Source: an uncultured Syntrophaceae bacterium
GTDB taxonomy: Bacteria; Desulfobacterota; BSN033; UBA1163
Assembly: GCA_964353925.1 (NCBI GenBank)
Contig: CAYGWV010000112.1
Coordinates: forward strand, 1 to 44,107
Length of the DNA: 44,107 nucleotides
Direction: 5' to 3'
The notes beneath the pieces are model-generated. The model made no database searches, had not been told where the DNA came from, and saw only the letters and a program-made list of their open reading frames with translations. The translations under genes and the position numbers were made by a program. Positions 1 to 44,107 of the stretch are shown here, one piece after another; positions within the stretch are counted from its first letter, which is position 1; each line of letters begins with the position of its first letter.

Positions 1-1230
1 CTTCTCCGGGGTCAAAACCTCGTAGCCTATCGGAACCACCCGGATGATCTGGTGGAGGCCTTTGTGGAGAAATCAGCCGAGGTAGGGATCGATATCTTTC
101 GTTGCTTTGATGCGGTTAATGATGAGCGCAACTTTGAGACAGCCTTCAAGGTGATCAAAAAAATGGGAAAACATGTTCAGGGGACGATCTGTTATTCTTT
201 GACCGAAAGAAGGATGGGAGGCCCGGTTTATAATCTCAACTACTATATTGAAAAGGCAAAAATCCTGGAGGGAATGGGAGCGGATTCTCTTTGTATTAAG
301 GATATGGGCGGGTTGTTAGCTCCGTATGATATTTATGAATTGGTTAAGGCTTTGAAGAAGAAGACGAAAATTCCCATTCAGCTTCACACGCACTATACGA
401 GTGGCATGGGATCAATGACCTATCTTAAAGCGATTGAGGCAGGCGTGGATATCATCGATACGGCCTTGGCGCCTTTTGCCCTTCGGTCTTCACAGCCTGC
501 GGTGGAGCCGATTTTGGTCGCCTTAGAGGGGACGCCCTGGGATCCGAAGCTGGATCTGGACAAACTTTTGAAACTCGGGGATTATATCGAGAGCATCGCA
601 CCTAAGTATCGTGATTTCTTGGACACCACGAGGATGGCAGTGATTGATACGAGCGTGCTGAAACATCAAATACCTGGGGGGATGATTTCGAACATGGTGA
701 GTCAGCTCAAGCAGCAGAAGGCTTTGCATCGTATTGATGAGGTTTATGTTGAGCTTCCACAAACGAGAAAGGACTTAGGCTATCCTCCTTTGGTGACGCC
801 TACCTCTCAGATTGTGGGGGTGCAGGCGGTTCTAAATGTCCTTTTTGGAAGGTATAAAATGGTATCGAAGGAGACGCAGGACTATGTCTACGGTCTTTAC
901 GGGAGGTCGCCGGTGGCGATCCCGGATGAGATCAGGAAGCTGGTATTGAAAGGGTATAAAAAGGGGATGGAACCCATCACGTGTCGTCCTGCGGATTTGA
1001 TAGAACCGGAGATGGAGAAGGTGAAAAAAGAGACGGAGGGTTTGGCGAGAGACGTTTGTGATACGTTGGTTTATGCGCTTTTTCCTCAGACGGGAAAAGA
1101 GTTTTTGAAGTGGAAGTATGGATTGGAGCCCATGCCGGATAAGGTGAAACCCAAGACCCTGGAAGAGGTGAAAAAAGAGGATGAAGCCATTGCCAAGGCC
1201 AGGGCTGAAGCTCAGAAGAAAACAGCCTAA
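1..1230 (+). CDS. Pyruvate/oxaloacetate carboxyltransferase subunit (PycB / OadA-alpha / transcarboxylase-5S type). 5' end is cut by the window edge. No C-terminal biotinyl domain.
   Basis: Frame 1 is open from nt 1 (LLRGQNLVAYRNHPDDLVEAF...), so ORF 52..1230 is only the visible part. Family-typical strings CIKDMGGLL, IQLHTHYTSGMG and QIVGVQAV are present. The protein ends ...AKARAEAQKKTA* with no (E)AMKM biotinylation motif. Confidence 0.85.
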   Translation, partial: LLRGQNLVAYRNHPDDLVEAFVEKSAEVGIDIFRCFDAVNDERNFETAFKVIKKMGKHVQGTICYSLTERRMGGPVYNLNYYIEKAKILEGMGADSLCIKDMGGLLAPYDIYELVKALKKKTKIPIQLHTHYTSGMGSMTYLKAIEAGVDIIDTALAPFALRSSQPAVEPILVALEGTPWDPKLDLDKLLKLGDYIESIAPKYRDFLDTTRMAVIDTSVLKHQIPGGMISNMVSQLKQQKALHRIDEVYVELPQTRKDLGYPPLVTPTSQIVGVQAVLNVLFGRYKMVSKETQDYVYGLYGRSPVAIPDEIRKLVLKGYKKGMEPITCRPADLIEPEMEKVKKETEGLARDVCDTLVYALFPQTGKEFLKWKYGLEPMPDKVKPKTLEEVKKEDEAIAKARAEAQKKTA

Positions 1231-1365
1231 AGGGTGTGGATTCTTGTTTTGTCCGGATATAAAGATCTATAAGTGCCAGGGTTAAGGTGTAATCTCGACA
1301 TAACAGTATAAGTATTTGAATGTTATTAGCAATTTTTAGTTTCCTTGAGAAGTTTCAGTTTTTGT

Positions 1366-1377
1366 GTTATCGTTAAC
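1366..1377. promoter_or_regulatory. Candidate LacI-family operator (GTTATC|GTTAAC, central CG) directly upstream of the regulator start
   Basis: Imperfect 12-nt palindrome (10/12 self-complementary) with a central CG, 7 nt before ATG 1384. Based on position and shape only. Confidence 0.25.
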
Positions 1378-1383
1378 GCAAAA

Positions 1384-2487
1384 ATGGACAAAAAGATTAC
1401 AATCAAGGATATCGCCCGAAAGGCCAATGTTTCCCACACCACTGTCTCAAGGGCGCTAAATGATAAATCCCGTATTAAGAGCGAGACTAAGGAAAAGATT
1501 CTTTCCATTGCAAAGGAATTACACTACCGGCCAGATTTCATTGCCAGAAGTCTGGTGATGAGGCGAACCAAGACACTCGGTCTCGTCATCACGACCATTG
1601 CCAACCCCTTCTATACGGAACTCTCCCAAGGGATCGAATCAACGGCCATCCGTTTGGGGTACAATATCATTCTATGCAGTACCAATTATGACCTTTCAGC
1701 CGAGAAAAAGTATATTGATATGCTGCAAAGCAAGGGGGTAGACGGTATCATTTTCACTTCTGCCCATATGGGTGACCCCAATATCATTGGGTTGGCAGAA
1801 GAGGGATTTCCAATGATACTGGTCAATCGAAGAACCTATCATCCCACCGTGAGGAATAAAGTCGATTACGTCGGCGTGGATAATATCCGGGGTGGTTTTT
1901 TGGCCGTTGAGCACCTCATCAGACTTGGTCATGAACGGATCGGAGTGATCGGTGGATCGAGTGAATCCTCTGTTGGCTTTGAACGTTTGGAGGGCGGAAA
2001 GAAGGCACTCGCTGCTTACAATTTGGAAGTGATGGGTGATTATTTTTTGGAAGGGGATTTTTTAAGAGGATCCGGCTATCAGGGAGGCAAGAGATTTCTT
2101 GAAATGGACAAGCCTCCAACCGCGATTTTTGCTACGAACGACTACATGGCGTTAGGCACTTATCAGGCGCTCATGGAAGGGGGTATCAAGGTTCCAGAAG
2201 AAATCGCATTAATTGGGTTTAACGATATCGAATTCACGTCGATGAAAGGGATTGAATTGACAACGATCGGCCAAAAGAAGTATGAGATGGGTGCTCTGGC
2301 TGTGAAAACATTGGTTGAAAGGATTGAGGGCAGAAAGGGCGGGCCTCCGGTGGAAATGATTTTAGAGCCGGAACTGATCATTCGGAAGACTTGCGGTTTC
2401 CATCCGAAGGGTTATCAAATTGAATCTCAAAATAGGTATGGGCTGGATGATATCAAATCCGAAACACGAAATCCGAAAGTAATTTAG
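1384..2487 (+). CDS. LacI/GalR-family transcriptional regulator
   Basis: N-terminal HTH ITIKDIARKANVSHTTVSRALN followed by a periplasmic-binding-protein-like core (GLVITTIANPFY, IFATNDYMALG). ATG 1384 (MDKKITIKD) is preferred over the upstream ORF start at 1345. Confidence 0.85.
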   Translation: MDKKITIKDIARKANVSHTTVSRALNDKSRIKSETKEKILSIAKELHYRPDFIARSLVMRRTKTLGLVITTIANPFYTELSQGIESTAIRLGYNIILCSTNYDLSAEKKYIDMLQSKGVDGIIFTSAHMGDPNIIGLAEEGFPMILVNRRTYHPTVRNKVDYVGVDNIRGGFLAVEHLIRLGHERIGVIGGSSESSVGFERLEGGKKALAAYNLEVMGDYFLEGDFLRGSGYQGGKRFLEMDKPPTAIFATNDYMALGTYQALMEGGIKVPEEIALIGFNDIEFTSMKGIELTTIGQKKYEMGALAVKTLVERIEGRKGGPPVEMILEPELIIRKTCGFHPKGYQIESQNRYGLDDIKSETRNPKVI

Positions 2488-2544
2488 GGATTGCGAATTT
2501 AGGGATTAACGAATCAAATTCCTGAATTCCTCAATTCCTGAATC
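2485..2544. repeat. Intergenic imperfect palindrome built from AGGGATT/AATTCCT heptad-like units (family E)
   Basis: tagggattgcgaatttagggattaacgaatcaaattcctgaattcctcaattcctgaatc. The left arm is roughly complementary to the right arm. It overlaps the lacI-family stop codon. Confidence 0.5.
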
Positions 2545-2561
2545 AAAGCGTTGAGACTTAA

Positions 2562-3530
<969 letters not shown>

Positions 3531-3542
3531 GTTTATGGAAGA

Positions 3543-3606
3543 GTCATTGCGAGCGAAGCGAAGCAATCCCAATAGATTGCTTCGTCGCTTCACTCCTCGC
3601 AATGAC
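3543..3606. repeat. Family A palindromic element GTCATTGCGAG...CTCGCAATGAC, copy 1
   Basis: Nested inverted repeat: gtcattgcgag/ctcgcaatgac outer arms and gaagcgaagcaatc/gattgcttcgtcgcttc inner arms. Related copies at 5139-5232 and 43137-43224. Confidence 0.85.
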
Positions 3607-3634
3607 ATAAGAAGTCCATCGTGAAGGGAAAAAC

Positions 3635-4474
3635 ATGCGAGAGATCGATGTGAAGTTGATAACTGAGAAGGTGAGAGACCTTTGCATAAAGGCCAACACC
3701 GATCTTGGAGAGGATGTGCTTCAAGCTTTTGATCGGGCGATGGAGAAAGAGGAGTCCTCTCTGGGAATTGAGATATTAAAGGAATTAAAGGAGAATGCCC
3801 GGATTGCGAAAGAAGAAAGTGTCCCCCTTTGTCAGGACACGGGTTTTGCCGTGGTATTTGTGGAATTGGGACAAGATGTTCATTTGATCGGTGGAAATCT
3901 GAATGAGGCCATCGAGGAGGGTGTTCGACAAGGATACCGAGATGGGTATTTAAGAAAATCGATTTGCCATCCTTTCACGAGGGCGAATACCGGAGACAAT
4001 ACCCCCGCGATCATCCACACGGAAGTGGTTCCCGGAGACAAAATTAGGATGATTGTAGCCCCTAAAGGAGGCGGCAGTGAAAACATGAGCCGAGTGGTCA
4101 TGCTCACTCCGTCGGATGGAATTGAGGGCATTAAGCGCTATGTGGTTCAGAGAGTCAAGGAATCGGGGTCGAATCCCTGCCCTCCAACCATCGTGGGGGT
4201 GGGGATCGGAGGGACCTTTGAACGGGCTGCTCTCCTCGCGAAGAAGAGTCTGCTCAGACCCCTCGGAAGCAAGAATCCGGATCCGGAACTGGATCAATTG
4301 GAATCTGAGATCCTGACCGAGATCAATCGACTGGGGATTGGGCCACAAGGGTTGGGAGGACGAACGACCTCTTTGGCCGTTCACATCTTACTGATGCCCT
4401 GCCACATTGCTAGTTTCCCCTTGGCCGTTAACATTCAGTGCCATGCACAGAGGCATAAAGAGATTGTGATTTAG
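3635..4474 (+). CDS. Class I (Fe-S) fumarate hydratase, alpha subunit / N-terminal domain protein
   Basis: 279 aa with PLCQDTGFAVVFVELG, GGGSENMS and PCPPTIVGVGIGGT, typical of the L(+)-tartrate/fumarate hydro-lyase alpha type. It pairs with the beta subunit gene that follows. Confidence 0.85.
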   Translation: MREIDVKLITEKVRDLCIKANTDLGEDVLQAFDRAMEKEESSLGIEILKELKENARIAKEESVPLCQDTGFAVVFVELGQDVHLIGGNLNEAIEEGVRQGYRDGYLRKSICHPFTRANTGDNTPAIIHTEVVPGDKIRMIVAPKGGGSENMSRVVMLTPSDGIEGIKRYVVQRVKESGSNPCPPTIVGVGIGGTFERAALLAKKSLLRPLGSKNPDPELDQLESEILTEINRLGIGPQGLGGRTTSLAVHILLMPCHIASFPLAVNIQCHAQRHKEIVI

Positions 4475-4491
4475 GAGATGGGGAGATGTCG

Positions 4492-4544
4492 GGACACGGA
4501 GAAACTGCTTCCCCGCATCATTCTATCACCGAGTCTCCGCGTCC
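4492..4544. repeat. Intergenic hairpin GGACACGGAGA...TCTCCGCGTCC (family F)
   Basis: 10/11 complementary arms with a 31-nt loop, preceded by a ggagatg direct duplication. Lies between the two fumarase subunit genes. Confidence 0.5.
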
Positions 4545-4565
4545 GTTGGTTAAATTGGAGGGAAG

Positions 4566-5123
4566 ATGAGTCAACCGATACGATTAAAGCCGCCTCTAAA
4601 GGATGAGGACGTGGAAAAATTGAAGATTGGTGATCGTGTCCTGATCCATGGAATCATTTACACAGGAAGGGATGCCGCCCACAAGAGGCTTTTCGATTTG
4701 TTGAAAGAGGGAAAACCCCTTCCTTTTGATATGAAGGGCCAGATTATCTACTATGTGGGGCCCACACCCGCTAAACCCGGAAAGGCGTTCGGATCGGCAG
4801 GTCCGACGACCAGTTATCGCATGGATGCCTACTCTCCAACGCTCATCGAGAGAGGCCTGAAAGGAATGATCGGGAAAGGAATGCGATCCGAAGCGGTGAA
4901 GGAGGCGATGAAAAAGTTTAAAGCAGTCTATTTTTCCGGAACAGGAGGGGCCGGGGCCCTCTTGGGCAAACGGGTGAAAAAGGCCGAGATCGTCGCTTAT
5001 GAAGATCTGGGTCCCGAGGCGATTCGGAGGTTGGAAGTAGAGGACTTCCCTGTGATTGTCGTCAATGATGTAAGGGGAAATGACCTGTATATTGAGGGTG
5101 AGAAAAAATACCGGAAAGAATAA
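4566..5123 (+). CDS. Class I fumarate hydratase, beta subunit / C-terminal domain protein
   Basis: 185 aa with GIIYTGRDAAHKRL, YYVGPTPAKPG, GPTTSYRMD, IGKG and EDFPVIVVNDVRGNDLY. GGAGGG precedes ATG 4566. Confidence 0.85.
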   Translation: MSQPIRLKPPLKDEDVEKLKIGDRVLIHGIIYTGRDAAHKRLFDLLKEGKPLPFDMKGQIIYYVGPTPAKPGKAFGSAGPTTSYRMDAYSPTLIERGLKGMIGKGMRSEAVKEAMKKFKAVYFSGTGGAGALLGKRVKKAEIVAYEDLGPEAIRRLEVEDFPVIVVNDVRGNDLYIEGEKKYRKE

Positions 5124-5138
5124 GTCCGGGTATTGCAC

Positions 5139-5232
5139 TGAACGGTTTAATAAACTGGTCATTGCGAGGAGTCCCGCTTTGGCGGGACGACGTGGCAATC
5201 CCATGAGATTGCTTCACTTCGTTCGCAATGAC
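5139..5232. repeat. Family A palindromic element, copy 2, with 16-nt flank TGAACGGTTTAATAAA
   Basis: gtcattgcgagg...ttcgcaatgac (5158-5232). The flank at 5139-5154 recurs as its reverse complement next to copy 3 (43209-43224), so the two copies are in opposite orientation. Confidence 0.85.
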
Positions 5233-5326
5233 ACGACGCGAATGTCGCCTTATTTGTGGCGTTCCGTATAGGTCAGCAGGCCTGTCTGCTTTTTATCGTT
5301 TCATTCTTCAACGGGTGGGGAAAAGC

Positions 5327-6241
5327 ATGGAAAAGATAAATCCTGGGTCATTGAAAGCGTGGGTGATGCTTCCTCGTTTCCAGTTCTTGCCGCTCACGGT
5401 CATCCTGGTTTTTTTAGGAACAGCGATTGCCTCCTATGAAGGTTACTTCCATTTCGGTCATTTTCTCTTGGCCATGTTCGGTTCCATCCTGGTTCACATG
5501 ACCGTCAATGTGATCAATGATTACCACGACTACGTGGATGGAATTGATTTAAACACTCAAAGGACCCCGTTCAGCGGAGGAAGTGGTGTGCTTCCCCTGG
5601 ATCTTTTGAAGCCCAGACAGGCCTTTTGGTTTGGAACCATCTGTCTGCTCATGGCTATGGTGATCGGGTTCTATTTCGTGATGGTCAAAGGTTGGGTTCT
5701 CTTCCCCCTTCTTCTCCTCGCAGGGTTCGCTGCCTACTTCTACAATGTTTACCTTTCCAAATGGTTCATGGGCGAATTTTTTGCAGGCGTCGGCTTTGGC
5801 CCCTTACTCGTCCTGGGTTCCTATTATGCACAGACGGGAAGATATAGCTGGGCGGCCCTGGTTGCATCCCTTGCACCAGGGATACTCACATCGAATCTCC
5901 TTTTTCTGAATGAATTTCCGGATTGGGAGGCAGACCGGAAAGGGGGGAGAAGGCATTTTGTCATCTCCCTTGGGAAGAAGGATGCGAGTTATCTCTTCGT
6001 CGCCTTTCTCATTACCTCTTATCTCTGCATTATCGTCGGAGTTCTGACAAAGATGATGCCGGTACTGACACTCATCGGTTTGGGGACGATCGGGTTTGGG
6101 TGGAAGGCCGCCAAAGGGGCTTTGAAATATTATGATAATACTGAAAAACTGGTTCCCGTATTGGGCGCGAATGTCATTACGATCCTTGGAACACAAGCCC
6201 TTTTGGCCGTTGGATATGTAATCGCAATGCTGGTATTGTGA
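5327..6241 (+). CDS. UbiA-superfamily aromatic prenyltransferase, MenA-like (DHNA polyprenyltransferase type)
   Basis: Polytopic membrane protein. First Asp-rich motif is NVINDYHDYVDGID; second is DWEADRKGGRRHFVISLGKK. ATG 5327 (MEKINPG) was chosen because the first 33 codons of ORF 5228.. are a translation of repeat A2. Confidence 0.7.
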   Translation: MEKINPGSLKAWVMLPRFQFLPLTVILVFLGTAIASYEGYFHFGHFLLAMFGSILVHMTVNVINDYHDYVDGIDLNTQRTPFSGGSGVLPLDLLKPRQAFWFGTICLLMAMVIGFYFVMVKGWVLFPLLLLAGFAAYFYNVYLSKWFMGEFFAGVGFGPLLVLGSYYAQTGRYSWAALVASLAPGILTSNLLFLNEFPDWEADRKGGRRHFVISLGKKDASYLFVAFLITSYLCIIVGVLTKMMPVLTLIGLGTIGFGWKAAKGALKYYDNTEKLVPVLGANVITILGTQALLAVGYVIAMLVL

Positions 6242-6253
6242 TAGGAAGGACTG

Positions 6254-6308
6254 GTAGCGTTCCGGTATATCTCGGAACGAAAAAAACCGCCCTCAGTAAA
6301 TGAGGGCG
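6254..6308. repeat. Two intergenic hairpins: family H (GTAGCGTTCCGG...CGGAACG) plus CGCCCTCA-gtaaa-TGAGGGCG
   Basis: 6254-6279 has a 7-bp stem followed by an A7 run; 6287-6308 has an 8-bp stem. A second family H copy is at 17855-17882. Confidence 0.6.
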
Positions 6309-6322
6309 CTACCCTGAGGGGA

Positions 6323-6739
6323 ATGATGAAAATCGAACTAACGAGGCAAAACGTACACAATGAATTTACTAAGAAGGTGGAATTGATCAGCGGACAAAAC
6401 CTATTTGCCTGCTACCAGTGCGGGAATTGCACGGCGGGATGTCCAGTCGCCTTTGCCATGGAGGTGGGGCCACACCAGGTCATTCGGTACACGCTGCTCG
6501 GGTTGGAAGAGGAGGCCCTCGGAGTGAATACCTTCTGGCTTTGCGCCTCCTGCCTTCAATGCACGTCGAGGTGCCCCAAGGGAATCGATATTGCCAGGGT
6601 GATGGATGCATTGAGAATGGTGGTGTTGAGAAAGAAAGAGAGAAAAGACCACATTCAGATTCTTGAATTTCCAGAAGGATTTTTGGAGAAGCTGCCGCAA
6701 ATTGCATTCGTCAGCGGTTTTAGAAAATTTTTATCATAA
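6323..6739 (+). CDS. hdrC: HdrC-like 2x[4Fe-4S] ferredoxin subunit (copy 1)
   Basis: CYQCGNCTAGCP and CASCLQCTSRCPKGIDI motifs with the spacing typical of heterodisulfide reductase subunit C. It lies directly upstream of a CCG-domain protein. Confidence 0.8.
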   Translation: MMKIELTRQNVHNEFTKKVELISGQNLFACYQCGNCTAGCPVAFAMEVGPHQVIRYTLLGLEEEALGVNTFWLCASCLQCTSRCPKGIDIARVMDALRMVVLRKKERKDHIQILEFPEGFLEKLPQIAFVSGFRKFLS

Positions 6740-6749
6740 CGTAGAGAGA

Positions 6750-6823
6750 CTCCCCTTCCCTGGCGCCTGCCTGCGCGAAGCCGCTTCGGCGAAAGCAGGG
6801 GAGGGGACGAAGGGAAGGGGGAG
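6750..6823. repeat. Family C G/C-rich nested hairpin (CTCCCCTTCCC...GGGAAGGGGGAG)
   Basis: Outer arms 6750-6760 / 6812-6823, with inner cctgc..gcagg and gaagccgcttcggc hairpins. More C/G-tract sequence follows to about 6880. Confidence 0.7.
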
Positions 6824-6894
6824 AGTAACTGATTCACCCCCACCCGCACCGTCCCCCATCCACTGGGGAGGGGAAGGTTATCGCGGAGCTTGAA

Positions 6895-7764
6895 ATGGAA
6901 TATCTCTATTTTCCTGGGTGTACCCTTTATACCCAGGCGAAGAATTTTGATCAGACCGCTCGGAATTGTTCTCTTCTGCTCGGGTTTGAATTAAAGGAGC
7001 TCAAGAATTGGACCTGCTGCGGAGCGACCTTTCCTTTGGCTACCGATAACATTATGGCTCTTCTCCCTCCCTCAAGGATTCTGGCAACAGCGAGAGAAGA
7101 AGGGACTACCCTGACCACCCTCTGTGCCATCTGCTTTAACGTCATCAAAAGGACGAACCGATTGATTAAAGAAGATGGGGACAAGAGGGATAAGATCAAC
7201 AACTTTATTGAAAAAAATTACCAGGGAGATCTTCAAATCCTCCACTACTTAGAGATCCTTAAACAAAACGTCGGGTTTTCTCAACTTAAAGAAAAGACGA
7301 AGAAGCCGTTGGCGGGACTCAAAGCAGCGGCCTATTATGGATGCATGCTCCTCCGGCCATTTGAGGAGATGGGATTCGATGATAAGGAGAGGCCCACCCT
7401 GTTTGAGGATTTTCTTGAAGCATTGGGAGCAAAAGCGGTTGAATTTCCCTATAAGATCGAATGCTGTGGATCCTTTCAATCCGTAGGTTCACCCGATGTG
7501 GCGACAGAATGTGCCTATAAAATTCTCGGCTCGGCTCTAAAAAACGGGGCAGAGGCGATGGTTTCCACATGTCCGATGTGCACCTTCAACATCGACCACA
7601 AACAGTTTGATATCAAACAGAAATACTCAGATTTCAAACCCATCCCCGTATTCTATTTCACTCAACTGCTCGGAATGGCAATGGGACTCGATTATCAAAC
7701 TCTCGGATTTGAGCAAAATGCAGTCGATCCTTTGCCTCTCTTGAAAGAGAAAGGGCTTTTATAG
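6895..7764 (+). CDS. hdrB: HdrB-like subunit with two CCG cysteine-rich domains (copy 1)
   Basis: YFPGCT...NWTCCGATF (first CCG domain) and YYGCMLLRP...IECCGS...STCPMC (second CCG domain). Confidence 0.85.
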   Translation: MEYLYFPGCTLYTQAKNFDQTARNCSLLLGFELKELKNWTCCGATFPLATDNIMALLPPSRILATAREEGTTLTTLCAICFNVIKRTNRLIKEDGDKRDKINNFIEKNYQGDLQILHYLEILKQNVGFSQLKEKTKKPLAGLKAAAYYGCMLLRPFEEMGFDDKERPTLFEDFLEALGAKAVEFPYKIECCGSFQSVGSPDVATECAYKILGSALKNGAEAMVSTCPMCTFNIDHKQFDIKQKYSDFKPIPVFYFTQLLGMAMGLDYQTLGFEQNAVDPLPLLKEKGLL

Positions 7765-7774
7765 ACTCCCATTC

Positions 7775-7799
7775 CGCCCTCCCCCTGGAGGGGAGGGCG
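7775..7799. repeat. Family C hairpin CGCCCTCCCC-ctgga-GGGGAGGGCG
   Basis: Perfect 10-bp G/C stem with a 5-nt loop and no following T-run. Confidence 0.8.
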
Positions 7800-7826
7800 A
7801 GGGGGCAGGGTAAATGGCGTTGGCTT

Positions 7827-9209
7827 ATGAGTAAAGCGTTCGATGAAAACAGAGAAACCGACGCAGGGACTGCTCATAATGGTTTCATAAAGAGAGCGAT
7901 GGTGATCGGCGGGGGGATCGCCGGGATCTCTGCATCGATTGACCTGGGAAATGGGGGGTATGAAGTCGTCCTTGTGGAGAAGCTTCCATCCATCGGAGGC
8001 CGAATGCTTCAGCTTTCCGAAACCTTTCCCACCCTCGATTGTGCCCAGTGCACCTTAACTCCGAAAACGGTCGAGACGGGCCAGCATCCTCGCATCAGAC
8101 TTCTTACCTATTCTGAGGTGGACAGTGTTCAAGGAAAGGCCGGAGATTTTAGGGTAAGAATTCGAAGAAAAGCCGCCTATGTCGATTGGGAGAAATGCAC
8201 AGGCTGCGGCCTCTGTCAACAGAAATGCCCTTCGAAGAACCCATCTGAATTTGATCGGGGCATGGGACTGGGAAAAGCCATCCATACCTTATCGCCCCAG
8301 GCCGTTCCGAATAAACCTGTCATCAACCCTGCTCACTGCCGTTATTTTAAAGAAAAGAAATGCAGGGTATGTGAGAAGATCTGCCCGGTGGGAGCCATTG
8401 ATTACGAGCAGCAGGACCGTTTTGTAGAAGAAAGGGTAGGAGCCATCATTACGGCAGTGGGTTTTGATTTGATCCCTAAAGAAAGTTTTGGTGAGTATGG
8501 ATATGGTGACGTTCCGGATGTGATCGATGGCCTTGCCTTCGAGAGGCTCAATTCTGCATCTGGACCGACCACGGGGGAGATTCGTAGACCTTCAGACGGC
8601 AAAATTCCTAAAGAGGTGGTTTTCATTCAATGTACGGGGTCAAGAGATCCTGAGCGTTACATGCCTTACTGCTCACGGGTTTGCTGCATGTACACGGCCA
8701 AGCATGCCCGGCTCTATAAGCATAAGGTCCACGATGGGCAGGCCTATATCTTTTATATGGATATTCGCTCGACAGGAAAAGGGTATGAGGAGTTCATCCA
8801 GCAGGGAATGGAAGAAGAAGGGATCCTTTATTTGAGGGGGAGGGTTTCCCGAGTCTTTCGAGATGGAGAGAAGGTGGTCGTCTGGGGTGTGGACACATTG
8901 ACAGGGAAGAAAGTTGAGATTTCTGCGGATATGGTGGTATTAGCCACAGCGCTTATTCCCCAGAAGGAGTCGAAGGATCTCGCCGGAAAGTTGGGGATCA
9001 AAACAGATGAGCACGGTTTCTTAACAGAAGCCCAGAGAAAATTACGGCCTGTTGAAACGGATATCGATGGAATCTATATCGCAGGCTGTGCCCAGGGGCC
9101 CAAAGATATTGCCGATGCAGTGGCCCACGCCAATGCCGCAGCGAGCAAGGTGCAAGGGCTGTTCGCAAGACATAGAAACAACAATGGGAATAATGGAATA
9201 ATGGAATGA
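7827..9209 (+). CDS. hdrA: Short HdrA/QmoA-type FAD + FeS flavoprotein. Has the FAD domain with inserted ferredoxin domain but lacks the N-terminal Cys domain and the C-terminal ferredoxin domain.
   Basis: MVIGGGIAGISAS, TFPTLDCAQCTLTPK, CTGCGLCQQKCP, CRVCEKICP, CSRVCCMYTAKHA. 460 aa. Start is uncertain (ATG 7827 or ATG 7899). The tail ...NNNGNNGIME is encoded by repeat D1. Confidence 0.85.
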   Translation: MSKAFDENRETDAGTAHNGFIKRAMVIGGGIAGISASIDLGNGGYEVVLVEKLPSIGGRMLQLSETFPTLDCAQCTLTPKTVETGQHPRIRLLTYSEVDSVQGKAGDFRVRIRRKAAYVDWEKCTGCGLCQQKCPSKNPSEFDRGMGLGKAIHTLSPQAVPNKPVINPAHCRYFKEKKCRVCEKICPVGAIDYEQQDRFVEERVGAIITAVGFDLIPKESFGEYGYGDVPDVIDGLAFERLNSASGPTTGEIRRPSDGKIPKEVVFIQCTGSRDPERYMPYCSRVCCMYTAKHARLYKHKVHDGQAYIFYMDIRSTGKGYEEFIQQGMEEEGILYLRGRVSRVFRDGEKVVVWGVDTLTGKKVEISADMVVLATALIPQKESKDLAGKLGIKTDEHGFLTEAQRKLRPVETDIDGIYIAGCAQGPKDIADAVAHANAAASKVQGLFARHRNNNGNNGIME

Positions 9210-9292
9210 TGGGTCTTGAGGAATTTGGTTTAGTAATTATTTTTTATGCCTTCCTCAGTATTTCATTATTCCATCATTCCAACATTCCATTG
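9182..9292. repeat. Family D long hairpin of (GGAATRATG)n units, copy 1
   Basis: caatgggaataatggaataatggaatgatgg (9182-9212) against cattattccatcattccaacattccattg (9264-9292), with an inner cttgaggaa/ttcctcag pair. The left arm overlaps the hdrA1 stop codon. Confidence 0.8.
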
Positions 9293-9337
9293 ACGAATGA
9301 AGGATAAGAAAAGGCCAATTGAGTTTTGAGAGGTTCC

Positions 9338-11290
9338 ATGCGCCGATTGGGAGTCTTTATCTGCCATTGTGGAGTCAATATTGCCGGGAGCGTCGATGTC
9401 AAATCGGTCGCCGAAAAGATAGGTGGGGTCGAAGACGTCGCCCACAGCACCGATTACATTTACATGTGCTCTGAACCAGGACAGCAAATGATTCGCGAGG
9501 CCGTTCGCGAGAAAGGCTTGGGAGGAGTGGTCGTGGCCTGTTGCTCGCCCAACATGCATGAGAATACCTTTCGGAAGGCCGTCAAATCTCAAAGGATGAA
9601 TCCCTATCTCTGTGAGATTGCGAATATTCGAGAACAGTGTAGCTGGGTCCATCAGAAGGAGAAGGGTGAAGCGACCCAAAAGGCAGAAGAGATCATCCAG
9701 GCCACCCTTGAAAAGGTGAGAAGGAACGAGTCGTTGGAGGCCATTGCCGTGGCCATCGACCGAAAGGTATTGGTGGTCGGCGGGGGAATTGCCGGAATCA
9801 CTGCCTCCCTCGATCTCGCTGAAGGAGGTTATGACGTCATTCTTGTGGAGAGGGAAGCTGCCCTGGGGGGACACATGGCCCAATTGTCAAGAACCTTTCC
9901 GGATCTCGATCCTGCTTCCAGTGGTATCCTCTCAAAAGCATCGGAAGTGGAGAAGCATCCAAAGATCCATCTTCACTGTTATTCTGAATTAGAAGAGGCG
10001 AAAGGGTATGTGGGGAATTTCGAGTTGGTGGTCCGTAGAAAAGCCACTTCCGTGGATGGAGGAAAATGCACGGGATGCGGCCTCTGCATAGAGAATTGTC
10101 CTGCAGAATATGTTTCGGAGTTTGAGAGGGGGATGGGACTGCGAAAAGCGATTGATACCCTGTACCTTTCGAGTATCCCCAATAAGCCTGTGATCGATCG
10201 TGGACATTGCCGATATTTTTTAGATGGAAGTTGTCATCGATGTGAAGAGATTTGTCCTGAGAAGGCCATCGATCTCAAACAGGAAGATGAACGGATTGCA
10301 GAGAAGGTGGGAGCCATTGTGGTTGCAACGGGATATGAGCTCTATCCCAAGGAACAATTAGGAGAGTATGGATACGGTGAAATCCCGGACGTGATCGATG
10401 GTCTTGCCTTTGAACGAATGCTTTCGCCCGAGGGTCCCACGAAAGGGAAAATCCTTCGGCCTTCTGATGGAAAGGTGCCGAGGGAGATGGTCTTTATACA
10501 GTGTGTGGCTTCAAGGGATCCAGACCGGTATATGCCTTACTGCTCGAGGGTTTGCTGTATGTACACGGCCAAGCATGCCAAAATTTATAAGGAACAGGTT
10601 CCGGACGGGCAGCCCTATATCTTTTATATGGATATTCGCTCGGACTGTAAAGGCTACGAGGAGTTCCTTCAGAAGACCATTGAGGAGAAAGGGCTTCTCT
10701 ATCTCAGGGGCCGCGTCTCCAAAGTTTTTCAGGACGATGGAAGGGTGAGGGTATTAGGAGTAGACACGCTGACCGGGAAAATGGTTGAAGTCGCAGCCGA
10801 TATGGTCGTCCTGGCCACAGCCATGGTTCCGAGCAAAGGAGTAAAAGATTTGGCTGCCAAACTGAGGGCGACCGTGGATCGACATGGTTTCTTGACAGAG
10901 GCCCATATCAAGCTCTATCCTGTGGAAAGCTCGACCAAAGGGATCTACCTTGCAGGGTGTGGCCAGAGTCCTAAAGATATTTCAGACACTGTGTCTCAGG
11001 CCTCGGCGACGGCCAGTAAAATTCAGGCTTTGCTTTCCGCGGACAAACTTCTTCAAGATCCTTTAATCGCATTTGTCGATGAAGGAATTTGCAGTGGATG
11101 TGGAATCTGTGTAGAAATCTGTCCCTATGAAGCAAGAGAGATGGATTCGCATCGCGGAGTTTCAATGGTTCAGAGCGCACTCTGCCAGGGATGCGGGGCT
11201 TGCATTGCTTCTTGTCCCAACAATGCCTGTGAGTTGAGAAACGGATCCGCAAACCAGGTCCTTCGGGTGGTCGATACGTTTGCTTCATAA
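9338..11290 (+). CDS. hdrA: Full-length HdrA-type flavoprotein (N-terminal Cys domain, FAD domain with inserted ferredoxin, C-terminal 2x[4Fe-4S] domain)
   Basis: GVFICHCGVNIAG...VVACCSPNMHE, VLVVGGGIAGITAS, CTGCGLCIENCP, CHRCEEICP, CSRVCCMYTAKHA, CSGCGICVEICP, CQGCGACIASCP. ATG 9338 follows GAGAGG; the ORF is open from TTG 9326. Confidence 0.9.
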   Translation: MRRLGVFICHCGVNIAGSVDVKSVAEKIGGVEDVAHSTDYIYMCSEPGQQMIREAVREKGLGGVVVACCSPNMHENTFRKAVKSQRMNPYLCEIANIREQCSWVHQKEKGEATQKAEEIIQATLEKVRRNESLEAIAVAIDRKVLVVGGGIAGITASLDLAEGGYDVILVEREAALGGHMAQLSRTFPDLDPASSGILSKASEVEKHPKIHLHCYSELEEAKGYVGNFELVVRRKATSVDGGKCTGCGLCIENCPAEYVSEFERGMGLRKAIDTLYLSSIPNKPVIDRGHCRYFLDGSCHRCEEICPEKAIDLKQEDERIAEKVGAIVVATGYELYPKEQLGEYGYGEIPDVIDGLAFERMLSPEGPTKGKILRPSDGKVPREMVFIQCVASRDPDRYMPYCSRVCCMYTAKHAKIYKEQVPDGQPYIFYMDIRSDCKGYEEFLQKTIEEKGLLYLRGRVSKVFQDDGRVRVLGVDTLTGKMVEVAADMVVLATAMVPSKGVKDLAAKLRATVDRHGFLTEAHIKLYPVESSTKGIYLAGCGQSPKDISDTVSQASATASKIQALLSADKLLQDPLIAFVDEGICSGCGICVEICPYEAREMDSHRGVSMVQSALCQGCGACIASCPNNACELRNGSANQVLRVVDTFAS

Positions 11291-11354
11291 AGCGCTGAGC
11301 GTCTGCTGGCGGTAAGTAGGCTTGGGATCTTTTATAATTAAGGAGGAGATAAAG

Positions 11355-11915
11355 TTGGAAACCGTGACCAGCGTGGGGAAAGTGGATTCCTCTTTCCTAG
11401 AAGAGGCAAAACAGAAGAGCGGGGAGGATCTCAGCCTCTGCTATCAGTGCTTGAAGTGTACAGCAGGGTGCCCGACTGCGCCTTATATGGATATTCGGCC
11501 TAACAGTATTATCCGGATGATCCAGATGGGGATGAAAAAAGAAGTTTTGGGAAGCAGTGCCATCTGGTTTTGCGTTTACTGTCAGACCTGCGGAACTCGC
11601 TGTCCGAATAAGATCCACATTGGAATCCTCATGGATGCCTTAAGGGAGATGGCCATGGAAGAGGGGATTCCGGCAAAAGAGAAGAATATTCATCTCTTCC
11701 ATGAAGCCTTTATTCAAAGCGTCCGAAGAGGGGGAAGGGCTCATGAGGTAACCATGTTGATGGACTATGTGCTCAGGAGCAGGGACTTGATGACAGATTC
11801 ACTTATCCCGGGCATCAGGCTCTTTTTGAAGGGCAAATTCCCCTTACTCCCCAGCTTCATCAAGGGGAGACAGGAGATCAAACGAATTTTTGAAAGGTGT
11901 GAACGAAAAAAATGA
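11355..11915 (+). CDS. hdrC: HdrC-like 2x[4Fe-4S] subunit (copy 2) with a longer C-terminal tail
   Basis: CYQCLKCTAGCP and CVYCQTCGTRCPNKI. The ORF is open from 11322, but AAGGAGGA at 11340-11347 favours TTG 11355 (or GTG 11364). Confidence 0.75.
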   Translation: METVTSVGKVDSSFLEEAKQKSGEDLSLCYQCLKCTAGCPTAPYMDIRPNSIIRMIQMGMKKEVLGSSAIWFCVYCQTCGTRCPNKIHIGILMDALREMAMEEGIPAKEKNIHLFHEAFIQSVRRGGRAHEVTMLMDYVLRSRDLMTDSLIPGIRLFLKGKFPLLPSFIKGRQEIKRIFERCERKK

Positions 11916-11921
11916 GAAGCC

Positions 11922-12033
11922 GGAACACTGGAACGGTGGAATATTGGAATAATGTTTTTTTCTGAAAGAAATTGTCATCCGTCGTTCGATTATTCAGTGT
12001 TTTTTGACACTATTCCATCATTCCAGAATTTCC
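11922..12033. repeat. Family D long hairpin, copy 2
   Basis: ggaacactggaacggtggaatattggaataatg (11922-11954) against cactattccatcattccagaatttcc (12008-12033). Confidence 0.8.
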
Positions 12034-12048
12034 TTTTGGAGGCCAAGA

Positions 12049-12894
12049 ATGAGGTTCTCTTACTTTCCAGGCTGTACAGATCACTCGTCGTCTTTGGAAT
12101 ATGGGTTATCAACCCATGAGGTTTTTAAGACCCTGGGGGTGGAGTTGGTAGAGATCGAGGATTGGAACTGTTGTGGAGCTGCAGCGACCCATAGTCTCAA
12201 TCGTCTCCTTTCTCTCTGTCTTCCAGCCAGGAATATCTCCAAAGCGCAGTCAGCCCAGGCAGGACCTCTGGTCGTTCCCTGTGCCGGGTGTTTTAGCTAT
12301 CTGAAAAGGACCGAGCATGTCCTTAAAAACAATGAGGCGGAGCGAAAAGAGATTGAAGAGATCGTCGGGTTTACCTACCAGCCTTCTCTTGAAATTTTGG
12401 CTTTAATGGATGTCATCCTGAATCGAATTGGCTTGGAGAGAGTTCAAGAAAAGGTGAAGAGGCGTTTAAAAGGATTAAAGGCCGCCTGTTATTATGGATG
12501 TGCATTGGTTCGACATCCGAAAATTACTCAGTTGGATGATCCGGAGAATCCTCAATATCTGGACCGGTTGGTGACGGCCCTGGGCGCCCAGCCGGTGGAG
12601 TGGTCTTATAAAGTGGATTGTTGCGGTGCGGACTTGGCCATGACTTATGGAAAGGTGGTCAATACGATGGTGGGGAGAATTGTGTCCATGGCCAAGGAAG
12701 CAGGGGCTCAATGTATCGTCACCTCTTGCGGCCTCTGCCAGATGAACCTGGAGATGAGGCAGGACCTGGGTCTCCCCGTTTTTTACTTCACTGAATTGAT
12801 GGGAGTGGCCTTTGATGTTGAAAAGAAAGAGAACTGGTGGAAGAAGCATTTGATTTCTCCAAAGCCACTTCTTGAATCAATGGGGCTGGTATAG
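12049..12894 (+). CDS. hdrB: HdrB-like subunit with two CCG domains (copy 2)
   Basis: YFPGCT...DWNCCGAAA, VVPCAGC, YYGCALVRHP, VDCCGA, TSCGLCQMN. GGAGG lies 7 nt before ATG 12049. The upstream part of ORF 12004.. is repeat D2. Confidence 0.85.
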   Translation: MRFSYFPGCTDHSSSLEYGLSTHEVFKTLGVELVEIEDWNCCGAAATHSLNRLLSLCLPARNISKAQSAQAGPLVVPCAGCFSYLKRTEHVLKNNEAERKEIEEIVGFTYQPSLEILALMDVILNRIGLERVQEKVKRRLKGLKAACYYGCALVRHPKITQLDDPENPQYLDRLVTALGAQPVEWSYKVDCCGADLAMTYGKVVNTMVGRIVSMAKEAGAQCIVTSCGLCQMNLEMRQDLGLPVFYFTELMGVAFDVEKKENWWKKHLISPKPLLESMGLV

Positions 12895-12911
12895 AATAAT
12901 TCCCCTTTTTT

Positions 12912-12940
12912 GTAGGGAACGGTTTTAAACCGTTCCCTAC
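12912..12940. repeat. Family G perfect palindrome GTAGGGAACGGTTT-T-AAACCGTTCCCTAC
   Basis: 29-nt palindrome read directly from the sequence. Its core AACGGTTT..AAAC resembles the flank of family A copies 2 and 3. Confidence 0.85.
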
Positions 12941-12967
12941 GGGGCTGGGAGATTTGAGAGGAAAACA

Positions 12968-15900
12968 ATGGGACAAGGCAAAACAAGAGGTGACAAATCA
13001 TCGGCGTTGGTGATTGGTGCAGGCATTGCTGGAATGCAATCTGCACTTCTGTTAGCAGAGATGGGAACAAAGGTTTTTCTCTTAGAGCAGGGACCGGCGA
13101 TTGGAGGTTATTTCCCGTTGCTGGATAAGACCTTTCCCACCAACTCCTGTGGAGTCTGCTTCATGAGCCCCACTCCTCCTGCCTTCTGCCCTATTTATGA
13201 ATGTCATCTTCATGACAATATCGAATTGTTGCCCTATTCAGAAGTGGTGAAGGTGGAGGGGCAAGGGGGAGATTTCAATGTCGCCGTCGTCCGGAAGCCT
13301 CGGTTCGTTGATCCAAAACGCTGCACCCTTTGTGAAGCCTGTATAAAGGCTTGTCCCGTGGAGGTGGAGAGAGAATTTGGGGGTGGTTTGGAGAGACGAA
13401 AGGCGATCTACTTTCCCTATCCTCAGGCCATCCCGCACAGCTTCGTGATTGATCCAAGAACCTGTACCCGATGTGGAGAATGTGTGAAGGTCTGTAGCCC
13501 CGGGGCGATCGATCTCAATATGAAAGAAGAACATGAGACGATCGAGGCTGGAGCCATCCTTTTGGGGTACGGGTTTGAGCCCTTTCTGGCGCAGAGAAAA
13601 GGGGAGTATGGCTTTGGTAGATACGAGAATGTGATGACGAGCATTCAGTTTGAGAGATTGCTCTCCACATCGAGTCCGACACAGGGGCTGCCCATTCGGG
13701 TTTCCGACGGGAAAAGGATGGAGAGGATTGCGTTCATCCAGTGCGTGGGGTCAAGGGATCCCTCCTGCGGTCAGGATCACTGTTCCACCATTTGCTGCAT
13801 GTACGCTACTAAACAGGCCATGATTGCAAAAGACAGGTCCCCCGGTCTTGGAGTAGCCTTCTTCTACATGGATATTCGACCGATGGGGAAGGATTACGAA
13901 CGATATTATGAGAGGGCAAAGACCGAGTACGGGATTGAATATATCCGGAGTGCCATCTCCTCGATCAAAGAACTTCAGCAGACGAAAAATCTTCTGATCA
14001 CCCATGTCAAAGAGGACGGGACCTTTGAAGAGAGGGAGTTCGATGCCGTCGTCCTTTCCTTGGGTTTTACCCCACCGCAGACCATAAAAGATTCAGCCCA
14101 AAAAATGGGTCTCCGATTGAATCAACAAGGGTTTTGCCAGACGGACGAGTTCAATCCTGCTCAAACCTCCGTGAGCGGAATTTTTGTGGGAGGGGCATTT
14201 CGGGGCCCCAGGGATATTCCTGAGACGGTTGTAGAAGGGTCGAGTGCTGCGGCATTGGCTGCATCCTTTCTCGTCCCCAATCGTCTTCCTCAGCCTCTCA
14301 AAGAGTATCCCATGGAAGGGGCTTTGGGTGACGAGATTCCAAAAATAGGGGTCTTCCTCTGCCATTGCGGTGAGGAGTTGAAGAAGAGCCTATTTATTTC
14401 TGACCTCGTCAGCGGGGCAAAGCAGCTGAGGGAGGTGGTCCATGTTGAAGAGTTCGGTTTGGCTTGCCTTCCAGAAGATTTGGATCTCATCAAAAAGAGG
14501 ATTGGGGAACAGGGTCTCAACCGAATCGTCATCGCCGGTTGTTCCCATCGGGAGATTCGAGGAGCTATGGAGGAGATGGCAAAAGGAATGGGTTTCAATC
14601 CCTACCTCATCGAATATGCCAACATAAGGGAACAATGTGCCTTTGTCCATTTAGATTACCCCAAATTGGCCACAGAGAAGGCGATGGCTCTCATCAAGAT
14701 GGCTGTGGAAAAGGCGAAGCGATTTCAACCCATTCGAAAAGGGAAACAGAAGATCGATAAAAAGGGATTGGTGGTAGGCGGAGGCCTCGCCGGCATGACG
14801 GCATCCCTGCAGCTGGCTCGGCAGGGATACGAGATTCATTTGATCGAGAAAGAGAAAGAACTGGGAGGGAACTTAAAGGAATCCTTCTATACGTTGAAGG
14901 GATCAAATCCCCAAGACCTTTTAAATAAACTCATTAAACAGGTGGAAGGCAATGACTCCATCCACCTCTATTCCGAGACAGAGGTTCTTGGATTCGAAAA
15001 GAAAAATGGGCACTATCAAACAAAGATTCGTCATCGGGATGAGGAGAAGATCATTGACCACGGGGCATTAATCCTGGCCACCGGTGGGAAAGAAGTGATT
15101 CCCAAAGAATACCTTTATGGAGAAGACACCCGGGTCATGACCCAAAGACAGTTGGAGAGGATGATCCATTCAAATGATAAAAGTTTAAAGGATATTCATT
15201 CGTTGGTGATGATTCAATGTGTCGGTTCCAGAGATGAAGACCATCCCTATTGCAGTCGCATTTGTTGCGGGCATGCAGTGAAGAATGCTTTGAAGTTAAA
15301 GGAAAAAGATCCAGGGATGAATATCTACGTGCTCTACCGAGATGTGAGGACCTACGGATTTTATGAGACCTATTACCACGAGGCGAGAGAGAAGGGTGTG
15401 ATCTTCATTCGATATGACCTGGAGAATAAACCGAAGGTTGATCTCCAGGAAGGAAGCCTTCAGGTCTCCCTGTTCGATCCTGCGATGAATGGTCCGATCG
15501 TTCTCCCGGCCGATCGTGTCATCCTGAGCGCTGGCATCGAGTCCAGTGACCATCAGGAGTTGGCGAGAATTTTCGATGTGGATTTGAATCCGGATGGTTT
15601 TTTCATGGAGGCCAATCCCAAATCGGCTCCTCTTGATTCGGTGGACCGTGGAAAATTCTTCTGTGGCCTCTGCCATTCCCCTAATTTTATTGAAGATACC
15701 ATCTCCCAGGGAAATGCCGCTGCTGCCAGAGCGGGTGCACTTCTGGCCAAGGAGGCTGTGGAAGAAAAGGCCTATTTGGCCTATGTAATTAAGAGGCTCT
15801 GCTGCGGGTGTGGCCTATGTGTCAGCGTTTGCCCGTATGATGCCAGAGTCTTGAATGAAGAGGAAGGTAAGGCTGAAGTGATTGGTTCGCTCTGTCAGGG

Positions 15901-16000
15901 GTGCGGCTCCTGCGTCATCGCTTGCCGGAATGGAGCCTCCCAGCAGCGTAACTTTGAGAAAGATTTGAATCTGGCTGCCCTGGATGCGGTCATTGATTAG
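12968..16000 (+). CDS. hdrA: 1010-aa tandem fusion of two HdrA-type modules (QmoA-like module, then an N-domain + FAD module + C-terminal ferredoxin domain)
   Basis: Module 1: LVIGAGIAGMQSA, TFPTNSCGVCFMSP, CTLCEACIKACP, CTRCGECVKVCSP, CSTICCMYATK. Linker and N-domain: GVFLCHCGEEL...IAGCSHRE. Module 2: LVVGGGLAGMTAS, CSRICCGHAVK (no inserted ferredoxin domain). C-terminus: CCGCGLCVSVCP, CQGCGSCVIACRNG. Confidence 0.85.
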   Translation: MGQGKTRGDKSSALVIGAGIAGMQSALLLAEMGTKVFLLEQGPAIGGYFPLLDKTFPTNSCGVCFMSPTPPAFCPIYECHLHDNIELLPYSEVVKVEGQGGDFNVAVVRKPRFVDPKRCTLCEACIKACPVEVEREFGGGLERRKAIYFPYPQAIPHSFVIDPRTCTRCGECVKVCSPGAIDLNMKEEHETIEAGAILLGYGFEPFLAQRKGEYGFGRYENVMTSIQFERLLSTSSPTQGLPIRVSDGKRMERIAFIQCVGSRDPSCGQDHCSTICCMYATKQAMIAKDRSPGLGVAFFYMDIRPMGKDYERYYERAKTEYGIEYIRSAISSIKELQQTKNLLITHVKEDGTFEEREFDAVVLSLGFTPPQTIKDSAQKMGLRLNQQGFCQTDEFNPAQTSVSGIFVGGAFRGPRDIPETVVEGSSAAALAASFLVPNRLPQPLKEYPMEGALGDEIPKIGVFLCHCGEELKKSLFISDLVSGAKQLREVVHVEEFGLACLPEDLDLIKKRIGEQGLNRIVIAGCSHREIRGAMEEMAKGMGFNPYLIEYANIREQCAFVHLDYPKLATEKAMALIKMAVEKAKRFQPIRKGKQKIDKKGLVVGGGLAGMTASLQLARQGYEIHLIEKEKELGGNLKESFYTLKGSNPQDLLNKLIKQVEGNDSIHLYSETEVLGFEKKNGHYQTKIRHRDEEKIIDHGALILATGGKEVIPKEYLYGEDTRVMTQRQLERMIHSNDKSLKDIHSLVMIQCVGSRDEDHPYCSRICCGHAVKNALKLKEKDPGMNIYVLYRDVRTYGFYETYYHEAREKGVIFIRYDLENKPKVDLQEGSLQVSLFDPAMNGPIVLPADRVILSAGIESSDHQELARIFDVDLNPDGFFMEANPKSAPLDSVDRGKFFCGLCHSPNFIEDTISQGNAAAARAGALLAKEAVEEKAYLAYVIKRLCCGCGLCVSVCPYDARVLNEEEGKAEVIGSLCQGCGSCVIACRNGASQQRNFEKDLNLAALDAVID

Positions 16001-16005
16001 AGACT

Positions 16006-16108
16006 CGCATAGGGCAGAGCGCATGGGGCATAGCGTAACCCGAAATAATAAAACAATTTTCAAAAATAAGTTCTTATACTCTATGCGCTATGCTCTCTGC
16101 TCCATGCG
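16006..16108. repeat. Family B inverted repeat of CATAGG/GCAGAG-type units, copy 1
   Basis: cgcatagggcagagcgcatggggcatagcg (16006-16035) against ctctatgcgctatgctctctgctccatgcg (16079-16108), with an AT-rich loop. Confidence 0.8.
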
Positions 16109-16132
16109 ATCATTTGAAACAGGAGGTAGGAC

Positions 16133-16555
16133 ATGGCTGAGTTTGAACCGAGGATTGTAGCCTTTTTATGCCACTGGTGCACTTATACGGGAGCGGATCT
16201 CGCCGGGACGACTCGACAACAGTATCCTCCCAATATCCGCGTTATCCATTTGATGTGCTCGGGAGCTGTGGACTCCATCTATGTGCTCAAAGCCCTTATT
16301 GACGGGGCGGATGGCGTGTTGATCGGTGGTTGCCATCCAGGAGACTGTCATTATCAGACAGGAAATTACAAGGCCCGGAGAAGAGTTGCCATTCTAAAAG
16401 GCATCCTTCAACAAATGGGTTATACGGATGATCGAATCTGGCTCAAGTGGATCAGTGCCAGTGAAGGAAAACTCTATGCAGACACGGTGACCAAGATGGT
16501 AGATGAATTAAAGAAGATGGGTCCAAACCCAATGAAACAACTCTGGAACGCCTAA
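16133..16555 (+). CDS. mvhD: MvhD / FlpD-type [2Fe-2S] electron-transfer subunit (methyl-viologen-reducing hydrogenase delta subunit family)
   Basis: IVAFLCHWCTYTGADLAG...IRVIHLMCSGAVD...GADGVLIGGCHPGDCHYQTGN matches the family signature. AGGAGG precedes ATG 16133. Confidence 0.9.
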   Translation: MAEFEPRIVAFLCHWCTYTGADLAGTTRQQYPPNIRVIHLMCSGAVDSIYVLKALIDGADGVLIGGCHPGDCHYQTGNYKARRRVAILKGILQQMGYTDDRIWLKWISASEGKLYADTVTKMVDELKKMGPNPMKQLWNA

Positions 16556-16566
16556 CTCACTTTTTC

Positions 16567-16587
16567 CCTCCCCCTTGATGGGGGAGG
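16567..16587. repeat. Family C hairpin CCTCCCCC-ttgat-GGGGGAGG
   Basis: 8-bp G/C stem with a 5-nt loop. Confidence 0.7.
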
Positions 16588-16632
16588 AGACTTTGAGGGT
16601 GGTTTTATTATACGAAAGGAGAATGACCGGAC

Positions 16633-17781
16633 ATGGCGAAGAAGGCAGCGGTTAAAGTGATCGATGGAAAAACAGATGAGGCGATCATTGGCTTTTTGAA
16701 ATCCCTTTTAAAAGAGGGAATGGTAGATGCGATTCTTATACCCAAACCCCTCCCTTCACAGGATGGTTTCGTACAAACATTAATTCGAGATCCAGAAAAG
16801 TTAAATGGAGTGTGTGTCCTTTCACCCACCATGCCCGTTCAGTCTGCGAGGGTCATCTCCAATCTCAGTGTTAAAAATCTGGGGAAGAAAGTCGCTGCCG
16901 TATTAAAAGCCTGTGAGATACGGGCCGCTGTTGAATTGGCAAAATTTCTCCAGGTCAAACTGGACAACGTATGTTTTATCGGTATCGATTGCCCTGGAAC
17001 CTTTGAGGTAGCCGATTATGCAAAGATGGTACAGGAGGGAAAAGGAGGGGGGGCTTTGGCAAAAGAGTTGCTCAAAGGCATGGAGAAGGGTGAAATCTCC
17101 CCGCCCGCTGGGTATGCTTTCCGGACCGCTTGTCAGATGTGTGAATATCCTGTCCCTCAAGCGGATATCCGTCTTAAGCTTTTTGGCTACCAGGGAGATC
17201 AAGCGATCGGCATTGAGATCGGGGATAAATTGGAAAAGGAGATCGAAGAGAAGGGGATCTTTTCTTTTTTAGAAAGTGAACCGGCTTCGAGGAGCGAGGT
17301 GGTTAATAAAGTCATCGCTGAGAGGACAAAGAAGCGAGATGCCCTTTTCCAGGAATTCAAAGGTATGGCCAAAGATCTTCAAGCCTTTTTAGACCGTTTT
17401 TCCACCTGTATTCGTTGCCACAATTGTATGGTGGCCTGTCCGATTTGTTATTGTAAAGAGTGTGTTTTCAAGACGGCGGTCTTTGAGCACGATGGAGATC
17501 AATTCCTAAGGTGGGCCGATCGAAAGGGTGAAATCCGAATGCCAACCGACACGCTCATCTTCCATCTCATCCGGATGTCCCACATGGTGACTTCTTGCAT
17601 CGGCTGCGGACTTTGTGACAGTGCCTGCCCGAGCCGATTGCCTGTCGCCACACTCTTTCGGAGTGTGGGAGATAAAATTCAGAAGATGCTCAATTATATT
17701 CCGGGAAAAGATGTAAAAGAGGTACCCCCTGTGGCCACCTTCAAAGAAGACGAATTGAAGATTGAATCTGGAGCCCTATAA
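16633..17781 (+). CDS. FrhB/FdhB-like (F420 hydrogenase/dehydrogenase beta-type) domain protein with a C-terminal 2x[4Fe-4S] domain
   Basis: C-terminal CIRCHNCMVACPICYC and CIGCGLCDSACP motifs. The N-terminal 230 aa (GFLKSLLKEGMVDAILIP..., VLKACEIRAAVELAK, FIGIDCPG) resemble the FrhB/FdhB fold by recalled pattern only and need HMM confirmation. Confidence 0.55.
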   Translation: MAKKAAVKVIDGKTDEAIIGFLKSLLKEGMVDAILIPKPLPSQDGFVQTLIRDPEKLNGVCVLSPTMPVQSARVISNLSVKNLGKKVAAVLKACEIRAAVELAKFLQVKLDNVCFIGIDCPGTFEVADYAKMVQEGKGGGALAKELLKGMEKGEISPPAGYAFRTACQMCEYPVPQADIRLKLFGYQGDQAIGIEIGDKLEKEIEEKGIFSFLESEPASRSEVVNKVIAERTKKRDALFQEFKGMAKDLQAFLDRFSTCIRCHNCMVACPICYCKECVFKTAVFEHDGDQFLRWADRKGEIRMPTDTLIFHLIRMSHMVTSCIGCGLCDSACPSRLPVATLFRSVGDKIQKMLNYIPGKDVKEVPPVATFKEDELKIESGAL

Positions 17782-17784
17782 TTA

Positions 17785-17882
17785 ATCCCCCACAAATTTC
17801 CCTCTCCCCTGGCGGGAGAGGGTTGGGGTGAGGGGGATCGGTGGGGAGAAAAATGTAGCGTTCCGGAGAGAGTCGGAACGTT
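17785..17882. repeat. Family C nested hairpin (ATCCCCCAC[CCCTCTCCC-cctggc-GGGAGAGGG]GTGAGGGGGAT) followed by family H copy 2
   Basis: Inner 9-bp stem at 17800-17822, outer arms at 17785-17793 / 17828-17838. This is followed by gtagcgttccggagagagtcggaacgtt at 17855-17882. Confidence 0.8.
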
Positions 17883-17895
17883 AAGGAGAAGATCG

Positions 17896-18636
17896 ATGGC
17901 AGCAGAAGAGAAAAAGAGAGAGGATTTGATTCCTATTTTCATCATGGGGAAGCGGTATGAGGTCCCTTCCTCCCTTACCATTCAAAAGGCATTGGAGTAT
18001 GCGGGATATCAATTGGTCCGGGGATGCGGATGCCGGGGAGGGATATGCGGGGCTTGCGGGACGGTCTATCGGTTTCCAGGAAGTTATAAGATTGAAGTAG
18101 GGCTGGCTTGCCAGACCATGGTTCAGCCGAATATGTATCTTGCACAATTACCCTTTTTTCCGGCCACCAAAACCGTCTATGACATCGAGAAGGTAAAACC
18201 CACTATCGAGACACTGGTGAAGGCCTATCCGGAATTGTTGAGATGTCTCCAGTGTAATACCTGTACGAAGTCCTGCCCGATGGACATTGAGGTCATGGAT
18301 TACATCGCCGCAGCGATGAGGGGAGACGTTGCACGGTTAGCGGAGCTCTCCTTTGATTGTGTGATGTGCGGCCTCTGTACTTCCCGCTGTCCTGCAGAAA
18401 TCTGTCAATACAATATCGCCATCCTGGGAAGAAGGCTTTATGCTAAATATGTTGCCCAGAAGGCCGAGCATCTGGCTGCCATGGTGAAAATGGTTGAAAC
18501 GGACAGATATGAACCGATGTTAAAGGAATTGATGGATACGGATGAGGATACTTTAAAGAAACTGTATACGGCGAGAGAGACTGAACCGGAGCAGGCTGAC
18601 GAGTATTGGACCCCAAAAGATAAAACGTACCTATAA
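17896..18636 (+). CDS. frdB: Fumarate reductase/succinate dehydrogenase Fe-S subunit-like protein (FrdB/SdhB; matches the N-terminal part of TfrB), without a CCG extension
   Basis: CGCRGGICGACG (2Fe-2S-type cluster), CLQCNTCTKSCP and CVMCGLCTSRCP. Only 246 aa. AAGGAG precedes ATG 17896. Confidence 0.75.
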   Translation: MAAEEKKREDLIPIFIMGKRYEVPSSLTIQKALEYAGYQLVRGCGCRGGICGACGTVYRFPGSYKIEVGLACQTMVQPNMYLAQLPFFPATKTVYDIEKVKPTIETLVKAYPELLRCLQCNTCTKSCPMDIEVMDYIAAAMRGDVARLAELSFDCVMCGLCTSRCPAEICQYNIAILGRRLYAKYVAQKAEHLAAMVKMVETDRYEPMLKELMDTDEDTLKKLYTARETEPEQADEYWTPKDKTYL

Positions 18637-18641
18637 ATAAA

Positions 18642-18709
18642 GCATGGAGCAGAGGGCATAGGGTAGTGATAATCTTTTGGCTCTATGCTCTTTGCTCTAT
18701 GCCCTATGC
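18642..18709. repeat. Family B inverted repeat, copy 2
   Basis: gcatggagcagagggcataggg (18642-18663) against ctctatgctctttgctctatgccctatgc (18681-18709). The right arm accounts for the spurious N-terminal extension of ORF 18677... Confidence 0.8.
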
Positions 18710-18730
18710 CGGATAGAAGTTGGAGGAATC

Positions 18731-20404
18731 ATGCCATACACAAGGGAATTGAAAGAACTGATCAAAAAGGTTGAGGCAACACGACCTGGACGAGTCGAAA
18801 AAAAGAAGAGGGGAGAAGAGTTTCATCTTCTCTCTTTGAAAGAGAGGCAGGAACGACTGGAGAAATACCATCCCGATTTCAAGGCGGGATCAAAGAGGGA
18901 GATCCGGGTCGGCCCCAGTAAAGGCTACGCTATCTCTCCTGAGATCGTGGATCTTCTCGAAGCCAGAAGCAGACTGAACCCTGATTTGATCGATTTAAAC
19001 AAAATTGCGTACGAGACGGATGTCCTCATCATTGGCGGAGGAGGAGCAGGGACAGCGGCTGCACTGATGGTCCAGGAACATGGCGTGCGGGTGACGATTG
19101 CGACTAAGCTCAGGCACGGTGATGCAAATACGATGATGGCCGAAGGGGGAATTCAGGCAGCCTCCAAGGGAGAGAAGGATTCACCCTACTTCCATTACCT
19201 TGATGTGTTGGGCGGAGGCCATTTTAAGAATGTTCCGGAACTGGCCTGCACCCTTGTGACAGAGGCCCCGAAGATACATGCCTGGCTCGAAAACCTCGGG
19301 TGTATGTTTACAAAATTCCCGGATGGCCGTTTGAAAGCGCTTCATGGGGGAGGTACCTGCCGGAAACGGATGCACTATGCGGCGGACATTACGGGTGCAG
19401 AAATCATGCGAACCCTAAGGGATGAAGCAAGGAACCGAGTTCAGGACATCAAGGTCCTTGAATTTTCTCCAGCCGTAGAGTTGATCTTGAATGAGCACGG
19501 CCATTGTGCCGGCGCCGTCCTTTATAACCTCGAGACAGAAGAGTATTTTGTGGTCAAGGCAAAGGCAGTGGTGATGGCGACGGGTGGTTCGGGAAGACTC
19601 CACATTCAAGGATTCATGACCACCAATCATTATGGCGCGACGGGAGACGGTCTTGTGATGGGTTACCGGGCGGGAGTGAAGGTCTGTTTTCTCCACACGG
19701 TTCAGTACCATCCCACAGGGGTTGCCTTTCCGGAGCAGGCGGAAGGTATTCTGATCACAGAGAAGTTCAGGGGAGCAGGCGCCAATGTGCTGAATATCGA
19801 TGGTGAACAGTTCGTCAACGAACGGGAACCGAGGGACATAGAATCCTCATGCTTTATCCGGGAATGCACGCAGGTCGGGAAGGGAATCCCAACTCCCGCC
19901 GGAAAAATGGGGATATGGTTGGATTCCCCGATGATCGACATGCTGATGGGCGAAGGGGCCGTCAAGCGCGAGTTCCCCGGCAAATATATTCTTCTGAAGC
20001 GCTTCGGCATCGACATCTCGAAGGAGCCCATGCTGGTTTACCCAACCCTCCACTACCAGAATGGCGGATTGGAATACAATAACAGGTGCGAAACCTCCAT
20101 CCCGGGGCTTTTTTCCTCAGGCGAGGTTTCGGGAGGAGTCCATGGCGAAAACCGGCTGATGGGAAACTCCCTACTTGATGTCTGCGTCTTTGGAAGAATC
20201 GGAGGAGTGAGTGCGGCACTCTATGTCAAGGAGAAGGCAAAAGACGGGAGGCTAACCTTGGATCATGTCCGGAGATATCACAAGGAGTTGGAGGAGGCAG
20301 GGATCATCACAGACCGCGTGGCGCCGATGTTGCTCCCCGATTATTCCAATCCAAAAGTTCGGGAGCGTCAGCTGACCGCCCATTATGTGGGGACCATCCG
20401 GTAA
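18731..20404 (+). CDS. frdA: Fumarate reductase/succinate dehydrogenase flavoprotein-like subunit (FrdA/TfrA type, probably non-covalent FAD) with an N-terminal extension of about 100 aa
   Basis: DVLIIGGGGAGTAAA, MMAEGGIQAA (no His at the covalent-FAD position), QYHPTG, ITEKFRGAGANVLN, HYQNGGL, GENRLMGNSLLDVCVFGR. GGAGGA precedes ATG 18731. Confidence 0.8.
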   Translation: MPYTRELKELIKKVEATRPGRVEKKKRGEEFHLLSLKERQERLEKYHPDFKAGSKREIRVGPSKGYAISPEIVDLLEARSRLNPDLIDLNKIAYETDVLIIGGGGAGTAAALMVQEHGVRVTIATKLRHGDANTMMAEGGIQAASKGEKDSPYFHYLDVLGGGHFKNVPELACTLVTEAPKIHAWLENLGCMFTKFPDGRLKALHGGGTCRKRMHYAADITGAEIMRTLRDEARNRVQDIKVLEFSPAVELILNEHGHCAGAVLYNLETEEYFVVKAKAVVMATGGSGRLHIQGFMTTNHYGATGDGLVMGYRAGVKVCFLHTVQYHPTGVAFPEQAEGILITEKFRGAGANVLNIDGEQFVNEREPRDIESSCFIRECTQVGKGIPTPAGKMGIWLDSPMIDMLMGEGAVKREFPGKYILLKRFGIDISKEPMLVYPTLHYQNGGLEYNNRCETSIPGLFSSGEVSGGVHGENRLMGNSLLDVCVFGRIGGVSAALYVKEKAKDGRLTLDHVRRYHKELEEAGIITDRVAPMLLPDYSNPKVRERQLTAHYVGTIR

Positions 20405-20450
20405 TCTCCCCTCCTAAGAAAAGAAGGGGAAAAATCCCTTTCACGAAATT

Positions 20451-20493
20451 AAAAAATCCCCCTTTGGTAAAGGGGGATATAGGGGGATTTTTT
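20451..20493 (+). terminator. Rho-independent terminator after frdA (A6-TCCCCC...GGGGGA-T6)
   Basis: aaaaaatccccctttggtaaagggggatatagggggatttttt. Either ATCCCCCTT/AAGGGGGAT or AAAAAATCCCCC/GGGGGATTTTTT can pair. This is the first hairpin in the 6.3-20.5 kb array that carries a T-run. Confidence 0.75.
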
Positions 20494-21231
20494 AAGGTGC
20501 TGCATCGGTATTCCTATATGTTGGAAGGCAGGCATGGCCGATGTACTTTTTCTTTCTCGCCGTTATCTGTTGCGGGATCATGGAGAGTTGAGGAAGAATC
20601 CTTGAAAAAAATTTAGCTTGGTTGAGTTTATTATTTGTCAAGACCAGTCATAAAAGAAATGATTGGCGACTTGGACCTATCCTTGGTTACGTATAGCACC
20701 TACAACTGTTCATATGATTCATGGCCTAAGAGTTTAGGATTACGGATAGAAATGAAGCATACCGCTTATGGAACCCTTCCGATTATCTTGGATAGTGTCT
20801 TGCTCAGGTCCCCAATCCTCTAGGGCTTAGTTAAACCCCCTCAAAACCTTATCGCTCAAATTCCAACAGGATCTGATTGTTAGAGTAATTACTCGAGACA
20901 ATTGCTTATACATCCGGATCAATCTCAAACAATCGTTTGGTCACCTTGCCGCCACCCATCCCACGACGAACCGTCAAATCCGGAATGACCACATCAACCG
21001 GCTCGCCACATCCCCTCGCCATTCTTATTTTATCTTGACAAAGAATTGACGCTTTGCGTATGATGAAGACGCCTCTGATTATGGAAGAGTTAAAATCCAC
21101 GGTATGTGTTGCATGCAGTAGGATATGAGGACGCAGGGGGGATCTGGCATACTTTCCAAAAAGCTTCAATTTGCAGTAATATTATTGAGGGTGTCATTCC
21201 ATAAAAATTTCAATATAAGGAGGTTGCTGAA

Positions 21232-23022
21232 ATGAAAATTTGTTCCAAAGGGATCATCACATTAACAGTCGTGTTCGCTATGGTGCTAGTCTCCCTCGGT
21301 AGTGTTCGTATCGCAGAGGCTGTGGACCTCGTCTTGTATAACGGTAAGATTGTAACCGTAGACAAGAAGTTCTCCATTGCTGAAGCAGTTGCTATCAGTA
21401 ACGGCAAATTTGTTAAGGTAGGAAAAAATGCTGAAATCCGTGCTTTGGCAAGCCCAAAAACCAAACAGATTAATCTCAAGGGGAAAATGGTGACACCCGG
21501 CTTCATCGATTCCCACCCTCATTTGATTCATTTCGGAAAAAGGGCAACAGATGTGGTTGTTAATCTTGAGGGACTCGACTCCATCGTGGCAATCAAGCAA
21601 CGCATCGCTGAGCGGGTGCAAAAAACGCCACCAGGTCAATGGGTGGCCTGTACACCGGTAGGCACACCACCTGATTATTTTCATCTCCCTGAACAATTTA
21701 AGGAGAAGAGATGGCCCACGCGCTGGGATTTAGACGAGGTTGCGCCTAATAACCCTGTCTTTATTGGTGCCCCCGCTACCTATTGTCCACATCCCGGAAT
21801 AATGAATAGTTATGCCCTTAAGGTAATGGGGGTAACAAAGGATACACCGGACGAACCGGGCGGTGTTCGGATACAGAAAGACCCGCAGACAGGTGAACCA
21901 AATGGACTGCTCGATGAGATGCACATATATAACCTTAATCCTTTCAGGATGAAGCTTGTGAGAATGCTCCCACGACCAACGTTCGAGCAAATGGTCGGCG
22001 GTGTAAAGAACATAATGAAGAAATATAATGCCACTGGCGTTACAGCAGTGTACGAAGGGCATTACACGATTGCTGAGGATTGGGCCCTGTACAAAACGCT
22101 ATGGGACAGGAACGAGCTTAATCTCAGGGTCTACTTTACCTTCGAGGAGCCCTTGAGGAAATCGGTAGAAGAGATTGAGAGGTGGATGAAAGAGTCTGGT
22201 CATAATACAGGGAAAGGTTTTGGAGATGACCTGCTGATGATCGGTGGTGCTACCATATCCATTGATAATGCTGTACAGCAAGGTTTGGCACTTTTCAACA
22301 AGCCATATATTGGCCCCTATGGAGAAACGACATCTGGTGTGCAGATAATCCCTACGGATAAGGCGAAAAAAATTGCACAGCTTGCAGCCATGTATAATAT
22401 TCGTCTCAACTTCCAGGTTTGTGGTGACAAAGCTGGTGATATAGCTCTGGAAGCCTTTGAAGAGGCAAACAAGACAATTCCAATAAAGGACAGACGATGG
22501 TTACTCCAGCACATGCAGCACCCCACCGATGGCAATATTGATAAGTGCAAGGAATTAGGTGTTGTTGTCACCACCTTCACAGGTTCTGAGTATACGAAAG
22601 GAGAAGAGATTTTTGTGAAAAGATTGGGTGGTGGACATTATATTGACAAGGTCATGCCGTTGAGGTTATGGATAGACAAAGGGGTCCCCATTGCCCAGAG
22701 CACAGACGGAGCCCATTACGATGCAATGTTTACTCTCTGGAATTCATTAAAAAGGACGGATGGCCGTACTGGCAAGAGCCTTATGAACAAATATAAGCAG
22801 ATTACGCGGGAAGAAGCACTGAAGCTCTATACCATAAACAGTGCGTATGTAATCTTCATGGAGGATAAGATAGGCTCCATTGAACCCGGTAAACTGGCGG
22901 ATCTGGTGATTCTGAACCGGGACATCCTCAAGTGTTCGATCGATGATATCCTCACCACGAAGGCTCTCTGTACCATGGTTGGCGGAAAGGCAGTACACGG
23001 TTCTTTGGATGCATTGCGCTGA
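21232..23022 (+). CDS. Secreted metal-dependent amidohydrolase (Amidohydro_3 / YtcJ-like)
   Basis: Signal peptide MKICSKGIITLTVVFAMVLVSLGSVRIAEA, then PGFIDSHPHLIHFG (HxH metal site), QHMQHP, STDGAHYD and GSIEPGKLADLVILNRDIL. AAGGAGG precedes the ATG. Confidence 0.8.
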   Translation: MKICSKGIITLTVVFAMVLVSLGSVRIAEAVDLVLYNGKIVTVDKKFSIAEAVAISNGKFVKVGKNAEIRALASPKTKQINLKGKMVTPGFIDSHPHLIHFGKRATDVVVNLEGLDSIVAIKQRIAERVQKTPPGQWVACTPVGTPPDYFHLPEQFKEKRWPTRWDLDEVAPNNPVFIGAPATYCPHPGIMNSYALKVMGVTKDTPDEPGGVRIQKDPQTGEPNGLLDEMHIYNLNPFRMKLVRMLPRPTFEQMVGGVKNIMKKYNATGVTAVYEGHYTIAEDWALYKTLWDRNELNLRVYFTFEEPLRKSVEEIERWMKESGHNTGKGFGDDLLMIGGATISIDNAVQQGLALFNKPYIGPYGETTSGVQIIPTDKAKKIAQLAAMYNIRLNFQVCGDKAGDIALEAFEEANKTIPIKDRRWLLQHMQHPTDGNIDKCKELGVVVTTFTGSEYTKGEEIFVKRLGGGHYIDKVMPLRLWIDKGVPIAQSTDGAHYDAMFTLWNSLKRTDGRTGKSLMNKYKQITREEALKLYTINSAYVIFMEDKIGSIEPGKLADLVILNRDILKCSIDDILTTKALCTMVGGKAVHGSLDALR

Positions 23023-23041
23023 TCTCAATTAAAAGGATGAC

Positions 23042-23129
23042 ATAGCCTGATATACAGATCAGGCTATTCTGGTTATCAAGACCATCAAAGGCCGGAGGGG
23101 GAGGGGAGCCCCTTTCCGGCCTTTTCTTT
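23042..23129. terminator. Two hairpins between convergent genes; the second acts as a bidirectional terminator
   Basis: ATAGCCTGAT-n-ATCAGGCTAT (23042-23067) and aaaGGCCGGAgggg...ccccTTTCCGGCCttttcttt (23088-23129), with an A-run on one side and a T-run on the other. Confidence 0.6.
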
Positions 23130-23195
23130 ACATAGCCTCATTTTTTCCGGTATGAGAGTTCTCTGACGCTCTTTGATTCAGTTCAAGAGGCACGG

Positions 23196-24317
23196 TCAAG
23201 GCTTGAGCAGAAAGCTTCCGATGCCCCTCTCCTTCAGTGTCTTATATTGAGGGACATTCTCAACCTCTACCTTTTTGTCAGGATGGAGTTCCGACAGTAT
23301 TTGGATCAGTGCGACGGATGCCGTAATGTGGCGGCCAACCCTTTCCTCGATTGGATATCCACCCTTCCCATATGCGGCATAGAGGAGTCTTTTGTCGTCG
23401 GCTTTTTTAAAGAAATCATCCTTCCCTATGAGGATGAGGTCCTGATCGACCCGGCCATGGAGTTTATCCAGAGCAGGATTGGCTGTCTCCATCAATATTG
23501 GGATGGTATTGGTGTGATCTCCCAGTTCCCTATGTGTCATGCCGCGGAGCTTCTTGGGGGACGGCTCAAGCCGGATTTTAATCCCCTGAGCCCCGAGGTT
23601 CAGGACCGCAATTGCGGCAATCTCGGCTGCCCGTTCATGGGCAATAATACAATTAACGATGGGGTTCATGGGTCTTGCTTCATGCAGGTCGATGGTCATC
23701 GTAGCCCTTTCTTTTCTCACCAATTCAGAGAGGGCATAGGCCAGTTTTTCCGTAAAGCCTCCATCTGGTCGACCGGGGAAGGCACGATCAAGGTTTCGTA
23801 CCTCAAAATCTGCCTGAAGATCGCCACTCGGGTAATGAACATATATTTCGGGGTCCGGCCACTGATGGACGGGATTGGTCAAACGGTCCCCAAATCGGAA
23901 CCGCCGGCTTCCCCAGGGTGTCTTGATCGTTATTCGATTGGGGTAACCCTCCGAAGGGGCATTGTTTGAGAAGCCGCTTTCATTGCAGCGTGGAACTACT
24001 ATGACTCGTCCTGTCTTTACAGTCGCATTCTCGACGAGCAAGACAGCGCTCATTACACCAGACATTTCAATCGCATGGACACCGCCGAAGATCACTACTG
24101 TGCCTCCGGGTTCCTTTCCCTCAAGAAAATAGACATCCGTATCAGCTATGGTGTTTTCTATTTTTGGAAAGTAATCACTCAATTTTGCCACCTTCGTAAC
24201 CCCAGGTCCTCTTACGATGGGCTCCCTTTCGTAAAGAGACAGGAATTGTTTGCCGGTCATAACGGCCATAAAGATCACCAAAACAAGCAGAATAATTGAA
24301 ATGATTTTGGAAGACAT
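23196..24317 (-). CDS. Zinc carboxypeptidase/deacylase of the M14-like AstE-AspA (succinylglutamate desuccinylase/aspartoacylase) type, N-terminally membrane-anchored
   Basis: N-terminal TM helix, GGVHAIEMSG (H-x-x-E zinc motif), NLDRAFPGRPDG and TIDLHEA. GAAGAGG precedes the ATG. It is the last gene of the ggt operon. Confidence 0.65.
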   Translation of the reverse strand: MSSKIISIILLVLVIFMAVMTGKQFLSLYEREPIVRGPGVTKVAKLSDYFPKIENTIADTDVYFLEGKEPGGTVVIFGGVHAIEMSGVMSAVLLVENATVKTGRVIVVPRCNESGFSNNAPSEGYPNRITIKTPWGSRRFRFGDRLTNPVHQWPDPEIYVHYPSGDLQADFEVRNLDRAFPGRPDGGFTEKLAYALSELVRKERATMTIDLHEARPMNPIVNCIIAHERAAEIAAIAVLNLGAQGIKIRLEPSPKKLRGMTHRELGDHTNTIPILMETANPALDKLHGRVDQDLILIGKDDFFKKADDKRLLYAAYGKGGYPIEERVGRHITASVALIQILSELHPDKKVEVENVPQYKTLKERGIGSFLLKP

Positions 24318-24333
24318 AAGGTAAACCTCTTCT

Positions 24334-24486
24334 CTATTTAATCAGAAGCACGCGAAGGATAAAAGGGATAAACAAGAAGGCGCAAAGGATTTTGCTCTTG
24401 AGATCCTTCATAGAAAACAGGTGCAGGATTGCCATGAACACAAAATACGCACAAATAATTCTATAGATGGTGAGTACCATTGGCAT
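24334..24486 (-). CDS. Unlisted 50-aa hydrophobic ORF (MPMVLTIYRIICAYFVFMAILHLFSMKDLKSKILCAFLFIPFILRVLLIK)
   Basis: Below the ORF-track length cut-off. GAGAGG lies 5 nt before the ATG. Its TAG stop sits 16 nt upstream of the next gene's ATG and just before that gene's SD. Two predicted TM segments. Confidence 0.4.
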   Translation of the reverse strand: MPMVLTIYRIICAYFVFMAILHLFSMKDLKSKILCAFLFIPFILRVLLIK

Positions 24487-24501
24487 TACCTCTCTATCAG
24501 G

Positions 24502-25827
24502 TTAGAAACGCAGGAAGCGCATCGGATCCGCAAAGATGACCAACAGAGTTCCTACGACAAGCATGGCCAGAAGAGGAACAATACTGACCTTAAAAACATC
24601 CATATATGCCCCTTTGTATCCCGCCACTATGGCAGCAGGCTTCCCAAGCACAGCCGTGGGAGGGACCAGATTTCCCACAACTGCTATGAGGGTCAAGCCG
24701 ACAGTTGCGATGATAGGGTCCCGTCCCAGGAGGGCCAGCATAAAGGGGACACCAAAAACCGATGCGGCACCGAATGATGTTAGAATACCCGAAAAAAGCG
24801 GCAAAGCCACAAAAATGGCAGCATAAAGCATGACATCTGGCACAGTAATTGCGGTGAGAACAAATAGCCCCCTCACACCAGTGAGCGACAAGATCTGGAC
24901 CAAGGCCCCGATTACCAGGAGAATTGTATTGATGGTAAAGGTATCTTCGAAAGCTTCCCTGGAGACCTGGAGGAAATTTACCTTCCCTGCCACGAGAAGT
25001 GCCACTACTGTGCCGATAACGAACATCAATGGAACGCCTAGGTGGGGAAAGAAATGAGGAAATGCCCTTGAGCTAAGCATGCTACCAATAACGACAATCA
25101 AGGGAAGGTAAACCCGTACACCTCTCATCTTTTCAGGAATAGGGGGGAGCATCTTAAGAATGTGCTCTGCGTTGATGGGGCCGGAGATATGCTTCGCGCA
25201 AAGAAAGAGCGCTGTAAACACAGATACGGGTATTGTCACGATCAGGAGTGGCATCATGAATCCCATGTAGGGCATATTAATCCCAGCAGCAATGATCATA
25301 GCCGGAACGTTGACCGGAGGAGCAAAAACCCCTAAGGTACCACCAAACGCAATGAAGGCCGCTATCTTCACGAGAGGGACACCCATTCTCAGGAGGACAG
25401 AAGAGACCATCGCACCGAAGGCGAAAATACCATCCGCACCGGGACCAGTGAAAGCCGGCGGAAGCATGATAAGAAACATCAAAAGAACCACGAGGAATTT
25501 CGGCCTGCGGTAAAAGTGGACGATTACATCCCGCACCAAGGCGTCCAGGCCTCCTGACAACTTTTGGACGTAGATGAACACCGTTGCAGTATAGATTATT
25601 AGAATGATATTAAGGAACGTGAACGATCCCTCAATGATGTGCCGACTGACATCAACAAGACCGTATCCGGAGACTATCCCCCCCACGATAGCAGCAAGAA
25701 GCATTGCAAGTTGATTGCCTATCTTCAGAAATTTGAAGGAGAGGGCATATGTTGCGGTAATGACCAAAAAGATAATAAATACCTGCCAGGTTTGAGTCAA
25801 CTGAGAAAGCGCTCTCCCTCCTTCCAC
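24502..25827 (-). CDS. Polytopic permease, ion-transporter-superfamily-like (DctM/GntP-like); substrate unknown
   Basis: 441 aa, hydrophobic throughout with 10 or more predicted TM segments. GTG start inside a GGAAGGAGGG tract, so the start is uncertain. Family assignment is from general appearance only. Confidence 0.55.
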   Translation of the reverse strand: MEGGRALSQLTQTWQVFIIFLVITATYALSFKFLKIGNQLAMLLAAIVGGIVSGYGLVDVSRHIIEGSFTFLNIILIIYTATVFIYVQKLSGGLDALVRDVIVHFYRRPKFLVVLLMFLIMLPPAFTGPGADGIFAFGAMVSSVLLRMGVPLVKIAAFIAFGGTLGVFAPPVNVPAMIIAAGINMPYMGFMMPLLIVTIPVSVFTALFLCAKHISGPINAEHILKMLPPIPEKMRGVRVYLPLIVVIGSMLSSRAFPHFFPHLGVPLMFVIGTVVALLVAGKVNFLQVSREAFEDTFTINTILLVIGALVQILSLTGVRGLFVLTAITVPDVMLYAAIFVALPLFSGILTSFGAASVFGVPFMLALLGRDPIIATVGLTLIAVVGNLVPPTAVLGKPAAIVAGYKGAYMDVFKVSIVPLLAMLVVGTLLVIFADPMRFLRF

Positions 25828-25855
25828 TTGAGTTGTAAGACACGATAGAAAATAA

Positions 25856-26443
25856 TTACTTAACCAGAAAGATTTTTTTCATCAAATCTGCTAATTCAGT
25901 CGTATCCTTAACTACAAACAAAGGAATCTTTTTCTCCTTGGATAACTTGGAAAAGTAATCGTCCCTGTTGCCGTCTTCAGTCACAATAAGGTAATCTGAT
26001 CTCGGCGCAACTGCTTCGATGAATCTGACAGAAAGAGGGCCTCTTCGCGCCTCACCTCCGATGTGCATTCCAACAACTCCAGTTTTCTGGCTCTTTGCTT
26101 TATTGACAACATTCTTTACTCGCTCCAATTCGTCCCTCTCGTCGATACCTGCCTCTCCAAGCCCCTTCGCGCTGCCTCCCATAATCACCATCAGGGTTTT
26201 AAAGTCTTTAATGGCATCGGCCCTGACCAGGGGATTATAGGAAACCTTAATCTTATTACGACCGCACAGGACCTTCATCATGAAGGTATCCGGACTCTGG
26301 CCGGAGGAGGTAATCATGGCTGGGAGTTTTGCTTCCGGAATCTTCTGGGCCAGGAGGGGTCCTGCACCCAATCCTATCAGAAACAGCGAGACGAGCAATA
26401 CGGACGCACAACCTCTTGCAATTCCTTTTGGGATCATCACCAC
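25856..26443 (-). CDS. Exported protein of unknown function with a Rossmann/flavodoxin-like alternation
   Basis: Signal peptide (GCASVLLVSLFLIGLGAGPLLAQ). AAGGAGA lies upstream of the GTG/ATG starts. No domain I can name with confidence. Confidence 0.5.
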   Translation of the reverse strand: MVMIPKGIARGCASVLLVSLFLIGLGAGPLLAQKIPEAKLPAMITSSGQSPDTFMMKVLCGRNKIKVSYNPLVRADAIKDFKTLMVIMGGSAKGLGEAGIDERDELERVKNVVNKAKSQKTGVVGMHIGGEARRGPLSVRFIEAVAPRSDYLIVTEDGNRDDYFSKLSKEKKIPLFVVKDTTELADLMKKIFLVK

Positions 26444-26477
26444 TCCATCTCCTTTCAGTGAAGAATAAGATCTTTAT

Positions 26478-28460
26478 TTACTTTTTGACATCCCAGATGG
26501 GCGGATATTTTAATTTGCCGCTCATCTCCTCGCCACCACTCCAACCCACGGCTGTCCCATCCCCTCTCCAGCAGACTCCTCCATAAATGAGTTTCGTCTT
26601 CGGATCAACAAGGCCGGAGGTGAGTCCCCATGCCACATTACGAACCCGCTTAATGATGTACCCGTTCTCCTCCAGTAGCGAGGTGACTTCCACAGGGATT
26701 CCCTCCTCTACATTCAGTTCACCGAGCATCATGGTCCATATTCTCGGAGCCTCCACTGCCTGCTGAAGGGTCATGTCATGGTCGATCACGTTGATGATTG
26801 CCTGCATCACAGTACTGAAGATGCGGAGGCCCCCATGGGTCCCGGCGGCCATAAAAGGCTTACCGTCCTTTAAGACTATGGTTGGAGCCATACTGCTCAA
26901 CACCCTCTTTCTCGGGGCAATGGCATTGGCCTTCTCAAACTTTGGTCTTGGGTCGGGGTCAAAAAGGGCCATACAGTTGTTTAAAACCATACCACTGCCG
27001 GGAACCTGTCCTGGAACAATAATCCCAGCTCCGTAGGGTTCATTCACTGTCTGGGTCATGGTAATGACATTCCCCTCGCGGTCGATCGATACCCCGTTCG
27101 TCGTATTCGCGGCATCAAAGAGGGCAAGGCGAATGGGCTCATCGATCATTGACTGAGAAGAAAAAACCCCTGGTTTGTATGTTCCTGGTTTCAAAATCTG
27201 AATCTCTTTCCTGCGCTTTGCCGCATACTCTTTTGAGATGAGTTCCTTGATTGGAGGCGGAGCATATTTATAGGAAGGATCAATGGGGCCGTATTCCGGG
27301 TCCCCCATGTAAGTGTTCCTGTCCACCCAGGCGATTTTCATGGCTTCTGCCAACAGGGAAATGGTCTGAGGGGTGCCGAAGCCAAGGGCCTTGAGGTCAA
27401 ATCCCTCCAGAATATTCAACATCTGGATGATGTGGGTCCCCCCGGAACTTCCCAGCGGCATGGCGACGATCTCATATCCTCTGTATGTGCCCCGAACGGC
27501 CTCTCGTAAGCGGAGCCCCTGATTGAGAGAGAGATCATCGAGGCTCTTTCCGTAGTACCATGCCATATCTTCCATGCTGATTATTCCGCTGTTTGCCTGG
27601 AGGTAAGATATGATATTTTTTGCGATATCTCCCTTGTAGAACCTTGTTCCGGCAGCTTCTAACTGTTCATCGAAGGAGGCTCCTGGAGGGGCTGCATCAG
27701 CAATGGCCTCAAGGGTAACTGCATAGCCGGATCTCTTTATAACGCTTCCTGCTGTGATAGGTTTTCCATCCGGCATAAATTCCTGTAAAAACCCGGGGAA
27801 CTTGACATATGGTTTTCCGAAGGTTTTGCTGTACCTTTCTGCTGTTGGCGTAAACTTGACTCCGTTCTTCGCGTAATCAATCGCCGGCTGGATAATCTCT
27901 CTTAAACTGAGCTTTCGGCTTCCATAATTCTTGAGCGCCCAGAGCCAGGCCTTCATATTTCCTGGGACGGCGATAGCCTTGGCCCCCACTTTATTCTCGT
28001 CCTCGGCAGTTTTATGCATGGACATGGCCTGCCTTTCCTCATCATCTGGATAAGCAAGTTTGAACATGTTGGGGGTAGCCGCTGCTGGTGCCACCACATA
28101 ATTGTCCAACGTAACCGATTTTCCATCCTTCGTGTAAATGTTTATGAATCCAGCCCCAAAGGGTGTTACCATCCAGGGCTCAGCCACAGAAATGGCGAAA
28201 AAACTTGCGATCACTGCATCAATCGCATTTCCCCCTTTAATCAATATTTGTGCCCCTGCCGCCGAAGACAGTGGATGGTCCGAGGCGACAATCCCATTCT
28301 GAGCTACTACTGCCTGATGGTACGTTCCCAGGCTCTTGAATTTCTGAACTGCTGCCTTCCAGGCATCTGGATCTGCAGAAAAGGCACTTGTGCTAAGAAA
28401 GAGTGTAAAAGAGATTAAAAATGCTGACAACACGATTCTCCTCATTTTTCTTCTACTCAT
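26478..28460 (-). CDS. ggt: Gamma-glutamyltransferase family protein (Ggt/CapD-like), secreted, long form
   Basis: Signal peptide ending AFSADP. GGNAIDA; a putative autoprocessing/nucleophile Thr in ANTTNGVSIDREGNVITMTQTVNEPYGAG; also APTIVLKDGKP and GTHGG. AAGGAGG precedes the ATG. Confidence 0.85.
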   Translation of the reverse strand: MSRRKMRRIVLSAFLISFTLFLSTSAFSADPDAWKAAVQKFKSLGTYHQAVVAQNGIVASDHPLSSAAGAQILIKGGNAIDAVIASFFAISVAEPWMVTPFGAGFINIYTKDGKSVTLDNYVVAPAAATPNMFKLAYPDDEERQAMSMHKTAEDENKVGAKAIAVPGNMKAWLWALKNYGSRKLSLREIIQPAIDYAKNGVKFTPTAERYSKTFGKPYVKFPGFLQEFMPDGKPITAGSVIKRSGYAVTLEAIADAAPPGASFDEQLEAAGTRFYKGDIAKNIISYLQANSGIISMEDMAWYYGKSLDDLSLNQGLRLREAVRGTYRGYEIVAMPLGSSGGTHIIQMLNILEGFDLKALGFGTPQTISLLAEAMKIAWVDRNTYMGDPEYGPIDPSYKYAPPPIKELISKEYAAKRRKEIQILKPGTYKPGVFSSQSMIDEPIRLALFDAANTTNGVSIDREGNVITMTQTVNEPYGAGIIVPGQVPGSGMVLNNCMALFDPDPRPKFEKANAIAPRKRVLSSMAPTIVLKDGKPFMAAGTHGGLRIFSTVMQAIINVIDHDMTLQQAVEAPRIWTMMLGELNVEEGIPVEVTSLLEENGYIIKRVRNVAWGLTSGLVDPKTKLIYGGVCWRGDGTAVGWSGGEEMSGKLKYPPIWDVKK

Positions 28461-28702
28461 ATATAGTCCTCCTTCCCATATGGTATACTCATTGAACTAT
28501 CGCGATGCTTTGCAAACCTCATGGTTGTTGTAAATTAAGTGGGCATTAAATCTAAGAAGGATTGAGTTTCATAAGAGACCACTCCTGAGAATGAAACGTG
28601 TTTTATATATCCCATTTTGAAAGTTTTTTGTCAACAAAATATTAGGTGACAGACTTCGAAATATAGTACAAAATTGCTTGATATTACCGAGGGGTCCAAT
28701 TC

Positions 28703-29863
28703 ATGTTATTTATTCTGATAGCTTTTATCGTCGTTGCCTGTCTTGTAGTGGAGTGGATTCTTCATACCAGAAGATTGCAGAAAATCCCCCTCCGCATTCA
28801 CGTCAACGGAACTCGCGGAAAGTCGAGTGTTGTCCGAATGATCTCAGAAGCTTTAAGGGCCGCTGGCATCCAGACGCTGGCTAAAACCACAGGAAACCAG
28901 ACTGTCTTGATTTATCCAGATGGCCATGAGGAGATTATCCGGAGACGGGGCCCTTCACGAATTCAGGAGCAGATAGGGTTTGTAAGAAAGGCCGCGGCTC
29001 TGCATTCAGAAGCAATCGTGGTGGAATGTATGGCCATTGAACCGAGCCTGCAATTTGTTTCCGAGACGAAGATGATAAGAGCCGCCATAGGTGTGATCAC
29101 TAATGTGAGGCAGGACCACCTTGAAGTGATGGGGGATACCTTAGATGATATTGCTGAATCATTAAGTCTTACTATCCCGAAGAATGGAAAACTCGTTACG
29201 GGGGACCAGCGATATTACGAGTTTTTCAAGGTAAGGGCAGACGAAAAGAATACGGAAGTCCTCCTCGTTGACAGACCGGATCCGAAAATCCATGTGGATT
29301 TCCCCAACGTCCTGGATGAGAATCTCCTTATTACAGAAAAAGTTTGTTCCTTGCTAAGAGAGATGGGCTATACCATCCCTCATTCTGTAACTGATCGTCT
29401 TTCGGTGCCCAATGTTCCACAGGTACACCAGTTGCGGATGGGAGGTAGAACTGTGCATTTTATCGATGCTTTTTCGGCAAATGATATCGATTCCACCATG
29501 ACTATTCAAAATCTGTTGTTAAAGGAGCCACCATGTCCCAGACCATTTATCGCCCTATTGAATAATCGAGCGGACCGACCTCTTCGGATGCGCTCTTTTG
29601 CTTCTTTTCTAGGCAGTGACCCTCTCTATGATTACATCATGTTAATTGGAGACAACCGGTGGCTGGCGCAGAGATACATTGCACGAAAGCGGAGAAAAAA
29701 CTCTGCTGTAATGCTCAATAGACGAGATCCAGAACGTTTGCTAGAAGAAATATTTCAGAGGATCTCTCTTTCGGAGTTTACGATCGTAGGGATGGGTAAT
29801 TATAAGGGATCTGGTGAACTATTCTGTCGTATGTTCAAAGACGGGGGTGAAAAGAAATGCTGA
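28703..29863 (+). CDS. pgsB: Poly-gamma-glutamate synthase PgsB/CapB (Mur-ligase-like amide ligase)
   Basis: An N-terminal TM helix is followed by RIHVNGTRGKSSVVRM (P-loop), AKTTG, VVECMAIEP and TNVRQDHLEVMGDTLDDIAESL. The protein is colinear with my recollection of B. subtilis PgsB over its full length. Confidence 0.9.
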   Translation: MLFILIAFIVVACLVVEWILHTRRLQKIPLRIHVNGTRGKSSVVRMISEALRAAGIQTLAKTTGNQTVLIYPDGHEEIIRRRGPSRIQEQIGFVRKAAALHSEAIVVECMAIEPSLQFVSETKMIRAAIGVITNVRQDHLEVMGDTLDDIAESLSLTIPKNGKLVTGDQRYYEFFKVRADEKNTEVLLVDRPDPKIHVDFPNVLDENLLITEKVCSLLREMGYTIPHSVTDRLSVPNVPQVHQLRMGGRTVHFIDAFSANDIDSTMTIQNLLLKEPPCPRPFIALLNNRADRPLRMRSFASFLGSDPLYDYIMLIGDNRWLAQRYIARKRRKNSAVMLNRRDPERLLEEIFQRISLSEFTIVGMGNYKGSGELFCRMFKDGGEKKC

Positions 29864-30291
29864 TAGAATCGATCGCTATAGGGCTTTTATTTGGCTTTGT
29901 TTTTTATGAATGGATTGGGTTTTCGGTGGGTGGTTTTGTCGTTCCGGGATATATTGCTCTATACTGGAACAGGCCTTCTGTAATCGTCATCACCCTGGGG
30001 ATCAGCCTGCTGACATACTGTATAGTAAGTCTCCTTACGCGGGTTACTATCTTGTATGGTCGAAGGCGTTTCATTCTCATAGTTCTTGTAAGTTTTGCAC
30101 TCCAGTGGCTCTTCAGAATGCTCATCATCAAAACCCACGTGATGAGCTTTGAGATCGATACTATAGGGTATATAATTCCCGGCCTCATAGCCAATGAAAT
30201 AGAAAGACAGCGCATTGTTCCAACCCTTGCGTCGCTTTTAATAGTTTCTGCCTTGGTGAGACTGACTCTAATTGTGCTTGGTCTATTATGA
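29857..30291 (+). CDS. pgsC: Poly-gamma-glutamate synthase membrane component PgsC/CapC
   Basis: VVPGYIALYWNRP, ILYGRRRF, IIPGLIANEIERQ. 144 aa with 4 TM segments. Its ATG overlaps the pgsB stop by 7 nt. Confidence 0.9.
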   Translation: MLIESIAIGLLFGFVFYEWIGFSVGGFVVPGYIALYWNRPSVIVITLGISLLTYCIVSLLTRVTILYGRRRFILIVLVSFALQWLFRMLIIKTHVMSFEIDTIGYIIPGLIANEIERQRIVPTLASLLIVSALVRLTLIVLGLL

Positions 30292-31404
30292 TCACCGTGA
30301 AGGGAAGGTCCAGTGCTTAACGGAAATACCGAGGAGGCACACTGTGATGAGACCTGATAAGGCCAAAAGGATAGAGTACTTCTGTGGTCTCATTACTCCA
30401 CCACTGGGGACTGAGGGCAAGGGAATCGGGTCTATAGGCAGGCCATACCGCGCTGCCATCTTCTTTATGTTGAGGAAATGGATGACCGAGACGCCTCTCT
30501 CGGCCATCCGAAAGATTATTCCTCTTTCCGGGTTATTTGATAAGGGGATTCTTGTCAATAGTCCGCTCGAAAGTGAGTAAACCTCAGGATTGTTTCCCAG
30601 AGAGGTCAAAGAACCACCGGTGTTGATGAAGATCGCGGGCTTTCTCCCGGTAAATGACCTGTCATAGATGTTGAGTCTTCTGTCAATGTCGGCCTGAAGT
30701 GTCTTTACCCCCTGTTCATCGATATAGGCTACGCCGTTTCGCCGGATGGCTTCGATACCCAACTCTATCCCTTTTCCATCGAGCCCATTTCTGAGTTCAA
30801 CAATCCCGCCGAGGGAAGCTGCCACCGAGGCATAAGGCCAGATCCCATGTTCTCTCAGGATCGTTTCAATATCCAGCCAAGTCAACCGCGGATCATTGGC
30901 GCCATACATGGATGCTCCCACCGAACTCAGTATCACGGGATTCAGTCTTAGGGTATGGACTGCAGAAATAATAGCAATATTTAATGCAGGGAACGAACCG
31001 GAGAAGCTGATGGCTACGTCGTCTCCTGCTTTCACCCCTGCCCTGTGCAGCATCTCCACAACGACACCGGCAAAGTTTGGGTTGGTAGATGTTCTCTTTG
31101 AAGAGGGCGATCCGAGGGTCGTTGTGAGTTCAGTGTGATTCCAGCCAATAATTCCCGTTTCGTTAGGATCAATCTGTGGATCAATGGTTATGCCCCTCTC
31201 CAGTCTTTCTTTCTTAATCACGGTAAGGGCCTTTTCCATCAACCTGGCAGCAGTAATTTTCTCACTCAGGATGGGGTCTTTCTGCAGGCTCTTTGAGTAC
31301 TCGAGACCCAACAGGAATGCCATGCTAATGGCAGTAAGCAATAGAAACCTCGTGTAACCTATTTCCCTTTTTCTTTTGATGAAACCATATTTATCGTTAG
31401 TCAT
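30292..31404 (-). CDS. Membrane-anchored accessory protein, probably the poly-gamma-glutamate system protein found with PgsBC in lineages lacking PgsA/CapA
   Basis: N-terminal TM helix. It lacks the CapA metallophosphatase motifs (no GD..GR, NNH or GHHPH). Its stop codon (30292-30294) abuts the pgsC stop (30289-30291). The family name is recalled from memory, not verified. Confidence 0.5.
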   Translation of the reverse strand: MTNDKYGFIKRKREIGYTRFLLLTAISMAFLLGLEYSKSLQKDPILSEKITAARLMEKALTVIKKERLERGITIDPQIDPNETGIIGWNHTELTTTLGSPSSKRTSTNPNFAGVVVEMLHRAGVKAGDDVAISFSGSFPALNIAIISAVHTLRLNPVILSSVGASMYGANDPRLTWLDIETILREHGIWPYASVAASLGGIVELRNGLDGKGIELGIEAIRRNGVAYIDEQGVKTLQADIDRRLNIYDRSFTGRKPAIFINTGGSLTSLGNNPEVYSLSSGLLTRIPLSNNPERGIIFRMAERGVSVIHFLNIKKMAARYGLPIDPIPLPSVPSGGVMRPQKYSILLALSGLITVCLLGISVKHWTFPSR

Positions 31405-31935
31405 CAAACAGATTAATCCTTCTGAAAGATTTATAATATAATCAAACTGAGGCTTGATTAAAATGCTCCATTTATAATCTATCTATACTTATTTGCCGTT
31501 TTGTTTGACCAAAGATAGAACCGTCTGTCTCTACTCGCCACCAAAATACTCGATAGTCTGAATATATGAAATGTGGACTTTTCTGTCAAATAAGAAAACC
31601 AATAATTGCCATTTGACATCAATACTATAATAGTAGGAGGAAGGAGTACGCAGTGGAAATTACTTTTATTGTTTGGCAGGATTGATAAAGAGGCCATATT
31701 GAACTTTATGACTTCATACTCCTCTGGTCAAGGACATCGATCACGGATTTGAGCAGGAGGAAGAGGAAACCTTTTTTGTGCGAACTTCACCTACTACTCT
31801 GCGACAGTGAGTTGATCTCAGAGCTGATGATTACCAATGGAAAGAGTGGGTAATACCGAAGCGCAGCTGCATGAGAACGAGCAAGCCAAGGGATCACGTC
31901 GCCTGAAGCGATTCGTTAGATTTAATTGATAATGA

Positions 31936-32385
31936 TCATTTTTCTTCAATAAGAATTACGTCTAATATTTTTAGCTTTGGGAGCTGAGCAATAAACCAAA
32001 CACGGTGAGAATTTATTCTCGATCTTTCTAGTGTAGTATAAATTCTATCAAAACTAGGGTGATTACGATCCAAAGAAAAAAAACCATCATGTCCCTGAAA
32101 CCATATAATAACTGTCTCTTCGTCTTTTGAAATAATCTTCTCAACAAAATCATTGTCTGCGCGCTCTATTAAGAGGATTTCATTGTCTTTTGAAATTGCA
32201 AGACCTACCGGATGTTTTCTTTCTAAAGCATGGATGATTAGCTTGGTAAAATATTCGTATGATTCATGGGATTTTGATAAAGTTACAACCTTTTCGTTTT
32301 GTAATGTTATTTTTATTCCCTGATTGGAAGGTTGCACATTGATAATTAAACATAAATTCACCATTACGATGAGTATTTTCTCCAT
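31936..32385 (-). CDS. Hypothetical protein with a hydrophobic N-terminus (149 aa), very AT-rich gene
   Basis: ATG start and an intact ORF. No motif recognised. Confidence 0.45.
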   Translation of the reverse strand: MEKILIVMVNLCLIINVQPSNQGIKITLQNEKVVTLSKSHESYEYFTKLIIHALERKHPVGLAISKDNEILLIERADNDFVEKIISKDEETVIIWFQGHDGFFSLDRNHPSFDRIYTTLERSRINSHRVWFIAQLPKLKILDVILIEEK

Positions 32386-32439
32386 TTTTGTTTTTAATCT
32401 AACATGATTTTTTATACTGCTGCGATGTTTCTCCTCTGC

Positions 32440-32691
32440 CTATTTATCGGCGCCAGATTTTGGCAGCACGCCCAAAAATTGGGCTGCCATCTTTCGTATC
32501 TTTTTAGCCTCTTCTTCAGAAATAGGCCAGCACGGACTTTGCGGCGGACCATCGACAGACCAGTCGAAACCAAACTTATCGCCGCACTCGCTGCACCTGT
32601 AGTAATCATCCTCCATACCTTCAGAGGTTCTATGTGCGGGGCCCGCACATTTACGACAAGGTACGATAGCCGCATTTACTCCCCCTGCCAT
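32440..32691 (-). CDS. Small zinc-ribbon protein (83 aa)
   Basis: CRKC...17 aa...CSEC pair of CxxC knuckles. AAGGGG lies 5 nt before the ATG. The gene is conspicuously GC-rich compared with both neighbours. Confidence 0.5.
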   Translation of the reverse strand: MAGGVNAAIVPCRKCAGPAHRTSEGMEDDYYRCSECGDKFGFDWSVDGPPQSPCWPISEEEAKKIRKMAAQFLGVLPKSGADK

Positions 32692-32756
32692 GGTTTCCCC
32701 TTATGGTGTCTGACCTGGATCAAATTTCTATCGCGATGGCTCCCTTTACTTCCGAG

Positions 32757-33773
32757 TTATCTGATTCTTTCCATCAGTTCCGTATTTTTCACGCCCAAGA
32801 CAAAATAAGGATTCCGACTATCTTTCCTTTTCATGACAACCCAAAATGACTTATCCAGAACGAATCTTCGGATTTTAGGTCGTTGGCTTGGCGGCATGGC
32901 AGTTGGAGCTGCGATGACTGCTTCGTTCTCAACTCTCGCTCCTTTATGATCCATGTCAAATTTCATGTTTTCAAACATGGAAGCAATAAAATATTTCTCA
33001 AAGCCTTTATTGGCTAATTTTTTCCGAATTAATTCTATGTAATCGCGATGAAGTTGAAGGTGCAGCTTAGGCATTTCAAACCGATCATCATCGCCTATCA
33101 GTGAAAGATTGGTGCTGTTGCATCTAACGATTTCATTAACAATGCCTTGTGGCATGTTCATATCAAAACCCTTGGTCAGGAATAATTCATCGCCACCATC
33201 CTTTAATTTGAGGCTAATGATAAATCGATCATCATCCCAGTATTTTAGAATTCTGATATTCTCTTGTTGCTCGTGGCCCTTTGCGTAAAAACCTTTAACC
33301 CTTTCTTTCTCGAACAGCACGTCTTTCTCTTCGAATTGAGTCCAATATTCCACCTCATTTAGAAAATAAGCATATGAAATGATTTCGGTCGGCGCCATTT
33401 TTAATTCTAAATCTTGAAAACTTTTCTCCGGAAATTTTTGTCTGGATTCCTTATTAATAAGATCAACGGTTTCCTGTCCAAAACCGCTTCTTATATAATA
33501 GCTTTTACCGTCCAGATCATTTCTTGTGAATGGAGAGTTATTTAGTTTATCGACCATCTCCAAAGCCACTTTGTCATTGGTGTTCAATCTCAGTTTTTCA
33601 TGTAGAATGTTTTCATTCAGCTCAAGCCAAGCCAAATTCATGGCTCCACCCCAGACATAATTGCCTTCATATTCACTACCGAGATAATAACCCATGTCAG
33701 ACCCTCCGTCCCAACCCGATAGGAAGATAATCAACATCAGAGTCAGCAGTAAGAATATTTTCTTTTGATGCAT
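32757..33773 (-). CDS. Divergent, short serpin-like protein (I4 inhibitor fold), secreted
   Basis: A signal peptide is followed by segments colinear with serpin landmarks: ISYAYFLNEVEYWTQF (strand s3A region), RFEMPKLHLQL..., a hinge-like HKGARVENEAVIAAPTA, and a C-terminal RRFVLDKSFWVVMKRKDSRNPYFVLGVKN. Recognised by pattern only. Confidence 0.45.
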   Translation of the reverse strand: MHQKKIFLLLTLMLIIFLSGWDGGSDMGYYLGSEYEGNYVWGGAMNLAWLELNENILHEKLRLNTNDKVALEMVDKLNNSPFTRNDLDGKSYYIRSGFGQETVDLINKESRQKFPEKSFQDLELKMAPTEIISYAYFLNEVEYWTQFEEKDVLFEKERVKGFYAKGHEQQENIRILKYWDDDRFIISLKLKDGGDELFLTKGFDMNMPQGIVNEIVRCNSTNLSLIGDDDRFEMPKLHLQLHRDYIELIRKKLANKGFEKYFIASMFENMKFDMDHKGARVENEAVIAAPTAMPPSQRPKIRRFVLDKSFWVVMKRKDSRNPYFVLGVKNTELMERIR

Positions 33774-33819
33774 TTTTAGCGGGAAACCGCTTCCTTTTTC
33801 AAGTTGCGTTTTGTACCCA

Positions 33820-34140
33820 TCACGCCCAGGTCATCCATCCGAAAGGAATTCCTTTTTCTTTTAAGAATTCTCGAAACTCACCAACTGCACTGAATCTTCC
33901 TCCAAATAACTTCTCGATCAACGCAAGAATGACGCTGTCCTTGTCTTCTGCTCTCACGGTCACCCAAAACTCGTAATCTTCATCGTCAAACCACTTCTGA
34001 GGGGCCTCCCCCACATCCTGTCCTTCCACGATAAGGTTGCCGTTATCTTCGATTCTGGCGTGAATAAACCGTGATGTTGACCCTCGTTCCTCAAGAAGCT
34101 GAACTTTCTTAAATCTGAGATTAGTTTTATCTTCATCCAT
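33820..34140 (-). CDS. Hypothetical acidic protein (106 aa)
   Basis: Intact ORF in tight series with its neighbours. No motif recognised. Confidence 0.4.
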   Translation of the reverse strand: MDEDKTNLRFKKVQLLEERGSTSRFIHARIEDNGNLIVEGQDVGEAPQKWFDDEDYEFWVTVRAEDKDSVILALIEKLFGGRFSAVGEFREFLKEKGIPFGWMTWA

Positions 34141-34302
34141 GAGTCTTTTGCCTTTCTCATCAATGCTTACGACCCTAACCCTCCTCCAGCTTAACCTGAC
34201 CTTTTTTTCTGTTCATCCCCATTTGATGATGTCACCGAGTCTCAAGCTTGTCACACCGCTGTCTGCCAACACAAAATCGAGGTCTAAAACAGACTCGGAT
34301 AT

Positions 34303-34515
34303 TCAAAAAAACCACGTTCTGTGCTTGGCGGGGTCAATCCGTTTGAACTCTTCTGCAATATCGAGTAATCTCTCGCTCATGAGGTGAGCCATTTCAGCAA
34401 ATTGAGTCCTCAAAGCTGGTTCTTCATGAACGGAACAGGCCATCCCAAACGACTGTTTGTTGATCATCTCAAGTTCTCCAATGAGCTTATCTACCCGTTC
34501 TTTCACTGGAACCAT
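34303..34515 (-). CDS. Hypothetical helical protein (about 70 aa)
   Basis: Only the C-terminal part of ORF 34303..34674 (from MVPVKERVDKLIGELE...) looks protein-like. Start is uncertain. Confidence 0.3.
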   Translation of the reverse strand: MVPVKERVDKLIGELEMINKQSFGMACSVHEEPALRTQFAEMAHLMSERLLDIAEEFKRIDPAKHRTWFF

Positions 34516-34715
34516 CTCACCCAAGGGACGACTCCTTTCCCGGCCTCTGCAATCATGGTATGAAATCGGTTTGCCAGAAGTAAAGAGGAAATACAAAGGA
34601 AGTCCACCTGAATCTTGGGGGCAAATCCTCTTGTCATGTTTTACCTTCCCGGATATTAAACATACTCTGTCCATTGTGATGCCGAGGTCCGTTTGAGTGG
34701 TGTGGAAGATTCATT

Positions 34716-35072
34716 TCAGTCCCATCCAAACTTCAGTAGTTCTCGCCCGCATTTGGGACAGGGTGTTCGCAGTTTGCCAAGGTCAACATTGGCAATATGG
34801 CAGATCGGACAGTAAACCCCATCGTTTTGGATCGGAATAGACTCTCTCAACACAGACAATTCAGAAGCGACACGATAGACCTCATTTTCATTAGCTCCAG
34901 GTGGTGGCAATCCCATGGACTCAGGATCGTTGAACATTGAATTCAATGGAGTTGTCGCAATCCAATCGTCTGGACCAAGCTCCTGGTCGTCACCGAATCT
35001 TTCGGTCGTATCCACCTGGCTAAAACGCTTGTTCTTCGTTTTAACCTTTTCGTTCTTCTTGAATCGCCACAT
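34716..35072 (-). CDS. Hypothetical protein with a C-terminal zinc ribbon (CPIC...CPKC)
   Basis: The sequence VYCPICHIANVDLGKLRTPCPKCG is present. ATG 35072 (MWRFKK) is preferred over TTG 35078. Confidence 0.45.
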   Translation of the reverse strand: MWRFKKNEKVKTKNKRFSQVDTTERFGDDQELGPDDWIATTPLNSMFNDPESMGLPPPGANENEVYRVASELSVLRESIPIQNDGVYCPICHIANVDLGKLRTPCPKCGRELLKFGWD

Positions 35073-35191
35073 AAGCAAAGTCTTCTTTTTTGTTTCGAAT
35101 CTAAAATTATAAAATACGGGTCGTAATATACACCGTTTTTAAAAAATAGGGAATCGATACTTTCAGGAAGTTAGTTTCAACCGAAGGCACC

Positions 35192-36178
35192 TCAGCGGAA
35201 AGACCAGATCATAGCGGCGATTCCAAACAGTAGAAATGCGAGCCCCGCGCCCGGCAAGTAGTAACTCTCGGAGTTGATGCCGGGCTCCAACGCAGCCAGG
35301 TCTGGATCGGTTGGGCAGTAGCTTACCGGTACGCCCGTGCCTGAGGGATAGCGCTGGAAAATCGTCTCCGCCCAATCCTGGCTGCTGGATCTGATGAATT
35401 GCCCGAAGTGGCGCACGTTGGAGAAATACCGCTCTCCATTGAGTTCATACTGATAAGCGAGCGGCGCACCGTGCATAGTGAACTGTCCCATGCGGCCCTT
35501 GCTATCTTGTATGACTTGGCCGGTGGCTTCCTGATCCATATACACCACAGCACCGTCGGTGGTCGGCCAGCCCTGGCTCGCGTAAGCGTACCAAAAGTTG
35601 CGCAGCCCGGGCGCAAGTATCGCGACTCCGAACAACATGAAAAAGACCCAGATGAAGCGGGTTATATAGGTGGTTAGAGCAAAGTCTCTCTCCATCGATA
35701 GGTAGCCCAAGACGCAAAATACTCCGAACAGGATCAAGATTGCGCCCCCACAAAGGTACCAGGCAACGTCTGTGTTCACACCAGGCTTGACCGCCGCGAG
35801 CGCGGGGGCATAGGGATGATAAAAGACCGTGACCTTAGTGCCGGCAGGGTAGCGCAACAGCAAGACCGCTTCGTTCGAAATGTCGCCGGATCCAATCGCC
35901 CGTCCGAACTGGACCGTCTCCGTGGTGCAGTCCTGCCCGTTCACCTGATAGCGAAACGCCAACTTCGTCGAGTAGAAGATGTATGTGTTTTTAGTGCCCG
36001 TCTCTTTGGCCTGGCTCTCGGTCATTCCAGCATGGAGCACGACGCCGGAGACGGTGGGCCAATGCGAGCTGGCCAGACCGCGCCAGGCGCTACGCAGCCC
36101 CATCCAGAGGATAATCCCCCCTGGCACGGCCATGAACAGCGCTCCGGCAATCGCCGCAATCCCGATGAGATACTTCAT
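35192..36178 (-). CDS. Membrane protein with two tandem DUF3592-like modules
   Basis: Two repeats share the pattern TM - (S/Q)(H/G)WPT(V/T)xG.V - beta-rich region - TM: SSHWPTVSGVVLHAG...YQVNGQ and SQGWPTTDGAVVYMD...YELNGE. The gene is markedly GC-rich. ATG 36178 is preferred over GTG 36193. Confidence 0.6.
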   Translation of the reverse strand: MKYLIGIAAIAGALFMAVPGGIILWMGLRSAWRGLASSHWPTVSGVVLHAGMTESQAKETGTKNTYIFYSTKLAFRYQVNGQDCTTETVQFGRAIGSGDISNEAVLLLRYPAGTKVTVFYHPYAPALAAVKPGVNTDVAWYLCGGAILILFGVFCVLGYLSMERDFALTTYITRFIWVFFMLFGVAILAPGLRNFWYAYASQGWPTTDGAVVYMDQEATGQVIQDSKGRMGQFTMHGAPLAYQYELNGERYFSNVRHFGQFIRSSSQDWAETIFQRYPSGTGVPVSYCPTDPDLAALEPGINSESYYLPGAGLAFLLFGIAAMIWSFR

Positions 36179-36469
36179 GATCCGTCCGTCCACATCTCCG
36201 AACTTAGGATGCGTTAATCTTCAAGAAACAACTATCATCAAATTCTGAACTAGTCAATCACAATAAAGCGCCTTGTGGAATTTATCTTCTCAAATGAGCT
36301 CAGAGAGAGGTATTTGTGTAGGTGAGACAAAGATTATTGATTTCCATTTGAAAGGTTATACCTTGGAACAAAAATGAACAATCAATGTTACAGGAAGTAC
36401 TCCTCGGGGACAAGATATTCAATTTATAACCCCAAAATACCCCTTTCAATTCGTCCCTGATTTTTTCCT

Positions 36470-36497
36470 TTGTAAGGTTGATGAAATCCGTTATAAT
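36470..36497 (+). promoter_or_regulatory. Sigma-70-like promoter for sucCD (TTGTAA-16 nt-TATAAT)
   Basis: The -35 box is at 36470-36475 and the -10 box at 36492-36497, 35 nt upstream of ATG 36533. Sequence match only. Confidence 0.4.
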
Positions 36498-36532
36498 AAA
36501 CCCGCTTAATTTTAAGAGGGGGAGGAAATGGA

Positions 36533-37714
36533 ATGAAGATCCATGAATATCAGGCAAAAGAGATCCTGAAAAGTTACGGGGTCCCTGTTCCCAGGGGCAG
36601 GGTGGCTGAAACACCGGAAGAAGCCGGAAGAATTGCCAAAGAGATCGGAACGGAGACCATCGTCGTGAAAGCGCAGATTCATGCGGGAGGAAGAGGGAAG
36701 GGGGGAGGGGTCCAGGTTGTTCATTCGGCACAGCAGGCACAGAATGCAGCGAAAAAGATATTGGGAATGACACTGGTCACCCATCAGACGGGACCTGCGG
36801 GCAGGATTGTCCGGAAGGCCCTGATTGAGGAGGGGGTGGAAATCGAGGAGGAGCTTTATCTGGGGATGATGGTTGACCGGTCAGAAGCCTGTCCGGTAAT
36901 CATGGCGAGCCGGGAAGGTGGCGTAGAGATCGAAAAGGTGGCTGCGGAATCCCCCAAGAAGATCATCAAGGAATGGATAAGCCCCGTCACAGGCTTCAGG
37001 CCTTTTCATGCCAACAAGATTGGTTTCGGACTAGGGCTTGAACTGGGTCAGGTAGGAAAAATGCGAGGAATCCTTTCTGGGCTTTACAAGGCATTTATTG
37101 AGAAGGATTGCCTCCTTGCAGAGATAAACCCGCTGGTCCTGACGAAGGGCGGTGATTTGATCGCCCTCGATGCAAAGATGAATTTTGGCGACAACGGACT
37201 CTTCCGTCACAAAGAGATTGCCGCACTCCGGGACCTTAATGAAGAAGACCCCCTTGAGATCGAGGCATCGAAATATAATTTGAATTACATCAAGCTGGAT
37301 GGGAACGTGGGCTGTATGGTGAACGGGGCCGGGCTTGCCATGGCCACCATGGACATTATCAAAGTGGCTGGAGCTAACCCGGCCAATTTTCTTGATGTCG
37401 GGGGCGGCGCTACAGTGGAGATGGTAAAGAACGGCTTCGAAATCCTTATGTCTGACAAGGACGTGAAGGTGGTCTTAATCAATATCTTCGGTGGGATTCT
37501 AAGATGTGACACCCTGGCTGAAGGTGTAACGGAAGCTGTTTCTGAGGTGAAAGTGAAGGTGCCGGTGGTGGTCAGGCTCGAAGGGACCAATGTTGAGGAG
37601 GGGCGGAGGATTCTCAACGAGTCGGGGTTGAATTTCATTGTTGCCCAAGGGATGAAAGAGGCAGCCGAGAAAGTGGTGGAAGCCCTTAAAAAAAGCAAAG
37701 GGCAGAGAGCATAG
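36533..37714 (+). CDS. sucC: Succinyl-CoA synthetase beta subunit (ATP-grasp)
   Basis: MKIHEYQAKEILKSYGVPVP, VVKAQIHAGGRGKGGGV, NGAGLAMATMD, NIFGGI. Confidence 0.95.
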   Translation: MKIHEYQAKEILKSYGVPVPRGRVAETPEEAGRIAKEIGTETIVVKAQIHAGGRGKGGGVQVVHSAQQAQNAAKKILGMTLVTHQTGPAGRIVRKALIEEGVEIEEELYLGMMVDRSEACPVIMASREGGVEIEKVAAESPKKIIKEWISPVTGFRPFHANKIGFGLGLELGQVGKMRGILSGLYKAFIEKDCLLAEINPLVLTKGGDLIALDAKMNFGDNGLFRHKEIAALRDLNEEDPLEIEASKYNLNYIKLDGNVGCMVNGAGLAMATMDIIKVAGANPANFLDVGGGATVEMVKNGFEILMSDKDVKVVLINIFGGILRCDTLAEGVTEAVSEVKVKVPVVVRLEGTNVEEGRRILNESGLNFIVAQGMKEAAEKVVEALKKSKGQRA

Positions 37715-37779
37715 AGCAGAGAGGAAAATGAAAGGTTTGCTATTTTCAACTCTATGCCCCATGCCCTATGCACTATGCG
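37700..37779. repeat. Family B inverted repeat, copy 3, overlapping the sucC stop codon
   Basis: gggcagagagcatagagcagagag (37700-37723) against ctctatgccccatgccctatgcactatgcg (37750-37779). Confidence 0.8.
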
Positions 37780-37800
37780 AATTTTGATTTGGAGGCAAGT

Positions 37801-38673
37801 ATGAGCATCTTAGTTGATGAGAAAACAAGGGTCGTGGTTCAAGGGATTACGGGCAATGAAGGGATGTTTCATACTCGGCAGATGGTGAAGTATGGAACAA
37901 AGGTCGTAGCGGGTGTGACCCCGGGCAAAGGGGGACAGGACATTGATGGGGTCCCGGTCTTCAATACCGTCAGCGAAGCCGTTAGGAAGACGGGCGCCAC
38001 TGCCTCTGCGATCTTCGTCCCTCCAACTTTTGCTGCCGATGCGATTTTGGAAGCCGCTGACGCGGGGATTTCCCTCATCGTCTGTCTTACAGAGGGAATC
38101 CCAACATTAGATATGGTGATGGTCCGGGCTTATCTAAAAGAAAAGGGGGCAAATTTGATCGGGCCGAATACCCCTGGAATTATATCCCCTGGAAAGTGCA
38201 AGATCGGTGTGATGGCAGGGTATATCCATCAGCCGGGGACGATAGGGATCATCTCTCGAAGCGGAACGCTCACCTATGAGGTTGTGGATCAGCTGACCAA
38301 GAGGGGACTCGGACAGTCGACGGCTGTGGGCATAGGGGGCGACCAGATTATCGGGTTAAACTTTGTTGATCTCTTGGAGCTGTTTGAAAAAGACCCTGGA
38401 ACAGAGGCAGTGGTCATGATTGGAGAAATTGGTGGAACAGCAGAAGAGGAAGCAGCTCAATTTATTGAGAAGCATGTTCACAAACCCGTATTGGCTTTCA
38501 TTGCTGGGTTGACCGCGCCGCCTGGACGGAGAATGGGGCACGCTGGTGCGATTATTTCGGGAGGAAAGGGAACAGCCAGAGAGAAAATGGAGGCGTTGGA
38601 AAAGGCAGGCGTAAAGGTCGTCAGAAACCCGGCATTGGTTGGAGAGGAGGTGCAGGCGATTTTAGGAAAATAA
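37801..38673 (+). CDS. sucD: Succinyl-CoA synthetase alpha subunit
   Basis: [33 protein letters not shown], and [15 protein letters not shown] (phosphohistidine loop). ATG 37801 follows GGAGG. Confidence 0.95.
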
Positions 38674-38921
38674 ACCAGGGTATGGTGCTTAGCGTTAATA
38701 ATGTGCTTCTGTGCTGCGGTGTTGAAGTGCTGCCGTTTTTCTAACTTTAATGCTTTGAAAAGATTAATTAACTGCAGCGCGTCAGAAGCGCAACACGGCA
38801 ATACCGAGTTTTTGATTAACTCGATAAACCCAATAAACTCAAGAAATTACAGTAAGAGATTTATCTTTTCCTTGATTTATGTTAGTATAACTATTAATCT
38901 CCAATATGAAAGGCATATGAC

Positions 38922-40017
38922 ATGTTACTTGAATTGAGAGATAGACTGAAAGAGTTGAAGGATCGACTGGAATCGCTTCGAGGTCACCTTTGACCCCGAA
39001 GGAAGAAGGAAGAGACTGGACGAGATTGAAAAGATGATGGCAAAGCCTGATTTTTGGGAAGGGGGTGAGGCTGCACAGAAGCTTTTGAAAGAACGATCTT
39101 CTCTTTTAGAGAGTCTTTCACCTTGGGAAGAGGAAAGGAAGGCGTTGGAGGAGATGGAGATCTTCCTTCAACTGGTTGAAGAACAAGGGGATGAGAAAGA
39201 AGCTCAAGAGTTGCTGGAGAGGGTGCAGAAAAGCGAAGAGGCCGTCGACCAGATAGAGTTTAGAAGGATGTTGGGAGGAGACCACGACCCAAGCAATGCA
39301 ATCGTGAGTGTTAATGCAGGGGCCGGTGGAACGGAAGCCCAGGATTGGGTGGAAATGCTTCTGAGAATGTATTTGAGATGGGCAGAAAAAAAGAGATTTG
39401 AGACGAAAATTATTGACATTCTCACAGGCGAAGAAGCTGGCTTGAAAAATGTTACCTTTATGGTCAATGGCCCTTACGCTTATGGATATTTAAAAGCGGA
39501 GAGCGGGATCCATCGAATGGTTCGAATATCGCCTTTTGATGCAGGAGCAAGAAGGCATACCTCCTTTGCCTCGGTTTTTGCCATTCCTGAAGTCTCCGAC
39601 AATATTGTGGTCGCGATCGATGAGAAAGATCTAAGGGTCGATACCTATCGGTCCAGTGGGGCAGGGGGGCAGCACGTCAATAAAACCGATTCTGCAGTCC
39701 GAATCACTCACCTCCCCACGGGCATTGTCGTTCAATGTCAGAACGAACGATCCCAGCATAAAAATAGAGCGACTGCCTTGAAGATATTAAGAGCGCGCCT
39801 TTACGAAAGGGAAATGAAGGAGCAAGAAGACAAGCTGCAGGAACTTCATAACACAAAAAAGGAGATCGCCTGGGGGAGCCAGATTCGTTCTTATATTATG
39901 CACCCTTACAAGATGGTCAAAGACCACCGCAGCAATAAGGTGATCCACCAAGTTGATCGAGTGATGGATGGGGAGATTGACGAATTGATCAAAGCCTATT
40001 TGCTCAGCGCTTCATAA
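38922..40017 (+). CDS. prfB: Peptide chain release factor 2, expressed through a programmed +1 frameshift (frame 0: 38922-38990; +1 frame: 38992-40017)
   Basis: [23 protein letters not shown] then in-frame TGA at 38991. Skipping T38991 gives [22 protein letters not shown]..., which continues into ORF 39034..40017 with SPF and [16 protein letters not shown]. Confidence 0.95.
38980..38994 (+). other. RF2 autoregulatory frameshift site: internal SD-like GAGGT, slippery CTT, TGA C
   Basis: The site reads gaggt cac CTT TGA C, the same layout as the classical E. coli prfB site (SD - 3 nt - CUU UGA C). Confidence 0.9.
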
Positions 40018-40120
40018 GCAGAGTATGAATTGAAGGGGTTTGCCCTTAAATCCTTGAACTTTAGTCGCTCTATGAACTTTAGCTCACTTTAGGCACTTTG
40101 TTGAAAGGGCGTTGAGAGGG

Positions 40121-40149
40121 TTGACTTTTTATGCCGGGGGAAATATCAT
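40121..40149 (+). promoter_or_regulatory. Sigma-70-like promoter candidate (TTGACT-17 nt-TATCAT) upstream of zapB-like/zapA
   Basis: The -35 box is at 40121-40126 and the -10 box at 40144-40149. If real, it excludes ATG 40131 as the start of the next gene. Confidence 0.3.
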
Positions 40150-40166
40150 TAGATAAACATACGGAG

Positions 40167-40403
40167 ATGGCTTCAGAAGAAGAACAAGGATGGCTCGGAA
40201 ATCTGGAGGAGAAAATCCTTCACCTTTTAGCAAAATTTCATGAGTTAAAAAGGGAAAGAGATAATTTGGCCGCGGCCTTGGATATGGAGAGGGGGAAGGT
40301 GATCCAGCTGGAAAAAAAAATGAAGCTCCTCTCCCAGGATAGAGAAAAGGTCAAGACCCGGATCGATCAACTCCTTCATCGTTTTGGGAGCATCGATGCT
40401 TAA
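40167..40403 (+). CDS. ZapB-like coiled-coil cell-division protein (start alternatively ATG 40131)
   Basis: 78-90 aa, heptad-rich (LEEKILHLLAKFHELKRERDNLAAALDMERGKVIQLEKKMKLL), positioned immediately upstream of zapA. Confidence 0.5.
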   Translation: MASEEEQGWLGNLEEKILHLLAKFHELKRERDNLAAALDMERGKVIQLEKKMKLLSQDREKVKTRIDQLLHRFGSIDA

Positions 40404-40439
40404 TCTGCCTCAGGAAGTCATTTAGAAGGTTGGGGAGGA

Positions 40440-40760
40440 ATGGGAAAAGAGCGATTGGTGGAGATCAAGGTGTTTGGCCAGACGTATACAGTCAAAACGG
40501 ATGCAGAAGAAGGTTACATTCAGGAAGTAGCCAAATACGTAAATGAGAAAATGGAGGAAGTGTTAAAAAAGACGAAGAGCGTTTCCACGTTGAATGTAGC
40601 CATTTTGACCGCTCTTAATATTGCAGATGATCTTTTAAAAGAAAAAGAAAGGAGAACCGTTTTGCTTCGAGAGATCGAGGCGAAATCGAGAGATTTAGTC
40701 GAGAAGATTGATATCAAACTGGGGGGGATGGAATTCGAGAAACCCCCGGTCACTGGTTGA
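40440..40760 (+). CDS. zapA: Cell division protein ZapA
   Basis: VEIKVFGQTYTVKTDAEEGYIQEVAKYVNEKMEEV...LNVAILTALNIADDLLKEKE. GGGGAGG precedes the ATG. Confidence 0.85.
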   Translation: MGKERLVEIKVFGQTYTVKTDAEEGYIQEVAKYVNEKMEEVLKKTKSVSTLNVAILTALNIADDLLKEKERRTVLLREIEAKSRDLVEKIDIKLGGMEFEKPPVTG

Positions 40761-40763
40761 TGT

Positions 40764-40874
40764 TCCCCTGCTCTGTTCAAGGGGGTCGGTAGATTTTTCA
40801 TGGACAACCTTTAATAGGGAACCCTTTCCGAACGGTTGCGTTAGATCACTGGCCATGGGACATCGAGCAGGGGA
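40764..40874 (+). ncRNA. Candidate structured RNA (irregular long hairpin) immediately 3' of zapA; possibly part of a 6S-like RNA
   Basis: TCCCCTGCTC (40764-40773) pairs with GAGCAGGGGA (40865-40874). Internal catgg/ccatg and caacc/ggttg pairs enclose loops. ssrS follows zapA in E. coli and a number of other bacteria. At about 111 nt it is shorter than a typical 6S RNA. Confidence 0.2.
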
Positions 40875-41544
40875 TTTGAGATCAACACCGTCGTCAGAAG
40901 ATGGAAGGTGTGGTGGAATAGAGGAAGGAAGGAATTTCATCGATCCTGATATGAGAAGAGAATGGGTTTGATACCTGTTATCGTTTTGAAATTGACCGAA
41001 ATTCTACAGATATTTCCAGAGATGTGGAGTCGATTAGGAAAATCGCTGGAAGTTTCCACAAGATGGGATTATCTATCCCTCTACCGTTCTGCTCTTGAAA
41101 GGAGTTTAGGTTTGGAGAAAAAAAACCTTGGATCCTCCTTTCAAAGGGAAGTAGGATTTCGTGATATAACCAAAGTCAATTGGAAATCACCCTTGGGGTC
41201 CCCCTTATCTTTTCTTCCATATCGGGTTTTGTCGAGCCTACCTTGTTCTCTATCTCATCTCAGATTCCTTTTCCTTCTTAACGGATAATTCTATCTCTTT
41301 TGATCGTAGCGGTGCCTCGGACGGGTGAGGTTTAGGTTAAATCACGAGCCACAGATGTTGTTGTTTCTGAATAATTCATCCATACCCGAAGGGCACCCCT
41401 CTTGCGGCAGACCCTGCACCTAAATATGGCGCAGGGCAGGAAGGGTCGGACTATGAACACGGTCTTCGCTTTTGGTAGTTACGCTGTGCGCTATGCGATT
41501 TTCTATATAAGGAGGTGAGTGAACCGTTGAAGCTATCGCCTGAG

Positions 41545-43095
41545 ATGTATATCATCCTTATTTCAGTGATTGCCTTTCTCGGAGGGATCATTGGGTTCCT
41601 TGTGAGAAAGAGATTTTCTGAGGCCAGAATAGTTTCTTCAGAAGAAGTCGCCAAACGGTTGATCGAAGAAGCTGCGAAAAAGGCTGAGATTTTAAAAAAG
41701 GAAGCCGTTCTTGAAGCCAAAGACAAGTTTTATCAAGAAAAGGCCGAGTTTGAAAAAGAGACGATGGAGAAACGTCAAGAACTTCAGAATCTGGAGAGAA
41801 GGCTCATCCAGAGAGAATCGCATCTAGACAAGAAGATAGAGCTTCTTGACACCAAGGAGACAGATATCACTCGTCGGGAAAAAACGTTGCTCCAGCAGGA
41901 AAAGGCGGTTCAGGAGCAGGAGAGAAAGGTGACTGCCATCCTCGAAAAACAGCGTATTCAATTGGAGAACATTGCAAAAATGTCTTCAGAAGAGGCAAAG
42001 CGCTTGTTGATGGAGTCAATGGAGAATGAGGCCAAGCACGAAGCAGCCAAGAGGATAAGAAGGATTGAAGAAGAAACGAAAGAACTCGCCGATAAAAAGT
42101 CGAAGGAGATTATCAGTCTGGCCGTTCAACGCTATGCTGGGGAGTATGTGGCTGAGAAGACGGTTTCCGTAGTCACTCTGCCCAATGAAGAGATGAAAGG
42201 CCGCATCATTGGTCGTGAAGGTCGAAACATCCGAGCCCTCGAAGCGGCCACGGGAATTGATCTGATCATCGACGATACGCCAGAGGCGGTGATCCTTTCA
42301 GGATTCAATCCCGTGCGGAGGGAAATTGCCCGCATTGCCTTGGAGCGTTTGGTGAGCGACGGGCGCATCCATCCTGCACGGATTGAAGAGATTGTTCAAA
42401 AGGTGGAGCAGGAAGTTGAAACATCCATTCGGGAGGCAGGGGAACAGGCGACTTTCGACGTGGGCGTCCATGGCGTGCATCCGGAGTTGATTAAACTCAT
42501 CGGCCGGCTCAAATATCGAACGAGTTTTGCCCAGAATGTCTATCAGCACTCCTTGGAAGTGGCATTTCTTTGCGGGATCATGGCCTCTGAACTAGGAGTC
42601 AATGGGAAACAAGCCAAGAGAGCAGGCCTTCTCCATGACATTGGAAAGGCCGTCGATCATGAAGTGGAAGGCTCCCATGGAAAGATCGGAGCAGATCTGG
42701 CAAAAAAATATGGCGAATCGTCTGTCATTGTTCATTCTATCGCCTCTCATCATGAAGAAGAAAAGCCCGAATCCATTTTGGATGTTTTGGTGGAGGCTGC
42801 GGACGCTCTTTCAGGGGCTAGGCCTGGAGCGAGGCGGGAGATGTTGGAGACCTATGTGAAGCGGCTGGAGGATTTGGAAAAGATCGCCCAATCTTTCTCT
42901 GGGGTGGAGAAATCTTATGCCATCCAAGCAGGTCAGGAAATTCGTATCTTAGTTCAACCCGATCGAATCTCCGATGAGGATTCTGTTATTCTTTCTCGAG
43001 ATATCGCCCGTAAGATTGAAAAAGAAATGACCTATCCTGGTCAGATAAAGGTAACAGTGATTAGGGAAATGCGTGCTGTGGAAGTCGCGAAATAG
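41545..43095 (+). CDS. rny: Ribonuclease Y (N-terminal TM helix, coiled coil, KH and HD domains)
   Basis: [37 protein letters not shown] (KH domain), LLHDIGKA...HHEE (HD domain). The ORF is open from GTG 41515; TTG 41527 is an alternative start. Confidence 0.9.
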
Positions 43096-43136
43096 ATTTA
43101 TAGTGAATGCCATCAACAAATTGACATTCACGTGTT

Positions 43137-43224
43137 GTCATTGTGAACGAAGTGAAGCAATCTTCCTGCCTTGTGGGACCACGTTGCTTCGCTCCTCGCA
43201 ATGACTATTTTATTAAACCGTTCA
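43137..43224. repeat. Family A palindromic element, copy 3, with inverted 16-nt flank TTTATTAAACCGTTCA
   Basis: The element reads gtcattgtgaacgaagtgaagcaatc...gttgcttcgctcctcgcaatgac (43137-43205). The flank is at 43209-43224. Confidence 0.85.
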
Positions 43225-43324
43225 CTATTGGTAACATAGTCTGAAGGTAAAAAGAGAAAGGCTAAATGAGCTTGGGTGAGGTTTAAAAGACTATTTTTTA
43301 TGAATATGAATCACATTTCAATTT

Positions 43325-43348
43325 GCGCTATGCTCTACGCGCTTTGCC
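43325..43348. repeat. Solo family B half-site (gcgctatgctctacgcgctttgcc)
   Basis: Same unit type as the right arms of B1-B3, with no obvious partner arm. A similar half-site, ctgtgcgctatgcga, lies at 41484-41498 upstream of rny. Confidence 0.5.
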
Positions 43349-43372
43349 TTTTTTTGGCTATAGGATTGAAGG

Positions 43373-44107
43373 ATGCGCATCCTTTTTGTAGGGGATATTG
43401 TTGGTAAAGCAGGTCGTCAAGCTATTCAAGAGGTTTTGGAAGAAACGATTGAAGCCTATAAGATTGAATTCACGATTGCCAATGGAGAGAACGCAGCAGG
43501 AGGAATAGGAATTACCCCTCCCATTGCTATAGAGATTCTGGGTCAAGGCGTGGATGTCCTGACCTCAGGAAACCATATCTGGGCGAAAAAAGAAATTTTT
43601 TCTTTCTTAGATGAAGAGTCTCGAATCTTAAGACCAGCCAATTATCCACCTCGTGTACCAGGAAGAGGAGCAGGAGTTTTTGAAATGGGAAACGGGGGAA
43701 AAATAGGGGTCCTAAATTTGGAAGGCAGGGTCTTCATGAAACATCTGGATTGTCCTTTCCGCACGGGGGAAAGAGAAATAGAAACCTTAAACAAAGAGAC
43801 CAACATCATTATTGTCGATTTCCATGCAGAAGCCACTTCTGAAAAGATGGCAATGGGATGGTTTTTAAATGGAAAAGTAAGTGCCGTATTGGGAACCCAT
43901 ACTCATGTGCAGACCAGCGATGAGAGGGTTTTGAACGAAGGGACAGCTTACATCACCGATGTGGGGATGACAGGCCCTTTAGACTCTGTGATTGGGATTC
44001 GTAAACAGGTGGCTTTGGAACGATTATTAACTCAAATTCCCTGGAAATTTGATGTTGCCACAGAAGAGATCGTACTTCAAGGGGTGGTGATTGAAGTCGA
44101 TTCTGAA
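43373..44107 (+). CDS. ymdB: YmdB-type metallophosphoesterase (TIGR00282-like 2',3'-cyclic-nucleotide phosphodiesterase), 3' end cut by window edge
   Basis: Absent from the ORF track because there is no stop codon. ATG 43373 opens MRILFVGDIVGKAGR...ANGENAAGG...TSGNH...DFHAEATSEK...GTHTHVQT..., in frame to nt 44107. The rny-ymdB order matches B. subtilis. Confidence 0.85.
   Translation, partial: MRILFVGDIVGKAGRQAIQEVLEETIEAYKIEFTIANGENAAGGIGITPPIAIEILGQGVDVLTSGNHIWAKKEIFSFLDEESRILRPANYPPRVPGRGAGVFEMGNGGKIGVLNLEGRVFMKHLDCPFRTGEREIETLNKETNIIIVDFHAEATSEKMAMGWFLNGKVSAVLGTHTHVQTSDERVLNEGTAYITDVGMTGPLDSVIGIRKQVALERLLTQIPWKFDVATEEIVLQGVVIEVDSE

Follow-up and report, generated by a model that had tools for sequence, protein, structure and literature searches.

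An eleven-gene Hdr-linked cluster from an uncultured Syntrophaceae-like bacterium that most likely encodes a membrane-free fumarate reductase

On a contig of an uncultured deltaproteobacterium (Syntrophaceae-like), eleven adjacent ORFs occupy positions 6323-20404 of the + strand of the 44,107-nucleotide stretch of DNA analysed here (the window), with Hdr-type genes followed by frdB- and frdA-like genes. This arrangement raises the question of whether a fumarate reductase is wired to an Hdr module, as the first-pass annotation had proposed, and to what end. The product is most likely a membrane-free iron-sulfur/flavin machine that reduces fumarate to succinate, and the surplus energy of this reaction is probably used to generate low-potential ferredoxin. 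Product identities were assigned from Pfam, NCBIfam and PDB comparisons, and an ORF check bore out the eleven genes, coordinates included:

1345-2487, + strand: LacI-family regulator (Pfam match; conserved upstream partner)
2565-3530, + strand: malate dehydrogenase, mdh (Pfam match; conserved upstream partner)
3635-4474, + strand: class I fumarase alpha, fumA (Pfam match; conserved upstream partner)
4566-5123, + strand: class I fumarase beta, fumB (Pfam match; conserved upstream partner)
5228-6241, + strand: MenA-like UbiA-family prenyltransferase (PF01040 and MenA NCBIfam models, below their cutoffs)
6323-6739, + strand: hdrC1, HdrC-type, 2x[4Fe-4S], 138 aa (Fer4_8/9/17 matches; TIGR03290, E 2e-20)
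6895-7764, + strand: hdrB1, HdrB-type with two CCG domains, 289 aa (PF02754, two stretches)
7827-9209, + strand: short HdrA, 460 aa (NF040770 HdrA2 model positions 139-562, E 8e-144)
9326-11290, + strand: long full-length HdrA, 654 aa (5odc_A, E 1.7e-181, colinear over residues 7-646)
11355-11915, + strand: hdrC2, HdrC-type, 2x[4Fe-4S] (TIGR03290, E 1.4e-20; cysteine motifs)
12049-12894, + strand: hdrB2, HdrB-type with two CCG domains (PF02754, E 3e-27, two stretches)
12968-16000, + strand: fused HdrA::HdrA, 1010 aa (NF040770, E 1e-251, three stretches; 5odc_A, E 8e-162)
16133-16555, + strand: MvhD-type [2Fe-2S] adaptor, 140 aa (PF02662, E 1e-50, full-length; VhuD NF045873, E 4e-41)
16633-17781, + strand: FdhB-type flavo/FeS subunit, 382 aa (full-length profile match to FdhB)
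17896-18636, + strand: FrdB/TfrB-N-like iron-sulfur subunit, 246 aa (cysteine pattern; weak homology)
18731-20404, + strand: FrdA/TfrA-like FAD_binding_2 flavoprotein, 557 aa (PF00890, E 1e-72; the ORF opens at 18677)
20451-20493, no strand assigned: terminator-like hairpin of the bidirectional intrinsic type (AAAAAATCCCCC...GGGGGATTTTTT, flanking A and T runs)

The genomic context described earlier also holds, with a carboxyltransferase, mdh and fumAB upstream and sucCD downstream. The eleven-gene cluster is real: a survey recovered the same order, directly after lacI-mdh-fumAB, in more than 40 metagenome contigs and in about 29 loci from MAGs. Among the ~40 related metagenome contigs that reach 9 kb or more, most keep the order lacI-mdh-fumA-fumB-(menA)-hdrC1. 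The menA-like gene, whose product has seven TM-like segments, is missing from about 10 related metagenome contigs; it is optional at its place between fumB and hdrC1 and does not belong to the core. Downstream of frdA, gene content varies between relatives. The hairpin with a T-run reported after frdA is present, and as the first convincing terminator it marks the 3' end of the cluster.

Several starts lie inside their ORFs: the long HdrA probably begins with the ATG at 9338, hdrC2 with an RBS-supported TTG at 11355 preceded by AAGGAGGAG (the ORF opens at 11322) and hdrB2 with the ATG at 12049 after GGAGG (the ORF opens at 12004). Counted from RBS-supported starts, neighbouring genes are separated by about 62-155 nt, as claimed; gaps of this size are long for an operon and count against the cluster encoding a single complex. 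The stretch that separates the menA-like gene from hdrC1 contains a GC-rich hairpin (6281-6301), preceded by an A-run but not followed by a T-run, which also counts against a single operon. In favor of a single complex, the eleven identities and the predicted cofactor motifs are all intact.

None of the eleven products contains a TM-like segment in 19-residue hydropathy windows, the only windows with hydropathy of at least 1.6 being Rossmann GxGxxG strands, in agreement with the claim that no product is hydrophobic. Nowhere in the window did a gene match FdhA, a membrane anchor or any hydrogenase subunit, in line with what had been noted for the cluster. The cluster genes also include no NAD(P)H-binding subunit, and this lack of an evident donor-side partner counts against the proposed electron path.

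The identification of the flavoprotein as a fumarate reductase was supported, since every fumarate/succinate catalytic residue is retained. Aligned to E. coli FrdA, it has His327, Thr343/Glu344, Arg347, His441 and Arg475 in the active site, keeping the equivalents of E. coli His232, Thr244/Glu245, Arg287, His355 and Arg390, and the fumarate-site residues are unchanged across 47 relatives. Among the NCBIfam models TfrA scores highest (320 bits vs a cutoff of 718), PF02910 gave no match even allowing E up to 10, and there is an extra N-terminal extension of ~95 aa. The protein belongs to a distinct, highly conserved subfamily whose members occur in more than 10 phyla and at least 569 species genomes, and the exact 557-aa product is already called in public data. 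Asn133 stands at the covalent-FAD His position; this Asn and the motif NTMMAEGG are invariant in 81 of 81 loci with a full-length FrdA-like match, and the Asn also recurs in those distant members of the subfamily that allowed a check. Flavoenzymes without a covalent flavin link reduce fumarate but are poor at oxidising succinate, so the Asn favors fumarate reduction over succinate oxidation. The confurcating option of the first-pass annotation, read as succinate oxidation, is thus argued against.

The FrdB label stands in part. The cysteines (C46-x4-C51-x2-C54...C72 plus two CxxCxxCxxxCP motifs) predict one [2Fe-2S] and two [4Fe-4S] clusters, while similarity is weak (TfrB N-terminus, E 1.2e-7; Wolinella and M. 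smegmatis FrdB/SdhB, E 2e-5 to 5e-5; Fer2_3 not significant), and this apparent remoteness counts against the proposed complex. The gene lies directly before frdA in all loci having that stretch except L073, and a natural FrdB::FrdA fusion was found (P0289).

Evidence for a coupling to Hdr comes from linkage. In 60 of 66 informative loci, hdrC-hdrB, alone or with hdrA/mvhD/fdhB-like genes, lies on the same strand directly upstream of frdBA, in taxa including Thermodesulfobacteriota, Ignavibacteria, Zixibacteria, Planctomycetota, Aminicenantes, Fermentibacteria and Dehalococcoidia; in about 9% of informative loci frdBA is found with cytochrome c, NrfCD-like and molybdopterin-oxidoreductase genes instead, which counts against the coupling. 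The core thus resembles a TfrAB-like enzyme in split form that accepts varied Hdr modules, and since the minimal hdrCB-frdBA clusters lack HdrA, bifurcation cannot belong to this core. This linkage makes a functional Frd-Hdr coupling far likelier than chance adjacency; the retained catalytic residues and the neighbouring mdh and fumarase genes also speak for the first-pass reading.

Of the two HdrC-HdrB pairs, hdrC1 (two CxxCxxCxxxC motifs) is orthologous to the hdrC that abuts frdBA in minimal clusters from other phyla and scores best against the hdrC genes found in type A and type B loci, and hdrB1 is the orthologue of the hdrB adjoining frdBA in the same two types. As this pair lies 10 kb from frdBA, its orthology ties the ends of the eleven-gene cluster together. 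HdrB1 matches methanogen HdrB over its full length (8rvu_b, 5e-50; 5odc_B, 3e-41), and its intact motifs, C9-x31-CC-x34-CxxC and C150-x39-CC-x34-CxxC, predict two non-cubane [4Fe-4S] clusters. HdrB2 also has both CCG motifs intact and is the orthologue of the hdrB adjoining frdBA in type D loci L050 and L076. These proteins may conduct electrons to FrdB, yet a thiol/disulfide shuttle linking Frd to Hdr would be suited equally well by two HdrCB pairs, which are superfluous for a single direct wire, and homology marks the HdrB CCG clusters as a disulfide/thiol site rather than a wire; both points count against direct conduction.

HdrA is present as four modules that make up two short+long pairs; one pair is divided between two genes and the other is fused (alignment A2). 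The short HdrA comprises a TrxR-like FAD core, an inserted ferredoxin domain and, within TFPTLDCAQC, the CxxC pair; it lacks the N-terminal domain as well as the C-terminal ferredoxin domain. The long HdrA combines the FAD core with the N-terminal domain and with both the inserted and the C-terminal ferredoxin domain, has lost the CxxC pair and carries Lys416 as the equivalent of M. wolfeii Lys409. In the fusion, a short module forms the N-half, which retains CxxC (TFPTNSCGVC) along with the inserted ferredoxin domain. The C-half, a long module, has the N-terminal domain and the C-terminal ferredoxin domain but neither CxxC nor the inserted ferredoxin domain.

With respect to electron input, the "FrhB-like" label was corrected to FdhB-type: the FrhB Pfam models stayed below threshold (E 0.05 and 0.002), and a profile of 11 orthologues matched FdhB of solved Hdr-Fdh complexes along its entire length (9t1s_M, 2.9e-45; 7bkb_E, 4.6e-44; 8rvu_E, 4.7e-39). 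JGI labels it "formate dehydrogenase (F420) beta", and no FdhA partner is encoded within the window. In the solved complexes 7bkb and 9t1s, input to HdrA passes via MvhD and FdhB, both types being encoded here.

Altogether, the coupling of Frd to an Hdr module is supported by linkage across phyla, while complex formation, bifurcation, donor and direction are what we infer. The products may form one cytoplasmic flavin/iron-sulfur complex or closely cooperating sub-complexes, in which FrdA-like and FrdB-like proteins, with non-covalent FAD, would be the terminal catalytic module wired to HdrC/HdrB-type proteins, and the two HdrA pairs, the second HdrCB pair, MvhD and the FdhB-type subunit would be a lineage-specific extension of the core. 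A mid-potential donor would feed the FdhB-like protein and then MvhD; it could be formate, via an FdhA encoded elsewhere, or a hydride carrier, for example NAD(P)H or F420H2, that acts at the FdhB flavin. The electrons would bifurcate at the FAD of an HdrA pair. The high-potential electron would pass through HdrC, the HdrB non-cubane clusters, the FrdB clusters and the FrdA FAD to fumarate, whose reduction has an E0' of about +30 mV; the low-potential electron would reach ferredoxin by way of HdrA's inserted ferredoxin domain. This complete route is tentative, its probability falling slightly short of an even chance. Downstream of the cluster in type B locus L056 lie genes for 2-oxoacid:ferredoxin oxidoreductase, which would place ferredoxin consumers beside the proposed ferredoxin producer.

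Class II benzoyl-CoA reductase offers a precedent for HdrA bifurcation with an HdrBC-type wire to a flavoprotein: bifurcation takes place in a fused HdrA dimer, and BamD, which is HdrBC-like, hands the high-potential electron on from its non-cubane clusters to a flavoprotein (E0' about +16 mV) (bioRxiv 10.64898/2026.04.10.717634). Compared with the archaeal thiol:fumarate reductase TfrAB, the FrdA-like, FrdB-like, HdrC and HdrB proteins are a split version, FrdB, HdrC and HdrB spanning the TfrB domains (NCBIfam model PRK06259, positions 19-109, 115-228 and 261-468). Bacterial TfrAB-like fumarate reductases coupled to Hdr(-Flx/Mvh) within rTCA gene clusters were proposed earlier from genomes and transcriptomes (PMC6315080, PMC11636981, PMC8542988, PMC13147460), and genome-based Hdr-TfrAB couplings include those of Endoriftia and Cloacimonadota. 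The novelty suggested at first is therefore confined to composition, no characterised enzyme with the same one having been found in the searchable literature. The design of an Hdr-coupled fumarate reductase is thus a proposal already made from genomes; if it is true, the path from oxaloacetate through malate and fumarate to succinate would pay for ferredoxin reduction.

The window coincides with a complete public contig of 44,107 bp, and domain and family scans bore out the gene list of the first-pass annotation, namely eleven ORFs on the plus strand between 6323 and 20404. Together with motif inspection, these scans recognized two HdrC-type proteins with 2x[4Fe-4S] each, while both HdrB proteins have a complete pair of CCG motifs, in which all ten cysteines are kept. 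MvhD was matched by PF02662 (E 1e-50), and the remaining products are a 382-aa FeS protein, a 246-aa FeS protein and an FAD_binding_2 flavoprotein. Start codons supported by ribosome-binding-site context were used and intergenic gaps therefore amount to about 62-155 nt, as originally reported. These starts and a second hairpin, which lies upstream of the cluster, are as follows:

6281-6301, GC-rich hairpin (CGCCCTCA-gtaaa-TGAGGGCG) between the menA-like gene and hdrC1, with an A-run before and no T-run after
11355, plus strand, TTG start of the second hdrC
12049, plus strand, ATG start of the second hdrB
18731, plus strand, ATG start of the FrdA-like flavoprotein gene

The hairpin described after frdA at 20451-20493 is real and is flanked by A and T runs. 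The one at 6281-6301 has the look of a minus-strand terminator, although no gene on that strand ends at this point, and it may instead act in attenuation or in RNA stability. Scanning the window against Rfam and for tRNAs gave no matches, and a scan for promoter-like sequences produced 20 matches versus 18.4 in shuffled controls, which is no excess.

None of the eleven proteins (0/11) has a TM-like segment, as expected from the earlier claim that no product is hydrophobic; the protein encoded by the neighboring menA-like gene has seven. The reported lack of FdhA and of hydrogenase subunits was found to extend to the entire 44-kb contig (ORF list, Pfam and NCBIfam). Pfam and NCBIfam scans also detected no Flx-type NAD(P)H-binding subunit among the eleven products or their neighbors, which places the cluster outside the FlxABCD-HdrABC type; MvhD, which is FlxD-like, is the sole component in common.

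The TrxR-like FAD core and cysteines for FeS clusters were found in HdrA, and the equivalent of Lys409, which contacts flavin N5 in M. wolfeii, is kept in the four HdrA modules of the cluster. Full-length HdrA is colinear with M. wolfeii HdrA (5odc_A, E 1.7e-181), with no HdrA match reaching a curated equivalog cutoff. The short modules (7827-9209 and the N-half of the fusion) contain the FAD core, the inserted ferredoxin domain and a CxxC pair and are devoid of two domains, the N-terminal one and the C-terminal ferredoxin domain. Both are kept in the long modules (9326-11290; C-half of the fusion), which in turn have lost the CxxC pair, leaving it in the two short modules only; the fusion C-half additionally lacks the inserted ferredoxin domain. 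Given this complementarity, the modules can be described as two "short+long" HdrA pairs, one split over two genes and the other fused, and each pair has its own hdrC-hdrB on the 5' side. Related clusters with a single HdrA encode a canonical full-length protein in which the CxxC pair is retained.

The name "FrhB-like" given to the product encoded after mvhD probably holds as regards kinship to this B-subunit family, but not as regards FrhB itself. FrhB was rejected as the best label since the FrhB_FdhB N and C Pfam domains were sub-threshold (E 0.052 and 0.0021), whereas a profile built from 11 orthologues matched, over its full length, the FdhB of solved methanogen Hdr-Fdh complexes (9t1s_M, 2.9e-45; 7bkb_E, 4.6e-44; 8rvu_E, 4.7e-39), and an FdhB-type assignment is therefore preferred. 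In these complexes FdhB and MvhD form the electron route into HdrA. The window resembles the methanogen HdrABC-MvhAGD and Hdr-FdhAB-MvhD systems (5odc, 7bkb, 8rvu, 9t1s) in that HdrA, HdrB, HdrC, MvhD and FdhB match over their full length (E 1e-181 to 1e-39), with the FAD-site Lys and the CCG motifs kept. It differs from them in the absence of hydrogenase and FdhA, in having two HdrCB pairs, in the twofold division of HdrA into a short form (with CxxC) and a long form (without it), and in the fumarate reductase pair that replaces or supplements the heterodisulfide as the presumed high-potential acceptor.

The FrdA-like flavoprotein (18731-20404, 557 aa) ranked best on TfrA among the NCBIfam models, followed by the general SdhA/FrdA models and NadB, all far under the curated cutoffs. 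It scored 320 bits on the TfrA model NF004900 (cutoff 718; model positions 5-422 of 546 covered) and 264 bits on the NadB model TIGR00551 (cutoff 452.75), and reaches the threshold of neither curated family. According to the alignment, His327, Thr343/Glu344, Arg347, His441, and Arg475 correspond to His232, Thr244/Glu245, Arg287, His355, and Arg390 of E. coli FrdA, and the fumarate-binding/catalytic residues are invariant in 47 relatives. Asn133 occupies the position of the covalent-FAD His and the motif NTMMAEGG is identical in 81 of the 81 loci with a full-length FrdA-like match, from many phyla; Asn is also present in those distant subfamily members that could be checked, and canonical SdhA/FrdA representatives have His. 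The C-terminal domain PF02910 gave no match in this protein even at E up to 10. With the covalent-FAD His, PF02910 and a membrane anchor all absent, the enzyme falls outside classical complex II (SQR/QFR, types A-E). A further feature sets the subfamily apart:

18731-19015, plus strand, N-terminal extension of the FrdA-like protein (residues 1-95) with the conserved motif HPD[YF]-x(8-10)-G[PA]NKG

Subfamily members down to ~37% identity share this extension, which canonical SdhA, FrdA, NadB, and TfrA lack. In an exhaustive search of 1.84 billion representatives, the sequences bearing it formed a discrete top group (~270-620 bits); for general family members the alignment begins at residue ~95 and reaches at most ~290 bits. 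An AlphaFold2 model of the protein, based on 47 homologues that are 87-98% identical, was too poor to interpret the extension (mean pLDDT 38.9, pTM 0.34).

Because enzymes with non-covalent flavin oxidize succinate poorly, as established with covalent-flavin mutants of FrdA, the non-covalent flavin predicted here argues for the fumarate-reducing direction. In the opposite direction the complex would be a confurcating succinate dehydrogenase that serves the methylmalonyl-CoA pathway of syntrophs degrading propionate or alkanes. Succinate (+30 mV) and reduced ferredoxin would then be co-oxidized, their electrons passing via MvhD and FdhB to a mid-potential carrier or to CO2, with formate as the product in the latter case, and membrane-driven reverse electron transport would be replaced. 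In favor of this reading, a Smithella genome was reported to lack canonical sdh genes (PMC5606693). The nearest relatives of the window among those listed are MAGs of Syntrophaceae and Syntrophorhabdus, the window encodes a methylmalonyl-CoA pathway set (a transcarboxylase 5S/OadA-type gene, mdh, fumAB, and sucCD), and formate as an interspecies electron carrier suits an FdhB-type subunit. We nevertheless consider it improbable, as Asn is invariant at the covalent-FAD position, the FrdBA family also occurs in non-syntrophic phyla and beside ferredoxin-consuming 2-oxoacid oxidoreductases, and the thermodynamics are marginal, (+30 + -500)/2 being ~-235 mV versus ~-290 mV or lower for formate/H2 in situ. 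The Glu of the AEGG motif, a Frd-type signature, is retained as well, which is weak evidence against this direction.

Regarding the partner protein, the term "FrdB" holds for its cysteine architecture, that of one [2Fe-2S] and two [4Fe-4S], but the sequence kinship to TfrB, FrdB, and SdhB is weak and divergent. Comparison of a 14-orthologue profile with the PDB placed generic polyferredoxins on top and SdhB/FrdB at ~3e-5, over the junction region alone; FrdB membership is therefore based on architecture and context. The gene adjoins frdA in all loci having that stretch, bar one (L073), and a natural 727-aa FrdB::FrdA fusion among the representative proteins (P0289; residues 2-237 FrdB-like, 34% identity; 230-727 FrdA-like, 47% identity) supports that both proteins act as one unit. 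The TfrB model PRK06259 was split among FrdB-like (19-109), HdrC (115-228), and HdrB (261-468), so a single-polypeptide TfrB is not encoded.

The FrdA-like protein is 72-90% identical across phyla and occurs in at least 569 species-level genomes. The closest among those listed are Syntrophaceae MAGs (Thermodesulfobacteriota, 90% identity); other carriers include Syntrophorhabdus, Ignavibacteria, Zixibacteria, Planctomycetota, Aminicenantes, Fermentibacteria, Dehalococcoidia, KSB1, and Myxococcota. The 66 loci with enough upstream sequence were assigned to five arrangements:

Type A, 21 loci, minimal hdrC-hdrB-frdB-frdA
Type B, 8 loci, hdrC-hdrB-hdrA-mvhD-frdB-frdA
Type C, 29 loci, arrangement as in the window
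Type D, 2 loci, hdrAs-hdrA-hdrAA-mvhD-fdhB-hdrC-hdrB-frdB-frdA
Type E, 6 loci, no hdr genes within reach

The eleven-gene order is thus shared by 29 of the 66 loci. The hdrC-hdrB genes of types A and B are orthologous to the first pair of the window (6323-7764), which lies 10 kb away from frdBA, and those of type D to the second pair. Within the lineage of the window, the order oadA-lacI-mdh-fumA-fumB-(menA)-hdrC1-...-frdA is kept in more than 40 metagenome contigs. The menA-like gene (5228-6241) is present in most related contigs and missing from ~10, about a quarter, where fumB is directly followed by hdrC1, and it was rejected as a core part of the cluster on these grounds. Fumarase genes occur near frdBA in several other phyla. 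In two related loci (L153, 10-1600; L157, 2-1600) a second frdA-like copy, ~71% identical, was observed ~4 kb upstream of oadA, besides the expected copy at the cluster end.

Downstream of frdA the gene content varies among relatives. In the window, a poly-gamma-glutamate (PGA) gene set (26478-31407) lies between the frd cluster and sucCD:

26478-28460, minus strand, gamma-glutamyltransferase
28703-29863, pgsB
29857-30291, small overlapping ORF
30292-31407, minus strand, gamma_Glu_sys protein

A 2025 preprint linked propionate-pathway genes with PGA synthesis in Cloacimonadota. The contig also carries prfB (RF2, 38923-40017) with a programmed +1 frameshift site of the classic kind, CTT TGA C, at ~38987-38993; the ORF list gives the downstream frame alone (39034-40017), with the NCBIfam match beginning at model position 31.

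The survey makes it highly unlikely that frdBA is a mere neighbor of the hdr genes, by chance or for regulatory reasons, and that its product is a soluble fumarate reductase working independently or an enzyme akin to aspartate oxidase. The long intergenic gaps, the comparable score of the flavoprotein on the NadB model and the observation that tfrAB expression differed from that of the neighboring hdr-flx genes in Endoriftia (PMC11636981) would fit such an independent enzyme. Against this, linkage to Hdr was found in 60 of the 66 loci, in more than 10 phyla and in four arrangements, hdrC1 and hdrB1 are orthologous to the pair that adjoins frdBA elsewhere, the NadB cutoff is missed, and, unlike NadB, the flavoprotein has an FeS partner, sometimes fused, in all loci with that stretch but L073. 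It follows from these results that FrdBA acts on dicarboxylates as a fumarate/succinate redox module and has a functional tie to HdrCB-type proteins, that FrdBA plus HdrCB would, as judged from their sequences, spread the domains of archaeal TfrAB over four genes, and that lineages add Hdr-type bifurcation hardware onto this core.

In at least three of the six type E loci (L062, 6166-16223, as well as L063 and L072), frdBA is located among genes for multihaem cytochrome c, FeS, NrfC/NrfD-like and molybdopterin-oxidoreductase proteins (Qrc/ACIII-like set), suggesting that in the hdr-less variant this catalytic pair is linked to the membrane or to quinone. In the window, HdrB1 and HdrC1 could serve as a CCG-type SdhE "anchor", as in type E SQR or methylmenaquinol:fumarate reductase (MFR), holding FrdBA peripherally on the membrane in a quinone-linked, non-bifurcating enzyme, with Hdr/MvhD/FdhB as a separate one. 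These NrfD-type quinone-interacting complexes, the MenA-like prenyltransferase gene directly upstream and the score of HdrB1 on the MFR SdhE model (188 bits versus 193 on the HdrB model) point in that direction, and a CCG protein accompanies an SdhAB-type pair in the type E SQR/MFR enzymes too. For the window cluster this is nonetheless very unlikely: both scores are well under the curated cutoffs (SdhE 500, HdrB 345 bits), HdrB1 has a full-length match to methanogen HdrB (E 5e-50), the menA-like gene is missing from the related contigs noted above, types B and C have hdrA and mvhD interposed between hdrB1 and frdB, and hydrophobic/TM segments are absent. Unlike those enzymes, the window system has an HdrC-type dicluster protein instead of SdhF and no covalent-FAD His.

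Based on homology and gene context, we infer that ferredoxin reduction is coupled to a high-potential acceptor. In the reading that we favor, at slightly less than an even chance, electrons follow a direct path with bifurcation at HdrA and branches to fumarate and to ferredoxin. They would enter through the FdhB-like protein and MvhD and reach the HdrA flavin, where bifurcation would take place; the high-potential branch would run through HdrC, HdrB, FrdB, and FrdA to fumarate, and the low-potential branch via the inserted ferredoxin domain to ferredoxin. The standard potentials are +30 mV for fumarate, ~-450 to -500 mV for ferredoxin, -320 mV for NADH, ~-340 to -360 mV for F420 and ~-430 mV for formate, and with these values the coupled reaction would be comfortably exergonic.

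A precedent for the step from HdrB to FrdB comes from class II benzoyl-CoA reductase (BamBCDEFGHI), in which BamD passes electrons to ETF and thereby demonstrates that a flavoprotein of similar potential (~+16 mV) can be supplied by non-cubane clusters of the HdrB type (bioRxiv 10.64898/2026.04.10.717634). The likeness extends to the architecture of the window fusion (12968-16000, 1010 aa), since BamE is a fused HdrA dimer of ~1000 aa with one bifurcating flavin, and BamF is MvhD-like; in contrast, the low-potential output of the Bam system is tungsten BamBC and not free ferredoxin, its input is NuoEFG/HydBC-like and its acceptor is ETF. By analogy with the two coupled bifurcation modules of that enzyme, it can be speculated that all eleven proteins form one soluble supercomplex, in which the split and fused HdrA heterodimers would work in series or in parallel, the ~350-450 mV drop from a mid-potential donor to fumarate would drive ferredoxin reduction, and the non-cubane clusters of HdrB would be the wire to a docked fumarate reductase and not a disulfide site. 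This extended version is possible, though on the whole doubtful.

An alternative, which we regard as unlikely and yet worth serious attention, is that two enzymes are joined by a thiol/disulfide shuttle. HdrC1B1-FrdBA would then be a thiol:fumarate reductase (2 RSH + fumarate -> RSSR + succinate). The second enzyme, a bifurcating disulfide reductase made up of HdrC2B2, the HdrA pairs, MvhD and the FdhB-like subunit, would turn the disulfide back into thiols and reduce ferredoxin as well. Tfr and Hdr-Mvh stand in this relation in Methanothermobacter, and the carrier here would be a small thiol or a DsrC/TusA-like protein. The two full HdrCB pairs differ in orthology, one being tied to frdBA and the other to the HdrA/MvhD/FdhB module, and the ten CCG cysteines of the disulfide-reducing site are intact in both HdrB proteins; likewise, the 21 minimal hdrC1-hdrB1-frdBA loci without HdrA are as expected of a stand-alone Tfr-like enzyme, and TfrB itself comprises FrdB, HdrC, and HdrB domains. 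A DsrE-like gene is present in a related type B locus (L056, 12058-21667), where the genes beyond frdA are, in order, two alpha/beta sets and a gamma gene of 2-oxoacid:ferredoxin oxidoreductase, the DsrE-like gene and a second mvhD-short hdrA-hdrA-fdhB-like module without hdrBC, and a DsrC-like carrier was suggested for the Endoriftia system (PMC11636981). On the other hand, the window cluster has no gene for a thiol carrier or for thiol-cofactor biosynthesis, and types B and D possess a single HdrCB pair alongside HdrA and frdBA, which fits direct wiring better. CoM and CoB, to our knowledge, are not known in these bacteria, which also counts against a shuttle, and they are not expected as thiol substrates here, a difference from archaeal TfrAB.

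Archaeal TfrAB of Methanothermobacter, as far as it is presented in later papers (Heim et al., 1998, as cited in PMC6315080 and PMC8542988), is otherwise comparable with the window system in being a soluble fumarate reductase without membrane anchor, in the flavoprotein, whose best NCBIfam model is TfrA, and in the combination of an FrdB-like FeS domain with CCG domains. It differs in that the window splits the TfrB domains over three genes with an extra dicluster module, has a flavoprotein with the ~95-aa N-terminal extension, without the C-terminal domain and with a score of less than half the cutoff, and embeds the HdrA, MvhD, and FdhB genes. The five-subunit soluble NADH:fumarate reductase of Hydrogenobacter/Aquifex, to the extent that it is described in PMC13147460 (citing Miura et al., 2008) and in the subunit list of PMC10052474, is likewise a soluble multi-subunit enzyme of the reductive TCA branch with FrdA/FrdB-type subunits and no membrane anchor; in contrast, its genes are scattered and it uses NADH, with no bifurcation reported in those accounts, and the accessory subunits of Aquifex (aq_116, nox, dmsB2), compared by their description, are not annotated there as Hdr, MvhD or FdhB.

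The central idea is already in print for other lineages. In tubeworm symbionts and Thioflavicoccus, tfrAB is interleaved with flxABCD-hdrABC and korABCD in rTCA clusters, and a complex feeding fumarate reductase and OGOR was proposed (Rubin-Blum et al., 2019, PMC6315080); that cluster was later reported to be co-expressed, tfrAB excepted (Mitchell et al., 2024, PMC11636981). A TFR-OGOR-fumarase-sucCD-Mvh-Hdr cluster was described in Cloacimonadota (Williams et al., 2021, PMC8542988), and a 2026 survey restated the bifurcation idea (PMC13147460). Likened by their description, these systems, known from genomes and transcripts only, resemble the window in the AB-type soluble fumarate reductase interleaved with an Hdr-type bifurcating module, in the C4-dicarboxylate/TCA gene setting and in the joint reduction of fumarate and ferredoxin proposed for them. 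In contrast, their input is FlxABCD (NADH) or the MvhAG hydrogenase, and the window has an FdhB-type protein without catalytic partner, doubled HdrA pairs (split and fused) and doubled HdrCB, in a Syntrophaceae-like lineage of Thermodesulfobacteriota. Bacterial HdrBCA-MvhD-FdhBA clusters that include FdhA are known from genomes (PMC5736913).

Literature searches retrieved no paper describing the eleven-gene set in Syntrophaceae, Smithella or Syntrophorhabdus. The first-pass remark that no characterized enzyme of such composition was known to its author stands as far as biochemistry in the searched literature is concerned, but not as regards the novelty of the concept; overall, its observation is confirmed with corrections and its interpretation is partly supported. 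Altogether, we describe the window cluster as a proposed bifurcating system of the Hdr type, in which the acceptor module is a TfrAB-like fumarate reductase. Its distinctive traits are the orphan FdhB-type input, the doubled split/fused HdrA pairs, the doubled HdrCB and a sharply defined and widespread FrdBA subfamily with predicted non-covalent FAD.

Fumarate reduction is among the most exergonic cytoplasmic redox steps open to anaerobes. If it is coupled to ferredoxin reduction through an Hdr-type bifurcating complex, organisms without Rnf or a membrane-bound fumarate reductase would gain a soluble source of low-potential electrons, usable for 2-oxoacid synthases, CO2 reduction and H2/formate production, and reductive TCA branches, like succinate/propionate fermentations, would have a different energy balance. 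The pipeline label of the FrdBA subfamily is the generic "succinate dehydrogenase/fumarate reductase flavoprotein", which may at present lead metabolic reconstructions to misinterpret it or to list the step as "missing". The modular series found in nature (HdrCB only, with HdrA-MvhD, with doubled HdrA pairs/FdhB, or with cytochrome/NrfCD) constitutes a natural experiment in which one catalytic module is set on varied electron-transfer backbones, and offers a test of the non-cubane clusters of HdrB as a wire to a protein partner. If the supercomplex were true, fumarate would become a new physiological high-potential acceptor of Hdr-type bifurcation and a widespread bacterial enzyme class would be defined, with a minimal HdrCB-FrdBA core in more than 10 phyla.

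Follow-up and report, generated by a model that had tools for sequence, protein, structure and literature searches.

Positions 7827 to 11290 of a 44,107-nucleotide stretch from an uncultured Syntrophaceae bacterium (GCA_964353925.1 CAYGWV010000112.1:1-44107, hereafter the window) hold two adjacent genes for HdrA-like proteins, A1 and A2, each of which lacks something that the other retains. A preliminary description had proposed that they form a heterodimer with divided cofactor sites, and that short patches of identical DNA shared by the two genes point to a recent duplication or to ongoing gene conversion. Does this locus encode one asymmetric HdrA core, and what do the identical patches tell about its history? 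The reading that we favour, with a probability of about 0.78, is that of an ancient A1/A2 pair forming a single asymmetric heterodimer with split roles, the shared DNA runs reflecting mainly conservation and codon preference.

A short and a full-length HdrA in one gene module

All features described here lie on the + strand. hdrA1 (7827-9209) encodes a short HdrA of 460 aa, made of a TrxR-like FAD domain and an inserted ferredoxin domain. hdrA2 (9338-11290) encodes a full-length HdrA of 650 aa, counted from the ATG at 9338, with an N-terminal Cys-rich domain, the FAD domain, the inserted ferredoxin domain and a C-terminal 2x[4Fe-4S] domain. Its open frame begins further upstream, at TTG 9326 (9326-11290, 654 aa), and ATG 9338 is probably the true start, because GAGAGG is found just 5' of it and the orthologues open with MKKLGVF. 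When compared to HdrA of known structure (5ODC_A), A2 was collinear over residues 5-643 (E 2e-181). The alignment of A1 was confined to residues 141-561 (E 4e-129), hence A1 has neither the N-domain nor the C-terminal 2x[4Fe-4S] domain. Coordinates and alignment thus confirmed the initial picture of A1, a 460 aa protein devoid of both terminal domains and keeping a Cys motif.

Both proteins retain family features: the N-terminal GxGxxG fold of the TrxR-like FAD domain (VIGGGIAG in A1, VVGGGIAG in A2), matches to Pfam Pyr_redox_2 and FAD_oxidored, and the CxGxRDx6-8CSxxCC cluster motif with the Lys of CCMYxxK (CTGSRDPERYMPYCSRVCCMYTAK in A1, CVASRDPDRYMPYCSRVCCMYTAK in A2), which is kept in 42 of 42 A1 and A2 orthologues. 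In A1, the TrxR-domain [4Fe-4S] motif CTGSRDPERYMPYCSRVCC, followed by MYTAKH, is encoded at 8631-8705, and Lys292 of MYTAKH corresponds to HdrA Lys409 by alignment. The inserted ferredoxin domain (CTGCGLCxxxCP plus CRYFxxxxCxxCExICP) is present in both, its second motif bearing a 5-residue insertion relative to 5ODC. The NCBIfam equivalogs of canonical HdrA (NF041778, NF041891, NF040770) yielded 481 bits for A1 and 714 bits for A2, against cut-offs of 1100-1400. A canonical full-length HdrA was rejected for both genes, A1 being without the two extra domains, A2 without the two Cys, and the equivalog cut-offs being missed.

The two genes are part of a module of order hdrC1B1-A1-A2-hdrC2B2-A3(fused)-mvhD, which adjoins a soluble TfrA-like fumarate reductase. 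hdrC1 (6323-6739, 138 aa) encodes a 2x[4Fe-4S] HdrC-like subunit (Pfam Fer4_8/Fer4_17; 73 bits with NCBIfam TIGR03290 HdrC, under that model's cut-off), and its position 5' of A1 is syntenic in every locus extending that far. It is followed by hdrB1 (6895-7764, 289 aa), a syntenic gene for a CCG-domain HdrB/SdhE-like subunit (Pfam CCG x2; TIGR03288 HdrB 193 bits and MFR_anch_SdhE 188 bits, both under cut-off). Equally syntenic, 3' of A2, are hdrC2 (11322-11915, 197 aa) and then hdrB2 (12004-12894, 296 aa). hdrA3 (12968-16000, 1010 aa), syntenic across loci, is a fused double HdrA in which family scans found two HdrA-type stretches; the units come in the order A1 then A2, the first being without N-domain and with the Cys pair (TFPTNSCGVCF). 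Last comes an mvhD-like adaptor ORF (16133-16555, 140 aa; FLCHWC...GCHPGDCHY), assigned by motif recognition alone.

The spacer between A1 and A2, which are adjacent on the same strand, measures 116-128 nt. A long, imperfect hairpin (9182-9292; fold -46.9 kcal/mol, z -3.2) occupies this region, its left arm coding for the final A1 residues. As it has no T-run it was ruled out as an intrinsic terminator, and from hdrB1 to hdrC2 no terminator-like site was seen except for a weak 5-pair stem inside A2.

Age of the pair and origin of the identical DNA runs

Comparison of orthologous loci showed synteny of the pair and of the seven-gene module across 21 Syntrophia genomes, with recurrent complementary losses, and the seven-gene synteny extends to MAGs bearing the labels of several other phyla. 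This wide synteny is new here. Among relatives having A1, A2 was present and adjacent in 25 out of 26, the 26th giving no A2-type match, and the 25 genomes with both orthologues span three families.

A recent tandem duplication, after which the copies degenerated rapidly and in complementary ways, would agree with two adjacent genes on the same strand that share short identical runs. It conflicts with the 61% amino-acid and 63% nucleotide identity between A1 and A2 (dN 0.30, dS saturated and not computable), with the occurrence of orthologues in the 25 relatives and in MAGs of other phylum labels, and with the tree, where A1 and A2 fall into separate deep clades and A1, outside the A2 clade, is nearer solo HdrAs than A2. 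Saturated dS, wide orthology and separate clades refute this scenario, to which we give practically no chance; for a pair found class-wide and beyond, the initial suggestion of a recent duplication was wrong. The A1/A2 divergence is ancient, and the pair was co-inherited.

The runs themselves were where they had been reported, each in exactly two copies in the window: 29 nt at 8743-8771 (A1) and 10614-10642 (A2), and 21 nt starting at 8688 and 10559. They sit where the protein is most conserved (CSRVCCMYTAKHA, YIFYMDIRS), the 21-nt run (8688-8708) overlapping the TrxR-domain [4Fe-4S] motif of A1. As a baseline we used 420 cross-genome comparisons between A1 and A2 paralogues. Runs of at least 29 nt were found in 9 of these (2.1%) and runs of at least 21 nt in 15%, in the same places; A1 of genome G002 and A2 of the window (genome G000) share runs as long as 33 and 24 nt. 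The observed runs are only the upper tail of what conservation yields. Their main explanation is amino-acid identity together with shared codon preference; at most, they are what is left of a short, old conversion tract that the genus-level clade inherited from its ancestor.

Another source of such runs would be RecA-type exchange over short stretches of hdrA1 and hdrA2, recurring in A1 aa 279-340 and partly homogenising synonymous sites. Such exchanges are compatible with a heterodimer and compete only with the account by conservation and codon bias. A1 aa 279-337 (8661-8837), which includes the 29-nt run, has a raised synonymous identity to A2 10532-10708, with 31 same-codon sites out of 41 compared to 0.46 in cross-genome pairs. 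Segment dS is 0.83 in the window's pair and 0.77 in genome G017, the rest of the gene being saturated. With a position-specific baseline, the synonymous scan revealed one 40-codon segment in excess, aa 279-318 (z = 3.9), a peak that at W = 40 none of the 420 cross-genome pairs equalled, and some gene conversion is therefore possible; at W = 60 the empirical p was 0.005. Peaks in the same segment were obtained for G017 (p = 0.002, a level reached by 0 of 420 pairs at W = 60) and G016 (p = 0.017), in both cases without a matching rise in cross-genome comparisons. A2 of the window has the A1-like codons GTT (Val285) and GCC (Ala294), where its closest orthologues have ATT and GCA, and A1 of G000 and G001 has the A2-like TTT (Phe309).

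Against such exchanges, the synonymous rise is common to cross-genome pairs of the G000/G001/G002/G003/G006 clade (off-diagonal 0.585, diagonal 0.615), the same-genus G001 has merely 24 same-codon sites out of 40 and a segment dS of 1.76, and runs of at least 29 nt exist between paralogues of different genomes, including those of different families. The signal is carried by only ∼58 codons, and with a 20-codon window it is non-significant (p = 0.086). Diagnostic A1/A2 residues break up the segment, with mixed apparent directions, so any conversion tracts would be of ∼20-40 nt. We consider these exchanges unlikely. What stands of the idea of ongoing conversion is the local synonymous excess over 40 codons; given that sister genomes show it too, and that equally long runs occur across genomes, the case for conversion is weak at best.

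Complementary losses and a candidate heterodimer

The A1 motif TFPTLDCAQCTLTPK (8022-8066, beginning at aa 66) was aligned to 5ODC, which placed Cys72 and Cys75 at HdrA Cys194 and Cys197. At the homologous position A2 reads TFPDLDPASSGILSK (9893-9937), with Pro196 and Ser199 replacing the two Cys. The earlier statement that A2 has both extra domains and neither Cys was therefore correct, its interval for the motif (9892-9936) being one base off. Whereas the A1 motif is unchanged in 21 of 21 orthologues, the A2 stretch is hypervariable among family-level orthologues (21 genomes). Position 197 is thus a Ser in the protein with an N-domain, and a Cys (Cys75) in the one without. In solved HdrA, the N-terminal [4Fe-4S] cluster of a subunit receives a ligand in trans, Cys197 of the partner subunit (PMC9012536), and the Cys-Sec197 pair of M. 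maripaludis Hdr has been discussed as a redox relay (PMC13518236). A solo HdrA encoded on another contig of the same genome (C80) has Sec (TGA) at position 197. Since the pair lost from A2 is Cys194/Cys197, and Cys197 is a trans cluster ligand, the heterodimer reading is well supported, albeit indirectly.

Complementary losses recurred in all short/long tandems examined, a repetition that places them far beyond chance. When A1 has no N-domain, A2 never has Cys197 (0 of 29 pairs, among them those of a second, paralogous family of tandems and of MAGs with labels such as Chloroflexia, Anaerolineae and Spirochaetales). When A1 has one (two clades, 6 genomes), Cys197 is present in A2 in 5 cases and replaced by His in 1. 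All of ∼60 solo HdrAs have both extra domains and both Cys. A formal comparative test of the A1 N-domain against A2 Cys197 comprised only 2 independent contrasts (sign test, p 0.5), so that the co-variation is suggestive and statistically unproven. The sister families represent an intermediate stage, in which the A1 N-domain is present and fast-evolving and A2 Cys197 still there (5 of 6 genomes); this stage is a new result here.

Could A1 and A2 work unpaired, as (A1)2 with HdrB1C1, in the manner of sHdrA, and (A2)2 with HdrB2C2? The A2 N-terminal cluster would then have a non-Cys ligand, or be absent. Both hdrA genes are flanked by two complete hdrCB pairs, a short HdrA homodimer does exist (sHdrA, PDB 6TJR), and FAD, TrxR cluster and Lys are kept in A1 and A2 alike, all of which would suit separate homodimers. 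They leave unexplained, however, that A2 Cys197 is lost only where A1 is without N-domain, that A1, itself devoid of an N-domain that its Cys pair might serve, keeps this pair invariant, that the two genes are adjacent in all but one of the relatives having A1 (the one with no A2-type match), and that the same architecture occurs as a single fused chain (A3, and the BamE structure). We regard separate homodimers as highly improbable.

For the heterodimer, we infer from the sequences a physical A1:A2 association and ligation in trans. Where methanogen Hdr has a symmetric (HdrA)2 core, HdrA1/HdrA2 would stand instead, with A2 as the sole source of the N-terminal [4Fe-4S] domain and of the C-terminal 2x[4Fe-4S] input domain. 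A1 Cys75, the equivalent of HdrA Cys197, would act in trans as fourth ligand or redox partner of the A2 N-terminal cluster. Cys194/197 of A2 would once have served the A1 N-domain, and we propose that they drifted away because that domain was gone. Neither subunit has given up FAD, the cluster of the TrxR domain or the inserted ferredoxin domain. Of the heterodimer with divided cofactor sites first put forward, the heterodimer is thus supported, by the Cys194/197 mapping and the invariant A1 motif, and the division is only partial, as FAD fold, TrxR-domain cluster, Lys and inserted ferredoxin are found in both proteins.

The bifurcating FAD is probably that of A1, beside the Cys pair, if BamE, a fused double HdrA, is taken as the model; A2 would be mainly an adaptor and input unit. 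This division into a catalytic and an adaptor unit may fail, given that A2 retains the Lys of CCMYTAK, a Gln in the unit of BamE that does not bifurcate. As for stoichiometry, the two HdrBC pairs on either side of A1/A2 may both join A1A2, or the subunits may form C1B1A1A2 and C2B2A3-MvhD.

Comparison with known systems

QmoA and QmoB of sulfate reducers are short and long HdrA-like flavoproteins encoded side by side, an arrangement like that of A1/A2. QmoB ends in an MvhD-like domain, unlike a plain 2x[4Fe-4S] domain. There is no QmoC-type membrane subunit, the matches of hdrC1 and hdrC2 to the qmoC model being limited to its soluble N-terminal part, positions 2-97 out of 360 (64-68 bits, cut-off 300), and no aprBA was seen among family-scanned ORFs. 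sHdrA of the sulfur oxidiser Hyphomicrobium denitrificans (6TJR, 349 aa) is short like A1, lacks the N-terminal and the C-terminal domain alike, and has its gene in a C1-B1-A...C2-B2 order as in the window; the alignment with it is restricted to A1 residues 206-442 (E 5e-42). Unlike sHdrA, A1 has kept its inserted ferredoxin domain, and a gene for a full-length HdrA comes next. Genes for lipoate-binding or sulfur-carrier proteins were not seen in the window.

With MvhAGD-HdrABC of Methanothermococcus thermolithotrophicus (5ODC; related structures 8RVU, 7BKB and 9SFI), A1/A2 share the FAD fold, the cluster, Lys409 and the inserted ferredoxin. Solved Hdr have symmetric HdrA homodimers, each subunit having the full set of domains and both Cys (or Sec) residues, whereas in the window these parts are split over two genes. 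CoM-S-S-CoB is an unlikely substrate of the window's system. Tentatively, and with a greater chance of being wrong than right, the module with FrhB-like and soluble FrdB/TfrA-like proteins could be a fumarate reductase/succinate dehydrogenase working by flavin-based electron bifurcation or confurcation, a widely transferred bacterial machine of which the split pair may make up one half. If so, it would give syntrophs and anaerobic Chloroflexi a soluble bypass of the energetically difficult succinate/fumarate step.

A closer parallel is BamE of the class II benzoyl-CoA reductase of Geobacter metallireducens, a fused HdrA dimer solved by cryo-EM, in which the N-terminal unit, with Cys59-Cys62, carries the bifurcating FAD (bioRxiv 10.64898/2026.04.10.717634). 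BamE and the fused HdrA of Moorella MetFV-HdrABC-MvhD are, like A1/A2, asymmetric double HdrAs where the other unit gives accessory Fe-S domains, and an MvhD-like adaptor is present as in the window. They differ from A1/A2 in being single polypeptides, the counterpart in the window being the fused A3, which matches the published BamE architecture. At its second FAD, BamE has a Gln in place of the Lys of A2, and its partner is one HdrBC-like BamD.

The asymmetric tandem design is no novelty, since it was proposed for tandem and fused HdrAs, including heterodimers of the ANME tandem paralogues HdrA5/6 and HdrA12/13, by Chadwick et al. 2022 (PLoS Biol, PMC9012536). Those tandems resemble A1/A2 in their adjacent hdrA genes, and the same symmetry-breaking heterodimer was inferred. 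In contrast to them, A1/A2 are bacterial (Syntrophales and other lineages), with the short Cys-bearing gene first, and are flanked by two hdrCB pairs, followed by the fused HdrA and mvhD, with the TfrA-like fumarate reductase adjoining. A further difference is the intermediate in the sister families of A1/A2, where the A1 N-domain is degenerating and A2 has Cys197. Should the tentative reading of the module as a bifurcating machine hold, the Syntrophia series would be a rare living record of a symmetric bifurcating dimer becoming asymmetric, first with a fast-evolving A1 N-domain and A2 Cys197, later with neither.

Gene order and domain content of the HdrA pair

HdrA performs flavin-based electron bifurcation at the core of anaerobic energy metabolism, and the rewiring of its symmetric dimer in non-methanogens is biochemically little understood. 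In the window, seven genes on the + strand form a module: hdrC1 (6323-6739), hdrB1 (6895-7764), hdrA1 (7827-9209, 460 aa), hdrA2 (frame 9326-11290, 654 aa), hdrC2 (11322-11915), hdrB2 (12004-12894) and a fused double HdrA, A3 (12968-16000, 1010 aa). The start of A2 is most likely the ATG at 9338, since GAGAGG lies ahead of it and the orthologues open with MKKLGVF or MRKLGVF. Directly after A3 comes a 140-aa MvhD/FlpD-like ORF (16133-16555), which may be an adaptor carrying electrons to the C-terminal ferredoxin domains, and then an Fe-S protein of 382 aa (16633-17781). An intrinsic terminator was sought between hdrB1 and hdrC2 and not found. The A1-A2 spacer holds a long imperfect AT-rich hairpin without a T-run (9182-9292, -46.9 kcal/mol, z -3.2), which is probably not conserved, as spacer length varies from ~3 to 280 nt in relatives. 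Its left arm, GGAATAATGGAATAATGGAATGATGG, codes for an odd C-terminal tail of A1, NNNGNNGIME.

In alignments to the HdrA of M. thermolithotrophicus, whose structure is solved (5ODC_A), A1 covers residues 141-561 (E 4e-129) and A2 residues 5-643 (E 2e-181). Both proteins have the FAD fold, the inserted ferredoxin domain, the TrxR-domain cluster motif CxGxRD...CSxxCC, and the Lys of CCMYTAK that corresponds to HdrA Lys409. Of the two, A2 alone carries an N-domain and a C-terminal 2x[4Fe-4S] domain, and A1 alone a Cys pair. A1 keeps the motif TFPTLDCAQCTLTPK from residue 66 (nt 8022), and A2 reads TFPDLDPASSGILSK at the homologous position (nt 9893-9937). Counting along the HMMER alignments places A1 Cys72 and Cys75 at HdrA Cys194 and Cys197, where A2 has Pro196 and Ser199. 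The sequence readings of the preliminary description were all confirmed.

The published structures assign a role to this pair. As Chadwick et al. (2022, PMC9012536) summarise the Mvh-Hdr crystal structure, Cys197 of one HdrA ligates the N-terminal [4Fe-4S] cluster of its partner. A 2026 structure paper describes a Sec197 that pairs with a cysteine, as a possible redox relay between the FAD and the cluster named A3 (PMC13518236). In BamE, the fused HdrA of class II benzoyl-CoA reductase, the equivalent Cys59 and Cys62 form a disulfide, which adjoins the bifurcating FAD and the approaching E3 cluster (cryo-EM preprint bioRxiv 10.64898/2026.04.10.717634). The genome of the window also encodes a third, full-length HdrA (contig C80, ~1887-3149, - strand), which reads TFPTLDCSA-TGA-ILTPR; the in-frame TGA falls precisely on position 197 and probably specifies a selenocysteine in place of the Cys; the same one-TGA HdrA occurs in six relatives. 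Given this literature and the probable Sec at 197, a Cys pair devoid of any cofactor or redox role does not fit.

The preliminary description had proposed that A1 and A2 form a heterodimer with divided cofactor sites. This interpretation of the sequences is supported by the mapping of the Cys pair, by published precedent and by the comparative survey below. The idea is not new: Chadwick et al. (2022, PMC9012536) described complementary units in the HdrA5/6 and HdrA12/13 tandems of ANME archaea and in fused HdrAs, including Moorella's. One unit has the N-domain but lacks Cys197, the other has Cys197 but lacks the N-domain, and from this they inferred a symmetry-breaking heterodimer. A search of a preprint on HdrA evolution (10.1101/2024.09.26.615249) brought up no relevant passage on tandem pairs. 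A Qmo identity of the hdrA pair was considered as well and was not supported.

Complementary losses among related HdrA pairs

Of the 26 related genomes with A1, 25 have the orthologues of A1 and A2 side by side, and 21 pairs were extracted for comparison. The A1 motif is invariant in all 21. The equivalent stretch of A2 is hypervariable within the window's own family (PASSG, PAFSD, PALEG, PAPGG and others), a pattern that is as expected for a site freed of constraint.

Two sister clades, with 6 genomes (L034-L036 and L038-L040, in G019, G020, G029, G021, G025 and G028), still have an N-terminal domain on A1. This domain shares 25-28% identity with the N-domain of A2, keeps 4 of the 5 conserved Cys (CxC, C, C), and evolves fast (39% identity between two species of one genus). 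In the same clades A2 has Cys197 in 5 of the 6 genomes, in a DARC or DAAC context from which Cys194 is already gone; the A2 of G025 has His at position 197. Such an evolutionary intermediate supports the logic of a ligand provided in trans. On the tree of pairs, the A1 N-domain and the A2 Cys197 need two changes each, which leaves 2 independent contrasts (sign test p = 0.5), so that a statistically proven co-evolution of the two losses was rejected. With so few independent events, the co-variation is perfect in direction and qualitative rather than statistically demonstrable. A count of at least 4 independent losses on the A1 tree holds only if the 130-residue domain cannot be regained.

A wider survey took in 80 loci from a search of one genome per species. 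None of the ~60 solo HdrAs among them lacks either extra domain or either Cys. In every short/long tandem the first gene is short and bears the Cys pair, and the second is long and lacks it; these tandems stem from MAGs labelled Chloroflexia, Anaerolineae, Spirochaetales, Pseudomonadota and Thermodesulfobacteriota. The order hdrC1-hdrB1-A1-A2-hdrC2-hdrB2-A3 is syntenic in all these loci, within the class and beyond it. A second, more distant family of short/long tandems, found in many relatives (43-46% identity to A2), has the complementary loss in 8 of the 8 relatives sampled (L122-L128 and L121, in G017, G021, G008, G004, G024, G022, G007 and G027): the pair stands in the short gene (TFPTLDCS(A/S)C), and both Cys are absent from the long gene. 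This second family was not found in the window's genome, which is 69% complete.

A second copy of the locus was observed in the related genome G002, ~40 kb from the first (L057, contig C26, ~28.9-37.7 kb). Its A1 is broken by two TAA stops, and its A2, 93% identical to that of the window, and its fused HdrA are seemingly intact.

Age of the pair and origin of the identical DNA runs

Two strings had drawn attention to the DNA of this pair, and each occurs exactly twice, at 8743 and 10614 for the 29-nt string and at 8688 and 10559 for the 21-nt string. They had been attributed to a recent duplication or to ongoing gene conversion. A recent duplication is ruled out: over 426 aligned codons the identity of A1 and A2 is 61% for protein and 63% for DNA, dN is 0.30 and dS is saturated and not computable; in a tree with solo HdrAs the two are not sisters, as A1 joins the canonical HdrAs and A2 stands in a clade of its own; and orthologous pairs span a class, plus MAGs labelled with other phyla.

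Gene conversion required a closer comparison. In the segment at A1 aa 279-337 (nt 8661-8837 vs 10532-10708; dS 0.83), the same codon is used at 31 of the 41 identical residues, a fraction that is 0.43 elsewhere in the gene and 0.46 in cross-genome pairs, i. e. A1 of one genome against A2 of another. The 420 such pairs are a fair null, because without conversion all A1-A2 comparisons span equal time. Using a scan statistic with a position-specific baseline and windows of 20, 40 and 60 codons, the pair of the window's genome scored higher than any of the 420 cross-genome pairs at 40 codons (z = 3.9), with p = 0.005 at 60 codons and p = 0.086 at 20 codons. Independent peaks were found over the same segment in G016 and G017. 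The strongest within-genome excess of A1-A2 synonymous identity is that of G017 (L033), where 30 of 40 codons are the same around A1 aa ~262-392 (z up to 4.4, higher than in any cross-genome pair). This makes the segment the family's strongest candidate for a genuine tract of gene conversion.

A recent or ongoing conversion is largely not supported, as the rise and the long runs are also seen across genomes. In the clade of the window's genome (G000, G001, G002, G003 and G006), the rise is common to cross-genome pairs (0.585 vs 0.615 on the diagonal), with no such block in the remainder of the gene (0.416 vs 0.395), and G001, of the same genus as G000, uses the same codon at only 24 of 40 sites. 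Runs of at least 29 nt occur at the same positions in 9 of the 420 cross-genome pairs (2.1%), which disqualifies the 29-nt run as stand-alone proof of conversion; A1 of G002 against A2 of G000 even gives runs of 33 and 24 nt, exceeding those within a genome. Moreover, the 29-nt run codes for (A/P)YIFYMDIRS, where TAT, ATG, GAT and CGC are nearly fixed in all orthologues and just four wobble sites vary. Our reading is that the identical runs mostly reflect conservation and codon preference. That an old, short conversion took place in the ancestor of the small clade, with an independent one in G017, seems to us rather unlikely.

Possible working of the module and comparison with known systems

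Upstream of the module lie genes for pyruvate carboxylase, malate dehydrogenase, fumarase and UbiA, and those downstream encode an Fe-S protein, an FrdB-like protein and a soluble, TfrA-like flavoprotein of the fumarate reductase kind (18677-20404, ~11 kb downstream of A1); a LacI regulator is also encoded in the window, which comes from a Syntrophales-type bacterium. Orthologues of the TfrA-like protein (57-65% identity) were present in 5 of the 5 genomes checked from other tandem-carrying lineages, and in at least one of them, the distant MAG G033, it lies on the contig of the tandem (C19, 45665-47341), ~11 kb downstream as in the window. These neighbours and orthologues suggest a soluble, Hdr-linked fumarate reductase.

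The heterodimer would have one mobile arm, composed of the N-domain and the C-terminal domain, both from A2. Cys75 of A1 would complete or serve the N-domain cluster of A2 in trans, beside the FAD of A1, and decay of the A1 N-domain would have made the Cys pair of A2 itself useless. The A1-A2 core may bind both HdrBC pairs, or the locus may encode two parallel asymmetric modules, one split (C1B1-A1-A2) and one fused (C2B2-A3-MvhD). By analogy, the two parallel modules appear slightly more likely, because the BamE:BamD ratio is 1:1.

The locus leaves the published concept unchanged, and its gene-conversion angle is minor. It is a clean bacterial case of the complementary-pair design, which distant lineages conserve along with a fixed module of seven genes, and the conserved operon is a defined target, worth biochemistry.

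In BamE, the bifurcating FAD is in the unit with the Cys pair; the second FAD does not bifurcate and has Gln instead of Lys (bioRxiv 10.64898/2026.04.10.717634). By this analogy, bifurcation would take place in A1, and A2 would serve mainly as input and adaptor unit; however, A2 retains the Lys, so the analogy may be incomplete. In A3, the order is that of A1 then A2 in one chain: a first unit lacks the N-domain and bears the Cys pair (TFPTNSCGVCF); next come an HdrA N-domain (IGVFLCHCGEE), another FAD unit, which lacks the Cys pair and seemingly also the inserted ferredoxin domain, and a C-terminal 2x[4Fe-4S] domain. This unit order is like that of BamE, and reversed compared to ANME HdrA3/4, as ordered by Chadwick et al.
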